Assembly: GCA_040753015.1 (NCBI GenBank)
Contig: JBFMHM010000002.1
Location: forward strand, 36,319-100,318
DNA length: 64,000 nucleotides
Origin: Candidatus Omnitrophota bacterium
Lineage (GTDB): Bacteria; Omnitrophota; Gorgyraeia; Gygaellales; JBFMHM01
Reading direction: 5' to 3'
Positions 1 through 64,000 of the stretch are shown here, one piece after another. The translations under genes and the position numbers were made by a program. The notes under the pieces were generated by a model. It was not told where the DNA came from, did no database searches, and saw only the letters and a list, made by a program, of their open reading frames with translations. Every line of letters starts with the position of its first letter. Positions within the stretch are counted from its first letter, which is position 1.

Positions 1-394
1 ATTTATTATGGTAAAAATACCACTTATGTAAACCGGAAAGCACAGCAGTATTCATTAAAAATGCTTGCAATCCACCAACGGATTTCATTTTTCCTTTATA
101 AAAATATTCGAGGCCCCACATACCTTTCATACCAGCAAACTTTCTTAAATTTATCTGCTGCCTAAGACAAGTCTTGAATTGGTCAATTAATGGCTGTCCA
201 AAAATACACACAATATCAACGTCTTCTGTTTCTATGGATGCACATCTTAACGCTTCAAAGATTGTTTCTCTTGGTACTCCTGCAGCCATTTTAGCTCGAA
301 CTACACGCTCGCGGGAAATAGCCGAAATAATTTTACCATCTATGCTAATTGCAACTCCTGCGTCATGATCCGCATGTGTTCCCAAAACAATCAT
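1..394 (-). CDS. Carbamoyltransferase (NodU/CmcH family), N-terminal part only; 3' end runs past the window start
   Basis: Minus-strand ORF from ATG (reverse complement of 392-394) reads MIVLGTHADHDAGVAISIDGKIISAISRERVVRAKM. This is colinear with the N-terminus of the full-length paralog at 11971-13719 (MIILGISAGHESGAALLKDGDIIFAASEERYARNKM). The frame is open to position 1. It is absent from the ORF track because it has no in-window stop. Confidence 0.55.
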   Translation of the reverse strand, partial: MIVLGTHADHDAGVAISIDGKIISAISRERVVRAKMAAGVPRETIFEALRCASIETEDVDIVCIFGQPLIDQFKTCLRQQINLRKFAGMKGMWGLEYFYKGKMKSVGGLQAFLMNTAVLSGLHKWYFYHNK

Positions 395-428
395 ATCTAC
401 CCTTTACTATTTATATATTTTTAGAAAA

Positions 429-1535
429 TTATCCGGAGCTTATGACATCAATAATCCACGAAGCACCAGCCCTCCTAGGAAAACGCTCAATAAGTTTATA
501 ATCTACGCTGCATGATTTTTCCATCCATTGTTTTAAATCATTACGAGTAAAGTAATTAATAATAGGCGTATGTAGAAAATCAAAAGAATTTACGTGAAGA
601 TAATGAAAGCTATATCCTTCATATTGACTTAAGGGTAAACTATCCGCAACTCTATTTAATTTAATAACACGAAGAAATTTTCCTATCAAAGCTAAAACAT
701 AGCGAGGAAGTGTAACAATCGTTGCCACATGCCAAATCAACTTTATAGGTAACCAGCTGCAAAACATTCTTATTGCTTGTATAACATGCGTAACCACCGA
801 AACATTATAAGTCCACGCAAACACTCTCCCGCCAGGTTTCGCCATAGAACAAAGAGAAATAAACCCCTTATACGGATCAGGGAGATGTTGAAGTACGCCT
901 ATACAAATTGCAAGATCAAATTGTTTCGCCGTAATAGGTAAGTTAAAAATATCAGTCTGCACACATAAAACTCTTTCGTCAAAGTTATATTTTTCGTAAG
1001 CAAGCTCTATAGCTTCACTAAGATCAAAACAAACAATTTTTTTAATGCCGACATCGAGAAATAACCCTGTAAATCTGCCCTGTCCTGCTCCAGCATCAAT
1101 AATAGATTTTTCTGCGTATTCATTTGTATCAAGAAGCCCACCGGTAAGACGTAAAAATTCAGCTTCATCATAAGTTGTCATATTTTGCGCATCATATTTT
1201 TTCCACTGAAAAGCGTAGTAGCTTGCTGTTTTTGCCTTTCGAGAAAAAACAACAGAGTACAATAAATTATCAAGTTTTTTAAAATATTGCTCTGGTAACT
1301 TACTACTATAAATACTAATCCAATTTTTTAATTTATCCGAATCTATTACAGTGGCAAGAAGCTCCGGAGAGAGCATCCTTGGGACTCCGTTCATTAAAGG
1401 AAATAAGTGTTCCTGATTAGAACAACAAAAAATACCATCACGCAAATGAAACGCTTCGGATTTAAATACTTTAAGCGTGAGCAATTGCGAACATTGAGGG
1501 CATATAAAATAATCACTATATTTTTCGTGCATCAA
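429..1535 (-). CDS. Class I SAM-dependent methyltransferase with N-terminal Cys-rich (zinc-ribbon-like) extension
   Basis: Gly-rich SAM motif DAGAGQGRFTGLF followed by acidic FDLSE. N-terminal CPQC...CCSNQEH cysteine cluster. 4-nt overlap with upstream AsnB gene. Confidence 0.7.
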   Translation of the reverse strand: MMHEKYSDYFICPQCSQLLTLKVFKSEAFHLRDGIFCCSNQEHLFPLMNGVPRMLSPELLATVIDSDKLKNWISIYSSKLPEQYFKKLDNLLYSVVFSRKAKTASYYAFQWKKYDAQNMTTYDEAEFLRLTGGLLDTNEYAEKSIIDAGAGQGRFTGLFLDVGIKKIVCFDLSEAIELAYEKYNFDERVLCVQTDIFNLPITAKQFDLAICIGVLQHLPDPYKGFISLCSMAKPGGRVFAWTYNVSVVTHVIQAIRMFCSWLPIKLIWHVATIVTLPRYVLALIGKFLRVIKLNRVADSLPLSQYEGYSFHYLHVNSFDFLHTPIINYFTRNDLKQWMEKSCSVDYKLIERFPRRAGASWIIDVISSG

Positions 1536-3451
1536 GCATACTCCAAATTGCCATAATTGTTAACATCAGAAATATTATTATTTAACAAAAGTTCTTCGTG
1601 CCATATTATTAAGGACACCACCGCGGACACCTGTCTACCTCTATTAATTCTTCCATTACAATGATCTCGCCAATATTCCAAAACCTTATCGCCATTTAAC
1701 CCAATATCGCAGAGTTTATCTCTATCTAAAAGCTTATTCACTTGCTCCTTGAATTCACCTCTGAACCATTGATCTATTGGATATACAAAGCCACGCTTTG
1801 GAGCATTTCGTATGCTCTTAGGAATACGATTTACTAAAGCCTTTCTAATAAGCGGCTTTGTCTGATTCTTTGAAAATTTAATGTTTGGCGATAGTTTCAA
1901 AGAAAAATCATAAAAATCATTATCAAGAAACGGCACCCTCATTTCTACGCCATAAGCCATAGACGCCGCATCAAACCCAGCCAAAACATTTGACTGCATA
2001 AATGTATTAAAATCAATCCATAAAAGACGTTCTTCACCCTGAGGCTCTCTAAGATGGTCTATGTTTTTTAAAATATCCTCAAGACCAAAAGATGGTTTCT
2101 TTCCAAGTAAGCTCTCTTTTTCAAAATCATTAAAAATCTCCTTATATTTCAAATGTCCTAAGAAGGGTTCATAATCCGCACCATAGAGAAAACGGCGAAT
2201 TTTGAAATCAAAACTCATATTCTTATCTGAATAAGAAACTTTATCTATCAAATATTTTAGGACATTTTTAAAAAACCTGGGTAATTTCCTATACTGTTTA
2301 GCATAATAGTATGCATTTAAAGTAGGATATCCGGCAAACAACTCATCTCCTCCGGATCCAACAAGAATGACTTTATGACCTTCTTTTTTTGAAAACTGAC
2401 TGACAAGAGCAACAAGGCCAACCCCCCAGTCACCTATTGGTTCACCATAATTGCCAAGAATAAATCGCATTTGCTCCCAGAGATCTTTTGGTGTCATCAA
2501 TTTAGTCATGACTCTTGTATTAGAATAACGAGCCATTTCGACAGCTAAGCCAGACTCATCAAAAGATGGTTCATCAAATTGGAGGGAAAAACTTAAAGGC
2601 TTTTTTCCAAGTTCTTGAGCCGAATAAGACAAAATAGAACAAGAATCAAACCCCCCACTCAAAGATATGCCGACTGGCACATCTGAACGAAATTGTCTTT
2701 CAAGCGATTGTTTCATGTATTTATCAAAAAGTCCCAGCGCCTCGTTGAAGTTGGTAATTTCAGGCTTCCACTGAGGCGACCAATAACGGACAACTTCTTT
2801 TTTATTTCTTTTTAGACGTATAAAATAAGCTGGACGTAGTTTTTCAACCCCTTCTATCATGGACCATGGAGCGGGTAAAGAATATTGAGACAAGTATAAT
2901 TCCATAGCCGGTTGACTTATTTTTTTACTAGTCAAACCCAATCTTATCAATGCACCTAATTCTGAACTAAAATAAACACTATTTTCTTTTTCAACAATGT
3001 ATATGGGCTTAATACCGAAGCGATCCCGCGCTAAAACAAGCTCCTCTCGCTCTGGACAATAAGCAGCAAAAGCAAACATACCGTTAAATCGTGGTATGGC
3101 CTTTTCTGCTCCCCATTTAGAAATAGCTGTTATAAGCACTTCCGTGTCTGACTCTGTGTTAAACTGACACCCTTCAGATCTAAGTTCATCCCTTAACTCA
3201 ATATAATTATAAATTTCACCGTTAAAAATAACCACCCAGCGTCGCTTAGCATCCCACATTGGTTGATTACCGGCTTTCAAATCTATAATAGAAAGCCTTG
3301 TATGAACCAATAAAAGTTCTCTCTTGTCAGGCAAGATAGTTTTAAATTCTCCGTCTCCATCAGGGCCTCTATGCTTCAAAAGATTCTTTGCCCTAGTAGT
3401 AAGATCTGGATTAATTTTTTTGTCTGAAATGATTCCAAAAATTCCGCACAT
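1532..3451 (-). CDS. Asparagine synthetase B-like glutamine amidotransferase (class II GATase + PP-loop ATP pyrophosphatase), paralog 1 of 4
   Basis: N-terminal MCGIFGI (Cys2 nucleophile), SGGFDS PP-loop motif, ~640 aa typical AsnB length. Confidence 0.85.
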   Translation of the reverse strand: MCGIFGIISDKKINPDLTTRAKNLLKHRGPDGDGEFKTILPDKRELLLVHTRLSIIDLKAGNQPMWDAKRRWVVIFNGEIYNYIELRDELRSEGCQFNTESDTEVLITAISKWGAEKAIPRFNGMFAFAAYCPEREELVLARDRFGIKPIYIVEKENSVYFSSELGALIRLGLTSKKISQPAMELYLSQYSLPAPWSMIEGVEKLRPAYFIRLKRNKKEVVRYWSPQWKPEITNFNEALGLFDKYMKQSLERQFRSDVPVGISLSGGFDSCSILSYSAQELGKKPLSFSLQFDEPSFDESGLAVEMARYSNTRVMTKLMTPKDLWEQMRFILGNYGEPIGDWGVGLVALVSQFSKKEGHKVILVGSGGDELFAGYPTLNAYYYAKQYRKLPRFFKNVLKYLIDKVSYSDKNMSFDFKIRRFLYGADYEPFLGHLKYKEIFNDFEKESLLGKKPSFGLEDILKNIDHLREPQGEERLLWIDFNTFMQSNVLAGFDAASMAYGVEMRVPFLDNDFYDFSLKLSPNIKFSKNQTKPLIRKALVNRIPKSIRNAPKRGFVYPIDQWFRGEFKEQVNKLLDRDKLCDIGLNGDKVLEYWRDHCNGRINRGRQVSAVVSLIIWHEELLLNNNISDVNNYGNLEYA

Positions 3452-3466
3452 AAATGACCTATTTAG

Positions 3467-4465
3467 TTATTTATTATAGTGTCGCCTTGTACTAAGATTT
3501 AAAGTACTTCTTCCATACCCCATACCCTCTTGCATGTCAAAAAACATCGCAAAAAAGATAGATTGAATACCTATAGAAACAAAAAGCGAACATATAACGG
3601 TAGTTCCTGCAGATGGTATGATATTATTGAAAAACTTCATAAATAAAATATAAGAACCTATGCCTAACCCTGTTAAACAAAAAATCATGCCAAAAAAGAA
3701 CAGAAACACTAATGGATGAAAATTTGAAAAAATATATTTGTAAAACATCCTATAGAAAAAATTTCTAAAAAGCATCGGAGAAACACTTAAGGCATACGAA
3801 AAACCTTTTATTTGAGATTGCCTCTCGTTAGGTAAATATATAGCACGCCGTGGTACATCAATAACCCTAAAACCTTCGATATTAAAACGCATCAAAAAAT
3901 CCATTGGATAGCCATATTTTTTCCATGCCTTATCCCAATCTATGGCTAAGAGCGCTTGTTTATTTATAGCCGTATATCCATCTACCACATCAAAAATATG
4001 ATAATATCCTGACGAAATTTTAGTCATCAAAGAAATTAGAGTATTTCCGAAAAGCCGTATTTTTGGCATATCTTCAAATGCATTACCTTTTACCATAAAA
4101 CGATTTCCTTTTACATAGTCAGCACAATCATCAACAATTGGATCTAAAAATCTAGATAATTCATCAAGTGGCATTTGATTATCACCACCTACAACAACCA
4201 CAATATCAAAATTTTCTTTTATTGCTGCTTTATAACCAGTTATAATAGCTGCTCCTGGACCCTGATTAACGCTATGTTTTATTAATTGAATTCTTGAATC
4301 GCTTTTTGCGCATTGCATTATTACGGCATTTTGATTATCAGGGCTCTTATCATCAACAACATAAACACTATCAATAACACTAGGCATACTTTCTAATGTT
4401 GGTTTTATCAATTTTTCTTCTTTGTAAGCAGGAATAACCAAGGCTATTCTTTTATCTCTATACAT
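3467..4465 (-). CDS. Family 2 glycosyltransferase with C-terminal transmembrane segments
   Basis: IALVIPAYKEE ... VVDDKSPDN (GT2 DxD region). Hydrophobic C-terminal third. Start moved to internal Met14 (ATG at 4463-4465 preceded by GGAGCG), which gives an 8-nt overlap instead of the 47-nt overlap of the longest ORF. Confidence 0.7.
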   Translation of the reverse strand: MYRDKRIALVIPAYKEEKLIKPTLESMPSVIDSVYVVDDKSPDNQNAVIMQCAKSDSRIQLIKHSVNQGPGAAIITGYKAAIKENFDIVVVVGGDNQMPLDELSRFLDPIVDDCADYVKGNRFMVKGNAFEDMPKIRLFGNTLISLMTKISSGYYHIFDVVDGYTAINKQALLAIDWDKAWKKYGYPMDFLMRFNIEGFRVIDVPRRAIYLPNERQSQIKGFSYALSVSPMLFRNFFYRMFYKYIFSNFHPLVFLFFFGMIFCLTGLGIGSYILFMKFFNNIIPSAGTTVICSLFVSIGIQSIFFAMFFDMQEGMGYGRSTLNLSTRRHYNK

Positions 4466-5579
4466 TTCGCTCCTTATTTTTAAAAAATTCGATAACATAG
4501 GCAATTATATAATCGTGTTGTTCTTTATCCATCTCTGGAAAAATTGGTAAAGATAATATTTTTTTTGCCTTATTGCACGAAACAGGAAAATCTGCTTCTT
4601 TTAATTTAAGATATTCATATGCTGGTTGCACTGGTAACGGAATAGGATAATGAATCCCAGTAGAAATACCTTTTTCTAAAAGATACTTTCTTAGTTCTTC
4701 GCGGTAACGCGTTTCTACTACATAAAGATGATATGCGCTTTTAAGTCCTTCCGGTTCTTTATAAATTTTCAAATCGCCAATACCATTTAATCGTTGAGAA
4801 TAGATATCGGCCAATTCCCGCCTTGATTGATTCCAGCCTCGTAAAAATGGTAATTTTACAGCAAGTATAGCTCCTTGAATCTCATCCATCCGCATATTAT
4901 AACCCTCAAAATCATGAATATACTTACCGCCTCTTCCATGGTTTCTAAGTTTTGCAACGTATTCAGCTATTATTGAATTATTTGTAGCAACTGCTCCAGC
5001 ATCGCCAAATGCTCCTAAATTTTTCCCCGGGAAAAAACTATATGTAGCAATATCTACCATTCCTGCAATACTCTTTCCATTAATCTCGGCTCCATGCGCT
5101 TGAGCGCAGTCTGCCACAACTCTTAAATTGTATTTTTCTGCTATTTTATTTAAACTTTTAATATCTACTGGTAAGCCATAAAGACATACAGGCAATAAAA
5201 CCTTAGTTTTATCGCTAATCTTTGATAAAACATCTTCCGGAGAAATATTGTTAGTTTCTGGGTCGACATCTGCAAAAACAACCCGTGCACCCGTCATTGT
5301 AATGGCTTCGGATGTTGCTATAAAGCTATTTGCTGCAGTAATAACTTCGTCACCGTAACCAACATTTAAAGCTTTTAACGCCAAATAGATAGCATCTGTT
5401 CCATTTGCACAACCAATGACATGTTGTACATTTAAATATTTGCTGAAAGCCTCTTCAAATATTTTTACATGCCGACCCTGAATAAACTCTACGTTATTTA
5501 TACACTCAGCTATCGCAGAATCAATTTGCATTTTAATTTTATTATATTGTATTTTTAAATCAACAAATGGAATCCTCAT
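4458..5579 (-). CDS. DegT/DnrJ/EryC1/StrS-family PLP-dependent sugar aminotransferase (ArnB/WecE/WbpE-like)
   Basis: MRIPFVDLKIQY...QGRHVKIFEEAFSKYLNVQHVIGCANGTDAIYLALKAL...DEVITAANSFIATSEAI. This is the characteristic family N-terminus and length (373 aa). Confidence 0.85.
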   Translation of the reverse strand: MRIPFVDLKIQYNKIKMQIDSAIAECINNVEFIQGRHVKIFEEAFSKYLNVQHVIGCANGTDAIYLALKALNVGYGDEVITAANSFIATSEAITMTGARVVFADVDPETNNISPEDVLSKISDKTKVLLPVCLYGLPVDIKSLNKIAEKYNLRVVADCAQAHGAEINGKSIAGMVDIATYSFFPGKNLGAFGDAGAVATNNSIIAEYVAKLRNHGRGGKYIHDFEGYNMRMDEIQGAILAVKLPFLRGWNQSRRELADIYSQRLNGIGDLKIYKEPEGLKSAYHLYVVETRYREELRKYLLEKGISTGIHYPIPLPVQPAYEYLKLKEADFPVSCNKAKKILSLPIFPEMDKEQHDYIIAYVIEFFKNKERNV

Positions 5580-7198
5580 GTTTTTATTTTTATTTTATTG
5601 CAATAATAAAATGTTATAAATTTATCAATTGAAAAATTTATAAGCCTAATTAATGTTAAAAACCCTAAGAAATAAAAAATCACCATAAAAGGATCAATAG
5701 GAATACGCATTCTGTATGTTCCGGGAACGAATAACATAGGTATGATTAAATTATAAATAATAATCCCGCTAAAAATAAACCATACAAGCTTGTTAGGGCT
5801 CTTAAAAATATTAATAATTGAAACACAAAACCCAATAATCAAAAATAAGAAGAATAGTATTTTTTTATTATCGCTCATAATAAAATAATAATATGTGCTA
5901 GCTATGTATGCATAAATTTTGGTAAAAATATTTGGTTTCGCGTTAAACTTAACGTATCTTTTAGTTGGATCGTGCACCCAAACATCGAGAACATCTCTAT
6001 GTGCTTTTTCAGCATCTAGTAAGCCCTTATAAGGATATTTACCCGTATTATATGACCTTAACCCCGGTATATATAAAACTGTGGGCTCTACGACTAGTTG
6101 CATTAGAACTACATACCTAAAGGTATTTTTAAAATATTCAAAAGGGTACTTTTTTATGCAATCTAAAGAAGCTCGAAGAAGAACATCATCTACATCTGCT
6201 GCTAGTTTAATTTTCTTATCTTGGAAATAAGAACAAAAAGCAGGAATATGACGCTTCCATGCATCAGGACCGAAATAATAATCATAATATTTCCATGATT
6301 TTCTTTGTTCGAGCCCCTCTTTTTCTTTGCGAAAAGCAATATTCCTCTCAAATGATTCCTTGATATCTTTAATATAAACACTATCGTAATCTACTATTTT
6401 TTCATATTCCACAACACGTGAATACAAATTAAGCCCAACACATTTAGTCATAGCAAAAAATCCATTATGTTTAGAATTGTAAATCATCCATGGCAATATA
6501 CTACTTAGATAAAAAACTGCTCCTATCAAAAATAAAAAAGTTGATTTAAGCTTATTAGCATTTTTTTTGTTGAGTAAAAAGATAGTGAATAGAACACAAA
6601 GAAATACAACTAATAGTTGTGCTATAGGCCTAATATTAGTTGCAAAACCAGTAAAAACAAAGGAAAATAATAAAAATTTATACTTCTTTGTTTCAGCATA
6701 TTGCATATAAAAATAAATGATAAAAGCTAAAATGAATGAATAAAAAAGTTCAGTCATAACATAATTTGCATATGACCAGATTTGCAAAGAAAAACAAGAT
6801 AATAAACCGCATAATAAACTTTTTAGCCTATCCTTAAAAAGCAAGAAAGAAATAAAATATACCATTAAAATTATAATTACAGCCATTAAATGCTGCGTAA
6901 AACGTAAAGCAAAAGTAAAATTTTCGGGAAAAATTTTAAGCAAACCTACTAAAAGAAGCGGATAACCGGGTGTTCGATTAATGCTTAACGAGGAAAAATC
7001 AAAAAAATCTTTTATTCGAACAGCAGCTACAACATAAGTACCTGAATCAGAAAAAACCATAATAGTAGTTCCTAAAAAAATAATAGTTTGAGTTAAAATT
7101 GCAACCGCGAGTAAAAAATAGAAATGTTGAAACCCAGAATTACACCAATTCTCTAGACTAATAACTATAGAGTTTATATATTTTTTAAAGTTGATCAT
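5576..7198 (-). CDS. Polytopic membrane protein, GT-C-fold glycosyltransferase-like (ArnT/PMT-like); function not established
   Basis: 540 aa with >10 predicted TM helices and a short periplasmic-loop acidic motif (FSDSGTY) near the N-terminus. Sits between an ArnB-like aminotransferase and an ArnC-like GT2. Confidence 0.4.
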   Translation of the reverse strand: MINFKKYINSIVISLENWCNSGFQHFYFLLAVAILTQTIIFLGTTIMVFSDSGTYVVAAVRIKDFFDFSSLSINRTPGYPLLLVGLLKIFPENFTFALRFTQHLMAVIIILMVYFISFLLFKDRLKSLLCGLLSCFSLQIWSYANYVMTELFYSFILAFIIYFYMQYAETKKYKFLLFSFVFTGFATNIRPIAQLLVVFLCVLFTIFLLNKKNANKLKSTFLFLIGAVFYLSSILPWMIYNSKHNGFFAMTKCVGLNLYSRVVEYEKIVDYDSVYIKDIKESFERNIAFRKEKEGLEQRKSWKYYDYYFGPDAWKRHIPAFCSYFQDKKIKLAADVDDVLLRASLDCIKKYPFEYFKNTFRYVVLMQLVVEPTVLYIPGLRSYNTGKYPYKGLLDAEKAHRDVLDVWVHDPTKRYVKFNAKPNIFTKIYAYIASTYYYFIMSDNKKILFFLFLIIGFCVSIINIFKSPNKLVWFIFSGIIIYNLIIPMLFVPGTYRMRIPIDPFMVIFYFLGFLTLIRLINFSIDKFITFYYCNKIKIKT

Positions 7199-8624
7199 TT
7201 TTTACCCGTAAAATACTAAGACATCCTTTAAAAATAAATTTTAAAAAAAGATTTAACATTTCAATCAATCCAAGCATTTTAATTACAGTAAAAATTCTTC
7301 TTGGAGTTAAATGAATTCTTAACAAACCAATTTTTTGTAAAGAAATAAGGTCTCTTGAAGTTAAATCATTAACCGATATTGGGCTAGAATCATAACGCCT
7401 GTATTCAGAAAAGTCGTTTATTGAAAGCCGCATTCCATGCTTACCACTAACTGCCCAATCATACATAACAGAACCCGGATAAGGATTTGCTATTGAAAAA
7501 TTTGAATACAAAACCTGCGGAATACTTTTTACAAAACGAATAGTTTTCTCAACAGATTTTTTTGTTTCACCAGGTAAACCCAACATGACAGAACAAGCTG
7601 GCTCAATTCCAAGCTCCTCGGTTATTTTAAAAGCATCTAGCATGGCTTCATGAGTAACATCTTTGCGAATTATCTTTAAAATTTTTGGATCTCCACTCTC
7701 AATGCCATAGCTAATCCTTATTAGACCGGCTTTCTTCATTAGTTCTAATATTTTTTTATCTACAAGATTAGCTCTTGTCCACCCTTCAAATGTGATCTTA
7801 ATATTACGCCCCAAAATCTCATCGCAAACTCCTTTTATCTGTTCTTGCTTTAAAGTTAAATTCGAATCCATAAAAAAGAAATGCGATATACCTAATAAAT
7901 CTAGCCATTGCTCTATTTCGTCTACGATGTTTCTCGGTGAACGAAATCTAATACTTGGATTAGTTAATGGCTCGCTACAAAAAACACATTTAAACGGACA
8001 CCCCCTTGTTGCCATAATCGGTAAGTAATTGCGTGATTTAAACTTAGCAAATGTCATAACATATTTTTTATGATTTATTAAATGCATTGCCGGGAATTGA
8101 AGCTCATCTAAACTATTTATTCGGTTTGCGGGTTCGGTCTCAATAATTTTTCCGTTTTCCCTATAAATAAAACCTTTTATCGAATCATAATTATCTAATT
8201 TGTTTTCAATAATATTTAAGAAATAATTAAAAGAATTGTCGCTTTCTCCAAAAAAACCATAATCAAAACAGTCAAAAAATGCCTCTTTTTTAAAAATATT
8301 AATATGCTCTCCGCCAATTAAAACTGGAGATTTAAATCCTTTCGCTTTAATCTCTTTGGCTAAGATAACAGCTTTATGAAATATAGGTGAAGTCGCCGTA
8401 ATACCAACAAGATCGAAATTATGCCTAATAACAGTATCAACTAATGACTTCGTATTATAATCTTCAACGTCGGCATCTATAAATCTCACTTTGTGCCCTC
8501 TTTTTTCGGCAACTGAAGCGAGATATAAAATTCCAAGCGGTGGCTGTGAATTACGTTTTTTTGCAATTTTTGCAAATATACCTAAATCTTCAGTCCATGT
8601 AGGACTTACAAACAAAATTTTCAT
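7185..8624 (-). CDS. Cobalamin-binding-domain radical SAM enzyme (class B rSAM), paralog 1 of 4
   Basis: N-terminal B12-binding Rossmann-like region (KILFVSP...GILYLASVAEKRGHKVRFIDADV...LVGITAT). Radical SAM cluster motif TRGCPFKCVFC. Confidence 0.8.
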   Translation of the reverse strand: MKILFVSPTWTEDLGIFAKIAKKRNSQPPLGILYLASVAEKRGHKVRFIDADVEDYNTKSLVDTVIRHNFDLVGITATSPIFHKAVILAKEIKAKGFKSPVLIGGEHINIFKKEAFFDCFDYGFFGESDNSFNYFLNIIENKLDNYDSIKGFIYRENGKIIETEPANRINSLDELQFPAMHLINHKKYVMTFAKFKSRNYLPIMATRGCPFKCVFCSEPLTNPSIRFRSPRNIVDEIEQWLDLLGISHFFFMDSNLTLKQEQIKGVCDEILGRNIKITFEGWTRANLVDKKILELMKKAGLIRISYGIESGDPKILKIIRKDVTHEAMLDAFKITEELGIEPACSVMLGLPGETKKSVEKTIRFVKSIPQVLYSNFSIANPYPGSVMYDWAVSGKHGMRLSINDFSEYRRYDSSPISVNDLTSRDLISLQKIGLLRIHLTPRRIFTVIKMLGLIEMLNLFLKFIFKGCLSILRVKNDQL

Positions 8625-9502
8625 TATTTATTATTTTTATATATCTTTCTTAATTGTTCGGCTAGTAATCCCATCGAAAAAATAGGAACAAAACTAGCAA
8701 CACAGATCCCAGAAACTATATTAATAACTTGTGAGTTTATATAATAGCTATTCAGTATCCATAAAAACAAACCAGAAATAGCATTAAAAATTGCTATAAG
8801 AAGAAATAGCTTTAAGGGGTTGTAGTAAATAAAAGCTTCTATTATTATTTGAGCCGCCCTAAGAGTATCTTTAAAATGTCTAACTTTTGATTTCCCTTCC
8901 CTCTTAAAATAATCAATCGGAATATATTTTACGTAAAAATGATTTAATAAAAATATTAGCGTTAAAGTGGTTGTAAAAGAAAATCCTGTGCATAAAGAAT
9001 CCTGGAATGTTAATACAATTTCTTTATTAAATATCCTTAATCCCGAATTAACATCGGGTATCTTTCGACCGCAAGCATATTCAGTTAAATGTTTAAACAA
9101 TATCCTAGCAGGCCTTTTTAGCATTCCTTTATTGTATTCTCGACCTTGCCTTGCCCCAACAACCATATGATACTGAGGGTAATACTTATACAACTCTTTG
9201 ATGCTTTCAGCAGGATAAGATCCATCGCCATCAATTATGGCTATACAGCTATATTTTGCAGCGATAATTCCATTAAATAAAGCTTTGCCATAACCGAGAT
9301 TTTCTACATGATCGATTACGGAGAAATTTTTTAATTTTAGCTCTTGTAATATCTTGACTGTATTATCGGTTGAGCCATCATTCACAACAATAAGTTCATA
9401 TTCATTAAAGTCTTTAAATTCAGTTGCAATATCGGTTAAAGTTTTTGAAATAGATTTTTCTTCATTATAAACAGGAACGATTATACTAATCATTTTCACC
9501 AC
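8624..9502 (-). CDS. GT2 polyprenyl-phosphate sugar transferase-like (ArnC/DPM1/GtrB-like) with C-terminal TM helices
   Basis: ISIIVPVYNEEKSI ... ELIVVNDGSTDNT. Two to three C-terminal hydrophobic helices. Confidence 0.7.
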   Translation of the reverse strand: MVKMISIIVPVYNEEKSISKTLTDIATEFKDFNEYELIVVNDGSTDNTVKILQELKLKNFSVIDHVENLGYGKALFNGIIAAKYSCIAIIDGDGSYPAESIKELYKYYPQYHMVVGARQGREYNKGMLKRPARILFKHLTEYACGRKIPDVNSGLRIFNKEIVLTFQDSLCTGFSFTTTLTLIFLLNHFYVKYIPIDYFKREGKSKVRHFKDTLRAAQIIIEAFIYYNPLKLFLLIAIFNAISGLFLWILNSYYINSQVINIVSGICVASFVPIFSMGLLAEQLRKIYKNNK

Positions 9503-10899
9503 CTTGTTTTTAAAAAAGCGCTTATATGTGCAAATATGGTACGGTTTAATAGTGTTTTATAAATCATACGCAAAATATAGTCTATCCGAAAATAAAATTT
9601 TTTATGGGAAAGGTTGTAGTATTTATAAATAGTATTCCAAGAAAGAACATCATGATCATAAAGATATTGTGGTGATACCGAAAAATTATATTTTTCCCAA
9701 TCTTTTGTTTTTATCTGCCCGCGAGATAACATTAAATTAAACATTTGAGTGCCTGGAAGCGGAATAGCTATCGCAAATTTAGCATAATCCGGATTAAGTT
9801 TTATTGCGAAATCGATAGATTTCTTAATATCTACTTCATTCTCTGTTGGATTACCCAGCATAAAATAACACTCAGTTTCTAATTTTGCATTCTTGGCCGA
9901 CTCAACTGCTTCTTCAACCTGTTTAAGCGTTATCATTTTATTTACAATATTCAAAATCCTTATTGAACCAGATTCTACACCAAAAGGAATCCTGTAACAT
10001 CCGGCTCGTTTCATAATCCTTAAAAGTTCAATATTAATTCTATCTACTCTTATGCCTCCCCTTGGATACCATGGAAACTTTAATTTCTTTTCAATTATTA
10101 TTTCACATATTCTAAACGCTCTTTTCATGTCCACTGTGAATATATCATCAATAATTTGTATTTCTTTAAATCCTAATTCAAGCATCTTTTCGATTTCTTC
10201 CACAACCTTCTCAGGAGATTTCATTCTTACTACATTCCCATGTATATTTTTATTACAAAAAATACACCTTCCATAACATCCCCTAGATGTTTCAAGATAG
10301 CCTATTGGATCTTTCCTGCTTGAGATTTTTGGCTGACGACAGCTCTTAATATTCAATAAGTCATAAGCAGGAAATGGAAGAGAATCAAGATCCTTTACAA
10401 CAAAATTCTGAATCTTGGAGGCCACAACTTCGTTATTTTTTTTAAAATAAATATTAGGTATATCGACATTAATGCCTGATTCGGCAATCATCTTTAATAT
10501 ATAATCCCCTTCTCCTCTAACAACACAATCTATTTGGCTTTCTATTAAAACTTCTTCCGGAAGAGCTGAAACATGAGGCCCGCCTACAACAACTAAAATT
10601 TTATTATTGATTTTTTTAACTAAAGAACTGATCCTGTAAGCATTATATATAAGCGGGGTAGTAGTTGTAATTCCAACGATATCTGGTTTAAAATTAATAA
10701 TTTCGTTATGTAAAGTATTATCGTTTGCATTTAGATTATTTAAATCTATAATTTTAACTCTATGCCCAGCATTAACTAAAGGGGCTGCTACAGAAATTAA
10801 TCCTAATGGTGTTATACCTCGAGATATCGCGCTCTTGACCTTTGAATGCGAAAATATTTCTTCGTAATAGTTTGGATTAACTAATAGAACTTTTTTCAT
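9496..10899 (-). CDS. Cobalamin-binding-domain radical SAM enzyme, paralog 2
   Basis: KKVLLVNPNYYEE...GLISVAAPLVNAGHRVKIIDLN...IVGITTTT. rSAM motif TSRGCYGRCIFC. Confidence 0.8.
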   Translation of the reverse strand: MKKVLLVNPNYYEEIFSHSKVKSAISRGITPLGLISVAAPLVNAGHRVKIIDLNNLNANDNTLHNEIINFKPDIVGITTTTPLIYNAYRISSLVKKINNKILVVVGGPHVSALPEEVLIESQIDCVVRGEGDYILKMIAESGINVDIPNIYFKKNNEVVASKIQNFVVKDLDSLPFPAYDLLNIKSCRQPKISSRKDPIGYLETSRGCYGRCIFCNKNIHGNVVRMKSPEKVVEEIEKMLELGFKEIQIIDDIFTVDMKRAFRICEIIIEKKLKFPWYPRGGIRVDRINIELLRIMKRAGCYRIPFGVESGSIRILNIVNKMITLKQVEEAVESAKNAKLETECYFMLGNPTENEVDIKKSIDFAIKLNPDYAKFAIAIPLPGTQMFNLMLSRGQIKTKDWEKYNFSVSPQYLYDHDVLSWNTIYKYYNLSHKKFYFRIDYILRMIYKTLLNRTIFAHISAFLKTRW

Positions 10900-10904
10900 T
10901 TAAC

Positions 10905-11951
10905 TCACATAACCCTTAAAGGGGTATTATACGCAAAATAACAATACCTACAAAAATTATTAATGAATATATTTTCCATGTCTTTTCTCTTAAAAGCTTC
11001 TCGCAAAGAAAGATAAAAATCGTTATTAAACGGATCTGCTTGAGTAAAAATATTACCATATTTAATATCAGGTGGGACCATGAAACAGCATGGTGCAACA
11101 CTACCCTCGATATCAACCGAAATCATATTCTTTAAAAAAATGCAAAATTTAATATTTTTCGTTTCCCTTGGAATCAATACCGGGTAAGTAATATCTATAG
11201 GTGCTTTTCTATATTTGTTTTTCAAGCGATTAATATATTCAGTAATTTCAATATTATCACCATAAATTAATTTTGTCTTTGCTTCTTCTTGGTTTCGTGG
11301 AAAATAATGGTTAAAATTTATAGCGTCGACCCCGAGCTCAATGCTTTTATCTATTAACTGGCTCATTATTGTATAATTTTCTCTTGAAATAACCTTGCAT
11401 AAAAGAATGTAAAGTTTTATTTTCCTCTCATTTCTTTCCTTTATTATTTTCTCAATCTGCGGCTGGACTATAGAAAAGTATTCGTTATAATGGCTCACCA
11501 TTAAGGAATCAATACCAGAACTAAATAGCTGTTCACGATAATTTTTAAGCAACGTGCCATTTGTCACCAAAGATACGGCGATTCCCTTTTGAGATGCTAA
11601 ACGAGCAAATTCAAAAAATTGTGGATGCAATAGTGGCTCACCTCCAGTTAGAGAAACCCGAATCACATTTTTGAAAATATCGTATTCTAAAAACTTTTTA
11701 AATTCTTCGATGTTCATATCTCTCTCGCACATTTTCTCCCAAGGAAAATAGCAAAAATCGCATTTTAAATTACATTTATTATTTATAAAAACGCCCATAA
11801 CTGTCGGTGTATAATTAACTACTATTCTCTTGAAAAGAAGAATATCAATACCTTGCTTAAACAAATTACTAAGTTGATTGGGTTTTAACCCCTTTCTCAA
11901 ATACCACACTGCTGTTTTTTTTAATTTATTTATACTGTCTAATAAGAACAT
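10905..11951 (-). CDS. Radical SAM enzyme with C-terminal SPASM/twitch-like Cys-rich domain
   Basis: CNLKCDFCYF (CxxxCxxC), GGEPLL SAM-binding motif. C-terminal CCFMVPP...CRYCYFAY cysteine cluster. Confidence 0.7.
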   Translation of the reverse strand: MFLLDSINKLKKTAVWYLRKGLKPNQLSNLFKQGIDILLFKRIVVNYTPTVMGVFINNKCNLKCDFCYFPWEKMCERDMNIEEFKKFLEYDIFKNVIRVSLTGGEPLLHPQFFEFARLASQKGIAVSLVTNGTLLKNYREQLFSSGIDSLMVSHYNEYFSIVQPQIEKIIKERNERKIKLYILLCKVISRENYTIMSQLIDKSIELGVDAINFNHYFPRNQEEAKTKLIYGDNIEITEYINRLKNKYRKAPIDITYPVLIPRETKNIKFCIFLKNMISVDIEGSVAPCCFMVPPDIKYGNIFTQADPFNNDFYLSLREAFKRKDMENIFINNFCRYCYFAYNTPLRVM

Positions 11952-11970
11952 ATTAAATCCGTATTCATAT

Positions 11971-13719
11971 TCATTTACTATGAACTAAATAATTCCCAAT
12001 TGCAAGATACTTTAATCCCCCTTCTAGGTGACTTCGTAAAGCATCTTCGGGTATGCCTACTATTGGTTCATTATGTATGTTAAAACTCGTATTAATCAAA
12101 ACTGGTATGCCAGTTTTTTCATAGTACTTATGTAAAATATCATAGAAATGGGGATTATTCTCTTTATAAACAAGCTGGGGACGCGCTGTCCCATCAATAT
12201 GAACAACGGCAGGACATTTTTCTTTCATCCAATCAGAACAATTACAAGTAATAGTCATAAATTCTGCAGTATACTCCTTACCCTTTATATCTGTAAAAAG
12301 CTTTGAGGCATGCTCCGCTAAGATGGCTGGAGCAAATGGCATAAATTCAGATCTTTTAAGCTTATGATTCAACCAATTGTTTACCTCTGGATCTCCCGCA
12401 TGATAAAGAATCGACCTATTGCCAAGGGCGCGTGGCCCATATTCCATACGCCCATTGTACACCGCTATCACCTCATAATTACTGAGTAACCGCGCTATTT
12501 CGTCATTAATATCTTCGAAATAATCATAAGCCGTAATTCCTAATTTTTTAATCGCCAATAATATATCTTCGTTTGAATAGGTACCTCCAAAAAATACATT
12601 CTTGATTCGTTTGCGTTCTCCATTAAGAATATCGCCATTCGCACAAGCAAGAAGGGCTGCTCCTAATGGTTGCCCGCAATCACTCATCCCGGGATGGATA
12701 TAAATATTATCTACCTCGGTTACGTTATGAAGTTTTTGATTAAGCCTAACATTTGCAGCAGTACCACCTGAAAAAAGAATATTTTTTGCGTTATATTTTT
12801 GACAAATTTGTGAAACTATCTGAATAATACAATCTTCTAATCTTTTTTGAAAAGCAGCCGCGATGTTTTCCTTTGATTCATTTTTGAAAAAATCCGGCAA
12901 TCTTCCACTTTTAGCATATTCCACGCCCAAAGTATAAACAAGTGGACTTAATTGAATATTCCATCCCGAAACCCACATAAGTTTTGAAACCTCAGAATAT
13001 AATATATCCGGGTTTCCGTAAGCAGCAAGACCAGTAATCTTTCCACAATGGATAACAGGATTAAACCCAAGTATTTCAGCACTTAGTTCGTAAAAATGAC
13101 CTGGAGAATGAGGAAAATAAGAAGTACAAAGCCGAGTAAACTTCCCTTTATCTATTAGATCAACCTTAAAACATGCTTTGCCATCTGTTCCTTCCGAAAC
13201 AACAGAAAGACAGGAAGTTTTAAAATCAGAAGTTAAATATGCTGTTGCAACATGGCAATCATGGTGATCATAATATTCAATCTTACCCCTAAAACCTTTA
13301 AGTATTTTTTTTAGCTTCCATAATTGAAACACATAACAATAAAGATAACGCGGCAATCCAGTTGCACAAATTAGATTAATCAAAACCGACTTTATGCCAA
13401 TCTTTACTATGCGCTTTTTTTGTGCTGGATAATAGAATTTCCAAAGATTCTTACCTTTTGTAAACGGAATTAATTTGTAATAAACATCCCCATTACCTAG
13501 TATGGGGTTATTTTTATTTAATATCGAAACAGCGATGATATCGATATCTTCTGGTTTAATTTTTGTAAATGACAACGCCTCTTTAACTGCAAGAAACGGC
13601 ATTGAAGTAATCATTTTATTGCGCGCATACCTTTCTTCACTAGCGGCAAAAATAATGTCACCATCTTTTAGAAGCGCCGCCCCGCTTTCATGGCCGGCAC
13701 TAATACCTAAAATAATCAT
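11971..13719 (-). CDS. Carbamoyltransferase (NodU/CmcH/NovN family; Kae1/HypF-like fold)
   Basis: 582 aa. N-terminal MIILGISAGHESGAALL...EERYARNK acetate/sugar-kinase-like fold. Length and overall architecture typical of O-carbamoyltransferases. Confidence 0.75.
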   Translation of the reverse strand: MIILGISAGHESGAALLKDGDIIFAASEERYARNKMITSMPFLAVKEALSFTKIKPEDIDIIAVSILNKNNPILGNGDVYYKLIPFTKGKNLWKFYYPAQKKRIVKIGIKSVLINLICATGLPRYLYCYVFQLWKLKKILKGFRGKIEYYDHHDCHVATAYLTSDFKTSCLSVVSEGTDGKACFKVDLIDKGKFTRLCTSYFPHSPGHFYELSAEILGFNPVIHCGKITGLAAYGNPDILYSEVSKLMWVSGWNIQLSPLVYTLGVEYAKSGRLPDFFKNESKENIAAAFQKRLEDCIIQIVSQICQKYNAKNILFSGGTAANVRLNQKLHNVTEVDNIYIHPGMSDCGQPLGAALLACANGDILNGERKRIKNVFFGGTYSNEDILLAIKKLGITAYDYFEDINDEIARLLSNYEVIAVYNGRMEYGPRALGNRSILYHAGDPEVNNWLNHKLKRSEFMPFAPAILAEHASKLFTDIKGKEYTAEFMTITCNCSDWMKEKCPAVVHIDGTARPQLVYKENNPHFYDILHKYYEKTGIPVLINTSFNIHNEPIVGIPEDALRSHLEGGLKYLAIGNYLVHSK

Positions 13720-13729
13720 ACAATACCCC

Positions 13730-15058
13730 TCAGATCAGATGATTATGCTTCTTAACTGAATTGACAAATTCTTTTGCAACACTTACAGATGTATTCAATA
13801 CGGTTGACCGCGGATAAAACTGAGAAGTATTAACAAGAAAACCATTATTAAAAATAGTTTTTCTTTCTGGTATAAGCTTCGAGTAACCTATTGAGCGAAA
13901 AGTTTCAATGCGCTTTCCTCTGCTTAATTCAAAACCAGCTATCCACGATTCATTAAATTCTTTATTAATTTTTTTAAGATAAGGTAAATATAGTGAGAAT
14001 ATTTCTTCCTTAGTTTTATAAAAAAATGTATCTCCGTCAAAAATATATTTTGATATATAAAAAATTGAATAATCATTAAAATCTACTTTTGGATAAACAT
14101 TAGTAAGACCAATAACACCGGTAAAAGGCATTGATGAATCTTGCAAATTTAACATATAAAAAGGGGTGAGCGGCTTTGTTAATTTTAAAATAAACGATAA
14201 ATTATCGAGATAAATAATTTGTTTCAGTTTATTTTTATAATCTAAATAATTTCCTTCAATAAGCTCGCTAAAATCAAGATTTGATATAGTAAAAATATAA
14301 TTTTCTGACTTTATATTACCATCTTCTAATTCTATTCTATCGATTGTATTATTTTTATCTGCAATAACTTTCTGAACAGCATTTCCTTTTATAATTTTTA
14401 CACCGCTTTTCTTCAAATAATTCTCTAGAGCGTCTATCAATGTTTTAGGGGTCCCTTTTATATAACCCATCTTTTGAGAAAAATTTGTTCTTCGCGAAGA
14501 AGATAGCCTATTCATGCGGCTCCACATATCAACAGCGGTTAAGGATTTAATAGTATTGCCAAACTTTGATCTCATAATTGGTTGCCACAATAATCTATAA
14601 TTACTTTCTCCTCCAATTGAAATTAACCATTCTTTTACAGATGTTGACTCTATCGCTTTCCAATCCTTTTGACATTTAGCATAGAATAAAGTATACATTA
14701 ATCGAAATTTATCAATAATGGAAAGATTTGGATAAGTAAGAAGTTCTTTGAGCGTGCTAATAGAATAAGATTTTTGACCATCGAATACTCCCATGCGTGT
14801 AACATTAAATCCATAAGAGTTTTTAATCCCCAATTCATCCATTAGATTAAAAATACAACTATCTTCAAGAAGTAAAATATGATAAAAACGACTAACGATT
14901 GTTTCATCAACTTTTATCCATGAGCATGCTCCGCCTAAATTGTTTTCTTTTTCAACAACAGTTATATCGGTATAGCCGCTTTTATCTAGAAAATATGCGA
15001 TTGATAAACCCAAAAGCCCTCCGCCGATCACAGTTATTTTTGTTTTTAAAGTAGGCAT
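13730..15058 (-). CDS. FAD/NAD(P)-binding oxidoreductase (amine-oxidase / UDP-galactopyranose-mutase-like fold)
   Basis: N-terminal dinucleotide-binding motif KITVIGGGLLGLSIAYFL...VVEKENNLGGAC. Confidence 0.55.
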   Translation of the reverse strand: MPTLKTKITVIGGGLLGLSIAYFLDKSGYTDITVVEKENNLGGACSWIKVDETIVSRFYHILLLEDSCIFNLMDELGIKNSYGFNVTRMGVFDGQKSYSISTLKELLTYPNLSIIDKFRLMYTLFYAKCQKDWKAIESTSVKEWLISIGGESNYRLLWQPIMRSKFGNTIKSLTAVDMWSRMNRLSSSRRTNFSQKMGYIKGTPKTLIDALENYLKKSGVKIIKGNAVQKVIADKNNTIDRIELEDGNIKSENYIFTISNLDFSELIEGNYLDYKNKLKQIIYLDNLSFILKLTKPLTPFYMLNLQDSSMPFTGVIGLTNVYPKVDFNDYSIFYISKYIFDGDTFFYKTKEEIFSLYLPYLKKINKEFNESWIAGFELSRGKRIETFRSIGYSKLIPERKTIFNNGFLVNTSQFYPRSTVLNTSVSVAKEFVNSVKKHNHLI

Positions 15059-15060
15059 AT

Positions 15061-16527
15061 TTAATCTCGCATGCTTAAAAATGGACTCTTAATGGATATA
15101 CCAAATAGCCCTTTAATAGAACAAAAGCCTCTAAAATATTTTTTAAAATCGCTTAGTGTTCTTATTTTTCTAAAACTTTTCAAAATATATTTTGGTGATA
15201 AATAAAATGTCCTAAAAGCATGTTGATATAATGCTATCATCTTTTCTTTACCAATCTTAGGATTTATATATAATGGATTTTTTTGATCCATCCATTGCCG
15301 ATAGTCTGCCCAATCAATATTTTCTATAAGCCCGCCGTCTTGTTTGCAGAGATCGTATAGTTCTGTTCCCGGAAATGGTACAGGCATAAAAAATACGGGA
15401 AAATCAATATTCATAGCTTTGACGAAATGGATCGTGTTCTTAACCATCGTCTCATCTTCTCCTGGAAGACAGAGAATAACGCTTCCTATTGTTTCAATAC
15501 CAGCATTATGTACAGCTTCTATCCCACAAACTATCTGGCTGACCGTAATATTCTTCTTTATTAAGTCGAGACTAGCTTGATTAGCACTTTCGATACCCAA
15601 AGATATATTCCAGCATCCTGCTTTTTTCATAAGACGACAAAGCTCATTATCAACCAGATCACATCGCGTGTAGCATGACCAGTGTATATTTATCTTGTTT
15701 TCAAGCAATTTTTCGCATAGACTCATCACCCAATTTCTATTAATGGTAAATACGCTATCATGAAATATAACACCTTTCATTCCATAATAATCACAAAGAA
15801 ACTTAATCTCCTCAATAGCTCTTTTAATGCTTATTTGTCGCAGCTTTTTTCCATGAATTCTCGAATCGCAATAAACGCAACCATAAGGGCATCCCCTTTG
15901 AACAAGCATACCGTATGTTGGTAATTGTTTATAATTACTTGGTGGCGGTATATATTTATCCATATGAAGAAGGTGATAAGGAAACAAGGGAATGTCGTCA
16001 ATATTTTCGATTGGTAAAGGCAACACATTACTCCTTATACCATCCTTGCTTCTAAAAACAAGGCCTTCAATTATCGAAAAATCAAAATCGTCGTTAGATA
16101 ATGTCTCGGTAAGCTTTAGAAATTGGCATTCTCCTTCACCTCGTACGGCAAAATCAATATAAGGACATCTTTCCAATGTCTCTTGGGCGAATAATGTCGG
16201 ATGCGCGCCTCCTATGCATATTTTTGTGTTCGGCAAAACCTCTTTACATATTTTTGCTGTTGTAAAATAATTATCTGTTTGGCTCGTATAACAATTACCT
16301 AAACCAATAATATCAAACTTGTTGGCAATTAAATAACTCTTATAAGCGGCTTCATCCATCCCCATAGCGTAAGGATCGCAAATAGAAACATCATGCCCAT
16401 GTTTTCGCAAAACAGAAGCAATAGATAAAAGGCCGTGTGGCAAATATGCACCTGCGCCTTTACTATACTGCCCAAACATGTCTTCGGCATTAAGAAGCGC
16501 GGAAGATAATAATATTTTTATTTTCAT
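15061..16527 (-). CDS. Cobalamin-binding-domain radical SAM enzyme, paralog 3
   Basis: B12-binding-like N-terminus (LLSIASVLRKHGHDVSICD...IIGLGNCYT). rSAM motif VQRGCPYGCVYC. Confidence 0.8.
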   Translation of the reverse strand: MKIKILLSSALLNAEDMFGQYSKGAGAYLPHGLLSIASVLRKHGHDVSICDPYAMGMDEAAYKSYLIANKFDIIGLGNCYTSQTDNYFTTAKICKEVLPNTKICIGGAHPTLFAQETLERCPYIDFAVRGEGECQFLKLTETLSNDDFDFSIIEGLVFRSKDGIRSNVLPLPIENIDDIPLFPYHLLHMDKYIPPPSNYKQLPTYGMLVQRGCPYGCVYCDSRIHGKKLRQISIKRAIEEIKFLCDYYGMKGVIFHDSVFTINRNWVMSLCEKLLENKINIHWSCYTRCDLVDNELCRLMKKAGCWNISLGIESANQASLDLIKKNITVSQIVCGIEAVHNAGIETIGSVILCLPGEDETMVKNTIHFVKAMNIDFPVFFMPVPFPGTELYDLCKQDGGLIENIDWADYRQWMDQKNPLYINPKIGKEKMIALYQHAFRTFYLSPKYILKSFRKIRTLSDFKKYFRGFCSIKGLFGISIKSPFLSMRD

Positions 16528-18473
16528 AAATTACCTTTGTGTAAAAACGAATATGCACTATTTTTATCTATAAAAATTTGATGCCACAATTCCAGGCACA
16601 ATATACCCCAAATCTGACGAACGTAATTACCTTCTTTTTCTAACAATTTTTCAACCTCTTTAACATTAAATAAGCCTCTCTTTCGAGCAGAATCGCTTAA
16701 AATAATACTTCTAACAAAATCACAAACGGGACCCTTTTTGAGCCATTCTTTCAAGGGAACAGGAAACCCCATCTTATCGCGCCGATCAAGTATTAAAGAA
16801 GGCAAAACATTTTTCATTGCTTCACGTAGGATATGCTTTAATCTCCCGCCATGAAATTTTAATGCGGGTGGTAGCGTATTTGCAAACTCTACGATTCGAT
16901 AATCTAAAAGTGGTACCCTAGACTCAAGTGATGCTGCCATGCTTACACGATCTTCTATATGCATAAGGGCTGGCAATAACGTCTTCTGATCAAAATGCAA
17001 CATTTTATTTATATATGATTTTGTGCCTGCGCTATTAAATACTGAAGCAAAATGTTCAAACATTTTCTCCTTACTATGCAAGGATTGCATTTCTTTACTA
17101 AGAACTGATTTTAAATCTCCGCCTCTATCGATTAGCTTAAAATATCTACTATCCATGGACTCGAAAAGGCCGGTTTTCCAAAATTCCTTAAGCATTGGCA
17201 CATATTCTTTTAAAGCAGGAAGATTTTTAATAATCGAATTTAAAGTTACAATATGCCTGCCTTCCTCTTGACTTTCATAAATTGCTCCCTTAATACATTG
17301 TTCTAGATAAGCTATTGCATAACGAGTATAACCTCCAAAAATTTCGTCACCGCCATGGCCGCCTAAAACAACTTTTACATGTTGCGCAGCAAAGCTAGAA
17401 ACAACATATTGCGGTAAAAGGCCAGGGCCAGCCACCGGCTCATCCATACAATAAATAAGCTTTGGCATTAATCGTATAAAGCCATTTTCTTCTATCGTAA
17501 CAAAATGAAGTTTAGTATTTATGTTTTTAGCTACAACCTTTGCGTACTTACTTTCATCAAACAAAATACCTTCTTTAAACTTTCCAGTAAAACATTGAAA
17601 ATCGTTGCCGTATAACCGACCAGCCAAGCTCGCTACAACACTAGAATCAATACCACCGCTTAAATATGCCCCTAAAGACACATCGCTACGCAATTGAAGC
17701 TGTATAGAATCCTCCAAGAGAAACTTCAATCTATCTATTGAATATGCCTTACTATGCCTTGTGTCAACTTTATAATTCTGCTTCCAATATTCTTGTATCT
17801 GAAATTTATCACCATCTGAAAGAAACCAATTAATTTTATGCGCAGGCTCTAATTTCTTTATTCCCTTAAATAAAGTTTTATTATTAAAACAAAATTGGAA
17901 TGTAAGATACTCCTCTAATCCATCATAATTAACTTCGGCACGAATGCGAGGATGCTGAAGTATAGCTTTTATTTCTGAAGCAAATACAATGTTTCCGTTG
18001 GGAAATGCGTAGTAATAAAATGGCTTAATACCGAATTGATCACGTGCGGCAAAAAAAATCTTTTTTCTGCTATCAAAAATCGCAAAAGAAAACATACCAT
18101 TAATATATTCTAGGCATTTTGGGCCTTTTTGTTCATACAATTTAAGCAATACTTCAGTGTCTGAAGTAGTTTTAAACTTAACCCCTTTAAGCGATAATTC
18201 TCTTTTAAGTTCAAGATAATTATATATTTCTCCATTCAGAACCAATACCACTTGCTTATCATCTGTCAACATTGGTTGATGACCATGGTTAATATCAATA
18301 ATAGATAGACGCTGATGTCCAAATATAAAATTTTTACCTTTTTCTATACCACAATCATCTGGCCCTCGATGAATAAGTGTTTTCATCATGGCGCGCACAA
18401 TGAGCTCATTTTTACTAGTATTTATATTTTCTCCGACAATTCCACATATACCGCACATAACCCTAACCACCAC
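16524..18473 (-). CDS. Asparagine synthetase B-like amidotransferase, paralog 2
   Basis: MCGICGIVG N-terminus, YLSGGIDSS PP-loop. 4-nt overlap with downstream rSAM. Confidence 0.85.
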   Translation of the reverse strand: MVVRVMCGICGIVGENINTSKNELIVRAMMKTLIHRGPDDCGIEKGKNFIFGHQRLSIIDINHGHQPMLTDDKQVVLVLNGEIYNYLELKRELSLKGVKFKTTSDTEVLLKLYEQKGPKCLEYINGMFSFAIFDSRKKIFFAARDQFGIKPFYYYAFPNGNIVFASEIKAILQHPRIRAEVNYDGLEEYLTFQFCFNNKTLFKGIKKLEPAHKINWFLSDGDKFQIQEYWKQNYKVDTRHSKAYSIDRLKFLLEDSIQLQLRSDVSLGAYLSGGIDSSVVASLAGRLYGNDFQCFTGKFKEGILFDESKYAKVVAKNINTKLHFVTIEENGFIRLMPKLIYCMDEPVAGPGLLPQYVVSSFAAQHVKVVLGGHGGDEIFGGYTRYAIAYLEQCIKGAIYESQEEGRHIVTLNSIIKNLPALKEYVPMLKEFWKTGLFESMDSRYFKLIDRGGDLKSVLSKEMQSLHSKEKMFEHFASVFNSAGTKSYINKMLHFDQKTLLPALMHIEDRVSMAASLESRVPLLDYRIVEFANTLPPALKFHGGRLKHILREAMKNVLPSLILDRRDKMGFPVPLKEWLKKGPVCDFVRSIILSDSARKRGLFNVKEVEKLLEKEGNYVRQIWGILCLELWHQIFIDKNSAYSFLHKGNL

Positions 18474-19326
18474 CTATTCTGCAAGCAGCCGTCTTTTTTT
18501 TGTTACAATATGCATATTTTCTAATTGCTTCTTCTTTTGATTCATTATAAGTTTTTGAAAGGTTTCTATAGAAAATTTTCCATCCTCCAAATGGCCAATG
18601 ATAAAGCAATGCCATAACTAAATACCCAATTGTAGTTACGCTGCTTACCATCTTGCTATTACCTACCTTTTGGTCATACCGAAGGACAAACGGTATTTCT
18701 GTAAATTTACAACCTAAAAGATTTAATTTTATAACAGTCTCCAATGTTGAAGTAAAGCCCAATCCTTTAAGTTGTATAAAACCATTACCAAATATTTTAA
18801 CAGCATATTTTATAGCATGGCCGCGATAAGCCCTATATCCACAGGAATACTCTCTAACTCCTTTAACACCAAAAACCATCTTCATGAATAGATTAGCAAA
18901 ATAACTTACTAACGCCCTATAAACATTAACGCCTTTTTGACCACCGCCTGGCTTGAATCGTGAAGCAATAACAACATCATATCCATTCATAATTTGTTCA
19001 ATTAAGTATAAAAAATATCGAGGTTCGTGTGTATCATCGCAATCCATACGGATAACAATATCATCATTATCGCAACGCGAAGCAATATATTCAAACCCAT
19101 CCCTCTCCGTCTCTCCTAAACCCCGATTAATAACGTGATCAATAATATCTAAGGGTAATATATTAGTGTACCCTTGTAACACTAAAGATGTTTTATCTCT
19201 TGAGCCATCATTAACCACAACAATGCGATACTCAAATCCAATATTTTTGATACTATTCTCTATTTTAGGAAGCAAGCGAGGCAAAGAACCTTCTTCGTTA
19301 AAAACCGGTAACAGTATCCAAATCAT
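18463..19326 (-). CDS. GT2 polyprenyl-phosphate glycosyltransferase-like (DPM1-like)
   Basis: MIWILLPVFNEEGSL ... RIVVVNDGSRDKT. One C-terminal hydrophobic segment. Confidence 0.7.
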   Translation of the reverse strand: MIWILLPVFNEEGSLPRLLPKIENSIKNIGFEYRIVVVNDGSRDKTSLVLQGYTNILPLDIIDHVINRGLGETERDGFEYIASRCDNDDIVIRMDCDDTHEPRYFLYLIEQIMNGYDVVIASRFKPGGGQKGVNVYRALVSYFANLFMKMVFGVKGVREYSCGYRAYRGHAIKYAVKIFGNGFIQLKGLGFTSTLETVIKLNLLGCKFTEIPFVLRYDQKVGNSKMVSSVTTIGYLVMALLYHWPFGGWKIFYRNLSKTYNESKEEAIRKYAYCNKKKTAACRIGGG

Positions 19327-20660
19327 TATTTTCTATACTCCTTTTTATACATATCTTCATATATATAAAGATTGTTAAAAGTAAAGTATGAGCGATAAAG
19401 TAATTCTATTGGCGTTGGTGCCATCATAACAAAAGAATAATATTTATTACCTATTAAAGCTAAATTAGCAACAATCAGTGTAACAATTATAAAAACGCTT
19501 GCGATAAAACGTTTAAAAATTAATAAAAATCTATTATTATTTCGAATATCGAATATTAAAAAATATAAAAATTTCGCATTCAAAAGATATAATGGAAATA
19601 AAATTTGTAAATAATAATGAGCGGGTGTATAAGACTGGTACGGATTAGCACCAACCATTATAAATTCCGAAGCAAAAAATACGGTTAATATACATAAAAT
19701 CAATTTTAGTTCTCTCTTATTTAATAGAAATAAGCCCCCAACAGCACCAATCCACAAGTAATATGGAACAATTAGAATAAAATGGTTGGCTATTCTCAAC
19801 TTAAAAGAAATCCACCATTTTATAAGATCGAAATGCTGCGAAGTCACCCAGCGAAACATAGTATGGGTTAATGGCTGTTTTATAAAAGGCGTAACGAGAG
19901 AATAAACTGCTATAAGTCCAAGTAAGAGTACCGCATTTCTTTTAATAAATATCTCAAACCGCGAAGTAGCAATACCGTAAAAAAATAGAAATGGTAAGAA
20001 GTATATAGAACTAAAACTGGCAAATAATAATATTCCACTGAATAAGCCTAATATAAACGAATCACGTAATGCGTAAAATGAATCATTATTTGCAAAATGG
20101 TTAAGACGCAATGATAATGCGATTAATAAAACATAAGAAGCCAGCTGAAAAATTTCTGCCTTCCCTCCTGCGATTAGCGCTATAACAGCATAACTTGTCG
20201 CACATAAAAAACCAGCAAGGAGCCCAATTTTTTTCAAATTAAATATATAGCAACCAAGCCACCACATTGCATAAGAAACAACAGCCCATAAAATAATATT
20301 TATTATAAGATACGAGTTTTTTAATGTTGTAAAAAAAAGAAAAAAAGAAGATAGGAAAGGAATTAATATCCGATATTTATCTGGAGGATAATCGCAATAT
20401 ATGGCCGGTGATTTACCAGGAAAAATACCACCTAAAAAATACGCATTGCACATCAATCCATAACCTTCGGGATGCATCATTTCATTATCAATATCATTGT
20501 CATAACAATAACCGTGAGGATAATACGAAAGCACCTTACTCAATGTTGTATGTTGTAAACAATTAGTAATTAAAGGATCGATCTCTTTATGCAAAAATCC
20601 TTCCGTAACACATATAATTGCAAAAAACAAAAAAACCATAAAAGAAATATTTTTCTTCAT
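19326..20660 (-). CDS. Polytopic integral membrane protein, family A copy 1 (paralog of 22950-24317); candidate GT-C / polymerase-ligase-like, function unknown
   Basis: 444 aa, ~12 predicted TM helices. Clear sequence similarity to 22950-24317 (shared FLH..D.L...C....L...LSYYPHGY ... YTPDKYR...F motifs). Confidence 0.5.
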   Translation of the reverse strand: MKKNISFMVFLFFAIICVTEGFLHKEIDPLITNCLQHTTLSKVLSYYPHGYCYDNDIDNEMMHPEGYGLMCNAYFLGGIFPGKSPAIYCDYPPDKYRILIPFLSSFFLFFTTLKNSYLIINIILWAVVSYAMWWLGCYIFNLKKIGLLAGFLCATSYAVIALIAGGKAEIFQLASYVLLIALSLRLNHFANNDSFYALRDSFILGLFSGILLFASFSSIYFLPFLFFYGIATSRFEIFIKRNAVLLLGLIAVYSLVTPFIKQPLTHTMFRWVTSQHFDLIKWWISFKLRIANHFILIVPYYLWIGAVGGLFLLNKRELKLILCILTVFFASEFIMVGANPYQSYTPAHYYLQILFPLYLLNAKFLYFLIFDIRNNNRFLLIFKRFIASVFIIVTLIVANLALIGNKYYSFVMMAPTPIELLYRSYFTFNNLYIYEDMYKKEYRK

Positions 20661-21490
20661 AACAAAGCCCCGAGTATCAATAAATTATTTTCCATCAATG
20701 AATTCTTATTAGCTGCAGTGTGTTTTTTTGAAATAAAATATATAACGTTTTGAAATCTAAAACGCCGATTATAATATCTATCCGATATATCCTCAACTAT
20801 TCCATCAGTTTTAATTAATCGGCTATGCGGTATCTTTGGTAAAGGATGAACGCCGCTACTATAGCCAATCTTAAAAGCTTTTTTAGAAACAATTCTTATT
20901 GTAATTTTATCCTGATTCTTTAACAAATCTTTAGGCAGTTTTAATAAAAAATTATAGACTGGGAAAACATTGTAGAAAAATTTATCTGACTTATAGATTA
21001 TTAAAGATGATAATTTTCCTATATCATTTCCATTTATGTATATGCTAGAATTTTTAACATCGAAGTCTATCATCAATCGTAAGACAACTTCAATATTATC
21101 ATCGTTCATTAAACGATTAAATCTCCAATTTGATTTCGGAAGAAAAAAATCTTGTTCCATGGCTTCACCTGTATTCACTTGAAATTCCGAAAAAACAGTA
21201 GAATCTTTCCCGATGGGAAATTTTTTTACAGGATGAATGCGAGAACATAAAATAATTGCTGTAATTAAAATCAGAATGGACATTATGATTATCCTGCGAC
21301 AAAACCTAAGAGATGTAATAACCGCTGGATAATAAATAATATAAGTCATGATATATACTAACCAATGAGTCGGAGATATTACATACGCTATCAAAATTAT
21401 TAGTGGAATTATCGCATATATCCAGAATAACGAATTTTTCCTGAATCTATAACACCCCATAATCATATTACCGAATATTGTTGATAACAT
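20657..21490 (-). CDS. Membrane-anchored protein (3 N-terminal TM helices + ~190-aa extracytoplasmic domain), family B copy 1 (paralog of 24336-25139)
   Basis: C-terminal domain aligns with paralog: VVLRL..D.D..NS..YING...G...SL...K..KF...PVYN...KLPK......KITI.I.S.K.....YSSG.HP.P...H.RLIK.DG...DIS..YY.RRFRF.NVIY.ISKK. Confidence 0.5.
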   Translation of the reverse strand: MLSTIFGNMIMGCYRFRKNSLFWIYAIIPLIILIAYVISPTHWLVYIMTYIIYYPAVITSLRFCRRIIIMSILILITAIILCSRIHPVKKFPIGKDSTVFSEFQVNTGEAMEQDFFLPKSNWRFNRLMNDDNIEVVLRLMIDFDVKNSSIYINGNDIGKLSSLIIYKSDKFFYNVFPVYNFLLKLPKDLLKNQDKITIRIVSKKAFKIGYSSGVHPLPKIPHSRLIKTDGIVEDISDRYYNRRFRFQNVIYFISKKHTAANKNSLMENNLLILGALL

Positions 21491-21494
21491 ATGT

Positions 21495-22913
21495 CTAATT
21501 TTTTGAAAAAATATTAAAATTCAGAGCTCCGTAGCGTATAACACCTAAAAACGAATAACCAAATGCTTTTTTTACTGTAGCGGCTAAGCTAAGAAGAAAC
21601 ATTAAATGAAGAATACAAAAGGGTGACCGTATAACTAAAAATTTCCAGAAAAAACTAAGCTTTGGATACCAAACAAAATACACTGCTATCTTTTGTATGC
21701 GTTCCTGCATACGAATATCCTTTTGTTTTAAAACAGAATGGTGATAGTAGCTTTGTAAATTATTATAATCAATTTCCCCCAAAAGCCCTTTCTCCTTCGC
21801 AATGCGTTCTAATTCCGTACCCGGATAAGGCGTAAATATTGTCGAAGAAACAATATCGGCTTTAATGCGCTGATTAAGATGAATAAGCCCCAAGGTCTCG
21901 TCTAATGTTTCAGTTGGTAAACCAAACATATTACCCGTAGCAAGAATAATCTTCCTTTCTTTTATTTTTTTAGCAATATTTATAATTACCTCATCCTTCA
22001 TATCTCTCTTTAGAATCTCTTTCCTAAGGCGATAAGAACCAGCTTCAATTCCAAATGTAATCGTTCGACAATTTGCATCAGCAAGCGCATCTATCTGCTC
22101 AGAAGTAGTAATATCAACACGAAGATAGCAAGTAAACGGCAAATTAATATTATTTTTATAAACTGTCAAAAAATCAAGTAACCACTGATTATTTGTATTT
22201 AATGTTGAATCTGCAAAAATAATATACCTAAGCCTTCGATACCTTTTAATAAGTTCTTTCAATTCGGCAATAATATTTAGCGGGCTCCTAAATCTAACAA
22301 ATTTTCCTAAATCCTTATACATATCTTTTAGCTTATGGCTGTAGCAATAGTTACAGTTGAACGGACAGCCCCGAGAGGCCATAACTGACATTGTCTCAAG
22401 ATTAGTAAAATACCGATACTTATCATAAATACTGCGGTCTGGGGTTGGCAATGAATCTAAATTAGCTATAAGCGGTGATAATGGATTCTTATGTAAAACT
22501 CTATTTTTTAAAATACAGATATTGTTCAAGTCGTAAATCGATTCTACAGTACCATTATATTTTTCGCATAATTCTACAATCGCATTCTCTGACTCTCCCA
22601 TTGATATTGCATCAATTCCCTGTTCAAAAACTACCTCAGGAAAAAAAGTAGGATGTGGGCCACCTAAAAGCGTAAGACAGCGCGGATTATATTTTTTATA
22701 CTCGCGCATTAAAGATAAACCCCAATTTAGATTACCAGTTACACAGTAGAAACCTAAAACATCAGGACTAAACCTTTTTAATCCATCGACAATATTCTTT
22801 TCAAAATTATCCACAAAAATTTCGCTAACGTGTCCATGCGTTTTCAAAGAAGAAGACAAGAACATATAGCCCTGCAATTGCTCGGTAAGATTTTGGATAA
22901 AAGCTACTTTCAT
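21495..22913 (-). CDS. Cobalamin-binding-domain radical SAM enzyme, paralog 4
   Basis: B12-binding-like N-terminus. rSAM motif ASRGCPFNCNYCYS. Lies between the two copies of the duplicated membrane module. Confidence 0.8.
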   Translation of the reverse strand: MKVAFIQNLTEQLQGYMFLSSSLKTHGHVSEIFVDNFEKNIVDGLKRFSPDVLGFYCVTGNLNWGLSLMREYKKYNPRCLTLLGGPHPTFFPEVVFEQGIDAISMGESENAIVELCEKYNGTVESIYDLNNICILKNRVLHKNPLSPLIANLDSLPTPDRSIYDKYRYFTNLETMSVMASRGCPFNCNYCYSHKLKDMYKDLGKFVRFRSPLNIIAELKELIKRYRRLRYIIFADSTLNTNNQWLLDFLTVYKNNINLPFTCYLRVDITTSEQIDALADANCRTITFGIEAGSYRLRKEILKRDMKDEVIINIAKKIKERKIILATGNMFGLPTETLDETLGLIHLNQRIKADIVSSTIFTPYPGTELERIAKEKGLLGEIDYNNLQSYYHHSVLKQKDIRMQERIQKIAVYFVWYPKLSFFWKFLVIRSPFCILHLMFLLSLAATVKKAFGYSFLGVIRYGALNFNIFSKN

Positions 22914-22949
22914 AATTAGATTAATCCTAGAATTAATTGATATAGTATT

Positions 22950-24317
22950 CTATAATTTTTCTTTACTAACTTTTTCATAAAGATAAATATTGTCAAATGT
23001 AAAATAAGAATGATGAAATATTTCTACTGGTATTGGTGAAAGCGCGTTATAAAAAAAATATTTGTTGCCAATTAACCTGATATTGGACATAAAGAGTATA
23101 AGTAAAATAAATATTGCTGCTAATACTCTTTTAATAAAGATTAAAAACGACTTGCTATTATTACGTCTTTCGAGTATCAAAAAATAAATAAATCTAGCAT
23201 TTAAAAAATAGATAGGGAATATTAATTGAAGGTAATATGCGGCTGGCGTATACCATTGATACGGATTAGCTCCGCACATTATAATTTCTGAAGCAATAAA
23301 AACACTAGCAATACATAAAATAATTTTAGACTCTTTTACTTTTAACATAAATAGGCCAAAAATAGCTCCAAACCAAAGAGGCAGCGGAATAAGAAAAATA
23401 AAATGATTTAATATTCTACTCTTAAAAGTATAAAACCATTTACTTAGATTAAAACCATGCCCAAAAATCCAACTCAATACAGAAGCTGATTTGCCTTGGT
23501 CAATAAAAGAATTTATGCTAAAGTAAACTAATAAACAACCAATAACCAAAAATAAGTTTCGTATCAAAAATTTTTTAAAATTCATTACCATGAGGCCATA
23601 AAAAATTAAAAATGGGATAAAATAAACAGTAGCGCCACCAGCAAAAATACCTAACCCGCTAAAAATCCCTAGTAAAAAAGAATTTATTAATCCTTGTTTT
23701 GAAATATCATCTGAAAAATGTTCTAAAAACAACGCTAATGCAATCAAAATAACATAAAAACTTAACTGAAAAATTTCAGCCTTAACACCAGAACTAAAGA
23801 TTATCATTGTATAACTTGTTGCGCATAAAAATGCTGCTATAAAACCAATTATCATAGAATTAAATATGCGCTTCCCAAGCCACCATATCGAAAATGCAAC
23901 AAGCATCCAACATAATAAATTTATAATAAAATAGGCATTATTTAAACTAAGGAAATATAACAAAAAAGATGCTAGAAAAGATGGAAATACGCGGTATTTG
24001 TCTGGGGTATATTGAGCAGATAGTTTAGATAAATTAGATTTTTTCTTAAAAATTGTAGCCATCTTATAAGTATTTATAGCTAAAGCGTAACCCTCCGCAT
24101 GAAGTTTATGATTACCAACATCGTCATCGAACATATAACCATGGGGATAATACGACAAGCTTTGAGTTAACGAAGAATCTCGGATACAAGCCGTAAAAAG
24201 ATAATCAAAATTTCTATGTAAAAAACCTTCAAAAAAACAAATAATAAATATCAATACTAGAAATAAAGTAGTATAAAAATGTTTTCTATTTTTAGGCAAA
24301 ACAATAAATTCGCGCAT
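22950..24317 (-). CDS. Polytopic integral membrane protein, family A copy 2
   Basis: 455 aa, paralog of 19326-20660 (see above). Confidence 0.5.
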   Translation of the reverse strand: MREFIVLPKNRKHFYTTLFLVLIFIICFFEGFLHRNFDYLFTACIRDSSLTQSLSYYPHGYMFDDDVGNHKLHAEGYALAINTYKMATIFKKKSNLSKLSAQYTPDKYRVFPSFLASFLLYFLSLNNAYFIINLLCWMLVAFSIWWLGKRIFNSMIIGFIAAFLCATSYTMIIFSSGVKAEIFQLSFYVILIALALFLEHFSDDISKQGLINSFLLGIFSGLGIFAGGATVYFIPFLIFYGLMVMNFKKFLIRNLFLVIGCLLVYFSINSFIDQGKSASVLSWIFGHGFNLSKWFYTFKSRILNHFIFLIPLPLWFGAIFGLFMLKVKESKIILCIASVFIASEIIMCGANPYQWYTPAAYYLQLIFPIYFLNARFIYFLILERRNNSKSFLIFIKRVLAAIFILLILFMSNIRLIGNKYFFYNALSPIPVEIFHHSYFTFDNIYLYEKVSKEKL

Positions 24318-24335
24318 ATTTTCTTATAAACTATA

Positions 24336-25139
24336 TTAAAAAATAGTTCCCATAATCAGCGGATCTTTATCTTTTGTAAAATATTTAGTCGAAATTAAAT
24401 AAATAACATTATCGAACCTGAAACGCCTGTGGTAATAATTATTAGATATGTCCTGCATTGAGCCATCTGCTTTTATCAAACGACAATGGCTAAAAACTGG
24501 AAAAGGATGTATTCCGCTGCTATAAGCTAAACTATAATCCTTTGTTGAAGTAATTTTAATCGTAATTTTATTAACCCCAAAAAATACCTCTTTGGGTAGC
24601 TTAACTATATAATTATAAACGGGATAACTATAAAATTTTCCAGTCTTATTGACAAGCAAAGATGCTACAGTGCCAAGCCTTTTCCCATTGATATAAAGAT
24701 GTGAATTTTCTATATCAATATCAGCAACCAATCTTAAAACAACATCGCTATCTTTATTATTAAGCCAATGATTAAAACACCAGTTATTTTTTGGAATTAA
24801 AAAATCTTGTTCGATAGACTCCCCTTTTTCTACTTGAAAAATTGAAATTAAAGTTAAATCTTTTTTATCCGGCATTTTACTAGAAGACTTTAATCGTGAA
24901 ATAAAAATAAAACAGATTATAATCGATAAAATAATTGCGATCGTTCTTCGTTGAAATACTTTTTGTAAGAGACCCAACAATGCATAGTAAAAACAAAGCG
25001 TAAACATATACATAATAGGAACTACTGAAGTAAATATAAACATTACAATAATCAACGCCGGCATAAACAACCAAAGGATAAGGCCGTACCTCCTATTTTT
25101 AAGAAAAACTAGCAATGAACTCATGATATTTTTAAGCAT
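24336..25139 (-). CDS. Membrane-anchored protein, family B copy 2
   Basis: 267 aa, paralog of 20657-21490 (see above). Confidence 0.5.
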   Translation of the reverse strand: MLKNIMSSLLVFLKNRRYGLILWLFMPALIIVMFIFTSVVPIMYMFTLCFYYALLGLLQKVFQRRTIAIILSIIICFIFISRLKSSSKMPDKKDLTLISIFQVEKGESIEQDFLIPKNNWCFNHWLNNKDSDVVLRLVADIDIENSHLYINGKRLGTVASLLVNKTGKFYSYPVYNYIVKLPKEVFFGVNKITIKITSTKDYSLAYSSGIHPFPVFSHCRLIKADGSMQDISNNYYHRRFRFDNVIYLISTKYFTKDKDPLIMGTIF

Positions 25140-25177
25140 ATTTATTTATATGGTATAATTTTGCAAAAAAATTAATA

Positions 25178-26434
25178 TTATTTACTGCTAATGTAATCGG
25201 AAATAACATTTGTTAACCTTTCAGCAATTATTCCATAACCAACTTTATGGGTATGCACATTATCACCTATTAAAGTACTGTTATCGCCTTCAAAAACTCT
25301 ACTCAAGTCACAAAATATCACATTTTTTTCTTTTCTAGATAATTTCTCCAAACCTTCGATCATTCTAATATAACCTTGAACGCAGAAATTTACCTCTGGT
25401 TCATAATATTTATACAGATTTATTTTTTCTTGTTCGGATAAAGGATTTTTAAGAAACAAGGTTGGTTGCAAAGCAACTATTAAAGTTGAATCAATACTAT
25501 CGAGCGAACGTGCCATACAAGTTATATTTTTTAAATAATTTTCCACTGCTTGTCTATTGTATGGGTCAAAATCTGTTCTAGCCTTAATTACATTTAAATC
25601 AACAGGCAAAGATTGCAACTCACTGGCAAGTTTACCCGGTTCAGGTTTAAACGCGGTTTTTGGATATTTAGGCCTTTTCGACTGATCGCTTGTCTGACTT
25701 GGTTTACGATACTTACGCGTAGTTAAAAAACTCTTTAAATAAGCTATAAATTTTAAATCACGAAATAATTGTTGTGGCCCAGCACTAATCCAATCCTTAT
25801 ATCTATTGAATGCATTGACGATATGCCCATTACTATAGGATAAATTAATAGGCATATGGTAAGCATGCTGTATATCGTTAAAGCCGTCTAATGCAATTAC
25901 TAAATCAGGGTCAATATTAATCCCGAATAACTGAATCGCGATTAACTCTTGAAACGATATCCAAGCAGCTCCAGCTAAATTAAATATTTTAAAATTAACT
26001 TCTGGATGTCTTAATTTTAATCTTTCATAAAGTTGTTTATCTAAGGTACAACTCTCGCCTACAGCCCAACTTGTTGCAACCGAACCACCAGTAATTATAA
26101 TTCGGAATTCATTCTTTTTTTTAGGTGGTAAATTTTTAAATTCTGGAGAACGGAATCCATAACTGTTAAAACGCGCCTTAGCCCCTCCTAAGTCAACACA
26201 TTCGTCTTTTGAAAAATAAGACTCTAATACATTTTTAGTCTTTCCTAAAATTAAATCCGGAGGAAAGCTCGAAACAACATATTGTTGATATGTAAACAAT
26301 TCTGTATCTATTAAATAACCCGTTGGTACCTTATTTATAAACAACCTAAATGCTATTTCCGTAAAAAATAGCATACCTATACAAAAAATCAGAACAACAC
26401 ATATAATGCTAATTACTTTTAATATCTGGCGCAT
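25178..26434 (-). CDS. Membrane-anchored SGNH/GDSL-like hydrolase/acyltransferase-fold protein (putative sugar O-acyl esterase/transferase)
   Basis: N-terminal TM helix. Candidate SGNH blocks: IIITGGSVATSW (block I), ALDGFNDIQHA (block III-like), C-terminal GDNVHTHKVGYGIIAERL (DxxH block V). Confidence 0.4.
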   Translation of the reverse strand: MRQILKVISIICVVLIFCIGMLFFTEIAFRLFINKVPTGYLIDTELFTYQQYVVSSFPPDLILGKTKNVLESYFSKDECVDLGGAKARFNSYGFRSPEFKNLPPKKKNEFRIIITGGSVATSWAVGESCTLDKQLYERLKLRHPEVNFKIFNLAGAAWISFQELIAIQLFGINIDPDLVIALDGFNDIQHAYHMPINLSYSNGHIVNAFNRYKDWISAGPQQLFRDLKFIAYLKSFLTTRKYRKPSQTSDQSKRPKYPKTAFKPEPGKLASELQSLPVDLNVIKARTDFDPYNRQAVENYLKNITCMARSLDSIDSTLIVALQPTLFLKNPLSEQEKINLYKYYEPEVNFCVQGYIRMIEGLEKLSRKEKNVIFCDLSRVFEGDNSTLIGDNVHTHKVGYGIIAERLTNVISDYISSK

Positions 26435-27444
26435 TAAACTCTCCTTGCTTTTGTGCTTTTTTTTGCGATTATATAGTGATTTCTTGCATCAACGGTTCTT
26501 ATTATCTCACAAAAATCTTCTAACATAAACCATTGTTTAATTTCTTCGAAACTATATAGATCGTTTATAGATGGCGATATAGCATCAAAATATCCATCAA
26601 TATTCTCTTCCCCGCATATTCTGAATTTACGTTTTTTCATTACCTCACGAACACAATTAAGCCTTTCATCTAAACTCATATTATATGTTTTTTTTCTCCA
26701 GTACATATACTCATTTAGCGTCAAATAATCTTCTATGACGCCTGGCCTGGGCTCTCCATAGATCATAACAAATAAATATCCATTTGGACGCACCAAAGAA
26801 GCTATTTTTTTAAATGTTCCATAAGCATCACCTGTGTGGTGCAATACACCAAAACACCACACTAAATCAAATTTTTCATCTATTTGAAATGGCTTTAAAA
26901 GATCAACTTGTATTGCTCTATGATTTTTAAATTCAGCACATGCTTTTTTTGTCTTCTCAATACCATACCCAGACTGATCAATGGATAATACATTTGCCCC
27001 TAATTTAGACAAAGCCCAAGAATAACGTCCAGAACCACACCCAACATCTAGTATATTTTTCCCTTTAAACCATCCACAAGACAGAGATGTAAAACGACAA
27101 ACATTATTGGTAGCTTGTTTCAAAAAGTTATTATTTTTTAAATTATACCCATTATTCTCTATATTTTTCCATTGAAAATCAAAACTATCATTTGTCCGCT
27201 TAATAAAAGGCAAATCATTAATTCTTGGTGTAGCAATATATCTTACCAAAGAAGAAATACGGCTTACCTCAGATTCTAGATAATTAACAATTGCTTCTAA
27301 TTCTTTAACACTCCTCGTCTTATTGAGTTTTTTTTTGCGATAAATATCTTTTATTTTAAAAAGATATTTATAAAATAAGTATCTAGTTTTTTTCGCTAAT
27401 CGCACAAATATCTCCGCTAAGGTTAATAGACCTGTACAAACCAA
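26434..27444 (-). CDS. Class I SAM-dependent methyltransferase (paralog of 30496-31443)
   Basis: ILDVGCGSGRYSWAL motif. C-terminal half colinear with 30496-31443 (LVWCFGVLHHTG....F......V.P.GYLF.M.YGEPRP..IED...GYFDAISP.INDLY). The annotated start overlaps the upstream GT by ~60 nt, so the true start is uncertain. Confidence 0.7.
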   Translation of the reverse strand: MVCTGLLTLAEIFVRLAKKTRYLFYKYLFKIKDIYRKKKLNKTRSVKELEAIVNYLESEVSRISSLVRYIATPRINDLPFIKRTNDSFDFQWKNIENNGYNLKNNNFLKQATNNVCRFTSLSCGWFKGKNILDVGCGSGRYSWALSKLGANVLSIDQSGYGIEKTKKACAEFKNHRAIQVDLLKPFQIDEKFDLVWCFGVLHHTGDAYGTFKKIASLVRPNGYLFVMIYGEPRPGVIEDYLTLNEYMYWRKKTYNMSLDERLNCVREVMKKRKFRICGEENIDGYFDAISPSINDLYSFEEIKQWFMLEDFCEIIRTVDARNHYIIAKKSTKARRV

Positions 27445-28591
27445 CTAAAGATCGCGCCAACTTATCATTATTATGCAGACTAAGAATTGAGCTTCGCGCA
27501 ATCATCTTCTTTTTTTTAAGTTCGGCAGGATTAGATAAAAAATATTTAAGAGTTGTTTTTAAGTCATCTAAATTTGTAAGAATAAATCCGGAGTCCTTCA
27601 AATCATCGGTCACAAACTCATCTCTAACATAAGTTATGGCAGGCACACCAAAAAACATACTTTCAACTTGGGCATTAGCATAGTATCCCATTTTCATTTT
27701 GCCAATAGATAAATCTGCATTTTGATATTCTTTTAAAACCTCAAGATGCGGAATTTTGTTAAGAAAAAGAAATTCAATATTATAGCCATCTTGCTTTAAA
27801 CTATCTATGATGTTTCTAATCTCTTTGGTGTCTTCAATGCCGGGGTGATTTGTTGCGTGCACTATTTTGATGCTATCTTTTATTTCTTTACCATTACCAC
27901 TTGAAAAAAAGCTCGAAATATCGATTTCTGGAGTAAAAAAAGATAAACATACAGAATTATTTGGTACAAAATCTTTTAAATCTGGAGTTGTGAATAAAAA
28001 TAAATCTGCATAATTTGTAACTAAATTCCTTCGTTGTTTGACATAATCCGATTCGCAATTATATTTACCAGTATAATTAATAAAATAATCACAATTTTGA
28101 CAAATATTAACCTCGGGACTAATTTTCATATTATTTGTCCTATCCCTAATATCACATCCCCGGAAATGCACAACAACTTTCCGCTTCATTTTTTTAGCCA
28201 ATGATAACTCCCAACCTGAATACGAAATACTAAGCATAAAATGTAAATGCAAAACCTCGTAACGCGCTGCCACCTTCCAAAACCAATACATTTCTTGCAT
28301 GGGGCGTAAAAATGGTAGTTTTGAATAAGTAACTTTAAAATCAGACTTATCCCAATAACGACTAGTCCCAATAGCCAAATAATCGGCCTTTATCCCCTGG
28401 CGGCGTAAAGCAGAAACCATATAGTACGGAACATGAATCATATACGATATATGCAATACAGATTGTGAATAAGTATTATTTTTTAATAATACCAACAAAA
28501 TATAATTAATAGGATAAAATATACCGAGTGTTAATTTATAAATAAACAACCAACTTGGAAAAATATTTTTTTTAAATCTTGAATCTATCAT
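27383..28591 (-). CDS. Glycosyltransferase, GT-B fold (GT4/GT1-like C-terminal domain)
   Basis: C-terminal EVLKEYQNADLSIGKMKMGYYANAQVESMFFGVPAI resembles the GT4 donor-binding E-x7-E region. Confidence 0.45.
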   Translation of the reverse strand: MIDSRFKKNIFPSWLFIYKLTLGIFYPINYILLVLLKNNTYSQSVLHISYMIHVPYYMVSALRRQGIKADYLAIGTSRYWDKSDFKVTYSKLPFLRPMQEMYWFWKVAARYEVLHLHFMLSISYSGWELSLAKKMKRKVVVHFRGCDIRDRTNNMKISPEVNICQNCDYFINYTGKYNCESDYVKQRRNLVTNYADLFLFTTPDLKDFVPNNSVCLSFFTPEIDISSFFSSGNGKEIKDSIKIVHATNHPGIEDTKEIRNIIDSLKQDGYNIEFLFLNKIPHLEVLKEYQNADLSIGKMKMGYYANAQVESMFFGVPAITYVRDEFVTDDLKDSGFILTNLDDLKTTLKYFLSNPAELKKKKMIARSSILSLHNNDKLARSLVGLYRSINLSGDICAISEKN

Positions 28592-30480
28592 AATGAATCA
28601 GGATGGCTACGCAACCATTCTTCAAGAAAAAGTAAATTCCATAATTTTGCTGAACTATCATGAGCTTCTGAATGCCTATCCACTATTGAGGCGATTTCTT
28701 TCATATTGAATAAAAACGGCAGGTATTCGGAATCTAACAGTTTCTTTCGAATATTATTTTTTAATTTATTGGCAAACCAAATACCAAGCGGTATTCCAAA
28801 GCCCATTTTAGGCCGCTCAATAAAATCTTTAGGGTAATAACACCCTGCAATCTTTTTTAAAATAAATTTCTTATGATATTCGATGCCATTATTTATTTTT
28901 TCTTCTTTTAGTTTAAATTCGACCGGCATATTAGCTGCTGTTTCCACCATCTCATGATCTAATAACGGAGCCCTTACCTCAATAGAATTTGCCATAGATG
29001 CAATATCGACTTTCGTCAAAATATCAAACGGTAAATAGGTCATCAAATCAAGATATTGAAGCCTGCTTATCATTGGCTGATGACCTATATTCATCAAGTT
29101 TCTGCGATTTTTAGCAATATCACAAACAACGTCTCTGTATTCTTTCTTAAAAAGATTTCTTCGTTCGCCTGGAGAAAAATGTTTTGCGGTATGACAATGT
29201 AATTCATAAGCATGATTAGTAATATTTCCGGGTACGATTAGACGCTTAAATCGAAAATAATAATAATACCCTAAACTACGCAATTTTTGCTTAAATGTAA
29301 AATTCGACTGATTATTAGAAAAATCACCCTGCAAAGTTCGCATAACATATTCGTAACTGTTATACCCGGCAAAATTTTCATCACCGCCATCTCCACTAAA
29401 AACCATCTTCACATGTTTAGCAGCCATACGAGAGACATAATAAGTAGGAATACTAGATGAATCTGCAAACGGTTGACCATAGTGCCTTACTAAAAGAGGC
29501 AAGAGTCCAAATGAATCCACTTCTACAATTTCGGTATGATGTTCTGTGCGATTTATTTGAGAAGCTGTTTTTGCATAATTTAATTCTGAAAAATCACTTT
29601 CATTAAAGCCGATGCTAAATGTTTTTACTGGTTGTTCAAGTATATCCGCCATATATCCAGTGATTAAACTAGAATCAATCCCACCGCTTAAGAATGCGCC
29701 AAAAGGAACATCACTAACCAACCGTAGTTTTACTGATTCTCTTAACTTACAATCAAGCTTGTGCTCCCAATCTTCAATTGACAGAGAACAATCTTCTGTA
29801 AAATGAAGCTTCCAATATCTTTTCTTAATCATATTTCCTGTTAATAAATCAATTTCTAATAAATGTGCCGGCTCAAGAGAATATACCTCTTTATAGATTG
29901 TCCGTGGAGCATGAATATACTGCCAAGACAGATAATCATCTAAAGCATCAAAATCAACCTTAAAATCCCCGATAGTTTTATAAAGAGGCTCTAATTCGCT
30001 TGAAAAAAATAACGAGTCGTTTCTGATTGTATAAAACAGAGGTTTTTTACCTAATCTATCCCTAGCGATAATAACTTTTTGTTTTTTAAAATCTACTGCG
30101 ACAAAAGCAAACATCCCACGGAAATGCTTTAAACAATTATTGCCCCACTCTAAGTATGCATTAAGCACAACCTCTGTATCTGAACTAGTATTAAAAACAT
30201 ACCCAGTTTTTTTTAATTCTTCTTTTATAACTTGAAAATTATATATTTCACCATTGTAAGAAATTAAGCCAACCTTAGCATAATCCTGCATTGGTTGATG
30301 GCCACTTTCGAGATCAATAATGGATAGCCTAGTATGCCCAAAGCACACAGGACCGATGCTCTCTATACCGAAATCATCTGGACCGCGATGTTTAAGTAGC
30401 CCTATCCCATTTTTTACGATACCAACTGCTTTATTAGCCAGTTCTCGATTAAGACTTATTGCTCCGAAAATTCCACACAT
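28588..30480 (-). CDS. Asparagine synthetase B-like amidotransferase, paralog 3
   Basis: MCGIFGAIS N-terminus, AFLSGGIDSS PP-loop. Confidence 0.85.
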   Translation of the reverse strand: MCGIFGAISLNRELANKAVGIVKNGIGLLKHRGPDDFGIESIGPVCFGHTRLSIIDLESGHQPMQDYAKVGLISYNGEIYNFQVIKEELKKTGYVFNTSSDTEVVLNAYLEWGNNCLKHFRGMFAFVAVDFKKQKVIIARDRLGKKPLFYTIRNDSLFFSSELEPLYKTIGDFKVDFDALDDYLSWQYIHAPRTIYKEVYSLEPAHLLEIDLLTGNMIKKRYWKLHFTEDCSLSIEDWEHKLDCKLRESVKLRLVSDVPFGAFLSGGIDSSLITGYMADILEQPVKTFSIGFNESDFSELNYAKTASQINRTEHHTEIVEVDSFGLLPLLVRHYGQPFADSSSIPTYYVSRMAAKHVKMVFSGDGGDENFAGYNSYEYVMRTLQGDFSNNQSNFTFKQKLRSLGYYYYFRFKRLIVPGNITNHAYELHCHTAKHFSPGERRNLFKKEYRDVVCDIAKNRRNLMNIGHQPMISRLQYLDLMTYLPFDILTKVDIASMANSIEVRAPLLDHEMVETAANMPVEFKLKEEKINNGIEYHKKFILKKIAGCYYPKDFIERPKMGFGIPLGIWFANKLKNNIRKKLLDSEYLPFLFNMKEIASIVDRHSEAHDSSAKLWNLLFLEEWLRSHPDSL

Positions 30481-30495
30481 TATTAGTTAAACTCC

Positions 30496-31443
30496 TTATA
30501 TTTTCTTACGAGCAATTACATGGTGATTAGGGTGATCGGGTAATGTTCGTTTAATATCTTCAAACCCTGCATTTATAAGCCAAGAAACTATCTCATCCCA
30601 CCTATAGAGATCGTTTATTTCTGGAGAAATAGCATCAAAATAACCATGAATATTATCTTTACCATATTTTTCTTCAATCCGCTCTATTTTCTCAGAAAAC
30701 GGCAAGTTTTTTATTCTACACCGCATATCGTGCATCTCGTGATAGTATAAAAAATCTTCTATGTTTGTCGGCCTAGGTTCCCCATAAAGCATTAAAAATA
30801 GATACCCGCCTGGTTTTACGCATTTAACAAGATTCTGAAATCCTTTATATGTATTTCCAGTATGATGCAATACACCAAAACACCAAACAAGATCAAAATC
30901 ATCCGAAAAACTAAGTTCTTCTAAAATATTTTTTTTAATAACTGTAAAATTGCCACCAAATTCTCTAACTACTTCTTTTGTTCTTGCAACACCGTTATCT
31001 GAAATATCAAAAGAAACACAACTTGCAACATTCAATTTCCCAAAACCATATGTCCAACGCCCCTGACCGCATCCGGCATCCATCACTCGCTTACCATTAA
31101 ACCATTCGGTAGGTAGATGTGTATTTATACAAACAGTTTCGGTAACTTTTTCCTTCCAGTTTTCACTACTAAGCATTGCCGCGCCTTCTGGTAAATGTTT
31201 CCATTGAAAATCAAAGCTATCTTTTGTCTGTTGGGGTAATATAAATTTATCCATGTCATCTGCTATCAAATACCGAATTAAACTCTTTAATGCATAAGAT
31301 TCATCTAACAAGAAGGAAATTTTTGCTTCTAAAAATCTTATCCGCTCCTCTTGAGAATATTGCTCTGCCGTAAAAGTAGAAATTTCATATTGGGTATTAA
31401 CCTTTTTAGGAAATAACTTTTTAATCGTATTTAACATAAACAC
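30496..31443 (-). CDS. Class I SAM-dependent methyltransferase (paralog of 26434-27444)
   Basis: VMDAGCGQGRWTYGF motif. Paralogous C-terminal half. Confidence 0.7.
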   Translation of the reverse strand: MFMLNTIKKLFPKKVNTQYEISTFTAEQYSQEERIRFLEAKISFLLDESYALKSLIRYLIADDMDKFILPQQTKDSFDFQWKHLPEGAAMLSSENWKEKVTETVCINTHLPTEWFNGKRVMDAGCGQGRWTYGFGKLNVASCVSFDISDNGVARTKEVVREFGGNFTVIKKNILEELSFSDDFDLVWCFGVLHHTGNTYKGFQNLVKCVKPGGYLFLMLYGEPRPTNIEDFLYYHEMHDMRCRIKNLPFSEKIERIEEKYGKDNIHGYFDAISPEINDLYRWDEIVSWLINAGFEDIKRTLPDHPNHHVIARKKI

Positions 31444-31452
31444 CCCCTATTT

Positions 31453-32772
31453 TTACTTTAACACTTCTTCTAAATAATTATTAAATCTATTAACCATTTT
31501 TTCTATAGAAAATTCTTTTAGCCGTTCTTGGGCATTCTTACCTATTCTTTGCCGCTCATCCGGCCTATCAATAAGATACGCTAGTTTATCTGTTAATTGT
31601 TCAACAGAACCAACATCAATATATATAGCCTCATGATCATCTCTTGCAACATCAAGTGCACCTGTGCGATTTGTTGAAACACAAGGCAACCCGCTAGCCA
31701 TCGCTTCCATCATTGAATTTGGCATACCTTCAAAATCCGATGCCATTACAAATATATCCGAAGCAGACAAATATTGATTTACTTCGGAAATCCGACCCAG
31801 TATCAAAAATTTTGTTAGGTTATTAGTATTAATATAATTTTCAACTATCTGTTGAGTATGACCATCTCCTCCTAATAAACAATATATTTTCTTATTAGGA
31901 TATTTTTCAAGCAATCTATGATATGCCCTCGCTAGTATCATTTGGCCTTTTTCTTTTGAAAATCGACCAATATTAATAATTACAATGGCATCATCTGAAA
32001 TGCCTAATTGATTACGAATTCTATTACGTTTTAAGAATTTCTCTTCCTGAGTAAAAAATGGAATATCTATGCCGTTTGGACAAACACATATCATATCTTT
32101 TTTAATATTAAGCCACTTTGAATAATCGTCTTGAAGAATGCTACTATTCACCACAATACCATTTAAATACGGCATCATTCTATTGTGTGCTCTTTTAATC
32201 GTAGAGCCTATAGTTGTCCAGCCATAAGAAGGATTAAAAGTACGAATACAAAAAATAATTTTTGGAATCCTTGCTATCGATGCAGCTACAAAAGATAACA
32301 TTGCCACTTCATGCCCCCATCCTATGACGACATCTGGACGCTCTGCTCTAAAATCACAGACAAGTTTATATATCTCAATCATTTGAAGAGAACGGAATGA
32401 AGATAATAACGTATATTCACCCAACTTTCTGCTAAATATATTCCCCTTTACATATCTATCTCTATCTAAATACATATCTTTACGGAACAGATAATTTGAT
32501 TCTGGAAAGATTTCTATAGCATCATGATAAAAAAAATTAGAGTTGTTATTTGTGCATAAATTAATAATTTGACGCTGGGTGCCTCCGACATCAAAACTAC
32601 ATGTTACATGAAGAATTTTTTTTCTATTACCGAATACCTGTCTAGGTTTACGTAATCTTCGTATTATGTAAGCATTAATACAGAAAAAGCCAAAAGACCA
32701 ATTGCAAATACACGCTAAAATCTTTTTTACGAAATCTACTAAAGATTTATCTAATAATCGTTTTGCAGTCAT
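31453..32772 (-). CDS. GT4-family glycosyltransferase (GT-B, retaining)
   Basis: C-terminal SASDIFVMASDFEGMPNSMMEAMASGLPCVST is the canonical GT4 E-x7-E region. Confidence 0.8.
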   Translation of the reverse strand: MTAKRLLDKSLVDFVKKILACICNWSFGFFCINAYIIRRLRKPRQVFGNRKKILHVTCSFDVGGTQRQIINLCTNNNSNFFYHDAIEIFPESNYLFRKDMYLDRDRYVKGNIFSRKLGEYTLLSSFRSLQMIEIYKLVCDFRAERPDVVIGWGHEVAMLSFVAASIARIPKIIFCIRTFNPSYGWTTIGSTIKRAHNRMMPYLNGIVVNSSILQDDYSKWLNIKKDMICVCPNGIDIPFFTQEEKFLKRNRIRNQLGISDDAIVIINIGRFSKEKGQMILARAYHRLLEKYPNKKIYCLLGGDGHTQQIVENYINTNNLTKFLILGRISEVNQYLSASDIFVMASDFEGMPNSMMEAMASGLPCVSTNRTGALDVARDDHEAIYIDVGSVEQLTDKLAYLIDRPDERQRIGKNAQERLKEFSIEKMVNRFNNYLEEVLK

Positions 32773-32776
32773 ATTT

Positions 32777-34219
32777 TTAACAATCCTTTGATTCAGCTAA
32801 GGCTTTTCGATATACTGCATCATATGCCGGCCATAAGACTTCATGACTATGATAGCGTTTAATCCATTCGCGATGCTGATGGCCAAGATTTCGTAAACTA
32901 TCCGGTTTATTAACGCAAAATAATATGGCTTCAGCTATTTCGCCTTCCGAAAAACAACTAAAAATGGGAGGATTCTTCTCAAAATTAAAGTGTTTATCGG
33001 AAGAATAATAAGTAATAAGAGGTTTTGCGCAACTCATAGATTCAAGTGCAAAAGTTCCTAGCCCACCATGAGTAAATTGATCAATACACACATCAACAGC
33101 ATTAATATATTTTCGCAATGCAACTTTTGAAAGAACGCCTATTTTAGTAACTATACCATTAAGATCCAACTCTTCAATTAAATCTGACGATTGCTTTGTA
33201 TCCTGTCCATACCAAACAGTAAGAAAAATTGCGTTGTCTAATTTATTTTTAACTTTAGCAAGCGCTCGCCAAAATTTATCACTGCCTTTCCATTGCCAAT
33301 TTTGACGTGCTCCCAGTAAAAAAATAACTTTTCCCGGATATTCTGTTCTTAATTGTTTATACAAAAAATCATCTTGGCAAGGCGCATAAATATCAGTATC
33401 TATCATAAATGGTATTAAATCTATTTTTTTTCGCGGTATTCCTAGCGCATCCATATAATCCATCATTATATTCCCACCTATAATATGTCTTGTTGCTCTC
33501 CTAAATCCACGCGCCTGCATCCAACCAGACTCATTATCTTCAAAAGGCGTAATGAATAAATCGCCGCCAAAAGGAAAAGTAACATACGGCTTATTAGTAA
33601 ATGATGCTATTGCGATATGACTACCACTTGCATGTATAAGATCTACGGTTTTATATAATTTTAAAAGGTCAAGATGTGGCAATACGGTATAAGCCAAAAG
33701 ATAGGATAATTCATTGCCATAAATTATATCTACAGCAGCATCTTTTAAAATCTCCTGCATTCGACGGTATTCAAAACAATTGGAGATTTTATTCAAATAA
33801 TCTAAATCCCATCTAGCCAATTTTATGAAATCTGGCACATCCCAGGAAGGCAATGCCTTGATATTCTGGGGCATTTCGCTTGCCTTAAAATAGACCTCTT
33901 CCCATTGCGGAAAAGATGTAATGGCAACATCGGCAAAACCTGGGTCAAAGAAAAGCTTAGCATCAACTCCATTACGACGAGCAATTTTGCAAAAACAATA
34001 TGCATTATTCAGAAGATTCATGCTATACCCTAATGAGTAATCACCTACAGTAGACGTAATAAAAGAGCATGGATTAGACATTTTCTCTACGCGAAAACAT
34101 CGCTCATTTCGAAGCATAATCTTTCTTATCGCAGAAAATTGCTCTCCTATTCTTCTTTCTTCATCTTTAAATATGCGCTTAACCAAAAAATATACTAAGA
34201 CTTGAATTGTTTTTTTCAT
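32777..34219 (-). CDS. Glycosyltransferase, GT-B fold (GT4-like)
   Basis: C-terminal ...VDVCIDQFTHGGLGTFALESMSCAKPLI donor-binding-like region. 480 aa. Confidence 0.5.
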   Translation of the reverse strand: MKKTIQVLVYFLVKRIFKDEERRIGEQFSAIRKIMLRNERCFRVEKMSNPCSFITSTVGDYSLGYSMNLLNNAYCFCKIARRNGVDAKLFFDPGFADVAITSFPQWEEVYFKASEMPQNIKALPSWDVPDFIKLARWDLDYLNKISNCFEYRRMQEILKDAAVDIIYGNELSYLLAYTVLPHLDLLKLYKTVDLIHASGSHIAIASFTNKPYVTFPFGGDLFITPFEDNESGWMQARGFRRATRHIIGGNIMMDYMDALGIPRKKIDLIPFMIDTDIYAPCQDDFLYKQLRTEYPGKVIFLLGARQNWQWKGSDKFWRALAKVKNKLDNAIFLTVWYGQDTKQSSDLIEELDLNGIVTKIGVLSKVALRKYINAVDVCIDQFTHGGLGTFALESMSCAKPLITYYSSDKHFNFEKNPPIFSCFSEGEIAEAILFCVNKPDSLRNLGHQHREWIKRYHSHEVLWPAYDAVYRKALAESKDC

Positions 34220-35370
34220 ATCTTATAGTTACATAAAGCAGTTTTAAAAGTATTTGTGATATATCTAAGTTCTCGCTCTTTTATCTCGTAATAAATAGGT
34301 AAAGAAATTGTCATATCTTCTCCTAATATAGCATTAGGAAAATATGCTAAGTTAAAATTGTAGCGTTTTTTATATACATCGAGTCGCGGAATGGCATGTG
34401 TACCAGGCCTTGTCCAAACACCTTTATTGGCCAAATAAGTCATAATACTATTCCTATAATTTTTATTCTTAATTTTCAACCTCACAACATACGATTGATA
34501 AGTATGGCTTGCTTTATCTGACACATAAGGAAGTTCTAATTCATCAATATCTCTTAAGAAAAAATTATAACAGTCACCTATATATTTTCTTTTCTCTAGT
34601 AGCTTATTGAGCTTTAATAATTGTGCTATACCTACTGCACCTTGAATATCAGAAAGCCTAAGATTATAACCAATATTTGATATCGCACTCATCTCATATG
34701 GATAATTCATCACTCTTGGGCCGGGTTCAGGGCCTCGCGTACCATGATTTCTTAGGCTATTAATAATATCTGCGTAACAACGATTGTTAGTTGTTACCAT
34801 GCCACCTTCACCAGTAGTAACGATCTTACGCGGATGAAAAGAAAAACATCCAATATCCCCAATTCCGCCAACTGGTTTTCCGTTATATTTACAACCTATA
34901 GCACAAGCAGCATCCTCAATTATTTTTAAATTATACTTTTTTGCAATAGCAATAATTTTATCCATCTCAACGCTAAGACCAAAAAGATGAACTACAATAA
35001 TTGCTTTAGTTTTAGTAGTAATCGCCTTTTCGATTTCGTTGATATCAATATTATAAGTTCGAATATCAATATCTACGAATTTCACAGTTGCGCCAACATA
35101 TTCAACGCAATTTGCAGTAGAAACCCAAGTAAAAGCCGGAACGATAACTTCATCTCCTGGCTTTAATCCTAGCGCTAGACAAGCTAAATGCAATGCTGAA
35201 GTACAAGAATTAATCGCTAAAGAATATTTGACTTCGTGTAATTCAGAAAAACGCCTTTCAAACTCCGCCACCATCGGCCCTTGAGTAACCCAACCACTTT
35301 TAAGACATTTTGAAATAAATCTTATCTCTTCATTATCAAAATATGGTCGTGCTAAAGGAATCTTTTTCAT
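34216..35370 (-). CDS. DegT/DnrJ/EryC1-family PLP-dependent sugar aminotransferase, second copy
   Basis: MKKIPLARPYFDNEEIRFISKCLKSGWVTQGPMVAEFERRFSELHEVKYSLAINSCTSALHLA...GDEVIVPAFTWVSTAN. Confidence 0.85.
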   Translation of the reverse strand: MKKIPLARPYFDNEEIRFISKCLKSGWVTQGPMVAEFERRFSELHEVKYSLAINSCTSALHLACLALGLKPGDEVIVPAFTWVSTANCVEYVGATVKFVDIDIRTYNIDINEIEKAITTKTKAIIVVHLFGLSVEMDKIIAIAKKYNLKIIEDAACAIGCKYNGKPVGGIGDIGCFSFHPRKIVTTGEGGMVTTNNRCYADIINSLRNHGTRGPEPGPRVMNYPYEMSAISNIGYNLRLSDIQGAVGIAQLLKLNKLLEKRKYIGDCYNFFLRDIDELELPYVSDKASHTYQSYVVRLKIKNKNYRNSIMTYLANKGVWTRPGTHAIPRLDVYKKRYNFNLAYFPNAILGEDMTISLPIYYEIKERELRYITNTFKTALCNYKI

Positions 35371-35448
35371 ATTATAAATGATTATTTTTCAATAATTCGT
35401 AATTTCAGTAAAATCTTCGAAATGATAGTTCATTGTCTGTCTAGCCTA

Positions 35449-36237
35449 TTAAACCTTTTTAAGCGCATAAAATAAATTATAACTATATTGATCAAAACTA
35501 TTATCATTTAATAGCCTTGATACGTTCATAGCGAAACTATTAAATCTTGAATCATGCTTCGGAGATTTTGGAAAAATGGTTAAGGGATAAACAAGCCTCG
35601 AAAGTAACAAATAAAAACCATAATTTTTTATTTCTATAATCCTAAAATATTTTTCTATAAAAGATTTCATTTTTTCTTGATAAAAATTTCTATTATAATT
35701 TACTACTTTAATTTGCGACAAGCCCAAGGTTACCCTTAATCTATTAAGCCTGTTAAGCTCATCTTGAAACCCTTCGCTAAGTAATAGCAAGCCACCTTTT
35801 TTGAGAATGCTATGAATTTGCCTTAAAGCTTTACATTGCATTTCCCAAGAAGGCAAATTGATTAAACATCGCTGTGATATAACGCAATCGAATTTCAATG
35901 AATCTTTAAAAATATTATTTAGATTTGTTACTGAAGAAACAATAAAACTAATATTTTTTATATTATTTGATTGGGCTCTTCTTCTTGCGATTTTAATTAA
36001 ATTGTAAGAATAATCTAATCCAAAAATATGCTTAACTTTTTTAGCATAATTAATTGTGTGAGCCGCATCACCGCATCCTAACTCCAGAACATTAAAATTT
36101 TTTTTAAGATACTTCATAATATTGTCCATTTCTAACTTTGCAAGAAACGGATCTCTAGAAGTAGGAGTTGTTGATTTTAAAAAAGAAAATTTTTCCCCTT
36201 TATTTTCCCAAAATCTTTTTATATCTATTAATTTCAT
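35449..36237 (-). CDS. Class I SAM-dependent methyltransferase (candidate chain-terminating methyltransferase; immediately downstream of wzm-wzt)
   Basis: LELGCGDAAHTINYA...GLDYS SAM-binding motifs. Confidence 0.65.
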   Translation of the reverse strand: MKLIDIKRFWENKGEKFSFLKSTTPTSRDPFLAKLEMDNIMKYLKKNFNVLELGCGDAAHTINYAKKVKHIFGLDYSYNLIKIARRRAQSNNIKNISFIVSSVTNLNNIFKDSLKFDCVISQRCLINLPSWEMQCKALRQIHSILKKGGLLLLSEGFQDELNRLNRLRVTLGLSQIKVVNYNRNFYQEKMKSFIEKYFRIIEIKNYGFYLLLSRLVYPLTIFPKSPKHDSRFNSFAMNVSRLLNDNSFDQYSYNLFYALKKV

Positions 36238-36253
36238 TTTATTTATATATAAA

Positions 36254-37555
36254 CTAAAGGCTAGAGATATGACTTATTTTAATAGGATGCTCAACAATAT
36301 AATTATACTGATATTTGCTACTTTTAATTTTAATACTATAAACTCTATCATGATAATCCAACCACCTGAATTCGCCATTTTTTTCCATCAAAATAAACGC
36401 TGATAATTTATATTCTCCTTGCCCTAACAATAAAGGAGAAAAAATAAATCTAAATTCTCCATTCTCAAATAAGGATTCTTGCCGCTGGCAACCATCGTCC
36501 ATGCTGTTTGGAGTAAAAACTAATAAACCATTACTTGTAAATATTCGACAAGCACCGTGCAGTTTCCAATCAAAATATTTATAGCCCTTATATTTCAAAG
36601 AGATCTCTATGTGCTCCCCGGATAATAATTCATACCGCTCTTTCCCTTTATTGTCGAAAATTTTAAATTCGGTAATAACAGCTTCTTTGCTGCCGTATTT
36701 AAAAAAATCTTGATTATCTTTTAAATCTAAATAACCTCCTTTTTCTCTTAATTCAATAAGATCGCGTGAACAGAAAGAATCATTGTTACCAACCGAGCTC
36801 CTTAAATAAGAATGGCTTTGTTCATTAATATAACGCTGATAGGCTTTAATTACCAAATCTGCAACGTCATTAGCTACGATCATGCCATCATGCAACCATA
36901 TTGCTTTGTTACAAAACATATTAATCATCTCTGTAGAATGACTGACAAATAAAACCGTTGTATCACTTTGACAAATCTGACGAATTTTCGCCAAACACTT
37001 ATTAACAAAAATTGCATCTCCCGCAGACAAGGCTTCATCTATTATTAGAATATCTGGCTCTTGATGAATAGCAAGACTAAAGCTCAACCTAGCTTGCATT
37101 CCTAATGAATATGTTTTGAAGGAATTATCTATATATTTATAAAGACCGCTAAATTCAATTATCTCATCCATCTTTTTATCTATTTCGTCCTTACTCATAC
37201 CTAAACACATTCCACCCATATAAATATTTTCGCGCCCGGAATGCTCGGGATGAAAACCTGTACCTAATTCTAAGATGGCAGATACTTTACCATTTATGGC
37301 TACTTCGCCACTTGTCTTATCAAGCGTACCAGCTAGAATTCTTAATAAAGTGCTCTTGCCTGCGCCATTTCGTCCAATAACACCTATAACTTCTCCGCGT
37401 TTTAATTCAAAATTTATATCACTTAGCGCCCAAAATTCTTGATGATGCCGCTTTCCAGTTAAAATTTCCCAAACCATATCTGATGGTTTTTTGTACATTT
37501 TAAATGCCTTAGAAAGATTGGACGCCTTAATTGCAATATCTGATTTATCGTTCAT
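36254..37555 (-). CDS. wzt: ABC transporter ATP-binding protein, Wzt/TagH type, with ~200-aa C-terminal extension (candidate glycan-terminus-binding domain)
   Basis: Walker A GVIGRNGAGKST, signature YSLGMQARLSFS, Walker B ILIIDEALSAGD. Start set at internal ATG 37553-37555, which forms an ATGA overlap with the wzm stop. Residues ~260-433 form an extra non-ABC domain. Confidence 0.8.
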   Translation of the reverse strand: MNDKSDIAIKASNLSKAFKMYKKPSDMVWEILTGKRHHQEFWALSDINFELKRGEVIGVIGRNGAGKSTLLRILAGTLDKTSGEVAINGKVSAILELGTGFHPEHSGRENIYMGGMCLGMSKDEIDKKMDEIIEFSGLYKYIDNSFKTYSLGMQARLSFSLAIHQEPDILIIDEALSAGDAIFVNKCLAKIRQICQSDTTVLFVSHSTEMINMFCNKAIWLHDGMIVANDVADLVIKAYQRYINEQSHSYLRSSVGNNDSFCSRDLIELREKGGYLDLKDNQDFFKYGSKEAVITEFKIFDNKGKERYELLSGEHIEISLKYKGYKYFDWKLHGACRIFTSNGLLVFTPNSMDDGCQRQESLFENGEFRFIFSPLLLGQGEYKLSAFILMEKNGEFRWLDYHDRVYSIKIKSSKYQYNYIVEHPIKISHISSL

Positions 37556-38388
37556 AATACATCCCCAAAAGAAACCTTTAATTTTCGAAACATTCGATAC
37601 CCTAGGCAAAATATAGTTAAACTTATTACAATAAATGTTACCCACGCCTGATAATGCTCAAATCTACCAAAATAAAACACATCTTGATAGCACCAAACCA
37701 TATAACTAAATGGATTTAAATATACTACTGGCCGAAAAATATTTGGCACCATTTCTGGAAGATAAAATATAGGCATGGCATACATACCAACAACGCAAAA
37801 TACCTGAACAAAATCTTTAATATCACGAAAATATACTCCTATTGATGATAGAATATAAGAAACACCAATCATCGCAAGTATCTGAAATAAGAAAAGCGCG
37901 GGAATCAAAATATACGTCCAAGGTAATAATCCGTTTTTTATTAAAACATATAAAATTAACATCGTGGTATAAATTATCTGTGTCAAAAATGCCGCAATTA
38001 CGCCTTTGACCGGCAAAATTTCAATAGGAAAAATAACTTGTTTAACTAAATTTGCATTACCAACAACTGCCGAAGAAGCCTTGTTCATAGACTCCTGAAA
38101 CGACATCCAAGGGATAAGTCCAGAAAGAATATAGGTTGTATAATCTAATGGCATCTCTATTGTGCCGCCAATCTTTATTTTAAATACAAAAGCAAAAACA
38201 AAAACATATATGCCCATCAAAACCATTGGATGACCGATAACCCAAAACAACCCAAGCACTTGCCCTGCATAACGGTCTTTAATTTCCCGCTTTGCCATCT
38301 CACAAGTAAGCTGACGATACCTAGTTAAAAGCGCGATAATCTCGCGGAATGCCTGAAAGTGATTTTTAAAATTAAACAGAGACTTCAT
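37552..38388 (-). CDS. wzm: ABC-2 type transporter permease, Wzm/TagG type
   Basis: 6-TM ABC-2 permease pattern with N-terminal FQAFREIIALLTRYRQLTCEMAKREIKDRYAGQVLGLFW. Start trimmed to Met28 of the long ORF (ATG 38386-38388) to avoid ~100-nt overlap with AsnB-4. Confidence 0.75.
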   Translation of the reverse strand: MKSLFNFKNHFQAFREIIALLTRYRQLTCEMAKREIKDRYAGQVLGLFWVIGHPMVLMGIYVFVFAFVFKIKIGGTIEMPLDYTTYILSGLIPWMSFQESMNKASSAVVGNANLVKQVIFPIEILPVKGVIAAFLTQIIYTTMLILYVLIKNGLLPWTYILIPALFLFQILAMIGVSYILSSIGVYFRDIKDFVQVFCVVGMYAMPIFYLPEMVPNIFRPVVYLNPFSYMVWCYQDVFYFGRFEHYQAWVTFIVISLTIFCLGYRMFRKLKVSFGDVL

Positions 38389-40312
38389 AACATTCTTTAT
38401 TAAAATTCGGTGTTGTAATCGTTTTTGTCTCATAGCTACCGCAAAGAAAAATCTTACACCACCACTCAAAATTCAACAATGACCAAATAAAAAGACGGCG
38501 GTTTTGTTTTCCTTGTAAATGATCATTAATTAAATTATTGGTTGTTTTGTAATCAAAAAAATTGTATATATTTGCTTTCTTGTCCATAAGCAGTTCTTTT
38601 ACATATTCAACGCTTTCTCCTTTAAACCAACTTGCATCCGGGCCACTAAAACCCTGTTTATATTGATTTGTAATACTGTCTCCACTATACTTCCTAAGGG
38701 ATTTCCGCAGAATAACTTTTCCATCGTTCATCTTCTCAAAATATTTTTCTTTCTTCACAAACTCATCTTCATCAATATCAAGAATACTATTTATATTTTT
38801 AAGTTTTAACTTTACTGGAACTTTTAAACCAAAATCTACCAAATTATTATCTAAAAATGGAACTCGCTCTTCGAGTCCTTGAGCCATGCTCAATTTATCG
38901 CTCAAAATTAATAACCCGTGTAAAAAAGTTTTTGCTTCAAAATACAATGAGTGATTTATGTAATCTTCTGGCTTTTGAGGAACTAGCTTATGACTATTAA
39001 AAACATTCTTAAAAATATCTTCTGTCCAAACACCGTTTACGTCTTGCCAAATTGGCGCAAATAAGCCCTGTAATGTTTTATTCGGAACAAGCCTCTGCCA
39101 ATATTTATAGTAACCCTGCGTATATTCATCGAAGCTTTTTGCTCGTAATGCTTTATAATATCTCCATGGGTACCCTGCAAAAAGTTCATCGCCACCACAT
39201 CCCGAAAGACAAACCTTAACAAATCGAGAAGCAAGCTTTGCTGCATAAAAATTAGGATAACACTGCCCAAGCCGTAAATCTTCTAAAGCCCAAACCAGAT
39301 TCGGAATACAGCGCTTCATATCACCCGACTTTAAAACCATCTCATAATGTTCGGTCTGGTATAGATAAGAAATGTGCTCTGCTTTTTCTCTCTCATCAAA
39401 AGATAATTCTAAACCAGACGCTGACGATAAATCAAAACCAATACAAAAAGTCTTAAAATCCTTAAGATGTTGAGATGCAATTGCAACTATTGAACCCGAA
39501 TCTATACCGCCGCTTAGATAAGAACCCACTTCTACATCACTGACTAATTGTCTCTTTACTGCCTGGTTAAATAATCTATCAACCTCTTCTAAATACTCAT
39601 TTTCCGATTTTATATTTTTTTCTTCTTCAAAATGAAAATCCCAATATTGCTTTTGTTCAGCTTGTATGCACTCCCTTATGTTAATTTTTAAAAAATTCCC
39701 CGGTGGTAAAATTTTTACGCCCTTAAATAATGTTTTATAAGTAAACGTATTTTGAAAAGTAAAATACTCCAACAGAACTTCATGATCTAATTCTCTTTTA
39801 AATTCCGGATGCTCAAAAAAAGCCTTTATTTCTGAAGCAAAAAGTAACACTTTTTCATTTTGCCAGTAATATAAAGGTTTTATCCCATATCGATCTCTTG
39901 CAAAAAATAATTTTCGCTCTATTTTATCCCAGACAGCAAAAGCAAACATACCATTAAAACGCTTAACACAATCTTCTTTCCACTGGGCATATGCATAAAG
40001 CACAACTTCAGAATCTGTGTTAGATTTAAAATAATACCCCAATTTTTCAAGTTCCTTTCTAATTTCCCGAAAATTATAGACCTCGCCATTATATGTAATA
40101 ACAAAACGCTTATCTTCTGTAGCCATCGGCTGGCGGCCTTTAACCGTTAAATCAATGATTGCAAGTCTACGATGTCCCAACCCAACATTCTCATCAATAT
40201 ACAACCCTTCACCGTCTGGCCCGCGATGACGAAGGGCGCTAGTCATTGTTTGCAATATCGAGTTGTATACTTGCTGCCCATTCTTATTAATAATCCCTAC
40301 GATTCCGCACAT
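38372..40312 (-). CDS. Asparagine synthetase B-like amidotransferase, paralog 4
   Basis: MCGIVGII N-terminus, YLSGGIDSGS PP-loop. Confidence 0.85.
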   Translation of the reverse strand: MCGIVGIINKNGQQVYNSILQTMTSALRHRGPDGEGLYIDENVGLGHRRLAIIDLTVKGRQPMATEDKRFVITYNGEVYNFREIRKELEKLGYYFKSNTDSEVVLYAYAQWKEDCVKRFNGMFAFAVWDKIERKLFFARDRYGIKPLYYWQNEKVLLFASEIKAFFEHPEFKRELDHEVLLEYFTFQNTFTYKTLFKGVKILPPGNFLKINIRECIQAEQKQYWDFHFEEEKNIKSENEYLEEVDRLFNQAVKRQLVSDVEVGSYLSGGIDSGSIVAIASQHLKDFKTFCIGFDLSSASGLELSFDEREKAEHISYLYQTEHYEMVLKSGDMKRCIPNLVWALEDLRLGQCYPNFYAAKLASRFVKVCLSGCGGDELFAGYPWRYYKALRAKSFDEYTQGYYKYWQRLVPNKTLQGLFAPIWQDVNGVWTEDIFKNVFNSHKLVPQKPEDYINHSLYFEAKTFLHGLLILSDKLSMAQGLEERVPFLDNNLVDFGLKVPVKLKLKNINSILDIDEDEFVKKEKYFEKMNDGKVILRKSLRKYSGDSITNQYKQGFSGPDASWFKGESVEYVKELLMDKKANIYNFFDYKTTNNLINDHLQGKQNRRLFIWSLLNFEWWCKIFLCGSYETKTITTPNFNKECYEVSV

Positions 40313-40313
40313 T

Positions 40314-41147
40314 TTAATTAAAGGTGTAATGTAAAATATTATTGTTAACTTTTCTAAAAGACTCCCCGCGCGTATGCCCTAACCATTGATCACAAACTAA
40401 ACAAACCTCATCGGGATAATTATTACGAATCTCGCTTAGCCTACGCGAATTCCATATTTCAGAAATACTATAATTCGCTATATTTATATCTTTTTCGGTA
40501 TTCCATACATGATTACATCTTGAAACGCATCCATCAAATGCAATAACCAACGTATCGTGCAACTTCGGGCAAAAATTGCGATTAGAATCTAAAGTCTGCG
40601 AAGACCTGCCAAAAGCGCCATCAATACTATGTTCTTCATACAATCTAACACTATCAAAACCAGCTAAATCTTTTGATTGAATTAAATCATCATAAATATT
40701 TTTAATTGTTTCTTCGCCTTGGACAAATGAAACTTGGGTTATTGGAAAATTATCATCGTTTTTAAATAATAAAAACTTCTTGGCATTTTTATAACCTATA
40801 AGATTATGTACACTAAAAGTTATAAATTCAAAATGAGATAATATTGCTGCAATCCTCTCATTAAAAATAACGCCATTCGTAGAAAAATGCATTTTTAACC
40901 CTTTACTAAAAGCAAAATTAATAATTTCCGTAAAATAAGGATGCAATAACGATTCTCCGCGCCAAAAAGGAATGACTATGGAATTAGGCGAATTGTCATT
41001 AATATCTTCGATTATCTTCTCCCATAGGAAACGACTCATAAACCCCTTATTTTTATCAATATGATTTCGCGGACACATCGAGCAGTCTAGATTACAATCC
41101 AACGAAAGCTCAACAACAATTCTTTTAGGAAATTTACTAATTTTCAT
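40314..41147 (-). CDS. Radical SAM enzyme with C-terminal Cys-rich (SPASM/twitch-like) region
   Basis: CNLDCSMCPRNH cluster motif, GESLL SAM motif. C-terminal CPKLHD...CVSRCNHVW...CLVCDQW cysteines. Confidence 0.65.
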   Translation of the reverse strand: MKISKFPKRIVVELSLDCNLDCSMCPRNHIDKNKGFMSRFLWEKIIEDINDNSPNSIVIPFWRGESLLHPYFTEIINFAFSKGLKMHFSTNGVIFNERIAAILSHFEFITFSVHNLIGYKNAKKFLLFKNDDNFPITQVSFVQGEETIKNIYDDLIQSKDLAGFDSVRLYEEHSIDGAFGRSSQTLDSNRNFCPKLHDTLVIAFDGCVSRCNHVWNTEKDINIANYSISEIWNSRRLSEIRNNYPDEVCLVCDQWLGHTRGESFRKVNNNILHYTFN

Positions 41148-41479
41148 ACATTAACTACACCCGAATTCAATAACTCTAATTCTTTTTTTAATTCGAAATA
41201 CTCTTTTTCTTTTTTTTCTAAGAAATAACGAGCGAGTGTTATTTTTTTCTCAAAGCCGTTTTTGGTTAAAATATACCTCAGTTTGTTTAATTTTCCTTTA
41301 CGGCTAGTAAAATTTTTAATCTTTACCAGACCTCTCTGGGTAAGCGCTTTTAGTAAATAATTAGTTTTACCTAAAGATATATTTAGGTATTCGGATAGGT
41401 CTCTTTGGGTGAGATCTTGACTAGTAGAAAGGATCTTTAGAATCTTGAATACATCTTCTTGAAAATAATGTTCATCCAT
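41144..41479 (-). CDS. Small winged-helix transcriptional regulator, MarR-like (EPS-associated MarR-type)
   Basis: 111 aa. LTQRDLSEYLNISLGKTNYLLKALTQRGLVKI helix-turn-helix. Sits at the head of the glycan locus. Confidence 0.55.
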   Translation of the reverse strand: MDEHYFQEDVFKILKILSTSQDLTQRDLSEYLNISLGKTNYLLKALTQRGLVKIKNFTSRKGKLNKLRYILTKNGFEKKITLARYFLEKKEKEYFELKKELELLNSGVVNV

Positions 41480-41523
41480 TGAACATTATTATACTTATTC
41501 AGAAGAAAAAAACAAGTAATTTA

Positions 41524-43077
41524 TTATTTAGGTAAGCTAGTATAAATCTTACAGCAAGAGCTACAGATTGCCTTGCTTTTTTTATATTTTAACTTTGCAC
41601 CACACTCACACACCCAACCGATTTGTTTCGCAGGCACGCCAACTACAACCGCATAATCTGGCACATCTTTTTTCACTACTGCACCCGCGCCGATAAATGC
41701 ATACCGGCCAATCGTAACCCCACAAACTATAGTTGCATTTGCGCCTATGGATGCGCCTTTTTTTACTAATGTTGGTTTAAACTCATTTTTACGCTCAATA
41801 AATGCACGCGGGTTATAAACATTAGTGAAAACACATGAAGGCCCACAGAAAACATCGTCTTCTAAAGTAATCGATGAATAAACCGAAACATTATTTTGAA
41901 TCTTGCATCTATCCCCAATAATAACATCGGGGCCTATGCAAACATTTTGACCAATGATACATTTTTCGCCTATCTTAGAATTTTTTAATATATGTGAAAA
42001 ATGCCAAATCTTAGTCCCTTGACCTATCTCAACATTCTCATCGATATAACTTGATTCATGTATAAAAAAATCGGTTGGATTGTTAAGATTCGATAATCCT
42101 TGTTTTTTATTTAATAAACTATTTTCGGCTCTTTCCAGCACGCCTAATACAGAAAGGCCTTCTTTACCACAAGTAAGCGGGTTTTGCCTTGTTAAAACAC
42201 ACTTTAAAAAATGCTTCAATTCCTCTTGCAAAGGTTCTTTCTTTTCGATTTCAAGCGGGTAGTAATCTGCCTTTTGAGCAACAGGAATCTTTCCGCTTTG
42301 CCATTCTATCTTATGAGGATAAACTAATAATTTATTCTCGGATAAATCATCAAACACTGCCATAGCTTTTGAACCAACCACAATTAACTTTTGTTCTTTA
42401 AAAGGATGCAACCAACTCACAAAAATATGCGCCTTAATACCATTTTTAAATTCCATGCCTGTTAATGTAGTATCATAATGATTAGATGTAATATAATCAC
42501 CACCAAAAGCATAGACATTTAAAGGATTATCATTGACTAATGATAAGATAACCGAAATATCATGAGGCGCAAAACTCCATAAAATATTTTCTTCAATCCT
42601 CACCTTACCGATGTTTAATCTATTAGAATAAATATATTCAATTTTTCCTAAGTCACCATTTTTTATTAACTCCTTTAATTTAATAATTGCTGGATGATAA
42701 TGAAGGATATGGCCAACCATTAGAATTTTATTTTTTTCTTTTGCTAAACTAATTAATTCTTCACCTTGCCGATAATTTAAAGAAAGTGGTTTTTCTACAA
42801 AAACATCTTTATCTTCTTGAATAGCTTTTTTTGCAATACCATAATGGGTTTCGGCAGGACTAGATATAACTAAAGCTTTTATTGTTGTATCAGCTAATAA
42901 TTCATCAATATTTAAACAGTATTTTATCCCAGGAAATTCTTTTTTTCTTTCTTCTAAAACCGTTATACTTGAGTCGCATGCACTCGCTAAAACATCTAAT
43001 CCATAAAGATTTCTTAGGATATTCTTGCCCCAACCACCAAGGCCAACTAAACCAATAAATTTATCTTTAGTTTGCAT
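41524..43077 (-). CDS. Bifunctional fusion: Gfo/Idh/MocA-family NAD-dependent sugar oxidoreductase (WbpB-like) + left-handed beta-helix hexapeptide N-acetyltransferase (WbpD-like), with Cys-rich C-terminal tail
   Basis: N-terminal Rossmann [16 protein letters not shown] and the family EKP motif (VFVEKPLS). C-terminal tandem hexapeptide repeats ([13 protein letters not shown]...[25 protein letters not shown]...[28 protein letters not shown]). Tail [20 protein letters not shown]. Confidence 0.7.
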
Positions 43078-43079
43078 TA

Positions 43080-44639
43080 TTAAAACCTGTCGCTATAAAT
43101 CGTCATGTCTAAAAATGATTTAAGCCTTCTAGACCTTGTTGGATGACGAAGTTTTCTGAGCGCCTTTGCCTCGATTTGCCTGACGCGCTCCCTAGTAACT
43201 TTGAATATATTACCAACCTCCTCTAGCGTCCTAGGAGATCCGTCTTGTGTACCAAAACGAAACTCTAGTATTCTTCTTTCTCGCTCTGACAATGTTGCTA
43301 AAGCAACTTCGATCTCTTCCTTAAGCATTGATTTAACTGTTGTGTTTGCTGGAGAAATTGCTTTTTTATCTTCGATAAAATCACCGAAATGCGTATCACC
43401 TTTATCGCCAATCGGCGTCTGCAAAGAAATTGGCTCCTGGGCAATCTTTAGTATAGACTTAACTTTGCCTTGCGACATTCTTAACTCTTTTGCAATTTCT
43501 TCGGCACCCGGTTCCCTGCCATATTCTTGGACAAAAAGACGAGAAATCCTTGTAATCTTATTAATAGTTTCTGTCATATGCACAGGTATTCTAATAGTCC
43601 GTGCCTGATCTGCTATTGAACGAGTAATTGCCTGCCTAATCCACCATGTGGCATAAGTAGAAAATTTATATCCCCTTTTATATTCAAATTTCTCAACGGC
43701 GCGCATAAGGCCAATATTACCTTCTTGAATAAGATCGAGGAAAGAAAGGCCTCTATTGGTATATTTTTTTGCGATGCTCACAACAAGTCTTAAATTAGCT
43801 TCGACTAATTTCTTTTTTGCCCTATTAAAAAATGAGTATTTTACCCTAATTGAATGAAAAATTTGCTTTATCTTATCATAGGGCATTCCTAATTCTTTAA
43901 CTATAGAACGTTTTTTTTGTAATAATTTATTTTTTCCTATTGCCTTCTTTTTGCTTTTTCTAAAACTATCTAACTGTTTATCTATGCATTCAATTTCAAG
44001 AATTAACGCACGCATTTTATCCATTATCTTCTCAACAGCAGAAACAGTCAAATTAAAATCTATAAGAATTTGCAGCCATTTGTTTTCATCTTTAGTTTGC
44101 TTCAGTTTCTTTGTCAAATAGCTAACTTTTTTTATAAATTTTTCGTCTCTTAGGAAAATATCTTCTTTTATTAAATCTTCTAGCCCAGATTTTTTTTCTA
44201 AAATCTCCTCAAATAGCTTAATAATCTCTTTCTTAGCAAACTTTGTAACCAAGACTACTTGAAATAAGTTCTTCTCTCTTTCTTCAATTTTTTTTGCAAG
44301 ATCAATTTCTTCTTCTCTCGAGAGAAGATCAATAGAACCCATTTGCTTAAGATACATTTTTACAGGATCATCCATAGGGCTTACGCGCTCCTGAGCTATT
44401 GACTCAACATCTTCCTTGTTTAACTCCTGCGCTGCATCTTGAAGATCCAGAGTATCTTTTTTATCTTCTACAATTTCAATATCTTCACTACCCAGTAAAT
44501 CAAAAACTTCATCTATTTCTTGTACACTCGTAGCATCCTCGGGTAATATTTGATTTACTTCATCATAGGTCAAAAAACCTCTTTGCTTACCAAGCGCGAT
44601 TAATTTTTCAGTATTCTGCTTAATCGTTCCTTCTTTCAT
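43080..44639 (-). CDS. rpoD: RNA polymerase primary sigma factor (sigma-70 family, RpoD)
   Basis: Region 2 [54 protein letters not shown]. Region 4 [30 protein letters not shown]. Acidic region 1. Confidence 0.92.
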
Positions 44640-44651
44640 AATACTCCTTAT

Positions 44652-46448
44652 TTATTTTAAACAATTTTTAAACTCAACCAGCAGTTCCTTAAGCCTGTCT
44701 TGATCGTTTTTTCTCTGTGCAACCATGATTTGTTCTTGAATATTTTTTCGCTTCAATTTCAGATTTTGGTCCTTTATTCTTCTTATACAATCATCTAGTA
44801 ATCTATTCAAACTCGAACTATCCTTCCCGGTACTGGTAAAATCTAACTCGCCAGATAATGATGCTTGAGATAAAATATTGATATGTTCGCTGTCTTGAAA
44901 CTGGCTAATTAATCTAGAAATAGAAATCTCTTGGTTATTATTTAATAAATTAAATATCTCGCTGATTATATCCGCAATTCGCGGATCACTAAACTCATAT
45001 GGATTAATATTTTCCTTTAATCTATATAAAAAGTCAGATTCTTTAAGCGCTAATTTTAATAAAGTCATTTCTGCAGACAAAACATTATTTCTAAATTCAA
45101 ATATAGAGTTACCTTTATTAAAATCTCCGCTCGGCGTATTTTTAAACTTTTTAAATTCATCAAAAACTGCCTGTTCATCTATCCTTAACAATTCAGATAC
45201 TTTTTTCAAATAATCCGTCTTCAGCACTTCATTATCTATTTTCTTAATAGTAAGGAGTATTTCTTTTACTACTTCTGCCTTACCATTAGATGAATTTATA
45301 TCAAAACGCGCGGTTAAAAGTTTTAATTTATAATCAAAAAAACTGTTTGACCGATTCAATAATTCTTTTAATTTTTGTATACCGTATTGATGAATATATG
45401 AATCAGGATCAAAGCCTTTATCTAAAGCTACAATCTCTAAATTTATACCCTCTTCAATAAAAATATCAAAAGCGCGCAGCGCAGCCAACTCCCCAGCCTT
45501 ATCAGCATCAAATAATACCTTTACGTTATTCGTAAACCTTTTTATTAATCTGGCATGATCATTAGTCAATGCAGTTCCAAGCGTTGCAACCGTATTAAAT
45601 AGGCCTGCCTGATAAAGACTTATAAAATCAAAATTACCTTCTACAATTATAAGATAACCGTACTCTCTTATGTTATCTTTTGCCAAATTTAATCCATACA
45701 AAAGTTTTCCCTTTGAAAAAATTGGCGTATCTGGTGAATTAATATATTTAGGTAAAATGGCATCCTTAGCAACAACTGGATTAGAAGTAGGCAATACTCT
45801 TGCACTAAAAGCAACTGGCCTCGATTTTAAATCAAAGATCGGACAAACTATTCTATTCCTAAAACGATCATAATAACCACCGTTTTGACGCGGAACTATT
45901 AAACCACATTTCTCAATAAGAGATATCGGAATATCTTTAGATCTTAAAAAATCAATCAATCCTTGCCAAGAATCTTCGGCAAATCCTAGTTTAAACTTAT
46001 TTATTGTATCCTGGTTAATATTCCTTTTCTTAAGATAATCTCTGGCTCTAAGTGCATTATCCGACTTCAATAATAAATTATGATAATGAACAACGGCGGA
46101 TTCAATAACCTTGTATAATTTTGTAACTAAGCTTGTTTCTTTGTATTCCTCTCTCTGCGGCAAGCTTACTTGTGCTTTTTTTGCCAATATCTCTACAGAT
46201 TCTTGAAAACCAATGCGCTCATATTGCATTAAAAAATTAAACGCGTTGCCACCTGCACCACAACCAAAACAATGGTAAATTTGTTTTTCCTGGCTTACGA
46301 TAAAAGATGCCGTTTTTTCATTATGAAACGGACAGATAGCCTTAAAACTCCTGCCAATTTTCTTTAATGGAATATATGAAGAAATGACTTCCGTAATATC
46401 AATTCTAGATAAAATTTCATCGAGAGTTTCCTGGGAAAGACGCGGCAT
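44652..46448 (-). CDS. dnaG: DNA primase DnaG
   Basis: CHC2 zinc finger FKAICPFHNEKTASFIVSQEKQIYHCFGCGAGGNAFNF. TOPRIM region (EGNFDFISL...DAD). Classic dnaG-rpoD linkage. Confidence 0.9.
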   Translation of the reverse strand: MPRLSQETLDEILSRIDITEVISSYIPLKKIGRSFKAICPFHNEKTASFIVSQEKQIYHCFGCGAGGNAFNFLMQYERIGFQESVEILAKKAQVSLPQREEYKETSLVTKLYKVIESAVVHYHNLLLKSDNALRARDYLKKRNINQDTINKFKLGFAEDSWQGLIDFLRSKDIPISLIEKCGLIVPRQNGGYYDRFRNRIVCPIFDLKSRPVAFSARVLPTSNPVVAKDAILPKYINSPDTPIFSKGKLLYGLNLAKDNIREYGYLIIVEGNFDFISLYQAGLFNTVATLGTALTNDHARLIKRFTNNVKVLFDADKAGELAALRAFDIFIEEGINLEIVALDKGFDPDSYIHQYGIQKLKELLNRSNSFFDYKLKLLTARFDINSSNGKAEVVKEILLTIKKIDNEVLKTDYLKKVSELLRIDEQAVFDEFKKFKNTPSGDFNKGNSIFEFRNNVLSAEMTLLKLALKESDFLYRLKENINPYEFSDPRIADIISEIFNLLNNNQEISISRLISQFQDSEHINILSQASLSGELDFTSTGKDSSSLNRLLDDCIRRIKDQNLKLKRKNIQEQIMVAQRKNDQDRLKELLVEFKNCLK

Positions 46449-46450
46449 TA

Positions 46451-47401
46451 TTATCTAGTAATTCTCGTAAAACCAGAACAATTAATAATTTCAAACTTCT
46501 CTTTTTTTCCTAGCGAGTCAAATAAAAGGTTTAAACCTAAAGTATCCGATGCTATATGACCAGCAATAATTATATTTAAATGCTCGAGGCTAGCCTTTTT
46601 AAAATGCTCTTCACTTAGATGCATGGAAATAATAGTATTAACCCCAGCACGGATAAGATAATTAAATAAATCTTTTGATCCTTCTGTCCCACCAGTCATA
46701 TCAACAAAAATTTTCCCAGCTCTATTTGTTTCTTTGCCTAACAAAACCTTCGGCCCAGATTTACCTTGTAAAGCAATTTCATACTCAGGAATATCTTCAA
46801 GAATATCGATAACATCTTTTAACTCATATGGTTTTTTCTTATCAAAAATATCCTGTAGAAAATTTGCAACGAAATTATCCGATGCTGTGTGTGCGCACAT
46901 AAATGGCATATTTAATAATCTTGCTGTATCAACAGCCCGATTATGGTTTCCGGAATGTAATTTCCTTGCAACTTCATCTATTCTTGAACTAGTCAAACTT
47001 TCTGCAACGTTAATTGGAATACCTAAACCCGCTAAGATATCAATTTGTAACTGCATTACTTCTGAAAGCCCCGCAAGGGCTTTTCCTTCTGGATGATGAC
47101 TGATTACAAGGTCAAGCCCATCCTTATTCCTAATATTATCGGCTAAGATAATCTCGGCTGATTCAATATCGATACCTACTAAAATTTTTTTTACATCAAG
47201 ACTCCTATCGCCAAATAAAATTCTCGTATCGGAATAAGGATTTATTAATGTTTCGGTATCGAAACCCTTTTTTTCTTTATCGCTAAGCGTATTAAATTTT
47301 TGTTTACGTCTAAGAAGTTCTCTTTCTACAAAATTCTTTCCTCTTAAATCTTTTTCAATCGCGGCTTTTATAACTGAATCATAAAGTTGAGATAATTTCA
47401 T
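46451..47401 (-). CDS. Nif3-family dinuclear metal center protein (YqfO/YbgI-like)
   Basis: Conserved DLVISHHP and C-terminal IIAGH...D metal-ligand motifs. In Bacillus the homolog also sits beside the sigA operon. Confidence 0.7.
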   Translation of the reverse strand: MKLSQLYDSVIKAAIEKDLRGKNFVERELLRRKQKFNTLSDKEKKGFDTETLINPYSDTRILFGDRSLDVKKILVGIDIESAEIILADNIRNKDGLDLVISHHPEGKALAGLSEVMQLQIDILAGLGIPINVAESLTSSRIDEVARKLHSGNHNRAVDTARLLNMPFMCAHTASDNFVANFLQDIFDKKKPYELKDVIDILEDIPEYEIALQGKSGPKVLLGKETNRAGKIFVDMTGGTEGSKDLFNYLIRAGVNTIISMHLSEEHFKKASLEHLNIIIAGHIASDTLGLNLLFDSLGKKEKFEIINCSGFTRITR

Positions 47402-47927
47402 TTTTCTTCTCCTCGTGGGGCAAAATATTCTTGATTATTTTTTCAAAAATAAAACTATAGGTTTTATTCGATAACGTTAAAACTCTAAGGCCAACTAAAG
47501 ATTTATTAATACTTTTATGAAAATAATCAGTATTTATTAAAATAAAAAATGCTAATATTAAACTAGCCAGTAATGCACCTCTTATGAATCCAACTATAAA
47601 ACCTAAAATTTTATCAATAACACCCGTAGACTCAAATTTAAAAATCATCACGAAGAAGCTTCGCAATAAGACAACGATTATATAACTTACGGCCACCAAT
47701 ACTAAAAAGGATATATTTTCAAGCAATTTTGCTTTTAACGGTAAGTAATCTCTCAAAAAATCGGCTAGGTTCAGATAGAATTGGAAGCTGATAAATATTG
47801 ATACAATTATCCCTAAAAATTTAAAAAATTCAACAGCAAAACCATTTTTTATTCCGACGAGAAAAGAACGTACAATTATCAAACTTATAAATAAATCTAT
47901 CCAATTAATTTTATAAATAAACTCCAT
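47379..47927 (-). CDS. cvpA: CvpA-family membrane protein
   Basis: INWIDLFISLIIVRSFLVGIKNGFAVEFFKFLGIIVSIF matches the CvpA N-terminal helix pattern. 4 TM helices. SD AGGAGA 6 nt before the ATG. Confidence 0.55.
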   Translation of the reverse strand: MEFIYKINWIDLFISLIIVRSFLVGIKNGFAVEFFKFLGIIVSIFISFQFYLNLADFLRDYLPLKAKLLENISFLVLVAVSYIIVVLLRSFFVMIFKFESTGVIDKILGFIVGFIRGALLASLILAFFILINTDYFHKSINKSLVGLRVLTLSNKTYSFIFEKIIKNILPHEEKKNEIISTL

Positions 47928-47953
47928 TCGTTTTCTCCTAAAAATGCTTTATA

Positions 47954-47982
47954 AGTATAACATATAAAAATAGGAATGTCAA
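47954..47982 (-). promoter_or_regulatory. Candidate sigma-70 promoter for the cvpA-nif3-dnaG-rpoD-glycan block
   Basis: Minus-strand -35 TTGACA (reverse complement of 47977-47982), 17-nt spacer, -10 TATACT (reverse complement of 47954-47959). About 25 nt upstream of the cvpA ATG. Confidence 0.4.
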
Positions 47983-48058
47983 GGTAGGGGACAACTTATA
48001 AAAAAACTAATTTTAAGGAAAAATAAGTAAAATTTTTATTATTAATTATAAATATTTC

Positions 48059-48087
48059 TTGACATAAAAAAATTTCTATGTTATATT
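48059..48087 (+). promoter_or_regulatory. Near-consensus sigma-70 promoter
   Basis: TTGACA 48059-48064, 17-nt spacer, TATATT 48082-48087. AT-rich upstream region. Confidence 0.55.
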
Positions 48088-48141
48088 CAAAATGTATTTA
48101 ATATATTTTATAAAAGTAATCGGTGAAAGGAGGTGAACAAG

Positions 48142-48519
48142 ATGAAGAAAATCGCTGTTATGTTGATTGCCGGAATAATGTTATTTAGTTTTATAGCACC
48201 GATTTACGCGCAGAATCCAATTATTAAATTGGGCAGAGGCGTTGTCAATACTTTTTCTGGTTTCTTAGAAATTGTTAAACAACCCTATGAAACTACAAAA
48301 CAAGAAAATTTACTAGCAGGTTGTACCGTAGGTCTAGTAAAAGGTCTCGGTATGGGCTTACTTAGAACTGGTGTTGGTCTTTGGGACTTAATAACATTCC
48401 CATTCCCAGCTCCTGCAAAATTTGAGCCTGTATTACAACCTGAATTTGTATTTAGTGGTGCTGAATTCACAACCCAAGAAAAAACAACCCCTGCTCCAGC
48501 ATCATCTAAAATTAAATAA
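48142..48519 (+). CDS. Small secreted Gly-rich protein with signal peptide, unknown function
   Basis: MKKIAVMLIAGIMLFSFIAPIYAQNP signal peptide. SD AAAGGAGG 8 nt upstream of ATG 48142 (the ORF track's 48133 is a GTG). Gly-rich core GLVKGLGMGLLRTGVGLWDL. Confidence 0.65.
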   Translation: MKKIAVMLIAGIMLFSFIAPIYAQNPIIKLGRGVVNTFSGFLEIVKQPYETTKQENLLAGCTVGLVKGLGMGLLRTGVGLWDLITFPFPAPAKFEPVLQPEFVFSGAEFTTQEKTTPAPASSKIK

Positions 48520-48541
48520 ATTATTAGTTTTAAATAAAAAA

Positions 48542-48575
48542 CCCGCATATTTTAAAAATAGTGTGGGTTTTTTAT
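48542..48575 (+). terminator. Rho-independent terminator after the small secreted protein gene
   Basis: Stem CCCGCA / TGTGGG (one G-U pair) followed by TTTTTTATTTT. Confidence 0.45.
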
Positions 48576-48600
48576 TTTATCGCTAATCATTTTTATAAAC

Positions 48601-48642
48601 AAAAAACCCCCTATTCTTATATATAAAATTAAGAATAGGGGG
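48601..48642 (-). terminator. Rho-independent terminator of the rRNA operon (hairpin could also act bidirectionally)
   Basis: Perfect 13-bp inverted repeat CCCCCTATTCTTA (48607-48619) / TAAGAATAGGGGG (48630-48642). On the minus strand it is followed by TTTTTT (reverse complement of 48601-48606). It lies 17 nt past the 5S end. Confidence 0.6.
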
Positions 48643-48658
48643 TTAATTTTAACCGAGC

Positions 48659-48770
48659 AATTTCCTACTCTCCCAATTCATTGCTAAATTAGTACCATCG
48701 GCCTCGAGAAGCTTAACTACCGTATTCGGAATGGGAACGGGTGTTTCCTCCTCGGGTAATATCACTCGGA
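48659..48770 (-). rRNA. rrf: 5S ribosomal RNA
   Basis: Reverse complement reads ...CACCCGTTCCCATTCCGAATACGGTAGTTAAGC...GCCGATGGTACT...GAGAGTAGG... with terminal helix CCGAG/CTCGG. Confidence 0.8.
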
Positions 48771-48797
48771 ATTCTAAAAAATATATTTGAAAATTAT

Positions 48798-51778
<2,981 letters not shown>

Positions 51779-51798
51779 CACAAATTTTCAAAGAACTG

Positions 51799-51871
51799 TG
51801 GACCTGAGCGGGATCGAACCGCTGACCCCCTGCTTGCAAAGCAGGTGCTCTCCCAGCTGAGCTACAGGCCC
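51799..51871 (-). tRNA. tRNA-Ala (anticodon UGC)
   Basis: Reverse complement: GGGCCTGTAGCTCAGCTGGGAGAGCACCTGCTTTGCAAGCAGGGGGTCAGCGGTTCGATCCCGCTCAGGTCCA. CCA not encoded. Confidence 0.95.
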
Positions 51872-51882
51872 GATAAACTTAG

Positions 51883-51956
51883 TGGGCCCGAGTGGATTCG
51901 AACCACTGACCCCAGTCTTATCAGGGCTGTGCTCTAACCAACTGAGCTACGGGCCC
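51883..51956 (-). tRNA. tRNA-Ile (anticodon GAU)
   Basis: Reverse complement: GGGCCCGTAGCTCAGTTGGTTAGAGCACAGCCCTGATAAGACTGGGGTCAGTGGTTCGAATCCACTCGGGCCCA. Confidence 0.95.
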
Positions 51957-52162
51957 AAAATTTACAAATGTCTCACCCATAACTCAATCTAATCTCAGCC
52001 AAAGGCTGATCCGCCTCTGGCGGAAACTGAGCTACGGGCCCATTCAAATCTAGCAAATTGCCCTGATTCAATCTGCATCATATAAATTTAATAGCCAAGC
52101 CGGAGAATTGATTCGGCTTATTATTTTGTTTTGTTACTTATTGCCTCTCTAAAAAAAATAGA

Positions 52163-53757
<1,595 letters not shown>

Positions 53758-53924
53758 AACTTGGCTATATATTTAAAAAGAACAATAAAAAAGGCACCGA
53801 CGAGATGTCAGTACCTTTATAAAAATCTATCTCGCATTATCTATCTACAAATATTGTCAACGAATTTTATTTTCACTTATAAATAAGTATACCTTAAAAA
53901 ACACTAATAAATTCAAGTTGTATA

Positions 53925-53952
53925 ATTATAACAATATAAAACTATTTGTCAA
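53925..53952 (-). promoter_or_regulatory. Consensus sigma-70 promoter oriented toward the rRNA operon
   Basis: Minus strand: -35 TTGACA (reverse complement of 53947-53952), 16-nt spacer, -10 TATAAT (reverse complement of 53925-53930). About 170 nt upstream of the mature 16S 5' end. Confidence 0.5.
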
Positions 53953-53974
53953 GGTATTTTTTTTAAGCTATAAT
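53946..53974 (+). promoter_or_regulatory. Sigma-70 promoter for the GH18-like gene, sharing its -35 bases with the divergent rRNA promoter
   Basis: TTGTCA 53946-53951, 17-nt spacer, TATAAT 53969-53974. ATG at 53981 leaves almost no leader, so the mRNA is leaderless or has a very short leader. Confidence 0.45.
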
Positions 53975-53980
53975 TAACAA

Positions 53981-54832
53981 ATGAAAAAAACATTCTTATG
54001 GTTATCTTTATTAATATTGCTAACTATTTTTACCCTAGTATTAAAACCAACCCCTCTATATATAAGCGGATGGATTGCCTATTGGGATTTTGATCAAAGC
54101 ATTAACACGTTAAACGCTAACAAACACATTCTCAATGAAATTAATCCGTTTATTTATTCCCTTGATAAACAAGGTAACATCATTTGTCTTATAAGTCAAG
54201 ATAAAATAAATGCATTAAAAAAAATAGAAATCAAAAAATTTATTCCTACAATTGTAAATGATGTTATTGATACCTCTTCTAATAAGCGCATATTAAAAGA
54301 TTCAGGCATAATCCATGAAATTTTATCAAATAAAGACCTGATGAATAAGCATATCGATCAAATAGTAGAATTAGTTAAGAATAACAACTATACTGGTATT
54401 GATATTGATTACGAAAAAATAAACCCAAAAGATTATGACATGTTCCTTGTTTTTATAAGAAATTTATCTACATCGTTGCGCGAAAATAAAAAAGAACTTA
54501 GTGTTACATTAGAGCCAAAATATATTTTAAAAAATACCGGCCTCAATATAAAACTTATCGCTAAATATAGTGATAAAATAAATATTATGTGTTACAATTA
54601 CCCATCTAACAAAACAAACCAAACCACTCCTTTATTTTGGCTAAATGAAATTATCCAAAAAGCAATAAAACTTATACCGCTTAAAAAAATTAGTTTAGCA
54701 TTGAGCATGCTTAAAGAAAACGAAGATAGCATTATAGAAAAAATAAAACTAATAAAAAAATATAAAATCCATAAAATTGCGATCTGGCGGATCGGAACGG
54801 CTGCGATTCTTAAATCTTTCCAAAAATCATGA
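53981..54832 (+). CDS. Glycoside hydrolase family 18-like (chitinase/YaaH-like) domain protein with N-terminal signal/anchor
   Basis: GH18 strand-1 pattern ISGWIAYWD. Catalytic-region motif NNYTGIDIDYE (DxDxE with the first Asp replaced). N-terminal hydrophobic LWLSLLILLTIFTLVL. Confidence 0.5.
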   Translation: MKKTFLWLSLLILLTIFTLVLKPTPLYISGWIAYWDFDQSINTLNANKHILNEINPFIYSLDKQGNIICLISQDKINALKKIEIKKFIPTIVNDVIDTSSNKRILKDSGIIHEILSNKDLMNKHIDQIVELVKNNNYTGIDIDYEKINPKDYDMFLVFIRNLSTSLRENKKELSVTLEPKYILKNTGLNIKLIAKYSDKINIMCYNYPSNKTNQTTPLFWLNEIIQKAIKLIPLKKISLALSMLKENEDSIIEKIKLIKKYKIHKIAIWRIGTAAILKSFQKS

Positions 54833-54865
54833 CAGATAAATTACTAACACATCTAAAGAAAAAGC

Positions 54866-54894
54866 TTGACAAAATCAACAAAATTAGTTATTAT
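54866..54894 (+). promoter_or_regulatory. Near-consensus sigma-70 promoter for the AbiE-like pair
   Basis: TTGACA 54866-54871, 17-nt spacer, TATTAT 54889-54894. The ORF-track start at 54866 lies inside this promoter. Confidence 0.55.
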
Positions 54895-54928
54895 TTCAGA
54901 TAATCCTATTTTTATAGGAATAATTGAA

Positions 54929-55558
54929 ATGAAATATTTAACCTTAATACAAAAAATACAAAATAGTAAATATTATATTTTTTCCCTTCGCGATTTATTG
55001 ATTTTATTCCCTCAAGAAAATAAGAAAACTTTGCAGAATCAGTTATGTGAGTGGATCAAAAAAAAATACATCATCCGTTTAAAGCGAGATTTATATGAAC
55101 TCATTGATAAAAGCAAAGAAATTATTATCCCCGATGTTTATATTGCAAATAGGCTTTATCAGCCTTCTTATGTATCCTTGGAAACCGCTCTCTCTATTTA
55201 TAATATTATTCCGGAAGTTGCATTTGCCGTAACCTCGCTAACAACTAATGTCACGCGTAAATTTAAAAATAGCTATGGCCAATTCTATTATTTTTCTTGC
55301 AAGCCGAGCGCTTTCACGGGATATCAAATACAAGAATATGCCGGATTTAAAACAGCCATTGCAGATAAAGAAAAAGCCATTGTAGACTTTTTATATTTTC
55401 GATTTAACGGTAACAAAATCCCTGATTTTAAGGAGGAAAGATTTGATAAAGATATTGTCGAGGAAATTCGCTGGGATAAATTATTTACTTATGCTAAACT
55501 CTACAACCTCAAGGTTTGGAAACTTTCTAATTTTTTAAAGGAGTTTGTCGGATGCTGA
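54929..55558 (+). CDS. AbiEi-like antitoxin/transcriptional regulator (type IV TA system) - putative
   Basis: ~209 aa protein immediately upstream of, and translationally coupled to (ATGCTGA overlap), an AbiEii-type nucleotidyltransferase. Start taken at ATG 54929 (MKYLTLIQKIQ). Confidence 0.45.
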   Translation: MKYLTLIQKIQNSKYYIFSLRDLLILFPQENKKTLQNQLCEWIKKKYIIRLKRDLYELIDKSKEIIIPDVYIANRLYQPSYVSLETALSIYNIIPEVAFAVTSLTTNVTRKFKNSYGQFYYFSCKPSAFTGYQIQEYAGFKTAIADKEKAIVDFLYFRFNGNKIPDFKEERFDKDIVEEIRWDKLFTYAKLYNLKVWKLSNFLKEFVGC

Positions 55559-56337
55559 CATGGGATGGATTAATAGAACAAGCCAAAATATTGAACTTGC
55601 CATTAAATAAACAACGGGCAATTGTCAGGGAATATGCCCAAACAATTATTTTAAAAGGAATTTATCAAGCTGATCTCGGAAAAAAATTATTTTTTATCGG
55701 CGGCACTGCCTTGAGATTCGCTTATGGCCTTAAGCGATTTTCCGAAGATTTAGATTTTGATGCCAACAAGAATTTAACTTTTATGGATTTTAAACAAATT
55801 CTAAAAGTTTGTAATACTACGTTAGAAAAAGAAGGAATAGAAAATTCCACTACCTGTAAGGAAAAAGGCAGTTTATTAATCGGCCAGATTAAACTAACCA
55901 ATATTCTACAAAATTATAATATTACAAAATTAAAAGATGAAAAATTGATGATAAAATTTGAACTAAACAGGCCAAAATGGAATCTTACGGCAGAATCTGC
56001 CGTAATTAACAGATATGGATATCTATTTACAGCTATGCTGGCAAACAAATCTGTAATGTTTTCTGAAAAAATAATTGCATTCCTTAATCGAAAACGCGGC
56101 AGGGATATTTATGATATAATTTTTATGCTTCAAAATAAATTCCCTATAGATAATCATATTTTAAAAGCAAACGGCTATGAATTAAGCACAAAAGAATTAA
56201 TTCTTAACCGTATTAAAAGTTTAAAAAATAATGACTTGCATTATTTAACAAAACAAGTCGAACCATTTTTACTTCAGGAAGAAGAAAAAGATTTTATTAT
56301 TAATTCCGCAAATTATATCAAAGCGCTTTTAGCTTGA
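55552..56337 (+). CDS. AbiEii/AbiGii-family nucleotidyltransferase toxin (DUF1814-type)
   Basis: N-terminal NTase motif FFIGGTALRFAYGLKRFSEDLDFD (GGTAL ... DLDF). Confidence 0.6.
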   Translation: MLTWDGLIEQAKILNLPLNKQRAIVREYAQTIILKGIYQADLGKKLFFIGGTALRFAYGLKRFSEDLDFDANKNLTFMDFKQILKVCNTTLEKEGIENSTTCKEKGSLLIGQIKLTNILQNYNITKLKDEKLMIKFELNRPKWNLTAESAVINRYGYLFTAMLANKSVMFSEKIIAFLNRKRGRDIYDIIFMLQNKFPIDNHILKANGYELSTKELILNRIKSLKNNDLHYLTKQVEPFLLQEEEKDFIINSANYIKALLA

Positions 56338-56346
56338 TAATGCTTC

Positions 56347-59300
56347 TTATCCAATAATCGTAATTTGTACTTGTGAGAGGTCAATGCCGCCTGCCCCGTG
56401 GGCGTCAGCCTCTACGGGGCCGGTGGCCTGTGGTATTTCTACGGCTGTGGTTGCAACTATTAACACAGGTTGCGCCGCAGATAGCTCTCCTATATGCTCC
56501 ATAGTTGTATCTGGGTCGCCTCCTGCATCTCTTACTAATGCCTCTTGCTCTAGCGTTAAGCCACCTTGTAATTCAGCTGGTACAGCTGGGCTACTTATAC
56601 CGCCTTTATCTTCCTTCCTCTCCCATACCACATACACATCTTTAAATGAATAATCTTTTGGTAATGTATTCCATTTAATAGGTTCGCCTAATGTTGTTTT
56701 AGGATATTTTTTTCTTTCGATTGTTTTGTTTATATCCGAGCGGTTGGAAAGAATATTCCTATCAGTAGGAAAATAAAGAGCTTCAAAACCACCTGCCTCT
56801 GCAATACTAATAAGCGCTTGTTCAACTAAAGGATACAGTTCGCTTGCCTTTACTTGCGAAAGAAATTCCATACTTGGGTTTATCCCAGGGCAAGTAAGGT
56901 ATTTTTTGCCTCCAATAGTTACAATGTATAACCCGATAAAACCGCAAGCCTGATTGGTAGCTGTATCGATAATTGCAAGCGGTAAGAAACTTGTATCTTT
57001 CCAAAGCTTAATGTCCGGAGCAACACATACACCTGCGTTTAAGCCCCATAAACTAAAAGGTATGCCTTTTGCAATACGAAATTCTAATTTAGCGGTTCCT
57101 TTGGTGTAAGCAATAAACTTTGCCTTTTCCTGCCTTATAGTATCTAATGTTGGTTTAAAAAATGCCTTTGTTAGGGCAGGCTTTGACGCCTTTGGATGCG
57201 GCCTACGAGCAAGTATCGCATTAATCGCTTCTATTAAATCTGAATTGTTAATTAAGGGTAATATTTGAATTGTTATTTGGAAATTTGTAAACTTGCTTAA
57301 AACACGAGTTATTGCCTGTTGTTTACGAGTATCATCCAGTGCAGCATTTGACCAGATACTTTCTAATATAGTTTTGATTGATTCTGGGTTTGCAATAGAG
57401 TCACCTTCTTCAGAAAGACTAGGAAATGTGTCCGCATCTAATTCGTCTAACACTTCTTTAAATAGCTTAGACAGCTCCTCTTTATCCGTAAACATAATCT
57501 CAAATATTTGGACGCTTGAGTAATCATCAGTAATTGCCTCAAGCCGCTGTTTTATGGCTTCATCATAACTTGCAAACTTATAGAACTTAGCTAAAGCTTC
57601 TTCCTGCTTGGTTGAATTGAGAAGATCAGCTAACCACTCAACTAAAGCTTGTTTAAATGCCTTTTTTGCTTCTCTTTGTTCTTCTGTTCGTTTTGCCTCA
57701 TCAGAAATAGAGCAACGCAGGTGGTTAAGTAAAGAAGAAAGTTTGCTATCCGGATCAAAGGTTTTTCCAGGGGCTAACCTATATTCAACAAGGTTAAGGC
57801 TGCTTTCGCCAAAGCTTCTATCTTTAAGCTCGGCTGGGATATGTTTTCTTAGGTCACCTGCTTGGCTAAAGCTATTGAAATGGTTTTGTATATCTTCTTT
57901 TTTTACAAAAGATGCCCCTGATGCCGGAATAGCCATTTGCAATACTGCAATAACTGCTTCATTAAGTTCTGTTTTAGGGATACCTTTAGCTTTTAAGAGC
58001 TGTCTTAATAATGCAAGCTCCTGTTCACCGACTTTATCTTGGACAATTTGCTGTTTAAAGGCAAACAATTCTTGTAAACCCTCTTGGCCTGTTTGTTTGT
58101 ATAACCTAAATAAGCTTGGGCTAAAAGAATGAGTTAGGTCAACAAATTCAAAGATTCGCCCTCTTTCATCATCTGATAAGCTTATATCAACGCTTCTGCT
58201 TTTAAGGCCATCTAAGATGCCATCAAGGACTTGTATTGCAATACGCCTATTATGTTCAATTACTTTTATGTAAAAATCAACTACAGCAAAAAAATTTAAT
58301 TGCTTATCTTTTATAAATGGAACATATTGTTCAACTAAGAGTTGAAGTAGAGAACCTGAAGTATACTTATCGCTAGCAGCAAATAACGCTAATAATTTTA
58401 TAACAATATCATCCCAGTTAGCTCTTAGGAAGTCTTCGCCGAGGCTGTTTTTAAGTGCGGGAAGGCTGTGCTGGAATAAATACCAGGCATTTCCTCCTGC
58501 GGCAATACCTAATCGCACAATATCATCCCAGTTAGCTCTTAGGAAGTCTTCGCCGAGGCTGTTTTTAAGTGCGGGAAGGCCGTGCTGGAATAAACCCCCG
58601 GCATTTCCTCCTGCGGCATTTGCTAATTGTACAAGCTGATTGCCTACAGTATTTAGCGATGCTGCATCAGTAATTAAGCCAAGATCCTTTGCAAAAGGAA
58701 GGCCGTAGAAGAATAAATACAAGGCATTTCCTCCTGCGGCAATACCTAATCGCACAATATCATCCCAGTTAGCTCTTAGGAAGTCTTTGCCAAGGCTGGT
58801 TTTAAGTACGGGAAGGCCGTACTGGAATAAACCCCCGGCATTTCCTCCTGCGGCATTTGCTAATTGTACAAGCTGATTGCCTACAGTATTTAGCGATGCT
58901 GCATCAGTAATTAAGCCAAGATCCTTTGCAAAAGGAAGGCCGTGCTGGAATAAAGACAAGGCATTTCCTCCTGCGGCATTTGCTAATTGTACAAGCTGAT
59001 TGCCTACAGTATTTAGCGATGCTGCATCAGTAATTAAGCCAAGATCCTTTGCAAAAGGAAGGCCGTGCTGGAATAAACCCCCGGCATTTCCTCCTGCGGC
59101 AATACTTAATCGCACAATATCATCCCAGTTAGCTCTTAGGAAATCTTCGCCGAGGCTGTTTTTAAGTGCGGGGAGGCCGTGCTGGAATAAATTCCAGGCA
59201 TTTTCTCCTGCGGCATCATATAGTTTCTTAAAATAAATATATCCGTACTCATCGATAATAAACCTATAAAGATTTTTCCAATTTGTGCCTATTTCAAAAT

Positions 59301-61134
59301 TTTTGCTAGATAAGAATTCTTTTGCTGCTTGTTCTTCGTCTGGCAATTGTTTATTTCTATTTAATATTGCCCTCTTTATTCTTAGATAAAGTTCTTTTGT
59401 ATCCTGCCACATTAGTTGTAAATTAGTGCTCCCATCTTTCCTTAAATAGGCATTGTAATTTCGTTTACATAAAAAACTTAACAATAAAATTACCGGATTC
59501 ACTCCTGAACCATAAAAAGTAATTTCGTCATTATCTTGTGCTGCTCCTCCTACTGGAAAACTTGCCTCGACTTTAATATCACCTGTAGCAACTGCCCTGA
59601 ATTGACGAGCTGAAGCTGAATCTGCTACAGTAGTTGCTCCGGCAAACGCTCCCAACTCCACACCACCACTCACATAACTTCTTCGAATTTGGCGAGCCAC
59701 TGGCGTATCGCCAATTCGATCCTGAGCACTGTCGAAGGATCTTGTAGTTTTAGTAAGGTGGTATTCTCCTTGTTTTACTGAGTCTAAGTATGCGGCAAAG
59801 ATTTGTTGCGGGGTTATTAGATCCTTAGATATTAGCCCCCTTAGATTATTAGAGTTAATTATCTGCGCAAAAGCATTTGCCCTAAACCAGTCAGACCGCT
59901 TCGCTGATGGTATAGGGTCACCCTGAACCGTGCTTTGCTCTGGTTCAGGGCTGAGTTCTTTAGAAATTAGGCCATTCAAATTGTTTGTGTTGATAATTGA
60001 TGAAAAAGAATCTGTAGGGGCGAAACCATGTTTTCGCCCATCAGTTATAGGGCGATTACGCGCCTGCCTACCGGCAAGGCAGGGAATCGCCCCTACGTTA
60101 TCTTGCCCTATACCAGAGCTCGCTTCGCTCGCACGGTATAGGGTAAGCGCTTTGCGCTTATACCATTTAGCAAGTATTATTGCATTGTAAATTTGTCTTA
60201 GTGGCTCATAGCTTGAGTCATGGTTAACTTTATAGGTTAGGTTAGGAAGTATTAGTTCTTTTAGTTGGGATTCACAGTAGGATTGTAGTTCTTCAGTTCG
60301 ACTGTTCGTCAGTTCTTCGGTTCTTCGGTTTTGTTCTTCTTTTTGATTTTTGGTTTGTATATTTGATTTTTGATATTTGATATTTGATTTTTCAAGGTAT
60401 TCACTTTCCAGTAACACTTTCAGTGTTGATTTGGTAATTACACAGCTACCTTTACCGTCTTCGTATACTTCTGCTTTGTCTGGGACAATCCAGACACGGA
60501 AGGTGATTGGAATGTTTAATTTATCTGTAGGGGCGAAACCATGTTTTCGCCCATCAGTTATAGGGCGATTACGCGCCTGCCTACCGGCAAGGCAGGGAAT
60601 CGCCCCTACGGGTTGTTTCTGCAATTCTTTTGCCTTTTCAAACACCCTATTCCAATACTCTGTTGCTCCTTGTGATAATCCTGGGAATAATGCAAAGGCT
60701 GTGTCTTTCTTTAGCTTTAGGTCTAGGAGTAATAGATGCTTACCCATGTCTGTGTAGGCAATATTTGCTCCTGTAAGCCTATTAGGCTGGTTTGGGTTTA
60801 GGTTAACCCAGAATTCAGAGTCGTTTATGGTTAGAGCTGTTAGAAAGTAGTTTATGTTGGTTGCAAGGTTTGCTCTTTGGTCTTTGGTTAGAATTGTGTT
60901 CTTTGGGATGTTTAAATGAAACGATATCGTTTCATTTAAACCCTGAACCGTGCTATGCTCTGGTTCAGGGTAGAAGTTAATGCCCAATAATGTTGGCCCC
61001 GAAAAATCCGCTAACGCGGATCTCGGGGTTATGTTTTGAAAACCATAACAAAACTGGTTAAAACAAAAAATCCCTGCTAATAATAAGATAAATATACGTT
61101 TAATCATATATAATAAGTATGCACTATAAAACAA
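56347..61134 (-). CDS. Giant (1595 aa) secreted repeat protein of unknown function; N-terminal signal peptide, in-frame palindromic insertions, ~7 tandem ~41-aa helical repeats, unknown C-terminal ~400-aa domain
   Basis: Uninterrupted ORF. Signal-peptide-like MIKRIFILLLAGIFCFNQFCYG (the true start may be Met10, ~61107). The internal repeats are described in the separate repeat features below. Confidence 0.6.
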   Translation of the reverse strand: MFYSAYLLYMIKRIFILLLAGIFCFNQFCYGFQNITPRSALADFSGPTLLGINFYPEPEHSTVQGLNETISFHLNIPKNTILTKDQRANLATNINYFLTALTINDSEFWVNLNPNQPNRLTGANIAYTDMGKHLLLLDLKLKKDTAFALFPGLSQGATEYWNRVFEKAKELQKQPVGAIPCLAGRQARNRPITDGRKHGFAPTDKLNIPITFRVWIVPDKAEVYEDGKGSCVITKSTLKVLLESEYLEKSNIKYQKSNIQTKNQKEEQNRRTEELTNSRTEELQSYCESQLKELILPNLTYKVNHDSSYEPLRQIYNAIILAKWYKRKALTLYRASEASSGIGQDNVGAIPCLAGRQARNRPITDGRKHGFAPTDSFSSIINTNNLNGLISKELSPEPEQSTVQGDPIPSAKRSDWFRANAFAQIINSNNLRGLISKDLITPQQIFAAYLDSVKQGEYHLTKTTRSFDSAQDRIGDTPVARQIRRSYVSGGVELGAFAGATTVADSASARQFRAVATGDIKVEASFPVGGAAQDNDEITFYGSGVNPVILLLSFLCKRNYNAYLRKDGSTNLQLMWQDTKELYLRIKRAILNRNKQLPDEEQAAKEFLSSKNFEIGTNWKNLYRFIIDEYGYIYFKKLYDAAGENAWNLFQHGLPALKNSLGEDFLRANWDDIVRLSIAAGGNAGGLFQHGLPFAKDLGLITDAASLNTVGNQLVQLANAAGGNALSLFQHGLPFAKDLGLITDAASLNTVGNQLVQLANAAGGNAGGLFQYGLPVLKTSLGKDFLRANWDDIVRLGIAAGGNALYLFFYGLPFAKDLGLITDAASLNTVGNQLVQLANAAGGNAGGLFQHGLPALKNSLGEDFLRANWDDIVRLGIAAGGNAWYLFQHSLPALKNSLGEDFLRANWDDIVIKLLALFAASDKYTSGSLLQLLVEQYVPFIKDKQLNFFAVVDFYIKVIEHNRRIAIQVLDGILDGLKSRSVDISLSDDERGRIFEFVDLTHSFSPSLFRLYKQTGQEGLQELFAFKQQIVQDKVGEQELALLRQLLKAKGIPKTELNEAVIAVLQMAIPASGASFVKKEDIQNHFNSFSQAGDLRKHIPAELKDRSFGESSLNLVEYRLAPGKTFDPDSKLSSLLNHLRCSISDEAKRTEEQREAKKAFKQALVEWLADLLNSTKQEEALAKFYKFASYDEAIKQRLEAITDDYSSVQIFEIMFTDKEELSKLFKEVLDELDADTFPSLSEEGDSIANPESIKTILESIWSNAALDDTRKQQAITRVLSKFTNFQITIQILPLINNSDLIEAINAILARRPHPKASKPALTKAFFKPTLDTIRQEKAKFIAYTKGTAKLEFRIAKGIPFSLWGLNAGVCVAPDIKLWKDTSFLPLAIIDTATNQACGFIGLYIVTIGGKKYLTCPGINPSMEFLSQVKASELYPLVEQALISIAEAGGFEALYFPTDRNILSNRSDINKTIERKKYPKTTLGEPIKWNTLPKDYSFKDVYVVWERKEDKGGISSPAVPAELQGGLTLEQEALVRDAGGDPDTTMEHIGELSAAQPVLIVATTAVEIPQATGPVEADAHGAGGIDLSQVQITIIG
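58389..59214 (-). repeat. Coding tandem repeat, ~7 units of ~123 nt (38-41 aa; two alternating unit types), long stretches 100% identical between units
   Basis: Units of type AAGGNAxxLFQHGLPALKNSLGEDFLRANWDDIVRLGI alternate with type AAGGNAxxLFQHGLPFAKDLGLITDAASLNTVGNQLVQLAN. Nucleotide blocks such as ATTTGCTAATTGTACAAGCTGATTGCCTACAGTATTTAGCGATGCTGCATCAGTAATTAAGCCAAGATCCTTTGCAAAAGGAAGGCCGT recur three times. Confidence 0.85.
60012..60097. repeat. GC-rich 86-nt palindromic element, copy A (in-frame inside the giant gene)
   Basis: CTGTAGGGGCGAAACCATGTTTTCGCCCATCAGTTATAGGGCGATTACGCGCCTGCCTACCGGCAAGGCAGGGAATCGCCCCTACG. Terminal inverted repeats GTAGGGGCG / CGCCCCTAC. Internal hairpins GGGCGAAA/TTTCGCCC and CCTGCC/GGCAGG. 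Encodes VGAIPCLAGRQARNRPITDGRKHGFAPTD. Confidence 0.85.
60525..60610. repeat. GC-rich 86-nt palindromic element, copy B (100% identical to copy A, 513 nt = 171 codons away)
   Basis: Identical 86-nt string, same reading frame, different flanks. Confidence 0.85.
60911..60970. repeat. Two adjacent 30-nt palindromes inside the coding sequence
   Basis: 60911-60940 TTTAAATGAAACGATATCGTTTCATTTAAA is a perfect palindrome. 60941-60970 CCCTGAACCGTGCTATGCTCTGGTTCAGGG has 9-bp arms. A second copy of the latter, CCCTGAACCGTGCTTTGCTCTGGTTCAGGG, lies at 59921-59950. Both copies encode PEPE(H/Q)STVQG. Confidence 0.85.
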
Positions 61135-61242
61135 CCAATTTCAAGGGTTTTTGGGCGAAAAATGTAAGCGCTTTCAGTATGCGCTTTTTGCAGACTGAAG
61201 ATGCGTCTCGCCAACGGGTTAATGACGGACGGTTATATAGAA

Positions 61243-64000
61243 TTAGAAACTATATCTAAGCTGGCCCAGAGCCGTTGAACTACGATAAGTAGGAGTTTTG
61301 GAAATATTGTAAGTCAAGGAAGCATCTAAATCATCCTTTATTTTATAACCTATGGACCCTGCGAATGAATTTGTGAGCCTATTTTTACTAATTTTTTCTT
61401 TACCATAACCTAGAATATAGCTTAAATCGCAGTACAATTTTTTATTAAAAAAACTGTCTGCCAACCTGAATCTAAAATTATTCATCTTTAACTGTTGTGG
61501 GCTATAATAATTATCTGAATCAATTTTTGCATCGTCGTAAATATATTCATATGCTACATATGTATGAGGCATTGGCCAGATTAAATGCGACAAGCTCATC
61601 CTAGCGCTATGCCTCTGATTCTTATCATTATAATCACTATACTGATATTTACCATAGAGAGCAAAATCCAACGGTAGATTAGAATTCAACGCAATAAAAT
61701 TTTCATATGCAGTTGTTTTAGCTCGTACCGCCTTTAGCCTTTCAATATTCTTTAGTGATGTATTAATTATAAGGTAATCAAGAAAAGCAAATTTAGTTTT
61801 ATATCCTAACGAATAATTAACTTTATTGTATTCGCAAGAATAATCCTTATATAAAATTTCTGCTGAACAAGAATTTACACCATTTTTATATATTAATCCT
61901 AAACCGTATTCATTTTCGTGAATCTTACCTGCCCCTTTTTCTTCCAAATAAACCTTCGAATAAAATGGAGTAAAAGAAAAGTTATAATAAGGGCGAATGG
62001 TGAAATAATTTGATAACTTTATATTAGATCTATTACTACTATCATCAAAATAAGAAATGCAAGGACGAAGCTCTATTTTTTTATTCCCCCCCTTCCAACG
62101 CTCAACATCCTTAAGAAGCATCTGGATTTTTACCTGGCTGGATTCAGTAATATGCTTTTTAAATTCTTCTATTTTCAAATCAAAACCAATCTTAAAACGT
62201 TTTAATAAGCAGGGATCATCGCTGGTAAAATTAAATCCGGAATTATCTTGGATAAAACTAAAAAAATAATATTTTTTTACAAACTCTAAATTATTTTCGG
62301 GGGCTTGATTAAAATTTGAAAAATCTAATTGGCCAAATGATCCTTGAGGAAACGCATAAGCATATATATTATTATTTAAAATTTGTTGAAGCTTTTGTTT
62401 TGATTCTAGATAATCTTTTTCTATCCTTAACCTGAATTCTTCACTGCTTTCAAACCTATCTTCTAGCCATTTTTTATTAGCAAGAAATAAAGATTTATGG
62501 CCTTTGTTATCAATAACTATATCTTGATGCGCAAAATCCCCATGGCTTTGAATTTCCCAAATTCCGCTATTTTGATAACTTACTAAATCATTCTTGCTCA
62601 CAAAAAATTCGTCATTGCTCCCTAGGCAGGAAACTGGTACAAACATTACTGCTTTAAAATTTAATTCTTTTAGGATTGGCGTAGCATATTCAAAAGAATC
62701 ACGCCTGGCATCGTCAAAAGTAATCAATACTCCTTTTTTAGGTAGCTTCATTTTTCCTTGATAAGCATTATTTAAATCACTAAGCGAAATTGATTCGTAT
62801 CCAGCATCTCTTAAAGCCATCAACTGCTCTCTAAAATCTTTTACCTTTAAGATATCACTACGCTCAACATCCGATAATCCATGATATAATAAAATTAAAA
62901 AATTGCCTTCTTGAGAATATTTTTTATTTAATCTGATTAAAATATCTTCTGCCTCATTATATTTAAACTGATAAGCCAAAATCCTTGCCCTTGTTATTTG
63001 ATAATCAATATTTGCCCTATCAATGGCAATCAATTGATCATTAATATTGATGGCTTTTTTGTATTGCTTTGATTCAATATATAAATGCATCAGCCCAGAT
63101 TTAGCAGATAGATTATTTGGATTCATAATAATAATGCGTTCATATTGTTTTTTAGACTCATAAAATCTCTGTTTAAAACGAAGAGCATCAGCATACAGTA
63201 ATAACACTGCTATTTGACTCGAATCTATAGATATGCTTCTCTTAGCAAGCTCGATCACCTTATCATAATCTTTTAATTCAAAATTTATGCTAATAAGTTT
63301 ATTTATAATGCTCATATTATCTGGTATTAAGTGATAAATTCTCTCAAACATATCTTTTGCGGCTACAAGATTTTGCCTATAAAAATAATCGTTTGCTTTA
63401 AATTTTAAAGCGCTTAAATTATTGGAATTATTTTCTAAAATATGATCTGCGATTAAAAGCGCTTCTTTGTATTTACCTCTTCTATAAAGACAATTAGCTA
63501 ATCCAATCATATAATTTGCATCACCGGGAGATTCTTTAATCAACTTACGGTATAATACCTCTGCCTCATAGTATTGCTTATTATCAAAATGAACTCTTGC
63601 TAATATACCCATAATCTTTAAATTATTCAGTCTCCTTATATTAATATAACCTAAGCAAAGCGGATCGGTATCTCTATTGTTATATGCATAGGAAGGCATT
63701 AATTTAAACGCGATTTTGAAATTATCTTTTATAATAGATTTATCAATTCGGGTATCTGCAATAACAGTTTTTAAACTAATGTTCTTAAATTTTTTTGAAA
63801 AAAATTTTAACTGTTGATTAAGCTCGCAGTTATCTTTAGCTAAAATGCCCAAATCCCAGTGTTTTGCATTACTCATTACTAACATATCATGCCAAGAAAC
63901 ATAATGAGTATTACGCTCTTCCATGTTTTTTAAATTTAAAATAAATACAGCTTTGAAATTTAATTTTTTAATAATCGGGTTAACGATTTCGTATGTTTGC
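61243..64000 (-). CDS. TPR-repeat + NodB-type polysaccharide deacetylase + C-terminal outer-membrane beta-barrel protein (PgaA/PgaB-like fusion architecture); 5' end probably beyond the window
   Basis: TPR-like helical repeats (residues ~100-330). NodB motif GVLITFDDARRDSFEYATPILKELNFKAVMFV. C-terminal ~330 aa is rich in alternating aromatic/polar beta-strand patterns and ends LRYSF (terminal Phe). The frame upstream of Met 63924 stays open to the window edge and reads ...NPIIKKLNFKAVFILNLK, which resembles the in-gene ILKELNFKAVMFVPV. Confidence 0.5.
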   Translation of the reverse strand, partial: QTYEIVNPIIKKLNFKAVFILNLKNMEERNTHYVSWHDMLVMSNAKHWDLGILAKDNCELNQQLKFFSKKFKNISLKTVIADTRIDKSIIKDNFKIAFKLMPSYAYNNRDTDPLCLGYINIRRLNNLKIMGILARVHFDNKQYYEAEVLYRKLIKESPGDANYMIGLANCLYRRGKYKEALLIADHILENNSNNLSALKFKANDYFYRQNLVAAKDMFERIYHLIPDNMSIINKLISINFELKDYDKVIELAKRSISIDSSQIAVLLLYADALRFKQRFYESKKQYERIIIMNPNNLSAKSGLMHLYIESKQYKKAININDQLIAIDRANIDYQITRARILAYQFKYNEAEDILIRLNKKYSQEGNFLILLYHGLSDVERSDILKVKDFREQLMALRDAGYESISLSDLNNAYQGKMKLPKKGVLITFDDARRDSFEYATPILKELNFKAVMFVPVSCLGSNDEFFVSKNDLVSYQNSGIWEIQSHGDFAHQDIVIDNKGHKSLFLANKKWLEDRFESSEEFRLRIEKDYLESKQKLQQILNNNIYAYAFPQGSFGQLDFSNFNQAPENNLEFVKKYYFFSFIQDNSGFNFTSDDPCLLKRFKIGFDLKIEEFKKHITESSQVKIQMLLKDVERWKGGNKKIELRPCISYFDDSSNRSNIKLSNYFTIRPYYNFSFTPFYSKVYLEEKGAGKIHENEYGLGLIYKNGVNSCSAEILYKDYSCEYNKVNYSLGYKTKFAFLDYLIINTSLKNIERLKAVRAKTTAYENFIALNSNLPLDFALYGKYQYSDYNDKNQRHSARMSLSHLIWPMPHTYVAYEYIYDDAKIDSDNYYSPQQLKMNNFRFRLADSFFNKKLYCDLSYILGYGKEKISKNRLTNSFAGSIGYKIKDDLDASLTYNISKTPTYRSSTALGQLRYSF

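Follow-up and report, generated by a model that had tools for sequence, protein, structure and literature searches.

A probable cell-surface glycan locus rich in AsnB-type amidotransferases and radical SAM enzymes in an uncultured Omnitrophota bacterium

In the hopanoid pathway, HpnJ acts on a sugar that the GT2 enzyme HpnI has placed on a lipid. Most characterised radical SAM enzymes with a B12-binding domain (B12-rSAMs) are methylases (2026 review), and Wzm/Wzt transporters with a Wzt_C domain are best known for O-polysaccharide export (PMC9445017). We found no published account, in the literature searched, of glycan loci with a GT2-AsnB-B12-rSAM pattern.

We analysed a window of 64,000 nucleotides from an uncultured Omnitrophota bacterium, in which a 43-kb surface-glycan array of 35 tightly packed genes runs co-directionally on the minus strand from 2 to 43077, with no intergenic gap longer than 78 nt and overlaps at more than half of the gene junctions. 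The source is a MAG of Candidatus Omnitrophota, matched by an NCBI protein at 100% identity. Four AsnB and six radical SAM genes within 41 kb of a single co-directional array appears to be far above the usual genome density. We read the array as a cell-surface glycan assembly locus with four layers, at a probability of roughly 0.6; its gene content and domain identities are demonstrated. The locus opens 2 nt after rpoD and, because the carbamoyltransferase ORF at its other end is cut by the window edge, extends past the window. As seen, the pathway is incomplete, since we found in the window no initiating phosphoglycosyl transferase, no WaaL-type ligase, no GtrA/ArnEF-type flippase and no UDP-GlcNAc 6-dehydrogenase. 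Towards the two ends lie:

41524..43077, minus strand: opening gene, in which a WbpB-like sugar 3-dehydrogenase (GFO/MocA) is fused to a WbpD-like hexapeptide N-acetyltransferase (PF01408, PF22725, PF00132)
41144..41479, minus strand: MarR-family EPS-associated transcriptional regulator, a small HTH protein (TIGR04176, 99.6 bits; cut-off 88)
2..394, minus strand: second NodU-type carbamoyltransferase, partial, N-terminal (PF02543, 26.2 bits; cut-off 24)

The sequence-only reading had drawn the locus from 429 to 41147 and placed in it a WbpB/WbpD-like fusion and two carbamoyltransferases. The fusion exists, as GFO/MocA plus hexapeptide, just past that end; one carbamoyltransferase lies inside the interval (11971-13719) and the second, outside it, is the partial ORF, which shares 30% identity with the first (E 2e-15). 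The fusion scores 163 bits against NF040723 (UDP-GlcNAc 3-dehydrogenase; cut-off 450), and MocA/LbH fusions are also present in L007 and L071, two of the related loci that we gathered by peptide patterns from one family, with plain six-frame ORF calls.

Two DegT aminotransferases and a Wzm/Wzt exporter had been proposed, and Pfam bears out both, PF01041 being found in each aminotransferase:

4458..5579, minus strand: DegT/DnrJ/EryC1 sugar aminotransferase a (PF01041, 347.6 bits)
34216..35370, minus strand: DegT sugar aminotransferase b (PF01041, 366.6 bits)
36254..37645, minus strand: Wzt ABC ATPase with C-terminal carbohydrate-binding domain (PF00005, 82.8 bits; PF14524, Wzt_C, 65.9 bits, cut-off 30.4)
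37552..38469, minus strand: Wzm ABC-2 permease (PF01061, 46.9 bits; about 6 TM segments)

The Wzt and Wzm ORFs overlap by 94 nt, and the listed Wzt start is probably some 30 codons too far upstream. The glycosyltransferase classes expected earlier are also present, as three GT2s, two clear GT4s with one weak GT4-like protein, and one PMT_2/GT-C protein, alongside two pairs of membrane proteins:

3467..4504, minus strand: GT2_a, polyprenyl-phosphate sugar synthase-like (PF00535; best NCBIfam models AglJ, PpgS and DPM, all below cut-off; C-terminal TM at 265-321)
8624..9502, minus strand: GT2_b, ArnC/GtrB-like polyprenyl-phosphate glycosyltransferase (PDB: ArnC 9hwj, residues 2-250; GtrB sll0501, residues 5-290)
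18463..19326, minus strand: GT2_c, DPMS/ArnC-like polyprenyl-phosphate glycosyltransferase (PDB 5mlz DPMS, E 1.3e-17, residues 3-226)
5576..7198, minus strand: polytopic PMT_2/ArnT-like GT-C glycosyltransferase (PF13231, 38.7 bits, cut-off 26.1; about 9 hydrophobic segments)
31453..32772, minus strand: GT4 glycosyltransferase a (PF00534, 112.9 bits)
32777..34219, minus strand: GT4 glycosyltransferase b (PF00534, 35.2 bits; cut-off 26.4)
27383..28591, minus strand: weak GT4-like (GT-B) protein (PF00534, E 0.0026; PF13439, E 0.0082; both below cut-off)
19326..20660, minus strand: unannotated polytopic membrane protein, 49% identical to its paralogue at 22950-24317
20657..21490, minus strand: membrane-anchored partner protein without annotation, having 3 TM segments and a beta-rich domain, 44% identical to its paralogue at 24336-25139
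22950..24317, minus strand: member of a very rare family, predicted GT-C glycosyltransferase fold
24336..25139, minus strand: membrane-anchored partner of the new GT-C protein, with a beta-sandwich domain that may bind carbohydrate

The full-length matches of the GT2s are ArnC, GtrB and DPMS, and two of the three carry C-terminal TM helices (two segments in GT2_b), a search of GT2_c for TM segments having found none. With best NCBIfam scores below the equivalog cut-offs, we describe all three as polyprenyl-phosphate sugar synthase-like. The protein at 19326..20660 found no match in Pfam and NCBIfam searches; we infer a GT-C-fold glycosyltransferase. We list the GT-C fold of the new family, as modelled, with the demonstrated points; the mean pLDDT of the model (unk455) is only 60, and a Foldseek search with it returned no significant match. 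The order of the GT-C/partner gene pair is kept in L068 and L069.

The PMT_2 protein raises the question of what the glycan is attached to, since protein O-mannosyltransferases belong to the same family. Instead of an LPS O-polysaccharide, the product could be a glycan linked to protein, by S-layer, pilin or general O-glycosylation, or a polymer of the capsule or teichoic type; this seems to us somewhat unlikely. The window holds no WaaL, the cassette described below also occurs in Patescibacteria and DPANN archaea, which to our knowledge lack LPS, and a Geobacillus S-layer glycan is reportedly exported by Wzm/Wzt with a methylated cap; the Wzt_C-bearing exporter, however, is of the kind best known from O-polysaccharide export. 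The Wzy_C protein (WaaL/PglL family) that adjoins the orthologous cassette in L071, at the contig edge, is compatible with either product.

Four AsnB-type amidotransferases had been claimed, and Pfam confirms four:

1532..3451, minus strand: AsnB1, AsnB-type glutamine amidotransferase (PF00733, 217.6 bits, plus GATase_7; N-terminus MCG)
16524..18473, minus strand: AsnB2 (PF00733, 298.7 bits; sequence MVVRVMCGICG)
28588..30480, minus strand: AsnB3 (TIGR03108, 535.5 bits, cut-off 816.9; N-terminus MCG)
38372..40312, minus strand: AsnB4 (Pfam)

AsnB3 is closest to the EPS-associated TIGR03108 model, though below its cut-off, and the true start of AsnB2 is probably the MCG five codons inside the listed ORF. 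The N-terminal glutaminase cysteine nucleophile (MCG) is kept in 4/4. With pairwise identities of 30-32% among the AsnBs and 24-28% among the four B12-rSAMs, both sets of paralogues are old. The retained cysteine also bears on the idea that the product is a small molecule secreted through the ABC transporter, either a RiPP or an aminoglycoside-like oligosaccharide, which we regard as very improbable. Radical SAM, DegT, carbamoyltransferase, GT4 and AsnB-like enzymes do occur in such clusters, and NCBIfam shows weak similarity to ApyD, PapB and a lasso cyclase; but the lasso cyclases known to us lack the glutaminase cysteine, no free-standing small ORF or precursor peptide fits the gaps anywhere across the array, and the HTH protein belongs to the MarR_EPS regulators and is no RRE. 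Moreover, we found no 2-deoxy-scyllo-inosose synthase in the window, Wzt bears a polysaccharide-binding domain, and three polyprenyl-phosphate-type GT2s stand beside three GT-C proteins. A precursor peptide and an RRE, which the sequence-only reading had named as marks of a peptide pathway, are thus not seen, and its glycan assignment is supported by the regulator, the lack of small ORFs, the cysteine in all AsnBs and the sugar genes around homologous cassettes.

Further tailoring genes are:

429..1535, minus strand: class I SAM methyltransferase MT_a (Methyltransf_11/23/25; N-terminal Trm112-like zinc ribbon, residues 2-58)
26434..27444, minus strand: class I methyltransferase MT_b (Pfam; 39% identity to MT_c)
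30496..31443, minus strand: class I methyltransferase MT_c (Pfam)
35449..36237, minus strand: class I methyltransferase MT_d (Pfam), directly upstream of Wzt, a candidate chain-end capping enzyme
11971..13719, minus strand: NodU/CmcH-type carbamoyltransferase (PF16861, 194.4 bits; PF02543, 143.7 bits; NodU model 140, cut-off 1000)
13730..15058, minus strand: FAD-dependent amine-oxidase/phytoene-desaturase-like oxidoreductase, PRK07233 family (NF005560, 351.3 bits; cut-off 252)
25178..26434, minus strand: unannotated protein with N-terminal TM helix (7-25) and weak SGNH/GDSL similarity (PF00657, E 0.0057, below cut-off)

Five methyltransferases had been counted; only four, all class I, were detected, and relaxed searches of unassigned proteins and regions gave no fifth. 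The proposed set of six radical SAM enzymes, four of them with B12 domains, was recovered in full (PF02310 plus PF04055 in four, SPASM in two), with CxxxCxxC in 6/6:

7185..8624, minus strand: B12rSAM1, C-terminal hydrophobic segment (PF04055 plus PF02310; CPFKCVFC)
9496..10899, minus strand: B12rSAM2 (PF02310, 78.1 bits; PF04055, 71.6 bits; CYGRCIFC)
15061..16527, minus strand: B12rSAM3 (PF02310 plus PF04055)
21495..22913, minus strand: B12rSAM4, the most divergent of the four, C-terminal hydrophobic segment (PF04055, 67.8 bits; PF02310, 56.2 bits; CPFNCNYC)
10905..11951, minus strand: radical SAM/SPASM-twitch enzyme SPASM1 (PF04055; PF13186, 21.9 bits, cut-off 21.5; CNLKCDFC)
40314..41147, minus strand: small radical SAM/SPASM-twitch enzyme SPASM2 (PF04055, 30.2 bits, cut-off 29.5; PF13186, 27.3 bits, cut-off 21.5)

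The earlier view of the B12-rSAMs as C-methylases of the GenK/Fom3 type is not supported: no radical SAM enzyme of the locus reaches the cut-off of a curated NCBIfam model, the best for the B12-rSAMs being BchE and HpnJ (95-189 bits; cut-offs 481 and 578), and methylation and cobalamin use are therefore predictions. Of the solved structures, AprD4, a non-cobalamin sugar diol dehydratase, is closest by E-value and QCMT, a B12 C-methylase, is second; with QCMT beside AprD4 among the relatives, methylation is possible. The enzymes may instead carry out other radical sugar chemistry, on a substrate linked to a lipid or a nucleotide, in an otherwise unchanged glycan locus: an HpnJ- or OxsB-like contraction or rearrangement of the ring, an AprD4-like dehydration or deoxygenation, an epimerisation or an oxidation. 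This is a tentative alternative, for which the ranking of BchE and HpnJ above methylase families, the AprD4 match, the HpnI/HpnJ-like adjacency of GT2 and radical SAM genes and the four conventional methyltransferases already in the locus all speak. The BchE and HpnJ scores are nevertheless far below cut-off, and a B12-rSAM profile (A1) aligns with AprD4 over the radical SAM core only, its N-terminal domain aligning from position 27-70 onward with the Rossmann domains of TsrM, CysS, TokK and OxsB, which are true cobalamin binders; QCMT and the methylase majority among characterised B12-rSAMs point the same way. A BchE-like placement outside any sugar context had been named as evidence against the sequence-only reading; only the first half was found, as the sugar context is strong.

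The similarity to HpnJ could also mean that the cassette remodels a membrane glycolipid head group and feeds no polymer. A GT2 would glycosylate the lipid, and its remodelling would fall to the flavoprotein and the radical SAM enzyme, on the pattern of the hopanoid cyclitol-ether path (HpnI/HpnJ/HpnK) or of tetraether/ladderane lipid tailoring. We think this improbable. HpnJ, HpnR and a ladderane-associated lipid radical SAM model are among the top NCBIfam matches, but all far below cut-off; the flavoprotein is weakly similar to HpnE and phytoene desaturases and B12rSAM1 and B12rSAM4 have their hydrophobic segments, yet squalene-hopene cyclase and lipid-synthesis genes are absent from the window, both in this locus and in others the cassette is embedded in GT4, Wzm/Wzt, DegT and Wbp-type genes, and the GT-C partners imply that the sugar is passed onward to an acceptor.

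For the preferred glycan assembly reading we infer substrates, order of steps, membrane sides and radical SAM reaction types as follows. In the first layer, a nucleotide-sugar module (38372-43077 plus DegT_b, 34216-35370), the fusion and DegT enzyme would together produce a 3-acetamido (2,3-diamino-type) sugar that is probably a uronic acid; AsnB4 would amidate this sugar or convert it to an acetamidino form, and SPASM2 would modify it further. In the second, GT4 enzymes would assemble a chain on a polyprenyl carrier in the cytoplasm, class I methyltransferases and AsnB3 would decorate it, and Wzm/Wzt would export it, the Wzt C-terminal domain recognising the modified chain end. The third would supply side-branch donors by Gtr/Arn logic: GT2_a, b and c would load single sugars on a lipid carrier, and on the outer face three GT-C transferases, the PMT_2 protein and two new-family members each paired with a membrane-anchored beta-sandwich partner, would use these polyprenyl-phosphate donors. 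In the fourth, AsnB1 and AsnB2 would amidate donor-sugar carboxylates, the four B12-rSAMs would perform radical C-H chemistry, most simply C-methylation, and further changes would come from SPASM1, the flavoprotein and the carbamoyltransferases.

Parts of this gene set recur elsewhere. B12rSAM3, with clear orthologues across many phyla (3732 homologues at E<=1e-10; 61 genome loci), is accompanied in L001 and L055 by the orthologous series GT2_c (59-60% identical), AsnB2 (48-50%), B12rSAM3 (55%) and FAD oxidase (40%), an order found again in L071 and L072; AsnB2 orthologues (48-51%) adjoin those of B12rSAM3, as do FAD oxidoreductase orthologues in all four loci. L071 reads MocA/LbH fusion, UDP-GlcNAc 2-epimerase, AsnB, GT2, MT, B12-rSAM, FAD oxidase, B12-rSAM; L007 reads MocA/LbH, DegT, GT2, B12-rSAM; and L004 (Parcubacteria) reads GtrA, AsnB, GtrA, GT2, MT, MT, a 561-aa protein without Pfam match and B12-rSAM, with Wzx and Bac_transf close by. 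L005 is a minimal set of GT2, B12-rSAM, AsnB and a 557-aa protein without Pfam match. By raw counts AsnB occurs in 30/61 loci and GT2 in 35/61, the nearest copy within 2 kb in 21/30 and 21/34, respectively; AsnB is absent from about 40% of related loci of at least 15 kb, and about 36/58 have, within 8 kb, a protein with 8 or more TM segments and a length of 330 aa or more. AsnB4 orthologues (56-68%) lie beside MocA, LbH and SPASM genes in L060, L049 and L057, whose equivalent modules hold 31-34% identical relatives of SPASM2; AsnB4 belongs to this conserved nucleotide-sugar module.

The observation made from sequence alone was therefore largely correct, confirmed in part, and its interpretation is partly supported; its claim of an undescribed pattern stands for the literature searched, but the pattern also occurs outside this window. 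Two modules, GT2-AsnB-B12-rSAM(-FAD oxidase) and MocA/LbH-(DegT)-SPASM-AsnB, are conserved in other genomes. The first, often beside WbpB/E/D-type genes and with GT, Wzx, Bac_transf, Wzy_C, epimerase and GtrA genes as neighbours, is found in Omnitrophota, Elusimicrobiota, Melainabacteria, Patescibacteria, DPANN archaea and Proteobacteria. It is an uncharacterised trio of a lipid-sugar synthase, an AsnB amidotransferase and a B12-type radical SAM enzyme that recurs, beside sugar genes of many uncultured bacterial and archaeal phyla, in many MAGs.

The glycan locus (35 genes, 2-43077) belongs to a single unbroken minus-strand gene array between the window start and position 47927, with a GC content of ~0.30-0.36; an rRNA operon (5S, 23S, tRNA-Ala, tRNA-Ile, 16S) comes next. 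Within the locus no intergenic gap exceeds 78 nt, and at over half of the junctions neighbouring genes overlap. Its first gene begins 2 nt past the rpoD stop and is read in the same direction as cvpA-NIF3-dnaG-rpoD (43077-47927); no terminator-like site was found between rpoD and the glycan genes, and the sole strong promoter-like match on the minus strand (11/12) is at 47982-47954, upstream of cvpA, in a promoter and terminator scan of 34000-48600 whose sites were not above shuffled-sequence level. The apparent fusion of a dnaG-rpoD operon to a surface-glycan locus is unusual. The genes of the locus discussed below are:

1532-3451, minus strand, amidotransferase AsnB1
3467-4504, minus strand, glycosyltransferase GT2_a
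7185-8624, minus strand, B12-domain radical SAM protein B12rSAM1
8624-9502, minus strand, glycosyltransferase GT2_b
9496-10899, minus strand, B12-domain radical SAM protein B12rSAM2
10905-11951, minus strand, radical SAM/SPASM enzyme
13730-15058, minus strand, FAD oxidase
15061-16527, minus strand, B12-domain radical SAM protein B12rSAM3
16524-18473, minus strand, amidotransferase AsnB2
18463-19326, minus strand, glycosyltransferase GT2_c
19326-20660 and 20657-21490, minus strand, pair paralogous to unk455 and unk267
21495-22913, minus strand, B12-domain radical SAM protein B12rSAM4
22950-24317, minus strand, unk455 (model mean pLDDT 60)
24336-25139, minus strand, unk267, partner of unk455
28588-30480, minus strand, amidotransferase AsnB3
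36254-38469, minus strand, adjacent genes for the exporter Wzm/Wzt
38372-40312, minus strand, amidotransferase AsnB4
40314-41147, minus strand, radical SAM/SPASM enzyme
41524-43077, minus strand, fused MocA (WbpB-like dehydrogenase) and LbH (WbpD-like hexapeptide acetyltransferase)

The sequence-only reading had listed four AsnB-type amidotransferases and six radical SAM enzymes, four of them cobalamin-dependent, beside GT2, GT4 and GT-C transferases, two DegT aminotransferases and a Wzm/Wzt exporter. Pfam confirms this domain content: four AsnBs; six radical SAM proteins, all with CxxxCxxC, of which four also have a B12-binding domain and two a SPASM domain; three GT2, two GT4 and a further protein with weak GT4 similarity; one GT-C protein (PMT_2); both DegT proteins; Wzm; and Wzt with a carbohydrate-binding C-terminal domain. 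The same reading counted five methyltransferases, but only four, all class-I, were found, a fifth being absent from all unassigned proteins and N-terminal regions searched. One of the two carbamoyltransferases that it placed within 429-41147 is there, whereas the second is a truncated N-terminus (2-394) outside that range, which indicates that the locus extends past the window start; the WbpB/WbpD-like fusion does exist, as a GFO/MocA-hexapeptide protein, but lies just past the end of the range. Identity among paralogues is low (30-32% for the AsnBs, 24-28% for the B12-domain proteins), so both sets are old, distinct enzymes and not products of recent amplification. Some listed start codons appear misplaced: the GTG listed for Wzt and the TTG listed for Wzm make these ORFs overlap the genes upstream by 94 and 98 nt, and internal Met codons (MNDKSD... 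for Wzt, MKSLFNF... for Wzm) are more plausible starts, while the true start of AsnB2 is probably MCG, five codons inside the listed ORF.

Several observations concern the rest of the window. On the plus strand, 54866-56337 contains two overlapping ORFs: the first, of 230 aa, has no Pfam match, and the second encodes a nucleotidyltransferase toxin of the AbiEii type (PF08843, 70.6 bits); the former is possibly an AbiEi antitoxin, which would make the two a type IV toxin-antitoxin pair beside the rRNA operon. An AbiEii gene is also present in a Melainabacteria locus (L006, 16872-17663). A short GH18-like protein of 283 aa (53981-54832, plus strand) and an 893-aa TPR and polysaccharide deacetylase protein (61243-63924, minus strand) flank this region and may have further envelope or glycan-related functions. 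A 1595-aa ORF (56347-61134, minus strand) has no Pfam match at E<=0.001; Omnitrophota are reported to carry many very long proteins (2026 preprint).

Assignment of the locus to a glycan pathway is sound. The competing possibility raised by the sequence-only reading, a RiPP cluster with a precursor peptide and a RiPP recognition element (RRE), was examined and is rejected on three grounds. There is no free-standing precursor ORF, as each ORF of at least 25 aa sits within a larger gene and gaps do not exceed 78 nt. The 111-aa HTH protein upstream of the small SPASM enzyme is not an RRE but passes TIGR04176, the MarR family EPS-associated regulator (99.6 bits, cut-off 88). Finally, all four AsnBs keep the Met-Cys-Gly N-terminus that supplies the glutaminase nucleophile, AsnB2 after five spurious codons. 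The regulator is also a point of likeness to Haft's PEP-CTERM/EpsI-type EPS loci, as are AsnB paralogues dedicated to exopolysaccharide; those loci differ in that no exosortase or PEP-CTERM components are present in the window.

All four B12-domain proteins match PF04055 and PF02310 above cut-off, and none of the six radical SAM proteins attains any NCBIfam cut-off. The best NCBIfam matches of the B12-domain proteins are BchE, HpnJ and ApyD (95-189 bits against cut-offs of 481-750); the BchE equivalog (95-189 bits, cut-off 481.35), the HpnJ equivalog (101-185 bits, cut-off 577.6) and the best-scoring methylase-type models, Sden_1168 (163 bits, cut-off 575) and TIGR04014 (141 bits, cut-off 360), are not reached. 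The GenK/Fom3-type methylase assignment made from sequence is consistent with the CxxxCxxC core and B12 Rossmann domain, but no curated methylase model supports it and it stays unproven; the reaction would be methylation or another radical transformation. Comparison of a profile of the B12rSAM3 family (A1) with solved structures placed AprD4 first (E 1e-36), then QCMT (PDB 9CCB, a glutamine C-methyltransferase according to a 2026 review), TokK, OxsB, TsrM and CysS. AprD4 does not bind cobalamin (2026 review) and its alignment is confined to the radical SAM core (A1 positions 166-398), whereas the true cobalamin binders TsrM, CysS, TokK and OxsB align from positions 27-70, i.e. with the N-terminal domain. 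This alignment, together with several residues of the domain that are invariant over 29 homologues, suggests that the N-terminal domain of the B12rSAM3 family is likely to be a functional cofactor-binding domain. B12rSAM1 (residues 447-465) and B12rSAM4 (425-451) have a C-terminal hydrophobic segment and B12rSAM2 and B12rSAM3 have none; the segments may be membrane anchors, a weak hint of membrane-proximal action.

HpnJ, a B12-domain enzyme, acts on a lipid-attached sugar placed by its neighbouring GT2, HpnI. To our knowledge, HpnI/HpnJ/HpnK and the aminoglycoside enzymes (GenK, GenD1, AprD4, BtrN, NeoN, DesII, BlsE) comprise the known B12-domain or SPASM/twitch radical SAM enzymes acting on sugar carbons. 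They are the nearest functional analogies for the locus, although family membership fails curated thresholds: the likeness is at superfamily level only, and here the context is polymer export. Both hopanoid membership and an aminoglycoside reading were rejected; hopanoid and 2-deoxystreptamine genes are absent from the locus.

The AsnBs all carry PF13537 and PF00733 and fall below TIGR03108, the curated EPS amidotransferase (364-535 bits against 816.9, AsnB3 being highest at 535). Around them, the WbpB/WbpE/WbpD domain types (3-dehydrogenase, transaminase, N-acetyltransferase) are all in the locus and are co-conserved elsewhere, though the MocA part is below the UDP-GlcNAc 3-dehydrogenase model NF040723 (163 bits, cut-off 450). 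As in the Wbp pathway with WbpS/WbpG of Pseudomonas aeruginosa O5, a MocA 3-dehydrogenase, a DegT aminotransferase and a hexapeptide acetyltransferase are accompanied by AsnB, and a 2-epimerase is present in a related Omnitrophota version (L071). The Wbp/Vim pathway for the linking sugar of Porphyromonas gingivalis (PMC7468200) is a further case of AsnB-type amidation. The locus differs from the Wbp pathway in the fusion of dehydrogenase and acetyltransferase and in the WbpA-type UDP-GlcNAc 6-dehydrogenase, the carboxylate source, for which no UDPG_MGDP_dh domain was found on window ORFs. MocA and LbH (with or without DegT), the small SPASM enzyme and AsnB4 make up a conserved second module, in which the SPASM enzyme is an extra member relative to the Wbp pathway (L049, L057, L060); AsnB4 orthologues in these three loci are 56-68% identical, and MocA/LbH and DegT adjoin B12rSAM3 homologues in L007, L011, L014, L054 and L057. 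A CMP-sugar synthetase-like gene (CTP_transf_3; L072, 8854-9570) follows the second GT2 of a 69%-identical orthologous cassette, a hint that the carboxylate substrates of AsnB could include a Kdo- or nonulosonic-acid-type sugar.

The three GT2 proteins have polyprenyl-phosphate sugar synthases as their top NCBIfam matches, each under the equivalog cut-off. Among PDB structures, GT2_b matches ArnC and GtrB over its full length, GT2_c matches Pyrococcus dolichol-phosphate mannose synthase and ArnC, and GT2_a and GT2_b have C-terminal TM helices. Six locus proteins have no significant Pfam or NCBIfam match (19326-21490, 22950-26434, 27383-28591), and four of these form two tandem paralogous pairs on either side of B12rSAM4. 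In each pair a protein that combines three TM segments with a beta-rich domain (267 aa in one pair, 277 aa in the other; 44% identity) precedes a polytopic protein (455 and 444 aa, respectively; 49% identity). E30, D38, D64 and D66, which follow TM1 in unk455, are invariant acidic residues. The polytopic family is very rare, with 4 matches in a search of 5.8 billion clusters, 11 representatives among 1.84 billion and two short contigs in a metagenome scan with unk455; the pair and its gene order are kept on two independent contigs. By predicted fold, the two polytopic proteins are of the GT-C kind and belong to a new and very rare family, each having a beta-sandwich protein as its separate partner; the locus assigns this orphan membrane family a predicted fold and a likely function.

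The GT-C fold transferase of Gtr/Arn systems is represented in the locus. With three polyprenyl-phosphate-type GT2 and three GT-C proteins, the locus is arranged as one would expect of three Gtr/Arn-like systems for branch decoration: GtrB/ArnC/DPMS-like GT2 occur together with GT-C, and DegT adjoins GT2_a and the PMT_2 protein like ArnB with ArnC and ArnT. The cassette differs from Gtr/Arn by an added AsnB and one or two B12-domain proteins, a combination that we do not know from either system, and by the new family and its partner. No small flippase (GtrA, ArnE/F) was recognised in the window, as judged by PF04138 and EamA/SMR, whereas two GtrA genes flank the cassette in a Parcubacteria locus (L004). 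For the main chain, Wzm (PF01061, 46.9 bits), Wzt (PF00005, 82.8 bits) and GT4 chain builders resemble the Wzm/Wzt O-polysaccharide and S-layer pathways of E. coli O9a, Aquifex aeolicus and Geobacillus stearothermophilus. Wzt residues 317-444 match the carbohydrate-binding domain PF14524 (65.9 bits against 30.4), which defines the subclass able to recognise capped chain ends, and the methyltransferases of the locus could cap the chain as in those pathways. Unlike them, the locus has no identified WecA, WaaL or WbdD-type terminator; PF00953, PF02397 and PF04932 are absent from window ORFs, and genes for the initiating transferase (WecA/WbaP) and the WaaL ligase or oligosaccharyltransferase may be elsewhere in the genome. 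Related loci carry Bac_transf (L004) and Wzy_C (L071). We neither know of nor found such a Wzm/Wzt system in which B12-domain radical SAM enzymes, a set of four AsnB paralogues or three branch systems of GT2 and GT-C are present.

Homologues of the B12rSAM3 family number in the thousands, and a protein 100% identical to B12rSAM3 itself is deposited from a Candidatus Omnitrophota MAG, on a 260-kb contig. Where the orthologue is 55-69% identical, Omnitrophota contigs keep the order GT2-AsnB-(methyltransferase)-B12-rSAM-(methyltransferase)-FAD oxidoreductase (L001-L003, L055, L071, L072); in L071 it reads MocA/LbH fusion, UDP-GlcNAc 2-epimerase, AsnB, GT2, methyltransferase, B12-rSAM, FAD oxidase, B12-rSAM. 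A scan of one genome per species, with two peptide patterns and crude six-frame ORFs searched with the window's proteins, retrieved 61 loci from Omnitrophota, Elusimicrobiota, Melainabacteria, Patescibacteria, several proteobacterial lineages (Magnetospirillum sp. UT-4 among them), Nitrospinota, Planctomycetota, KSB1 and Aminicenantes, and from three DPANN lineages and one Methanosarcinales MAG among archaea. AsnB occurs in 30 of the 61 and GT2 in 35; of the 42 loci that span 15 kb or more, 25 contain AsnB, 25 GT2 and 34 either one, and 21 contain at least two radical SAM genes. Where these genes occur, the distance to the closest AsnB is within 2 kb in 21/30 loci and that to the closest GT2 in 21/34, against about one fifth for random placement within +/-10 kb, an expectation from placement and not from matched control genes. 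In ~36/58 loci a large polytopic protein is encoded no more than 8 kb away, often adjoining. Dense clusters in a Woesearchaeota contig (L056: five B12-domain proteins, one AsnB, two GT2 and three large polytopic proteins in 18 kb) and a Falkowbacteria contig (L062: two B12-domain and three SPASM genes) indicate that such density is not unique to the window; L056 and a Nanoarchaeota contig (L046: three B12-domain proteins, four GT2) in fact carry denser sets. These DPANN sets suggest that archaeal dolichol-linked sugars are tailored by the cassette as well. In Magnetospirillum sp. UT-4 (NZ_CACVCG010000013.1), apparently a cultured isolate since its record has no MAG label, a methyltransferase, a B12rSAM3 homologue (37%), a SPASM radical SAM enzyme, a carbamoyltransferase, AsnB and GT4 are found within 12 kb.

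From these gene families we infer a pathway in which a Wbp-like route would give a 2,3-diamino-type sugar, probably uronic, whose carboxylate the AsnBs would amidate, or on which they would form acetamidino groups. Donor sugars would be modified by the B12-domain and SPASM proteins together with the carbamoyltransferases and the flavoprotein, and the GT2s would load the tailored monosaccharides onto polyprenyl phosphate. GT4s would build the chain, Wzm/Wzt would export it after recognition of the capped end, and the GT-Cs would attach the loaded sugars as branches on the outer face. A more far-reaching reading, to which we give a probability of about 0.4, is that the GT2-AsnB-B12-rSAM cassette, usually with GT-C, may be a widespread uncharacterised pathway in which a cobalamin-dependent radical enzyme remodels a polyprenyl-phosphate- or nucleotide-linked amino-uronic sugar before its transfer to a surface glycan, the locus adding a new GT-C family with a carbohydrate-binding partner.

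The component parts are known: Wzm/Wzt export, Gtr/Arn decoration, Wbp sugars and WbpS/WbtH-like AsnB amidation. Known class B radical SAM enzymes belong to antibiotic, cofactor, lipid and peptide chemistry. The pattern had been put forward as undescribed, and our literature search agrees, returning no description of a conserved link between B12-domain radical SAM enzymes and such glycan parts and only irrelevant co-mentions of radical SAM enzymes with O-antigen, EPS, Wzm/Wzt or Omnitrophota; a 2026 review of B12-dependent radical SAM enzymes does not mention glycan, polysaccharide or sugar. The pattern is widespread in uncultured lineages and appears uncharacterised. The conserved cassette of three or four genes is small enough for heterologous expression, and UT-4 could serve as an experimental system. 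Should the sugars of surface polysaccharides be tailored by these enzymes, a new and evidently common arena for radical chemistry would open. On the far-reaching reading above, class B radical SAM enzymes would gain a new class of substrates and the type of sugar modification would itself be new, common to Omnitrophota, Elusimicrobiota, Melainabacteria, Patescibacteria and DPANN archaea. Such tailoring would also predict novel sugar structures on ultra-small, often host-dependent microbes, whose surface glycans plausibly mediate attachment.

Follow-up and report, generated by a model that had tools for sequence, protein, structure and literature searches.

The window, a 64,000-nucleotide stretch of a Candidatus Omnitrophota genome, carries on its minus strand two paralogous two-gene membrane modules parted by a gene for a cobalamin-dependent radical SAM enzyme, exactly as a preliminary description of the sequence had claimed; an ORF check confirmed all five reading frames at the coordinates given here. 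Module 2 comprises a small subunit, S2 (24336..25139, 267 aa), predicted to combine three N-terminal transmembrane (TM) helices with a beta-sandwich soluble domain, and a large subunit, L2 (22950..24317, 455 aa), which spans the membrane many times and is a putative GT-C-fold glycosyltransferase. The B12-radical SAM gene (21495..22913), whose 472-aa product has a hydrophobic C-terminal tail, separates it from module 1, made up of S1 (20657..21490, 277 aa; predicted TM helices at about residues 20-38, 43-63 and 66-85 and beta-sandwich at about 100-260) and L1 (19326..20660, 444 aa), again a putative GT-C-fold glycosyltransferase. The stop codon of S1 overlaps the start of L1 (ATGA), and that of L1 overlaps the start (TAATG) of a minus-strand gene for a 287-aa GT2 glycosyltransferase of polyprenyl-phosphate sugar synthase type (18463..19326). 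Homologs in other assemblies, matching at E 1e-30 to 1e-135, indicate that the S and L genes are real. The NCBI record of the source MAG gives S1 only 208 aa; we favoured the 277-aa reading, since its additional N-terminal TM region lines up with residues conserved in homologs of about 260 aa that had been annotated by other pipelines.

The modules sit in a roughly 40-kb Wzm/Wzt surface-polysaccharide cluster, whose transporter genes (36254..38469, minus strand) encode an ABC ATPase with a Wzt_C domain (Pfam ABC_tran and Wzt_C, 5e-18) and an ABC-2 permease (ABC2_membrane). The modules would decorate a polysaccharide that is probably exported by Wzm/Wzt. The same cluster holds a second, conventional lipid-sugar/GT-C set recognised with Pfam (3467..9502, minus strand), consisting of a GT2 (3467-4504), a DegT aminotransferase (4458-5579), a PMT_2 GT-C (5576-7198), a further B12-radical SAM enzyme (7185-8624) and another GT2 (8624-9502). 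Both GT2 proteins of this set best match the lipid-phosphate sugar synthases AglJ, PgfS, PpgS and ArnC; the cluster thus contains three GT2 of the lipid-sugar-synthase type and three GT-C candidates.

The paralogy of the two modules lies far beyond chance: L1 and L2 are 49% identical (438 residues aligned, E 1e-154), S1 and S2 are 41% identical (266 residues aligned, E 1e-67), and the shared blocks quoted in the preliminary description were found, YYPHGY and Y(P/T)PDKYR in L, RRFRF and NVIY.IS.K in S. The old duplication proposed there agrees with the divergence of the modules, which are as distant from one another (L 47%, S 41%) as from pairs of other lineages (44-48%). Because the two distances match, an ancient duplication and an acquired copy both fit.

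Neither window protein could previously be placed in a named family by eye, and our searches bore this out: S and L of the window matched nothing in Pfam, NCBIfam or PDB sequences, and no profile of a characterised family gave a strong match. The S-L pair is very rare. Only eight strong matches to L emerged when 1.84 billion representative proteins were searched exhaustively by HMM, a database of 5.8 billion clusters yielded only five homologs of L and three of S, and one locus was found among 185,579 GTDB species genomes and three in JGI metagenomes. Membership of the window proteins in these families is clear (S2 against the S-family HMM, 9e-125; L2 against the L-family HMM, 8.7e-193). A search of other genomes for the gene pair showed S-to-L adjacency to be universal in core-family loci: an S homolog lay directly upstream of L in 11/11 distinct recovered loci with a core-family L gene (L001-L010 and L012), and locus L014 has a size-matched ORF in the same position. 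Loci with the pair range from 33 to 73% GC, and one of them, L010, belongs to an Anaerolineae MAG in which the neighbours include an Ig/SH3-repeat surface protein. The identity matrices of S and L were closely correlated (r = 0.98, Mantel p about 2e-4). The synteny is obligate and the two genes co-diverge, which strongly supports the fixed pairing suspected earlier. The two proteins presumably also associate physically; co-divergence of adjoining genes is expected from co-inheritance alone and is no proof of contact.

Hydropathy and an AF2 model of S1 (mean pLDDT 77, about 90 over the soluble domain) agreed with the earlier picture of S as about three TM helices plus a soluble domain. Searched against the PDB with Foldseek, S1 matched accessory beta-sandwich domains of GH156, GH2, GH98 and GH86, together with a fungal lectin and BcsB (E 3e-4 to 4e-2), and showed no homology to OST subunits. 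The soluble domain is confidently modelled as a beta-sandwich that resembles accessory or CBM-like domains of glycosidases and lectins, though this fold is a generic one and the best E value was no better than 3e-4. The family is invariant at EQDF 112-115, W122, R138, H222, D234 and RRFR 242-245 (S1 numbering), and in the TM region Y46, T49 and Y53 are shared without exception by S1, S2 and two outside homologs. Both flanks of the third TM helix are positively charged, so that the topology is ambiguous and the beta-sandwich could face the cytoplasm; we would place it on the outside.

For L, the twelve or so TM helices counted previously were roughly right. The AF2 model of L1 (pLDDT 60, pTM 0.58; TM core well modelled at 120-400) has 11-13 helices, and a topology built by hand, which obeys the positive-inside rule across 12 members, has 11 TM helices and an interfacial hydrophobic helix, with the N-terminus inside and the C-terminus outside. 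The first loop, large (roughly 90 residues), acidic and presumably outward-facing, carries a conserved N-D-x-D...E motif: D56, E65 and R97 do not vary within the core family and N55 and D58 hardly at all, all five lying within the loop or at its end, and E65 and R97 are also retained in the distant relatives P0016-18. The first loop of L2 carries YYPHGY.FDDD and QYTPDKYR; in L1 this functionally critical loop was modelled at a pLDDT of only 30-38. In multi-component systems, GT-C enzymes have 8-13 TM helices and an extracellular loop with a DxD-type motif, and are recognised mostly through structure and less through sequence (PMC8035078). Foldseek matches of L1 were weak (E 0.02-0.4, TM-scores 0.36-0.40, rmsd 14-15 A); among the matches listed, those with a probability of at least 0.9 were GT-C enzymes only, namely yeast Stt3 (8agb/8age; E 0.024-0.038, TM 0.36-0.40) and Pmt4 (9i5k). 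One of 12 L-family members, P0009, reached Pfam PMT_2, at threshold only (1e-5, 26.2 bits with a cut-off of 26.1). An hhalign comparison of L with the PMT_2 proteins of the window and locus L001 gave nothing (probability 0.2), nor did L profile searches of PDB sequences. We infer a GT-C fold from this weak structural evidence and the one borderline profile match; because the Stt3/PMT structural neighbours, the PMT_2-reaching member, the first-loop motif and the neighbouring GT2 coincide, L is probably a GT-C-fold glycosyltransferase that uses a lipid-linked sugar.

Every link between L and GT-C enzymes is weak, and the invariant polar residues of S (EQDF, H222, D234, RRFR) are unusually many for a plain binding module and also compatible with a catalytic site. 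The GT-C likeness could accordingly be spurious and the pair a membrane complex with some other envelope activity, such as a modification other than glycosylation, or a role in structure or export, with the S beta-sandwich as its active part. We regard this as distinctly unlikely, given the consistent context of lipid-sugar synthase, nucleotide-sugar SDR and methyltransferase genes and the fact that the sole high-probability fold matches, among those listed, are GT-C enzymes.

A Wzy-like polymerase or WaaL-like ligase, also raised in the preliminary description, would act on undecaprenyl-diphosphate-linked glycans with S as a periplasmic co-factor. L is polytopic, about 450 aa long and encoded within a surface-glycan cluster; the ABC-transporter pathway requires a ligase, and we recognised none in the window. 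Profiles for Wzy_C and O-antigen ligases gave no match at E up to 10, which counts for little because Wzy and WaaL sequences are notoriously divergent. Against this proposal, however, WaaL, Wzy and SEDS (RodA, FtsW) structures were absent from the 50 fold matches listed, the large conserved loop of L follows TM1 as in GT-C enzymes, whereas that of WaaL and Wzy comes late in the protein, and the recurring neighbour is a GT2 of the lipid-monophosphate sugar synthase type. Export by the Wzm/Wzt (ABC-transporter) route, moreover, does not need Wzy. Lacking a profile match, and a fold match among those listed, the polymerase-ligase candidate found no support, and we hold it to be very improbable indeed. 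The candidate of the preliminary description that we favour is a GT-C transferase with a periplasmic partner, in view of the Stt3/Pmt4 fold matches, the PMT_2 match of P0009, the S model with its beta-sandwich matches, and the GT2 neighbours.

Neighbours of this last kind recur elsewhere. The GT2 at 18463..19326 matches Pfam Glycos_transf_2 (3.6e-17), and its best NCBIfam matches are all lipid-phosphate sugar synthases (ArnC at 3e-19, PgfS, PpgS, AglJ and Dol-P hexose transferase); judged by these matches, it is likely the maker of the lipid-linked donor. Similar small GT2 genes lie near the pair in loci L001, L003, L007, L009 and L014, the GT2 of outside loci best matching ArnC, PgfS, PpgS, AglJ and Dol-P hexose synthases, and an SDR whose closest matches are UDP-4-keto-pentose/UDP-xylose synthase and the ArnA C-terminal domain is likewise present in outside loci. 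The gene for P0016, a distant L-like protein, has a formyltransferase, an aminotransferase and a PgfS-like GT2 (7.5e-85) as companions in an Arn-like cluster. Polysaccharide-synthesis genes, ABC-2 permeases among them, surround the pair in the window and at L001, L007, L009 and L014; in the Anaerolineae locus, none of the ten neighbouring ORFs scanned was a glycan-synthesis gene.

We consider it reasonably probable that S and L form a split, two-subunit extracytoplasmic GT-C that adds side-chain sugars to the Wzm/Wzt-exported polysaccharide. A GT-C-like L could instead serve a different acceptor, be it protein, lipid A/core or another envelope polymer, in the manner of PMT-/Pgf-type O-glycosylation or of ArnT, and S would then select that acceptor. 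Its nearest structural matches are indeed protein glycosyltransferases (Stt3, PMTs), the neighbouring GT2 match PgfS, which belongs to a protein O-glycosylation system, about as well as they match ArnC, and the Anaerolineae pair has a surface protein and no glycan-synthesis gene in the ORFs scanned. We judge this version unlikely, since polysaccharide-synthesis genes surround the pair in the window and in the four loci named above and the CBM-like fold of S suits a glycan acceptor more than a protein.

For side-chain addition by a split GT-C, a GT2 at the cytoplasmic face would use a nucleotide sugar to glycosylate polyprenyl phosphate. Candidates for this step are the enzyme at 18463-19326, whose gene is translationally coupled to that of L1, and one of the cluster's two further ArnC/AglJ-like GT2; beforehand, the sugar may be tailored by neighbouring B12-radical SAM, amidotransferase or FAD-oxidoreductase enzymes. 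A putative flippase would then turn the lipid-linked sugar to the outer membrane face, where L, with its 11 TM helices and first-loop N-D-x-D...E motif, would hand it to the exported glycan. S, anchored beside L by its three TM helices, would hold or select the acceptor with its CBM-like beta-sandwich. Each module may have a donor or acceptor specificity of its own, the identities of both substrates being presumed here.

The cluster has no recognisable flippase gene of the GtrA, MATE, Wzx or ArnE/F type, and L or the TM region of S might itself supply that function, with another enzyme performing the transfer; the TM region of S would be GtrA-like, or a GacJ-like helper of the GT2 that makes the polyprenyl-phosphate sugar. 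Its helix number is comparable to that of GtrA flippases (3-4 TM helices) and of GacJ, a 3-TM activator of a GT2 (PMC8035078), its residues Y46, T49 and Y53 are invariant, and the fold search with L returned low-probability MFS-type matches. Those matches had probabilities below 0.2 and TM-scores of 0.11-0.14, as against 0.36-0.40 for GT-C enzymes; no GtrA, MATE or Wzx profile matched S or L even at E 1-10, and an invariant acidic loop motif in L and a conserved soluble domain in S are atypical of flippases. This explanation is, in our estimate, very unlikely.

If a split GT-C is indeed encoded here, the pair would be a variant of a known enzyme class with its binding module as a separate anchored subunit, and not a new kind of system. 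Among its closest counterparts is GT136 ORF12 from Citrobacter youngae O1, which serves as the GT-C in a three-component system putting side-chain ribofuranose on an O antigen exported by an ABC transporter. The enzyme is described with 11 TM helices, the first of which has a catalytic Asp nearby and is followed by a small helical periplasmic domain, and with a beta-rich C-terminal CBM to which the unmodified polysaccharide binds (Kelly et al. 2024, PMC11127046). Compared by published description, L and S jointly reproduce this parts list, and both systems lie in an ABC-transporter O-polysaccharide-type cluster with a lipid-phosphate sugar synthase. However, the CBM of GT136 ORF12 is fused after TM11, whereas S is a separate upstream gene product with three TM helices of its own; the donor synthase here is a GT2 and there of phosphoribosyltransferase type; and the Omnitrophota cluster has no recognised MATE flippase. 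The mycobacterial arabinosyltransferases EmbA/B/C and AftD likewise combine a GT-C membrane core with beta-sandwich CBMs holding the acceptor polysaccharide, at least as outlined in PMC11127046 and PMC3044687, and the role of S would resemble that of the fused C-terminal CBM of GT136 ORF12, EmbC and AftD. Their modules are fused in single polypeptides of >1000 aa, whereas L has about 445 aa and the module is split, and PDB sequence searches detected no similarity of L to them. With ArnC/ArnT and GtrB/GtrC-type systems (CsbB/YfhO, GtlA/GtlB), the pair shares an ArnC/PgfS/AglJ-type GT2 adjoining a polytopic membrane protein, one of whose outer loops bears an acidic motif; the ArnA-C-terminal-like SDR is a further common element in outside loci, and the model PMT_2, reached by one L-family member, also covers ArnT-like proteins. 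It differs in that S and L of the window match no PMT_2, ArnT, GtrC or YfhO profile, the cluster has no recognisable GtrA or ArnE/F flippase, and the obligate extra subunit S is absent from those systems. The eukaryotic oligosaccharyltransferase, in which Stt3 is joined by accessory membrane subunits, and PMT1-PMT2 are the nearest structures to the L model and show that GT-C enzymes can work as multi-subunit membrane complexes, but have other donors and acceptors and much larger catalytic subunits with luminal domains of their own.

The B12-radical SAM enzyme between the modules matched Pfam B12-binding (3.8e-15) and Radical_SAM (1.7e-18), and no NCBIfam equivalog reached its cut-off. Its best match among the radical SAM proteins compared is encoded at L014, four genes downstream of the S-L pair (32% identity, 200 bits, against about 106 bits for its paralogs in the window).

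Five co-directional genes on the minus strand occupy the interval 19326–25139, exactly where a preliminary description had placed a duplicated membrane module: S2 (24336–25139, 267 aa) and L2 (22950–24317, 455 aa), a cobalamin-dependent radical SAM gene (21495–22913, 472 aa; Pfam B12-binding, 3.8e-15, and Radical_SAM, 1.7e-18), and S1 (20657–21490, 277 aa) and L1 (19326–20660, 444 aa), where L denotes the large polytopic membrane protein of each module and S its small partner with three transmembrane (TM) helices. L1 and L2 share 49% identity over their full length (E = 1e-154) and S1 and S2 share 41% (E = 1e-67), and every conserved motif block quoted in that description was recovered. Packing is tight: the stop codon of S1 and the start codon of L1 share an ATGA, and a TAATG combines the stop codon of L1 with the start codon of the gene that follows, a family 2 glycosyltransferase (GT2, 18463–19326). 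By exact protein-database matches, the module proteins correspond to locus tags AB1755_02495 to 02510. In the NCBI annotation of the MAG, S1 is a 208-aa protein beginning at M70 (P0006), with two of the three TM helices lost; homologs called at ~260 aa by other pipelines, together with conserved N-terminal residues, support the predicted 277-aa reading. The protein search did not return S2, which may therefore be wrongly called in that annotation or absent from it.

None of the four proteins has any Pfam or NCBIfam match, in agreement with the earlier failure to place them in a named family. When nine S members were scanned against Pfam and NCBIfam with E-values up to 10, no significant match was returned, and profile searches of S and L against PDB sequences, including one with the L-family member P0009 as query, gave nothing meaningful (best E-value of the S profile, 0.021, to an unrelated protein). 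Homologs are extremely scarce: a 5.8-billion-cluster database yielded just five L and three S homologs with the window copies counted, a further search with the S alignment as query gained only one homolog, and an HMM run exhaustively against 1.84 billion cluster representatives recovered eight strong and three marginal L relatives. Scans of 185,579 GTDB species genomes (one locus, in an Anaerolineae MAG) and of JGI metagenomes (three loci) confirmed this rarity and added little context. The family is known from a few uncultured lineages, with a duplicated pair in this genome; the window is the only place with two pairs, each outside locus having one. The modules of the window have diverged from each other (L 47%, S 41%) as far as from pairs of other lineages (44–48%), which fits either the old duplication proposed earlier or import of one of the two copies.

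At every recovered locus of the core L family, an S homolog lies directly upstream of L and in the same orientation. Its identity was confirmed by phmmer or HMM search at outside loci L001–L010 and L012; at L014, an upstream ORF of matching size was accepted by position and size rather than by the S profile. Those S-L loci for which composition was measured span 33–73% GC. Across ten pairs, pairwise identities of S and L were closely correlated (r = 0.98, Mantel p ~2e-4), which proves co-inheritance of the two genes as a unit and would also be consistent with a physical S-L partnership. S is lengthened at its N-terminus (343–447 aa) at L005, L007, L009, L010, L012 and apparently L014. The long proteins of 429–447 aa belong to more distant lineages (L007, 7143–8486; L009, 2849–4153; L010, 8685–9974; L012, 3–1292) and carry ~170 additional N-terminal residues that include further hydrophobic segments and, for L007, a soluble insertion. 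At L008 the S gene is divided into two ORFs (50–337 and 383–901), probably by a frameshift or an assembly error. The farthest L-like protein (P0016, at locus L011; E = 1.7e-6) has no S neighbour: the adjoining 252-aa protein was considered as an S homolog and ruled out, having no HMM match. Our literature search found no description of the S-L pair, nor of glycosyltransferase systems in which a GT-C enzyme and a carbohydrate-binding module (CBM) are split.

To characterise L, we modelled L1 with AF2 from a five-sequence alignment. The overall confidence was limited (pLDDT 60, pTM 0.58); the TM core reached pLDDT 70–90 over most of residues 120–400, and the first loop and C-terminus were poor. 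The model contains 11–13 long helices, in agreement with hydropathy, and a hand-built 11-TM topology (N-in/C-out), with Lys/Arg-rich short loops inside and an acidic loop outside, follows the positive-inside rule in all 12 L members. The catalytic acidic motif of GT-C enzymes typically lies in the first loop after TM1. In L, the segment after TM1 is ~90 residues long and net acidic, and in the core family it bears invariant Y47, D56 and E65 and nearly invariant N55 and D58, forming an N-D-x-D...E motif; E65 and R97 are kept even in the three distant L relatives (P0016–P0018). We infer, from charge bias only, that this loop faces outward. GT-C enzymes of multi-component systems have 8–13 TM helices and a DxD-type motif in an outer loop, share little sequence similarity and are recognised mainly by structure (PMC8035078). 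The helix number of L, whether taken from the model, from hydropathy or from the 11-TM topology, falls within this range, and its first-loop motif is of the expected kind (DxD-type or catalytic acidic residue in an extracytoplasmic loop); the features of L as predicted here thus agree with the published working criteria.

A Foldseek search of the L1 model against 350,542 PDB chains gave matches at probability ≥0.9 to yeast Stt3 and Pmt4 only. The Stt3 match is weak (E 0.024–0.038, TM-score 0.36–0.40, for a model of pLDDT 60); Pmt1/2 appeared at lower probability, and transporters and GPCRs at probability <0.2 with TM-scores of ~0.12. Neither L1 nor L2 matched any curated GT-C family (PMT_2, ArnT, PglB/STT3, GtrC, YfhO and others). 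In a member-by-member Pfam/NCBIfam scan with E-values up to 10, P0009 just reached the PMT_2 gathering score (1e-5; 26.2 versus a cut-off of 26.1 bits) and the remaining eleven of the 12 L members had no PMT_2 match. Aligning the L family by hhalign with the PMT_2 proteins of the window and of locus L001 indicated no relation (probability 0.2), and a local L HMM did not pick up these proteins. On balance, we consider it likely that L has a GT-C fold; that the likeness to GT-C enzymes is spurious and S the true catalyst seems to us quite improbable. The preliminary description had named a GT-C transferase or a Wzy/WaaL-like polymerase-ligase as candidates, and the second of these was dismissed on two grounds, the Wzm/Wzt setting described below and the lack of any signal from profiles or folds: no Wzy_C or O-antigen ligase match appeared at E-values up to 10, no such structures were among the 50 Foldseek matches listed, and the large loop comes first in L, not late. 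We therefore regard a Wzy/WaaL identity of L as highly improbable.

The AF2 model of S, likewise built from a five-sequence alignment, reached pLDDT 77 and comprises three TM helices and a beta-sandwich soluble domain at pLDDT ~90. Foldseek matched this domain to accessory beta-sandwich domains of a GH156 sialidase (E = 3e-4), GH2 glucuronidases, GH98 and GH86, as well as to a rhamnose-/galactose-binding lectin of the mushroom Pleurotus and to the cellulose-synthase subunit BcsB. The modelled fold is CBM-like or lectin-like, and none of the nine S members belongs to a defined CBM or Pfam family. Invariant positions of the S family are G108, EQDF (112–115), W122, R138, H222, D234, S236 and RRFR (242–245). 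From the three TM helices and the positive N-terminus the domain is predicted to face outward, but only tentatively, since TM3 is basic on both flanks.

Both modules lie within a polysaccharide cluster that runs on one strand from about 429 to 41147, downstream of the housekeeping genes cvpA, dnaG and rpoD and of a complete rRNA operon (16S, tRNA-Ile, tRNA-Ala, 23S, 5S; 48652–53755, minus strand), to which the rise in GC content from ~0.32 to 0.46 is attributable. The cluster encodes a Wzm/Wzt ABC exporter with a Wzt_C domain (36254–38469), two GT4 and three small GT2 glycosyltransferases, two DegT aminotransferases, several methyltransferases, a carbamoyltransferase, four paralogous AsnB-like glutamine amidotransferases (1532–3451, 16524–18473, 28588–30480 and 38372–40312), four B12-radical SAM genes (7185–8624, 9496–10899, 15061–16527 and 21495–22913) and two SPASM-type radical SAM genes (10905–11951 and 40314–41147). 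On account of this predicted gene set, we classify it as an ABC-transporter-type surface-polysaccharide locus that is unusually rich in sugar tailoring. A 402-aa protein without Pfam or NCBIfam assignment (27383–28591) shares 32% identity (E = 8e-67) with a protein of equal length at the P0016 locus (L011, 751–1959), and an FAD oxidoreductase (13730–15058) has a counterpart in the same locus (29% identity); these glycan clusters thus appear to be accompanied by an unnamed gene set.

An Arn-like trio, consisting of a GT2 of the lipid-sugar-synthase type (3467–4504), a DegT aminotransferase (4458–5579) and a PMT_2 GT-C protein (5576–7198), shows that the cluster also uses a standard GT-C route. 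The GT2 next to L1 (18463–19326) is best matched in NCBIfam by ArnC (3e-19), PgfS, PpgS, AglJ and a Dol-P hexose transferase, all below equivalog cut-offs; with its one C-terminal hydrophobic segment, it resembles the membrane-associated, lipid-phosphate-sugar-forming GT2 of a three-component system. Three GT2s of this type (18463–19326, 8624–9502 and 3467–4504) and three GT-C candidates (L1, L2 and the PMT_2 protein) in the window would fit three separate side-chain additions. Similar small GT2 genes also occur within a few genes of S-L at loci L001, L003, L007, L009 and L014, often with a methyltransferase and an SDR closest to UDP-4-keto-pentose/UDP-xylose synthase and the ArnA C-terminal domain. 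The P0016 cluster is itself Arn-like, with a PgfS-like GT2 (7.5e-85), a formyltransferase, an aminotransferase, AsnB and an FAD oxidoreductase. This GT2 context supports a lipid-linked donor for the predicted L transferase.

The radical SAM protein between the modules (21495–22913), which ends in a hydrophobic C-terminal tail, shares just 25% identity with its three paralogs of the B12-radical SAM type elsewhere in the window (about 85–108 bits); its best relative among those compared, at 32% identity and 200 bits, is encoded at L014 (7464–8933), four genes downstream of the S-L pair. This subtype is found near S-L at two of the loci with enough flanking sequence, which hints that it may tailor the sugar of the module, possibly by C-methylation of the lipid-linked intermediate. 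It is not a core component, since most S-L loci are without it. A 418-aa protein with a weak GDSL/SGNH match (25178–26434, E = 0.006) is encoded directly upstream of S2, and a GDSL_2/AlgX-like protein (1127–2830) directly upstream of S at L009. Such a neighbour may be a periplasmic, polysaccharide O-acyl-modifying enzyme tied to the module.

By published architecture, to which the comparison is confined, the closest characterised analogue of S-L is the GT136 enzyme ORF12 of Citrobacter youngae, a GT-C protein that spans the membrane 11 times. Its TM1 has a catalytic Asp nearby and is followed by a small helical domain in the periplasm, and the CBM fused at its C-terminus binds unmodified O polysaccharide, as assayed with residues 503–652 (PMC11127046). 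With a flippase and a synthase of the lipid-phosphate sugar as partners, ORF12 decorates an O antigen exported by an ABC transporter, and in EmbC and AftD the acceptor is likewise held by CBMs (PMC11127046). L and S match the parts list of ORF12, whereas the CBM-like module here is carried on a separate, anchored polypeptide. Because of this correspondence, we propose that the GT2 would place a sugar, maybe already tailored, on polyprenyl phosphate, that the lipid-linked sugar would then be flipped to the outer face, and that L would move it to the exported glycan by means of its acidic first-loop motif, with S placing or selecting the acceptor; two modules would then provide two specificities. 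An acceptor other than polysaccharide, namely protein or lipid A, appears rather unlikely.

The flipping step has no obvious candidate in the cluster. A Pfam scan of every ORF with 150 aa or more from position 429 to 47927 detected no flippase of the GtrA, Wzx, MATE or ArnE/F type; the ORFs tile the cluster with a sole gap that could fit another gene (41147–41524). The flippase is perhaps unlinked or, more speculatively, the 3-TM part of S may contribute. GtrA proteins cross the membrane 3–4 times, and a GT2 is assisted by the 3-TM protein GacJ (PMC8035078), which, with a flippase otherwise unaccounted for, favours a role of the membrane parts as flippase or helper; we nevertheless judge this very improbable as an alternative to the transferase proposed here.

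In PglB and Stt3, a soluble domain completes the active site or defines linkage specificity. A bolder form of the transferase proposal, possible but on the unlikely side, is that S-L forms an obligate two-subunit GT-C enzyme in which S would do more than hold the acceptor: its invariant polar cluster (EQDF, H222, D234 and RRFR) would complete the active site or set the linkage, the three TM helices of S might act as flippase or activate the GT2, and the radical SAM enzyme would pre-tailor the lipid-linked sugar. If true, this would constitute a compact, self-contained unit for donor tailoring and transfer, new to any described GT-C system.

That a GT-C transferase works with a lipid-sugar synthase of the GT2 type and an assisting CBM is established; what is new is a GT-C-like family that none of the curated ones covers, and its strictly conserved split from a membrane-anchored, CBM-like partner. 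Should the assignment be correct, L would represent an undescribed GT-C family without a Pfam, NCBIfam or solved relative, and its acceptor-binding module would be a separate anchored subunit instead of a fused domain, widening the range of architectures that decorate glycans outside the cytoplasm. The conserved pair would then mark such enzymes in uncultured phyla (Omnitrophota, Chloroflexota) and offer a small, separable system for studying recognition of polysaccharide acceptors by GT-C enzymes. Its practical reach is limited by the extreme rarity and metagenome-only occurrence of the family.

Beyond the rRNA operon, the plus strand encodes a GH18-like protein (53981–54832), a 230-aa protein without a family (54866–55558) and an AbiEii nucleotidyltransferase toxin (55552–56337), the latter two probably forming an AbiE-type toxin-antitoxin pair. 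Two very large ORFs (1595 aa and 893 aa) follow on the minus strand at 56347–63924; Omnitrophota are said in one preprint to encode very long proteins (bioRxiv 10.64898/2026.06.07.730766).

Follow-up and report, generated by a model that had tools for sequence, protein, structure and literature searches.

Introduction

In a subgroup of Wzt ATPases, a C-terminal carbohydrate-binding module (CBM), which dimerizes through a swapped C-terminal strand, binds a defined cap at the glycan terminus, and export by these transporters is cap-dependent. In the E. coli O8 and O9a clusters the gene order is wzm-wzt-wbdD. WbdD, whose solved constructs measure about 470-570 aa, contains a methyltransferase domain, a kinase domain in the O9a enzyme, a region that binds the membrane and a coiled-coil ruler (PMC3482155, PMC11231755). 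In all cases studied so far, the cap at the non-reducing end is read by the Wzt CBM before export (PMC9445017, PMC11231755), and the known ligands of CBMs include methyl caps (PMC9445017). Known cap-independent export systems lack the module altogether (PMC9445017). Here, we describe a locus in a Candidatus Omnitrophota MAG, in which wzm, wzt and a methyltransferase gene (MT1) form one tightly packed operon on the minus strand, as judged by ORF and Pfam reading. The window, that is the whole stretch of DNA analysed, has 64,000 nucleotides, and all positions are counted from its first letter. The original prediction for this locus had proposed that MT1 caps the glycan and that Wzt recognizes this cap.

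Results

The glycan cluster around wzm-wzt-MT1 spans more than 43 kb. All three predicted genes are present as ORFs on the minus strand, with Pfam domains that fit each call: wzm (37552..38388) encodes the 278-aa ABC-2 permease of a glycan exporter (ABC2_membrane, E 2.3e-12), wzt (36254..37555) a 433-aa protein with ABC_tran (E 3.8e-23) and Wzt_C (PF14524) domains, and MT1 (35449..36237) a single-domain class I SAM methyltransferase of 262 aa (Methyltransf_31/25/11/23/12, E down to 7e-21). The stop codon of wzm lies over the start of wzt (4 bp overlap), the gap between wzt and MT1 is 16 bp, and the preceding gene, AsnB1, overlaps wzm by 17 bp. Promoter-like and terminator-like sites in the operon did not exceed the frequency in shuffled sequences, and this also holds for sites that would separate wzt from MT1. 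The wzm-wzt pair is located inside a sugar cassette, between AsnB1 and MT1, and it is cassette-embedded in the related locus L137 as well. We rejected the idea that wzm-wzt had been acquired recently by horizontal insertion, since it has no compositional support (GC 0.30-0.34 cluster-wide) and the AsnB1-wzm junction is also found in L137.

The translation of wzt shows Walker A (GRNGAGKST), signature (YSLGMQARL) and Walker B (ILIIDE) sequences. The ATPase motifs of a Wzt/TagH-type nucleotide-binding domain (NBD) are intact, and the ABC-2 permease gene adjoins the ATPase gene. The longest ORF starts with GTG at 37645 and would yield 463 aa, however, alignments to the Aquifex Wzt and to the Wzt proteins of L009 and L137 favour the ATG at 37555, the coordinate already given in the original prediction, and hence a protein of 433 aa. 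The NBD (residues 1-245; 36821..37555, minus strand) matches the A. aeolicus Wzt 8dku with E 7.8e-68 and TarH with 1e-56. It is followed by a linker (residues about 246-285; 36701-36820, minus strand) and by a beta-sandwich, the CBM (residues about 286-433; 36257..36700, minus strand), which was delimited by Pfam Wzt_C and AlphaFold/Foldseek. The expected C-terminal extension of Wzt is thus present, but its size has to be corrected: residues ~260-463 (~200 aa) in the GTG-start numbering become about 190 aa on the 433-aa protein, and the folded module accounts for about 150 aa of these. Judged by sequence and structural models, wzm-wzt is an O-polysaccharide-type ABC exporter with a C-terminal carbohydrate-binding module on its ATPase.

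Wzt_C covers residues 287-414 with E 4.4e-18 and 66.1 bits (gathering cut-off 30.4). The AlphaFold model of the C-terminal region has a mean pLDDT of 82.7, with values above 90 in the beta-sandwich. When this model was searched against the PDB with Foldseek, the best 17 matches were Wzt CBMs without exception (E 2.8e-10 to 1.6e-6), including 5hno/5hnp (O12, Kdo cap), 2r5o (E. coli O9a) and 6o14/8dky (A. aeolicus, 3-O-methyl cap). The anticipated likeness to the O9a Wzt-C domain is hence recovered, with 2r5o among these matches, and the predicted fold is a carbohydrate-binding one and no other. Because the Pfam match reaches 66 bits and the top PDB matches are all Wzt CBMs, an exporter of the cap-recognising kind is well supported by sequence and model. 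The CBM is divergent: an exhaustive HMMER scan of 1.84 billion representative proteins, from which the alignment of the domain was built, found 37 relatives at E<=1e-3, and a word-indexed homologue search yielded one protein only.

MT1 is modelled by AlphaFold as a single Rossmann-type domain (pLDDT 91.6), and this model contains no kinase domain, membrane anchor or membrane-binding region. A kinase domain was not found by Pfam anywhere in the cluster. Coiled coils were called by a crude home-made heptad heuristic that detected the GCN4 and tropomyosin controls; it flagged no coiled-coil ruler in MT1, and none of the 34 proteins of the cluster showed a long coiled coil, the top-scoring of five short segments being residues 35-72 of another methyltransferase, MT3. 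The phmmer match between MT1 and WbdD (E about 2e-3) is confined to residues 36-104, about 68 residues with the SAM-binding motif. WbdD is absent from the 50 best Foldseek matches of MT1, which are generic class I methyltransferases, and the fold search does not discriminate, as about 1,500 class I methyltransferases match at E<=1e-3. NCBIfam has no specific model for MT1. In terms of its affiliation, two outcomes had been envisaged, a place among the known capping methyltransferases or in a defined small-molecule family; MT1 shows neither and groups with a family specific to glycan clusters.

All further cluster genes given here with coordinates lie on the minus strand. The first one, just after rpoD, encodes a GFO/IDH/MocA dehydrogenase-hexapeptide acetyltransferase fusion (41524..43077; Pfam), which we infer to be WbpB/WbpD-like (NCBIfam UDP-GlcNAc 3-dehydrogenase, E 9e-48, below cut-off). 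It is followed by a radical SAM/SPASM enzyme (40314..41147; Pfam Radical_SAM and SPASM). Both are common to the window, L004 and L137, at 61-63% and 47-48% identity, respectively. In other loci an SDR enzyme takes the place of the radical SAM/SPASM enzyme, and the two never co-occur next to DegT1. AsnB1 (38372..40312) is a glutamine-dependent amidotransferase with Asn_synthase and GATase domains, of the kind usually found upstream of MT1 orthologues. Directly downstream of MT1, DegT1 (34216..35370) encodes a PseC-like sugar aminotransferase (DegT_DnrJ_EryC1, E 1.9e-109; nearest NCBIfam model PseC, below cut-off). Pfam further identifies the GT4 glycosyltransferases GT4a (32777-34219) and GT4b (31453-32772), the methyltransferase MT2 (30496-31443), AsnB2 (28588-30480), a weak GT-B-like ORF (27383-28591) and the methyltransferase MT3 (26434-27444). 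MT2 and MT3 share the motifs FDFQWK and GYFDAISP and an N-terminal heptad-like helix; they look like paralogues and alternative candidates for a cap enzyme. Searches against PDB sequences returned only generic methyltransferases for MT2, MT3, MT4 and the MT237 protein of L137. The window also has four B12-binding radical SAM enzymes and a carbamoyltransferase; it contains no WbmS-like and no formyltransferase gene.

The family of MT1 (about 261 aa) comprises 186 homologues, and the 119 listed, the window protein excluded, are 45-55% identical over 91-100% of the length. An alignment of 30 sequences has a mean column identity of 56% and 49 invariant columns, and the C-terminal motifs SQRCLINL, TEGFQDEL, YNRNF and PKHDS are kept. 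A metagenome scan with the family gave at least four true orthologues among the matches listed. We compared the genomic contexts of MT1 orthologues (42-55% identical) in a small sample of 15 informative loci, and in 11 of these the genes for an AsnB amidotransferase and a PseC-like DegT aminotransferase accompany them. AsnB lies directly upstream in ten loci, and one extra methyltransferase stands between the two genes in the eleventh (L023). In most of these loci the AsnB partner is the specific orthologue of the window AsnB1, which is 53-62% identical to the AsnB proteins just upstream of MT1 orthologues (L003, L004, L006, L007), compared to 30-34% for the three other window paralogues. A DegT1 orthologue (38-54% identity) adjoins the AsnB/MT1 orthologues. 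Four of the AsnB-linked loci encode a Wzx-type flippase (Polysacc_synt or MurJ-type) and have no wzm/wzt in the fetched flanks. None of the compared MT1 orthologues adjoins wzt; in three loci (L018 type, L023, L137) a wzm/wzt pair is found 3-8 kb away. Loci of the MT1 family frequently carry WbmS-like and formyltransferase genes, too, and L023 has them immediately ahead of a wzm-wzt pair whose Wzt_C match is weak. In the window the partners are present but the strict adjacency is broken, with DegT1 directly downstream of MT1 and AsnB1 two genes upstream, wzm-wzt lying between. This conservation of context indicates that MT1 most likely belongs to a conserved sugar-tailoring cassette and is not a dedicated terminator of the exporter.

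The Wzt clade of the window includes three other sampled loci, L137, L009/L010 and L011, with Wzt proteins 52-58% and Wzm proteins 52-67% identical to those of the window (Wzm 67% for L137, 52% for L009). The window NBD is as near to the clade NBDs as those are to one another, unlike its somewhat more divergent CBM, which shares 41-47% identity with the clade CBMs (39-79% among themselves, 12 of 15 pairs at least 45%). L137 is the closest syntenic relative, with nine further genes in common with the window and nearly the same order: GFO, Hexa, rSAM, AsnB1, Wzm, Wzt (58%), MT237, rSAM, a 546-aa protein, GT4a (55%), GT4b (48%), AsnB2 (69%), the MT1 orthologue (51%) and DegT1 (54%). The MT1 orthologue of L137 is found 8 kb from wzt, between AsnB2 and DegT1, and the slot after wzt is occupied by the non-homologous MT237. 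A methyltransferase of the MT235/237 family and a protein of 534-552 aa are encoded downstream of wzt in all three other clade loci, and neither the family, of which MT235 is unrelated to MT1, nor the ~540-aa protein has a homologue in the window. Against PDB sequences, no significant match was obtained for the 546-aa protein (E>=0.026). Among the closest Wzt relatives, three or four have a methyltransferase gene immediately after wzt, and the gene after the Wzt homologue P0124 encodes a methyltransferase of 267 aa. Based on these gene orders, the adjacency of wzt and MT1 in the window is most likely the product of a local rearrangement.

Discussion

We consider it probable, with moderate confidence, that MT1 is a member of a sugar cassette that came to lie beside a CBM-bearing exporter by rearrangement, and that it is not the terminator of this exporter. 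By analogy with the studied Wzt proteins, the CBM would check the finished, lipid-linked glycan for a specific cap at its non-reducing end before export. The cassette would consist of a WbpB/WbpD-like dehydrogenase-acetyltransferase, a radical SAM/SPASM or SDR enzyme, a PseC-like aminotransferase, an AsnB-type amidotransferase and a methyltransferase, and its probable product, built at the nucleotide-sugar level, is an amino or uronamide sugar that carries a methyl group. It is present in Wzx-dependent and ABC-dependent clusters alike. In the rearrangement, the window would have lost the methyltransferase and the ~540-aa protein that come after wzt in the other sampled clade loci. Several points count against this explanation. 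MT1 holds the position that wbdD has in the E. coli O8/O9a clusters, and three or four of the nearest relatives likewise have a methyltransferase directly after wzt, so that the slot itself may matter and its role could have passed to MT1. Furthermore, the MT235/546-aa pair is missing but the CBM is intact, and thus another source is needed for the CBM ligand. Three loci of the MT1 family do have a wzm/wzt pair within 3-8 kb, and the sample of contexts is small, with three other loci for this Wzt clade. Alternatively, MT1 could methylate the last sugar once the chain is complete, thereby stopping elongation and making the CBM epitope, similar to WbdD of E. coli O8 but without a ruler. In line with such a function are the position of MT1 immediately after wzt in one operon, the genuine CBM in combination with methyl caps as established ligands (PMC9445017), the post-wzt methyltransferases of the nearest Wzt relatives and the loss of the clade's other methyltransferase, for which MT1 could substitute. 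However, the orthologues of MT1 are coupled to AsnB and DegT, never adjoin wzt in the other loci compared and occur in Wzx-type clusters without an ABC transporter in the fetched flanks, and L137 has both a post-wzt methyltransferase and a remote MT1 orthologue. MT1 also lacks a coiled coil, a kinase domain, a membrane-binding region and any specific similarity to WbdD, and the terminators characterised so far in Klebsiella and E. coli all carry a coiled-coil ruler (PMC11231755). Thus, the capping function that the original prediction assigned to MT1 is not borne out, and we regard it as unlikely.

A cap might also be supplied by the cassette itself, although this is rather doubtful. A dedicated methylated amino-uronamide sugar would be added once at the non-reducing end by GT4a or GT4b, the CBM would read this residue, and MT1 would shape the cap via its precursor, as in the Bordetella O antigen and with the Kdo cap in Klebsiella O12. 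The cassette surrounds wzm-wzt in the window and in L137, and the Wzm/Wzt-exported O chain of Bordetella is capped with a 2,3,4-triamino-galacturonamide derivative (PMC2615507). Genes for aminotransferase, asparagine synthase, methyltransferase and formyltransferase are found in the Bordetella wbm loci (PMC12243275), and WbmS-like and formyltransferase genes are common in MT1-family loci, with L023 having them next to wzm-wzt. Yet the cassette also occurs in Wzx-dependent clusters, where no cap exists, the window itself has no WbmS-like or formyltransferase genes, and the chemistry is inferred throughout. We are likewise rather sceptical that the exporter was embedded in the cassette on purpose, such that a chain-ending methylated amino-uronamide sugar, including the methyl group from MT1, is read by the divergent CBM and has replaced the terminator pair of the clade. 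Another methyltransferase of the cluster could act as terminator, the best candidates being MT2 and MT3, in which the N-terminal heptad-like helix precedes the methyltransferase domain. The highest-scoring heptad segment is that of MT3, a similar helix is seen in the MT2 sequence, and MT2 stands where L137 has no gene, so that it could replace the lost MT237. This is nevertheless distinctly unlikely, because the helix of about 35 residues is much shorter than known rulers, MT2-like genes are found within the cassette in the Wzx-type loci L003 and L007, too, the PDB matches are generic and the coiled-coil call stems from the home-made heuristic. Finally, the CBM may be a relic or bind an unmodified feature of the chain, in which case no cap enzyme would be needed and export would end elongation as in Klebsiella O2a. 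The missing MT235/546-aa pair and the somewhat more divergent CBM (41-47%), compared to an equally close NBD, are compatible with this idea; however, the CBM has its full length, clears the Pfam cut-off by a wide margin and is modelled with confidence, and known cap-independent systems have no such module at all (PMC9445017), making both versions very improbable.

Exporters with a CBM-bearing Wzt and cap-dependent quality control are already well described, and finding another one, even in Omnitrophota, is not surprising. The locus does call for caution in method: to read a methyltransferase beside wzt as a capping enzyme fails here once the contexts of the orthologues are compared. As candidates for a new type of terminator, the methyltransferase of about 235 aa and the ~540-aa protein encoded after wzt in this clade rank above MT1. 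The SDR/radical SAM-DegT-AsnB-methyltransferase cassette is found in MAGs assigned to more than 10 phyla, and both gene sets can now be tested. Should the embedding of the exporter prove purposeful, it would represent a new Bordetella-type cap chemistry with a CBM checkpoint in a little-studied candidate phylum.

Comparison with known systems

The WbdD systems of E. coli O9a/O8 and Klebsiella O3/O5 resemble the window in the order of wzm, wzt and methyltransferase genes and in the fold of the CBM (2r5o, E 7.7e-9, TM 0.61-0.70), and the difference lies in the methyltransferase, with MT1 being a 262-aa single domain compared to the multidomain WbdD. The wbm locus of Bordetella bronchiseptica and B. 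parapertussis, which is likened to the window by gene types and not by gene-by-gene homology, shares ABC-dependent export and several AsnB-type amidotransferases (WbmC, WbmI, WbmZ), candidates for uronamide formation, and its O chain bears a complex triamino-galacturonamide cap (PMC2615507). In contrast, the window is devoid of WbmS-like and formyltransferase genes and has the four B12-binding radical SAM enzymes and the carbamoyltransferase besides. Small stand-alone methyltransferases without a ruler in an ABC-dependent pathway, to which MT1 is likened by description, are PA5457 and PA5459 of the Pseudomonas aeruginosa CPA system, although their genes are not located beside wzm-wzt as MT1 is. 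Both are putative cap enzymes; the double mutant has no CPA, and overexpression leads to only mild chain shortening (PMC3560663). Aquifex aeolicus WzmWzt (PDB 7k2t, 8dku; carbohydrate-binding domain 6o14, 8dky), which recognizes a 3-O-methyl mannose or rhamnose cap (PMC9445017), differs in its CBM, only about 20% identical and unaligned by phmmer. Nevertheless, its NBD aligns over residues 9-276 (E 7.8e-68), its C-terminal fold matches that of the window Wzt (E 1.7e-8 to 1.6e-6), and the layout of NBD, linker and C-terminal beta-sandwich with a Wzm-type permease as partner is the same.

Results

Nearly all genes of the window, which derives from a Candidatus Omnitrophota MAG, are carried by the minus strand. 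An rRNA operon (48652-53755) and cvpA, a NIF3-like gene, dnaG and rpoD (43080-47927) lie beside 34 tightly packed ORFs that continue without interruption from 43077 down to 429, the run extending to the left edge of the window. Pfam annotation identifies this run as a very large glycan-biosynthesis cluster with one Wzm/Wzt pair, four AsnB-type amidotransferases (AsnB1-AsnB4), four class I methyltransferases (MT1-MT4), four B12-binding and two SPASM radical SAM enzymes, two DegT aminotransferases, one GFO-dehydrogenase fused to a hexapeptide-acetyltransferase (GFO-Hexa), glycosyltransferases of the GT4 (two), GT2 (three) and GT-C (PMT_2; one) types and several membrane proteins without family assignment; a Wzx-type flippase was not detectable in the cluster. 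The load of radical chemistry is unusually heavy for a polysaccharide locus, comprising the four B12-binding enzymes (7185-8624, 9496-10899, 15061-16527 and 21495-22913) and a second SPASM enzyme (10905-11951); the cluster also encodes a carbamoyltransferase (11971-13719), as well as an FAD oxidoreductase (13730-15058). The neighbouring genes for a GT2 (3467-4504), the second DegT aminotransferase (4458-5579) and the PMT_2-family GT-C (5576-7198) lie together at 3467-7198 and presumably resemble the ArnC/ArnB/ArnT arrangement for aminosugar addition on the outward-facing side of the membrane. Two ORFs lack significant Pfam matches. Judged from weak sequence similarities, one (25178-26434; GDSL/SGNH hydrolases, E 0.006) is possibly an O-acyl-modifying enzyme and the other (27383-28591; GT4-type glycosyltransferases, E 0.003-0.008) possibly a divergent GT-B. 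Elsewhere in the window, a 1,595-aa ORF (56347-61134) has zero Pfam matches and adjoins a gene for an 893-aa protein with TPR repeats and a polysaccharide deacetylase domain (61243-63924).

The original prediction saw a triad in which the methyltransferase directly after wzt caps the glycan and the Wzt C-terminus reads this cap, as with WbdD in E. coli O8/O9a. The three genes are present on the minus strand where they had been called, namely wzm, an ABC-2 permease (37552-38388), wzt (36254-37555), encoding 433 aa with a Wzt/TagH-type nucleotide-binding domain and a C-terminal Wzt_C match, and MT1, a 262-aa class I SAM methyltransferase (35449-36237; all by Pfam). They overlap or are spaced by 16 bp, and a pattern scan found nothing separating them. 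The nucleotide-binding domain aligns with A. aeolicus Wzt over residues 9-276 (E 7.8e-68) and the C-terminus scores 66.1 bits against Wzt_C (gathering cut-off 30.4). The residue numbering of the prediction (~260-463 for the C-terminal domain) needs one correction: 463 aa corresponds to the longest ORF from an upstream GTG start, the protein read from the ATG used in the prediction has 433 aa, and the folded module covers approximately residues 286-433.

This module is divergent, with 37 relatives only at E<=1e-3 and four at E<=1e-10 among 1.84 billion representative proteins. An AlphaFold model, computed with an alignment of 28 sequences as input, reached a mean pLDDT of 82.7 and exceeded 90 across the beta-sandwich. 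In a PDB fold search the best 17 matches were all Wzt carbohydrate-binding modules, including the serotype O12 Kdo-cap binder (5hno/5hnp; E 2.8e-10), the E. coli O9a domain (2r5o; TM 0.61-0.70), whose beta-sandwich the original prediction had named, and the A. aeolicus domain in free and 3-O-methyl-mannose-bound form (6o14 and 8dky). The pocket residues of 8dky are Leu300, Thr346, Ala348 and Trp362. After the Wzt modules come RhoGDI and NPC2, both generic immunoglobulin-like sandwiches, whose E-values are weaker by four orders of magnitude.

The sequence family of MT1 is sharply delimited. At least 186 homologues were found, and 119 among the matches listed (own protein excluded) share 45-55% identity with MT1 along essentially their whole length of ~261 aa; in an alignment of 30 family members 49 columns are invariant, some of them in C-terminal motifs that lie beyond the SAM-binding fold. 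Orthologues were sampled from many phyla and duplicate contigs merged, giving 15 informative loci. In 10 of these an AsnB-type amidotransferase lies directly upstream of the MT1 orthologue, and in locus L023 one extra methyltransferase sits between the two. In L003-L007 this AsnB is orthologous specifically to window AsnB1 (53-62% identity, the other three window paralogues reaching just 30-34%), and the DegT next to the AsnB/MT1 orthologues is PseC-like and 38-54% identical to window DegT1. In the window, AsnB1 is encoded immediately upstream of wzm and DegT1 immediately downstream of MT1, so that wzm-wzt sits mid-cassette. The window, L004 and L137 also have in common the GFO-Hexa enzyme (61-63% identity) and a small radical SAM/SPASM enzyme (47-48%); a gene for a 111-aa MarR/HTH_24-like winged-helix protein, located between these two inside the window operon (41144-41479), is missing from the corresponding position in L004 and L137. 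Polysacc_synt or MurJ-type flippases are present in L003, L004, L006 and L007, and no ABC transporter was seen in their fetched flanks. Three loci (L018 type, L023 and L137) carry wzm-wzt 3-8 kb from the MT1 orthologue, which adjoins wzt in none of them. The L018-type soil locus has, after wzm, a tandem pair of genes for Wzt-like ATPases of 405 and 414 aa (9481-11939), both with C-terminal extensions in which Pfam sees no Wzt_C. Since the AsnB/DegT contexts occur in Wzx-type and ABC loci alike, MT1 is part of a conserved, export-route-independent sugar-tailoring cassette.

The comparison with L137 bears directly on the triad. Full-length homologues of Wzt reach 56-58% identity at the closest, and one of these, P0159, is encoded on this 19-kb contig, which is syntenic with the window. 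Its genes are, in order and with identities to the window, GFO and Hexa (63%), rSAM-SPASM (48%), AsnB1 (49%), Wzm (67%), Wzt (58%), a 237-aa methyltransferase, a second rSAM-SPASM enzyme, a 546-aa protein, the glycosyltransferases GT4a (55%) and GT4b (48%), AsnB2 (69%), the MT1 orthologue (51%) and DegT1 (54%). The window reads GFO-Hexa, winged-helix protein, rSAM-SPASM, AsnB1, Wzm, Wzt, MT1, DegT1, GT4a, GT4b, MT2, AsnB2. The 237-aa methyltransferase shares 51-56% identity with the one directly after wzt in L009/L010 and L011, and the 546-aa protein 34-50% with a 534-552-aa protein further downstream there. Because these proteins match, the pair of a ~235-aa methyltransferase and a ~540-aa protein occurs in all three other sampled loci of the Wzt clade (L137:6768-10214, L009:4612-6976, L011:874-3300). 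This methyltransferase has no homology to MT1, and the window holds no homologue of either protein. For the ~540-aa protein, Pfam yields at most a weak WbmS-like match, confined to L011, and the PDB search gave nothing significant.

Discussion

We show here that the cluster encodes a Wzm/Wzt exporter with a carbohydrate-binding module. In all studied cases a Wzt-type module binds the non-reducing-end cap and licenses export (PMC9445017, PMC11231755), and the exporter described here would likewise need a terminal cap. It adds a new, divergent member to a well-known class of exporters, and the capping logic originally proposed for it is the textbook model and not new. The cap-reading part of this proposal stands on fold and Wzt_C match, but the genomic contexts of the orthologues do not support MT1 as the capping enzyme: they mostly follow an AsnB gene, with a DegT gene close by, never adjoin wzt in the sampled loci, and L137 has another methyltransferase directly after wzt. 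AlphaFold predicts MT1 with high confidence (pLDDT 91.6) as a methyltransferase made up of one Rossmann-type domain. By sequence, it is closest in the PDB to phosphoethanolamine N-methyltransferases (E 1e-10) and a mixed set of other enzymes, similarity to WbdD (E ~2e-3) is confined to the SAM motif, and its fold neighbours are generic (YcgJ, TleD, CmoM, NodS, PMT and the sugar O-methyltransferases RebM and AtmM), with WbdD outside the top 50. MT1 has neither a kinase domain nor a coiled coil, and none of the 34 cluster proteins has a long coiled coil as judged by a crude heptad heuristic, which does recognise GCN4 and tropomyosin. A coiled-coil ruler is present in characterised terminators (PMC11231755); the CPA pathway of P. 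aeruginosa does have stand-alone methyltransferases, whose own capping role is unproven (PMC3560663).

The heuristic flags five short segments, the top score going to the N-terminus of MT3 (~38 residues). MT3 (26434-27444) and MT2 (30496-31443) have in common an N-terminal amphipathic heptad-like helix and the motifs FDFQWK, VWCFGVLHHTG and GYFDAISP; they look like paralogues and are weaker, alternative candidates for the cap enzyme. At its N-terminus, MT4 (429-1535) instead shows a match to a Trm112-like zinc ribbon that stays below the cut-off. The ~235-aa methyltransferase and the ~540-aa protein of the related loci could together form a new terminator module. Most simply, the window would have lost this post-wzt module of its clade, and a rearrangement would have brought the MT1-DegT1 block against wzt; the wzm-wzt-MT1 triad is not a conserved unit. 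The comparison exposed two uncharacterised modules that are possibly worth follow-up.

Each AsnB paralogue of the window adjoins a methylating enzyme: AsnB4 with MT4 (429-3451), AsnB3 with a B12-binding radical SAM enzyme (15061-18473), AsnB2 with MT2 (28588-31443) and AsnB1 with MT1, wzm-wzt lying between (35449-40312). These four pairings, together with MT1 orthologues directly after AsnB elsewhere, suggest that amidation and methylation recur as a two-step chemistry. Beside the DegT1-type gene the cassette comes in two versions, with a small radical SAM/SPASM enzyme (window, 40314-41147; L004, L137, L013, L058) or with an SDR epimerase/dehydratase-type enzyme (L003, L006, L007, L017, L018, L024), never with both among the window and these 10 loci. 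The radical SAM enzyme, which we presume to be similar to BtrN, may be an oxygen-independent stand-in for the SDR oxidation step. Starting from a UDP-HexNAc(A) precursor, the cassette would produce a modified sugar by 3-oxidation and N-acetylation (GFO-Hexa, WbpB/WbpD-like), a second oxidation (rSAM-SPASM or SDR), transamination (DegT1), amidation (AsnB1) and methylation (MT1). For the amidation, AsnB1 may be compared with the Bordetella uronamide candidates WbmC, WbmI and WbmZ (PMC2615507). In Bordetella, Wzm/Wzt exports an O antigen that carries a triamino-galacturonamide-derivative cap; a cassette of this type is thereby shown to be capable of making a cap. For this reason we retain, as an unlikely reading, that the sugar of the cassette described here is itself a chain-end cap as in Bordetella.

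Follow-up and report, generated by a model that had tools for sequence, protein, structure and literature searches.

The window, the 64-kb stretch of DNA from an Omnitrophota MAG that was analysed here, carries on its minus strand an open reading frame of 1595 codons that a first-pass annotation had called giant and that is large only. The encoded protein possesses a signal-peptide-like N-terminus, a ~430-aa N-terminal domain common to its paralogues, and internal repeats of 79 aa; it has no match in Pfam. Two identical copies of a GC-rich palindromic element lie within this gene, accompanied by palindromes of two other types. The features are as follows.

56347..61134, minus strand: host ORF, 1595 aa (NCBI MAG protein AB1755_02660, 1586 aa, start at 61107)
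59920..59950, unstranded: GC-rich palindrome ACCCTGAACCGTGCTTTGCTCTGGTTCAGGG, different from the REP doublet and outside it, peptide PEPEQSTVQG
60014..60096, unstranded: REP doublet copy 1, GTAG...CTAC, 83 nt, minus-strand peptide VGAIPCLAGRQARNRPITDGRKHGFAPT; in variable loop 'site C' of the N-terminal domain, downstream of the AKWYK block
60014..60039, plus strand: 'AAA' REP unit of copy 1, GTAG + GGGCGAAA-CCATGT-TTTCGCCC, 8-bp stem, 6-nt loop
60040..60049, unstranded: spacer ATCAGTTATA between the REP units of copy 1, 10 nt
60050..60096, minus strand: 'ATT' REP unit of copy 1, GTAG-GGGCGATT-(27-nt loop)-AATCGCCC
60063..60083, unstranded: nested 21-nt hairpin CCTGCCTACCGGCAAGGCAGG in the ATT-unit loop of copy 1
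60106..60143, unstranded: GC-rich palindrome of a third type, CCCTATACC...GGTATAGGG, 10 nt from REP copy 1
60527..60609, unstranded: REP doublet copy 2, same sequence as copy 1; in variable loop 'site A', between KAKELQKQP and IPITFRVWIVP
60527..60552, plus strand: AAA REP unit of copy 2
60563..60609, minus strand: ATT REP unit of copy 2 with expanded loop, nested hairpin at 60576-60596
60940..60970, unstranded: second palindrome of the ACCCTGAACCGTGCTTTGCTCTGGTTCAGGG type, 30 of 31 nt identical to the first, peptide PEPEHSTVQG

The element is a GTAG-tagged REP doublet with BIME/REPIN architecture. Two inverted GTAG hairpins, GTAG-GGGCGAAA-CCATGT-TTTCGCCC and its ATT/AAT twin, are separated by 10 nt, and the 26-nt unit, with its 8-bp stem and 6-nt loop, folds as DNA at -8.2 kcal/mol (z = -4.8). 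In the window copies the loop of the ATT unit is expanded from the canonical 6 nt to 27 nt. The 21-nt hairpin nested in it, which encodes the seven extra residues CLAGRQA, is missing from the copy in the paralogue P0005 and from all loci fetched from other genomes. The AAA 26-mer of copy 1, directly preceded by the dinucleotide CT at 60012-60013, is the commonest unit among the 85 loci described below (36 occurrences). GTAG is invariant in all units of the window and of those loci, the loci having been collected with a pattern that contains GTAG or CTAC. This anatomy revises the first-pass description of 9-bp terminal inverted repeats and two internal hairpins: the inverted repeat measures 10 bp (GTAGGGGCGA/TCGCCCCTAC), each arm being the foot of a 26-nt hairpin, and the hairpins number three, two bearing GTAG and one nested in a loop.

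The repeat itself had been reported as an 86-mer at 60012-60097 and 60525-60610, with both copies in the same frame and 513 nt apart; this holds, and the identity runs 2 nt further left, yielding an 88-nt string that occurs twice in the 64-kb window (60010-60097 and 60523-60610) at 100% identity. Beyond the doublet, the copies still agree over the 4 nt that precede GTAG and over the single nucleotide that follows CTAC, and comparison of the flanks bears out the earlier statement that they differ (GAAT/CT...CG/TTAT at one copy, TTAT/CT...CG/GGTT at the other). No target-site duplication was found in the flanks of either copy. The described contrast with a background of about one-third GC is likewise real, the GC content being 59.3% in the element, 34.0% in the window and 40.2% in the host gene. 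The string GTAGGGGCG or its complement is present at four sites in the 64 kb, all within the two copies, where 0.14 are expected and none of 100 shuffles reaches four. RNA folding, which had been proposed as a check, gives -45 to -47 kcal/mol on the two strands (z -5.6 to -5.9), far more stable than shuffles, and as DNA the element reaches a z of about -5 on both strands. The two-hairpin and long-hairpin folds of the doublet are nearly isoenergetic, the long hairpin being the MFE fold for RNA and for minus-strand DNA. The element is free of stops in three of the six frames, and the spacing of the copies equals 171 codons (513 = 3 x 171). Both copies are indeed translated in frame inside ORF 56347..61134 of the minus strand, each as VGAIPCLAGRQARNRPITDGRKHGFAPTD. 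Neither further copies nor a RAYT gene were found in the 64-kb window.

Several identities for the element were considered and rejected. An Rfam search of the window returned rRNAs and tRNAs only, no terminator-like site lies at the element, and an origin from a tRNA or tmRNA was likewise discarded; the first-pass alternative of a structured RNA or recombination site thus finds no support. A CRISPR repeat is excluded, there being no array and only two copies with coding sequence between them, and a TIR-type MITE by the lack of target duplication.

Comparison with paralogues from the same MAG indicates how the host gene came to contain the doublets. P0002, P0003 and P0004, which are 50-54% identical to the host protein over the shared part and 62-63% in the N-terminal alignment, lack the peptide at either site, and in P0005 a third site holds a shorter form of 21 aa, VGAIPRNRPIINGRKHGFAPT. 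On these alignments the doublets are insertions rather than ancestral sequence. Three copies are known from this MAG, the pair in the window and a third whose presence follows from a protein sequence, and all three reside in one paralogous gene family. The inserts may sit in loops of the host protein, as coil and low-confidence regions of a predicted structure weakly suggest; the model of the N-terminal domain is poor (pLDDT 46.7, from a 7-sequence alignment). The variable loops of this one secreted protein family appear to have taken up such inserts repeatedly, at four different sites. As a separate observation, the 5' 1.2 kb of the host gene accumulates GC-rich palindromic inserts, and neither of its two other palindrome types occurs in any fetched locus.

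Related hairpins are dispersed through other genomes. The pattern GGGCGAAA-N6-TTTCGCCCCTAC gave 96 matches at 85 loci in 43 MAGs, whose labels span many different phyla. ATT+AAA hetero-doublets of 59-160 nt make up 28 of the 35 convergent pairs. Placement is predominantly outside long ORFs (82 of 117 elements), with 24 in other long ORFs and 11 in ORFs of a RAYT-like protein. One MAG has as many as 22 units in its 70 kb of sampled sequence. Loop variants are specific to genomes, such as CTATGT with 18 occurrences in a single Patescibacteria MAG and CAATGT in a MAG of Sedimentisphaeraceae, a distribution that fits amplification inside each genome. At loci gathered with the hairpin pattern, and among hairpins preselected for pairing, five of the eight stem pairs exhibit compensatory changes (69 cells, 58 distinct variants), a level that none of 500 shuffles reaches. 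Pyrimidines occupy positions -1 and -2 before GTAG in 78-94% of cases. The hairpins elsewhere are read in other frames (GENMVSPL, VGAKPCFRP) or lie in non-coding DNA. Because the hairpins of the 43 other MAGs are mostly outside long ORFs and in various frames, conservation acts on the DNA and not on the peptide. The first-pass annotation had named a lack of further copies, combined with conservation of the peptide rather than of the nucleotide structure, as the outcome that would speak against a mobile element; as far as the comparison extends, it falls on the side of the DNA, the peptide being missing in paralogues and the hairpins being conserved as DNA elsewhere.

The long variant of the window is confined to its gene in everything searched. 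A scan of metagenome contigs for its core gave no matches, as did the pattern GTAGGGGCGATTCCC-N0-30-CGTAATCGCCC, which is too narrow in that it presumed CCCCGT to be the ancestral loop where CCGCGT fits equally well. A HMMER search with the 32-aa peptide against 1.84 billion representative proteins recovered P0001 alone. The AAA hairpin had no match in viral contigs, and tblastn of the RAYT-like protein against phages and plasmids gave distant matches only (29-38% identity); nothing in these searches points to a vector of phage or plasmid origin.

The largest ORF family of the loci, present at 18 of them, encodes a candidate transposase with the motifs MPNHIHGI and LWQRNYYEHIIRN; across the family these read MPNH(I/F)HGI and WQRNYY, corresponding to the HUH motif and the catalytic Tyr. 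The protein scores 23.5 bits against Pfam Y1_Tnp (PF01797; cut-off 23). It matches NCBIfam NF047646, 'REP-associated tyrosine transposase', with E = 6.5e-17 and scores of 61.8 and 47.8 bits, under the curated cut-off of 80, partly because a loop encoded by a REP doublet splits the match. Its AF2 model (pLDDT 82.5) has IS608, ISDra2, IS200 and the E. coli TnpA-REP 4ER8 as best Foldseek matches, and some source databases name family members 'REP element-mobilizing transposase RayT'. The RAYT-like ORF carries the same doublet internally and in frame, as a loop directly after the HUH motif. This internal doublet is the constant feature, flanking REP units being found at only some RAYT loci (L003, L025, L051, L077). 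In the RAYT loops of P0075 and P0182 there are tandem half-hairpin expansions typical of slippage. A RAYT-like gene and dispersed copies of its own variant occur together in at least six MAGs. No RAYT of the AB1755 MAG was among the 120 best matches or the cluster members examined, and a look-up in the cluster of RAYTs with the peptide VGAIPRNRP revealed none from that MAG.

These observations lead us to consider it likely that the window element is a non-autonomous element of REP/REPIN type that a RAYT mobilises and protein loops tolerate. The first-pass proposal of a small and mobile palindrome able to reside inside ORFs without disrupting them, as RPEs do, is strengthened by the paralogues that lack the peptide, the P0005 copy at another place and the hairpins of 43 other MAGs. 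By analogy with the biochemistry of TnpA-REP/RAYT and of IS200/IS605, we infer a mechanism in which each unit would fold into a hairpin when its DNA becomes single-stranded, probably in the replication fork, and a Y1 HUH transposase of RAYT type would recognise the hairpin together with GTAG, cut beside it at a pyrimidine dinucleotide and transfer the strand. In this way a new site would receive the doublet, by copying or by movement, with no duplication of the target. The lack of target duplication and the pyrimidines at -1 and -2 fit Y1-type cleavage, which in E. coli occurs at CT (PMC3479197). On the same analogy a RAYT presumably moves the present element, and the Omnitrophota genome would be expected to have a RAYT of its own. 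At some point the loop of one unit would have gained the 21-nt secondary hairpin. Insertions would end mainly in intergenic DNA; to survive within a gene, an insertion would have to be in frame, free of stops and placed in a loop tolerant of about 29 extra residues, and the variable loops of a secreted or surface protein family would be such tolerant places.

We infer transposition, not gene conversion, as the origin of the two identical copies, and the mobility of the 86-nt form itself is represented by two copies in a single gene. It is conceivable, though in our judgement unlikely, that they are REP doublets whose identity stems from gene conversion between two older insertions or from templating by hairpin slippage, a route by which one copy would also have passed its nested 21-nt hairpin to its partner. 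Pointing that way, both copies occupy one gene at a distance of only 513 nt, their identity over 88 nt is 100%, the long variant was found nowhere else among the metagenome contigs and representative proteins, P0005 has the short form, and the RAYT loops of P0075 and P0182 contain the expansions typical of slippage. Conversion tracts, however, usually reach into homologous flanks, and those of the two copies bear no relation to each other; a copied unit would explain the ATCT and G common to both borders equally well.

Another reading is that the repeat serves some purpose of its own in the gene or its mRNA, be it an RNA structure that affects translation or mRNA decay, a place where a nucleoid protein binds, or two direct repeats between which 513 nt could be deleted in frame. 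In its favour, both strands give a very stable fold, stabilising mRNA and binding proteins have been named as functions of REPs elsewhere (PMC3733652), and deletion between direct repeats in phase (513 = 3 x 171) would vary a surface protein. Such a function is nevertheless quite improbable: there is neither an Rfam match nor a terminator-like site, the paralogues function without the element, the hairpins of other genomes are mostly extragenic and in any orientation or frame, and a deletion between the copies would take out conserved core blocks of the domain.

That the peptide is an ordinary 29-aa functional motif duplicated at the protein level, as its occurrence twice, in frame and translated might suggest, is already contradicted and deserves almost no credence, given that it is missing at both paralogue sites, that the DNA of the copies is the same at every synonymous site, that the same hairpin DNA is found elsewhere in other frames and in non-coding sequence, that compensatory stem changes force paired residue changes (for instance E..S to K..L in L088), that no other representative protein contains it, and that both peptides fall in predicted low-confidence coil of a model that is poor overall. 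Equally remote is an artefact of assembly or binning, a repeat-induced chimera of the kind that arises when MAG assemblies collapse or mis-join at repeats, since no stop interrupts the ORF over 4.8 kb, the sequence on either side of each copy keeps the block order of paralogues and of homologues in other assemblies, NCBI lists an identical protein (P0001), and in-gene doublets of the same kind occur in independent assemblies of other genomes (L002, L040, L050, L068).

The finding accounts for a class of odd GC-rich peptides in predicted proteins of Omnitrophota, Patescibacteria and other MAGs (for example VGAIPCNRP, GRKHGFAPT and GENMVSPL): these are REP hairpins that have been translated rather than motifs of the proteins, and they are best handled as inserts in homology searches and domain calling. 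It further suggests that single-strand elements of REP/RAYT type are active, or were recently active, in the streamlined genomes of uncultivated phyla. Tentatively, and with slightly more doubt than belief, we propose that the window element is a stray copy from an undescribed REP-RAYT lineage whose cognate doublet is built into the transposase gene, the package having spread or persisted across more than ten labelled phyla, with excision or inversion of the doublet possibly tuning the transposase. Were this so, enzyme and substrate would always travel together, the internal doublet lying in a disordered loop with stem variants that are lineage-specific and compensatory. The hosts would be mostly uncultivated and often ultra-small bacteria, in which the offspring would occupy the DNA between genes as well as loops in large surface proteins. 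A RAYT with its own in-frame REP doublet would represent a new way for a domesticated transposase to stay tied to its substrate, and a protein of about 200 aa with 26-nt hairpins would offer a simple, testable system.

Among known systems, Correia elements and other TIR-type MITEs resemble the doublet in being short and non-autonomous with inverted ends. Correia elements are about 100-155 bp long, with plain terminal inverted repeats, a duplicated TA target and an origin by DDE-type transposition. The present element, by contrast, has no target duplication, its ends are GTAG hairpins and the enzyme is a Y1 HUH protein; the Correia-like reading of the first-pass annotation is accordingly set aside, the element not being a TIR-type MITE. 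With IS200/IS605 elements such as IS608 and ISDra2 it shares the Y1 HUH fold and the lack of target duplication, and their enzyme recognises subterminal hairpins on single-stranded DNA. In those elements the transposase gene lies between a left and a right hairpin and the unit moves as a whole, whereas here a hairpin pair of 59-160 nt, non-coding in origin, is dispersed alone.

The likeness to Rickettsia RPEs is that of palindromic repeats inserted in frame in coding genes and translated, in small host-associated genomes. RPE-1 is longer, about 100-150 bp. RPE-4 and RPE-6 have been equated with REP-type repeats by Di Nocera et al. and belong to a CGTC-tagged class without an associated transposase (PMC3733652). 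The Omnitrophota element is set apart from these two by tag and host, being GTAG-tagged and RAYT-linked.

Closest in structure is the GTAG REP superfamily of Di Nocera et al. 2013 (PMC3733652), which has the same 26-nt unit of a 5' GTAG and a GC-rich imperfect palindrome. These REPs, too, form inverted pairs of two slightly different types (here ATT and AAA) and are mostly extragenic. The ATT/AAA pair is comparable to types Y and Z of E. coli REPs. Intragenic GTAG-REP dimers that encode 20-30 aa, at times two per ORF, have already been documented (PMC3733652), so that intragenic REP dimers are known and the Omnitrophota case is a further member. It differs in the nested hairpin within one loop of the window copies and in its hosts, which belong to uncultivated phyla such as Omnitrophota and Patescibacteria, phyla not covered in the REP/RAYT papers found. 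Classical REPs are lineage-specific, whereas here nearly the same 26-mer recurs across MAGs labelled as many phyla.

REPIN-RAYT systems (Bertels and Rainey 2011, PMC3116915; PDB 4ER8, PMC3479197) provide the counterpart for the whole arrangement, with two inverted REPs and a short spacer that can form one long hairpin. The present family has, in addition, their genome-specific variants and a single-domain Y1 HUH protein that matches RAYT models and, by its predicted structure, the RAYT fold. A classical REPtron has its RAYT gene flanked by REPs, whereas here the doublet lies within the RAYT ORF, and this internal doublet may be new as an arrangement.

A GC-rich 86-nt element occurs twice in the window, at 60012-60097 and 60525-60610. 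The copies match exactly, as the first-pass annotation stated, and their identity reaches 2 nt further on the left to give 88 nt; their spacing of 513 nt (171 codons), their shared reading frame and their unrelated flanking sequences also hold as described there, as does the GC contrast (59% for the element, 34% for the window). The terminal motif GTAGGGGCG or its complement is found at just these four positions in 64 kb, where 0.14 is expected. Folding, a check proposed by the same annotation, gave structures far more stable than those of shuffled controls for both strands, as RNA and as DNA (z -5 to -6). The target-site duplications that it suggested looking for are absent from the flanks of either copy, and the host gene it called giant is large rather than giant: both copies lie inside a minus-strand ORF of 1595 aa (56347..61134), which reads each of them as the peptide VGAIPCLAGRQARNRPITDGRKHGFAPTD. 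In three of the six frames the element has no stop codon.

Each copy is a pair of inverted 26-nt hairpin units, termed AAA and ATT by their stems, with a GTAG tag at the 5' end of each.

Anatomy of each copy
Part 1, plus strand: GTAG-GGGCGAAA-CCATGT-TTTCGCCC
Part 2: 10-nt spacer
Part 3, minus strand: GTAG-GGGCGATT-loop-AATCGCCC

The stems of the two units differ by a compensatory swap of AA/TT to TT/AA. The ATT-unit loop measures 27 nt in the window rather than 6 because an extra palindrome, CCTGCCTACCGGCAAGGCAGG, lies inside it. Folded as single-stranded DNA, the element is almost equally stable as two separate hairpins or as a single long one. This long variant is absent elsewhere among the metagenome contigs and 1.84 billion representative proteins searched. 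A Patescibacteria MAG locus (L061) also has an ATT hairpin whose 6-nt loop has grown by about 30 nt (GTAGGGGCGATTCTATACTTGTCTCGCCGAAGTTTTAACGAAGGTGGGTAATCGCCC). With the nested 21-nt hairpin of the window, this expansion points to REP loops as insertion hot spots in their own right.

GTDB representatives (one genome per species) were scanned with the pattern GGGCGAAA-N6-TTTCGCCCCTAC; the degenerate form of the hairpin-unit pattern is GTAGGGGCGAWW-N6-WWTCGCCC. The scan gave 96 matches at 85 loci in 43 MAGs of these representatives, with labels, some possibly wrong, that include Omnitrophota, Patescibacteria, FCPU426, Planctomycetota, Deltaproteobacteria, Nitrospirota, Spirochaetales, Clostridia, Verrucomicrobia, Aminicenantes and others. 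The label of L002 (contig CAZIRV010000015.1) is a case in point: it reads 'uncultured Planctomycetales', a protein with clear homology to the Omnitrophota N-terminal domain is encoded at the locus, and the REP doublet there sits at a site matching that of Omnitrophota OFTM38, which may reflect a wrong label, wrong binning or gene transfer. In a large share of the loci, all chosen by hairpin pattern, a convergent partner unit, GTAGGGGCGATTC(C/T)ATGTAATCGCCC, lies at a distance of 7-108 nt, and 28 of the 35 convergent pairs combine ATT with AAA. Most elements are located outside long ORFs (82 of 117), the others in a RAYT-like family (11) or in other long ORFs (24). The loop sequences are genome-specific, the pattern expected from amplification within each genome.

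Loop sequences of the hairpin units
CTATGT: one Patescibacteria MAG, both unit types
CAATGT: a Sedimentisphaeraceae MAG
CACCGT: three other MAGs
CCCTGT: Omnitrophota OFTM38

Among 58 distinct 26-mers, preselected for at least six of eight pairs, double-sided changes that keep the pairing are seen at five of the eight stem pairs, a result reached by no shuffle. Pyrimidines occupy positions -1 and -2 before GTAG in 78-94% of units, G being almost absent, and CT stands directly 5' of the AAA unit's GTAG in both window copies.

The host ORF is identical to the NCBI MAG protein AB1755_02660 (Candidatus Omnitrophota bacterium). Six paralogues are encoded in that MAG. A signal-peptide-like start and a roughly 430-aa N-terminal domain are common to them, but their C-terminal parts differ; the domain aligns as conserved blocks alternating with variable loops. 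The window protein has no Pfam match. The window copies occupy two separate loops, sites A and C. Paralogues P0002, P0003 and P0004 have the 29-aa peptide at neither site, and paralogue P0005 carries in a third loop, site D, a shorter version (VGAIPRNRPIINGRKHGFAPT) without the seven residues CLAGRQA that correspond to the 21-nt hairpin. The inserts were thus added to the gene and are not ancestral protein sequence. In a poor structural model of the domain (pLDDT 46.7), both peptides fall in low-confidence coil between better-predicted elements. Homologues in other assemblies (L002, L040, L050, L068) have a doublet in a fourth loop, site B, with the same AATAAC flank, which looks like an older insertion inherited along with the gene.

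The host gene and its surroundings contain further repeats and features.

Other features of the window
429-47401, minus strand: uninterrupted run of 36 co-directional ORFs of at least 250 aa, with paralogous segments (repeat families D2, D3, D6, D10, D12) recurring every ~10-15 kb
48605-48644: perfect 40-nt palindrome AACCCCCTATTCTTATATATAAAATTAAGAATAGGGGGTT, just downstream of the 5S rRNA gene (48652-48769, minus strand)
55552-56337, plus strand: match to AbiEii nucleotidyltransferase toxin of a type IV toxin-antitoxin system (PF08843, E = 2.6e-19), adjoining the host ORF
56347-56420: terminal motif GGIDLSQ(V/I)QITI(I/V)G of the host protein
58337-59216: four diverged tandem copies of a 237-nt (79-aa) unit in the host gene, motif like NAAGGNAGGLFQHGLP...DFLRANWDDIVRL
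59920-59950 and 60940-60970: palindrome ACCCTGAACC...GGTTCAGGG, two copies with 30/31 nt identical, coding PEPE(Q/H)STVQG
60106-60143: palindrome CCCTATACC...GGTATAGGG, single copy

The first of these looks like a large cluster with repeated modules, and the 40-nt palindrome is probably the rRNA operon terminator. The terminal motif is shared with P0002, the middle regions being unrelated, and may serve this Omnitrophota family as a C-terminal signal for sorting or anchoring. The 79-aa units are an ordinary protein repeat with no relation to the REP doublets. Both additional palindrome kinds are GC-rich, fall within the same 1.2-kb 5' part of the host gene, carry no GTAG tag and have no match in any fetched locus. 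Other short peptides recur in the variable loops of P0002-P0006 (for example NRRTDELKNSRT, PQTPSLPKRGIKGEF and SAKGGPASGGKSQSEKLEELTNQRTDELKN) and may derive from the translation of additional small DNA repeats.

When every stop-to-stop ORF at the loci was clustered with no family presupposed, the most widespread family was one of about 200 aa, present at 18 loci, with the motifs MPNH(I/F)HGI and LWQRNYYEHIIRN. It matches Pfam Y1_Tnp and, under the model's curated cut-off, the NCBIfam 'REP-associated tyrosine transposase' (E = 6.5e-17); its sequence match to E. coli TnpA-REP is weak. The top structural matches of a confident model (pLDDT 82.5) are the IS608, ISDra2 and IS200 transposases and TnpA-REP 4ER8, and members carry the name 'REP element-mobilizing transposase RayT' in some source databases. 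Hairpins lie inside the reading frame, directly past the HUH strand, in 16 of the 18 ORFs, some of which are truncated and possibly pseudogenes. The internal doublet is read as VGAIPCNRP...GENMVSPL and forms a low-confidence coil in the model (residues 89-126).

RAYT-like genes with an internal convergent GTAG doublet, in frame
L013:352-957
L042:7003-7638
L049:4874-5488
L025:6372-7052
L086:10001-10597
L088:7976-8596
and others

The two units are in reversed order in L051 and apparently, judging from their peptides, in several database members. Flanking units, the classical REPtron arrangement, are found at only some loci. Among the best 120 of at least 7,999 database matches, REP-type peptides occupy the post-HUH loop in all 117 that could be anchored, and both units are present in 94 by a strict pattern, the search profile having contained the REP-coded loop and so biased the top hits toward loop-carrying members. 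At the DNA level, two further loci carry a different, equally paired doublet at the same position.

Alternative doublets
GTAGGGGCAGAC-CTGTGT-GTCTGCCC with GTAGGGGCGAAC-CTGTGT-GTTCGCCC
GTAGGGGCCGAT... with GTAGGGGCAAAA...

The stems of the internal doublets are lineage-specific. Their changes compensate each other in the DNA, at the price of paired amino-acid replacements, which places the constraint on DNA. A RAYT-like gene and dispersed copies of its variant co-occur in at least six MAGs. In some database RAYTs (P0075, P0078, P0096, P0182) the REP-coded loop contains tandem half-hairpin runs (NPCIRPFNPCIRPFNPCIRP; GENITGENMVSPL), which in P0182 form a long run of near-identical 9-aa units; these look like slippage at hairpins.

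The TnpA-REP of E. coli binds the REP hairpin on single-stranded DNA, depends on the 5' GTAG, cleaves at a CT dinucleotide and is capable of strand transfer (PMC3479197), and movement as REPINs has been proposed for REP pairs (PMC3116915). By analogy, we infer that the window element is non-autonomous, a doublet that a RAYT copies and that duplicates no target site; the 64-kb window itself encodes no RAYT. Insertions in genes would persist only if in frame, free of stops and in a tolerant loop. The second copy could have arisen by such transposition, or two older inserts could have been made alike by gene conversion. The ORF runs collinear with its paralogues on either side of both copies, which makes an assembly artefact unlikely. 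A dedicated RNA or regulatory element, the structured RNA that the first-pass annotation offered as an alternative, finds no support, with neither an Rfam match nor a terminator-like site. A protein-level repeat is contradicted by absence from paralogues, by identity at all synonymous sites, by occurrence in other frames and in non-coding DNA elsewhere, and by covariation at the DNA level.

Doublets of this kind are unlike Correia-type MITEs, which have plain inverted ends and a target duplication. A limited literature search found no paper pairing RAYT or REPIN with Omnitrophota or Patescibacteria, and no description of a near-identical single 26-mer across MAGs of many phylum labels. Phrase searches of the same limited kind found no REP doublet described within a RAYT reading frame, an earlier description being possible, and a REP survey reported solely flanking or end-overlapping units at RAYT genes (PMC3733652). 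GTAG-tagged REPs, their inverted dimers and their link to RAYTs are already described, as are intragenic REP dimers that code for 20-30 aa, with two in some ORFs (PMC3733652). The classic in-frame analogue of the window inserts is the Rickettsia RPEs, of which RPE-4 and RPE-6 have been equated with CGTC-tagged repeats, which form a class with no transposase linked to it (PMC3733652).
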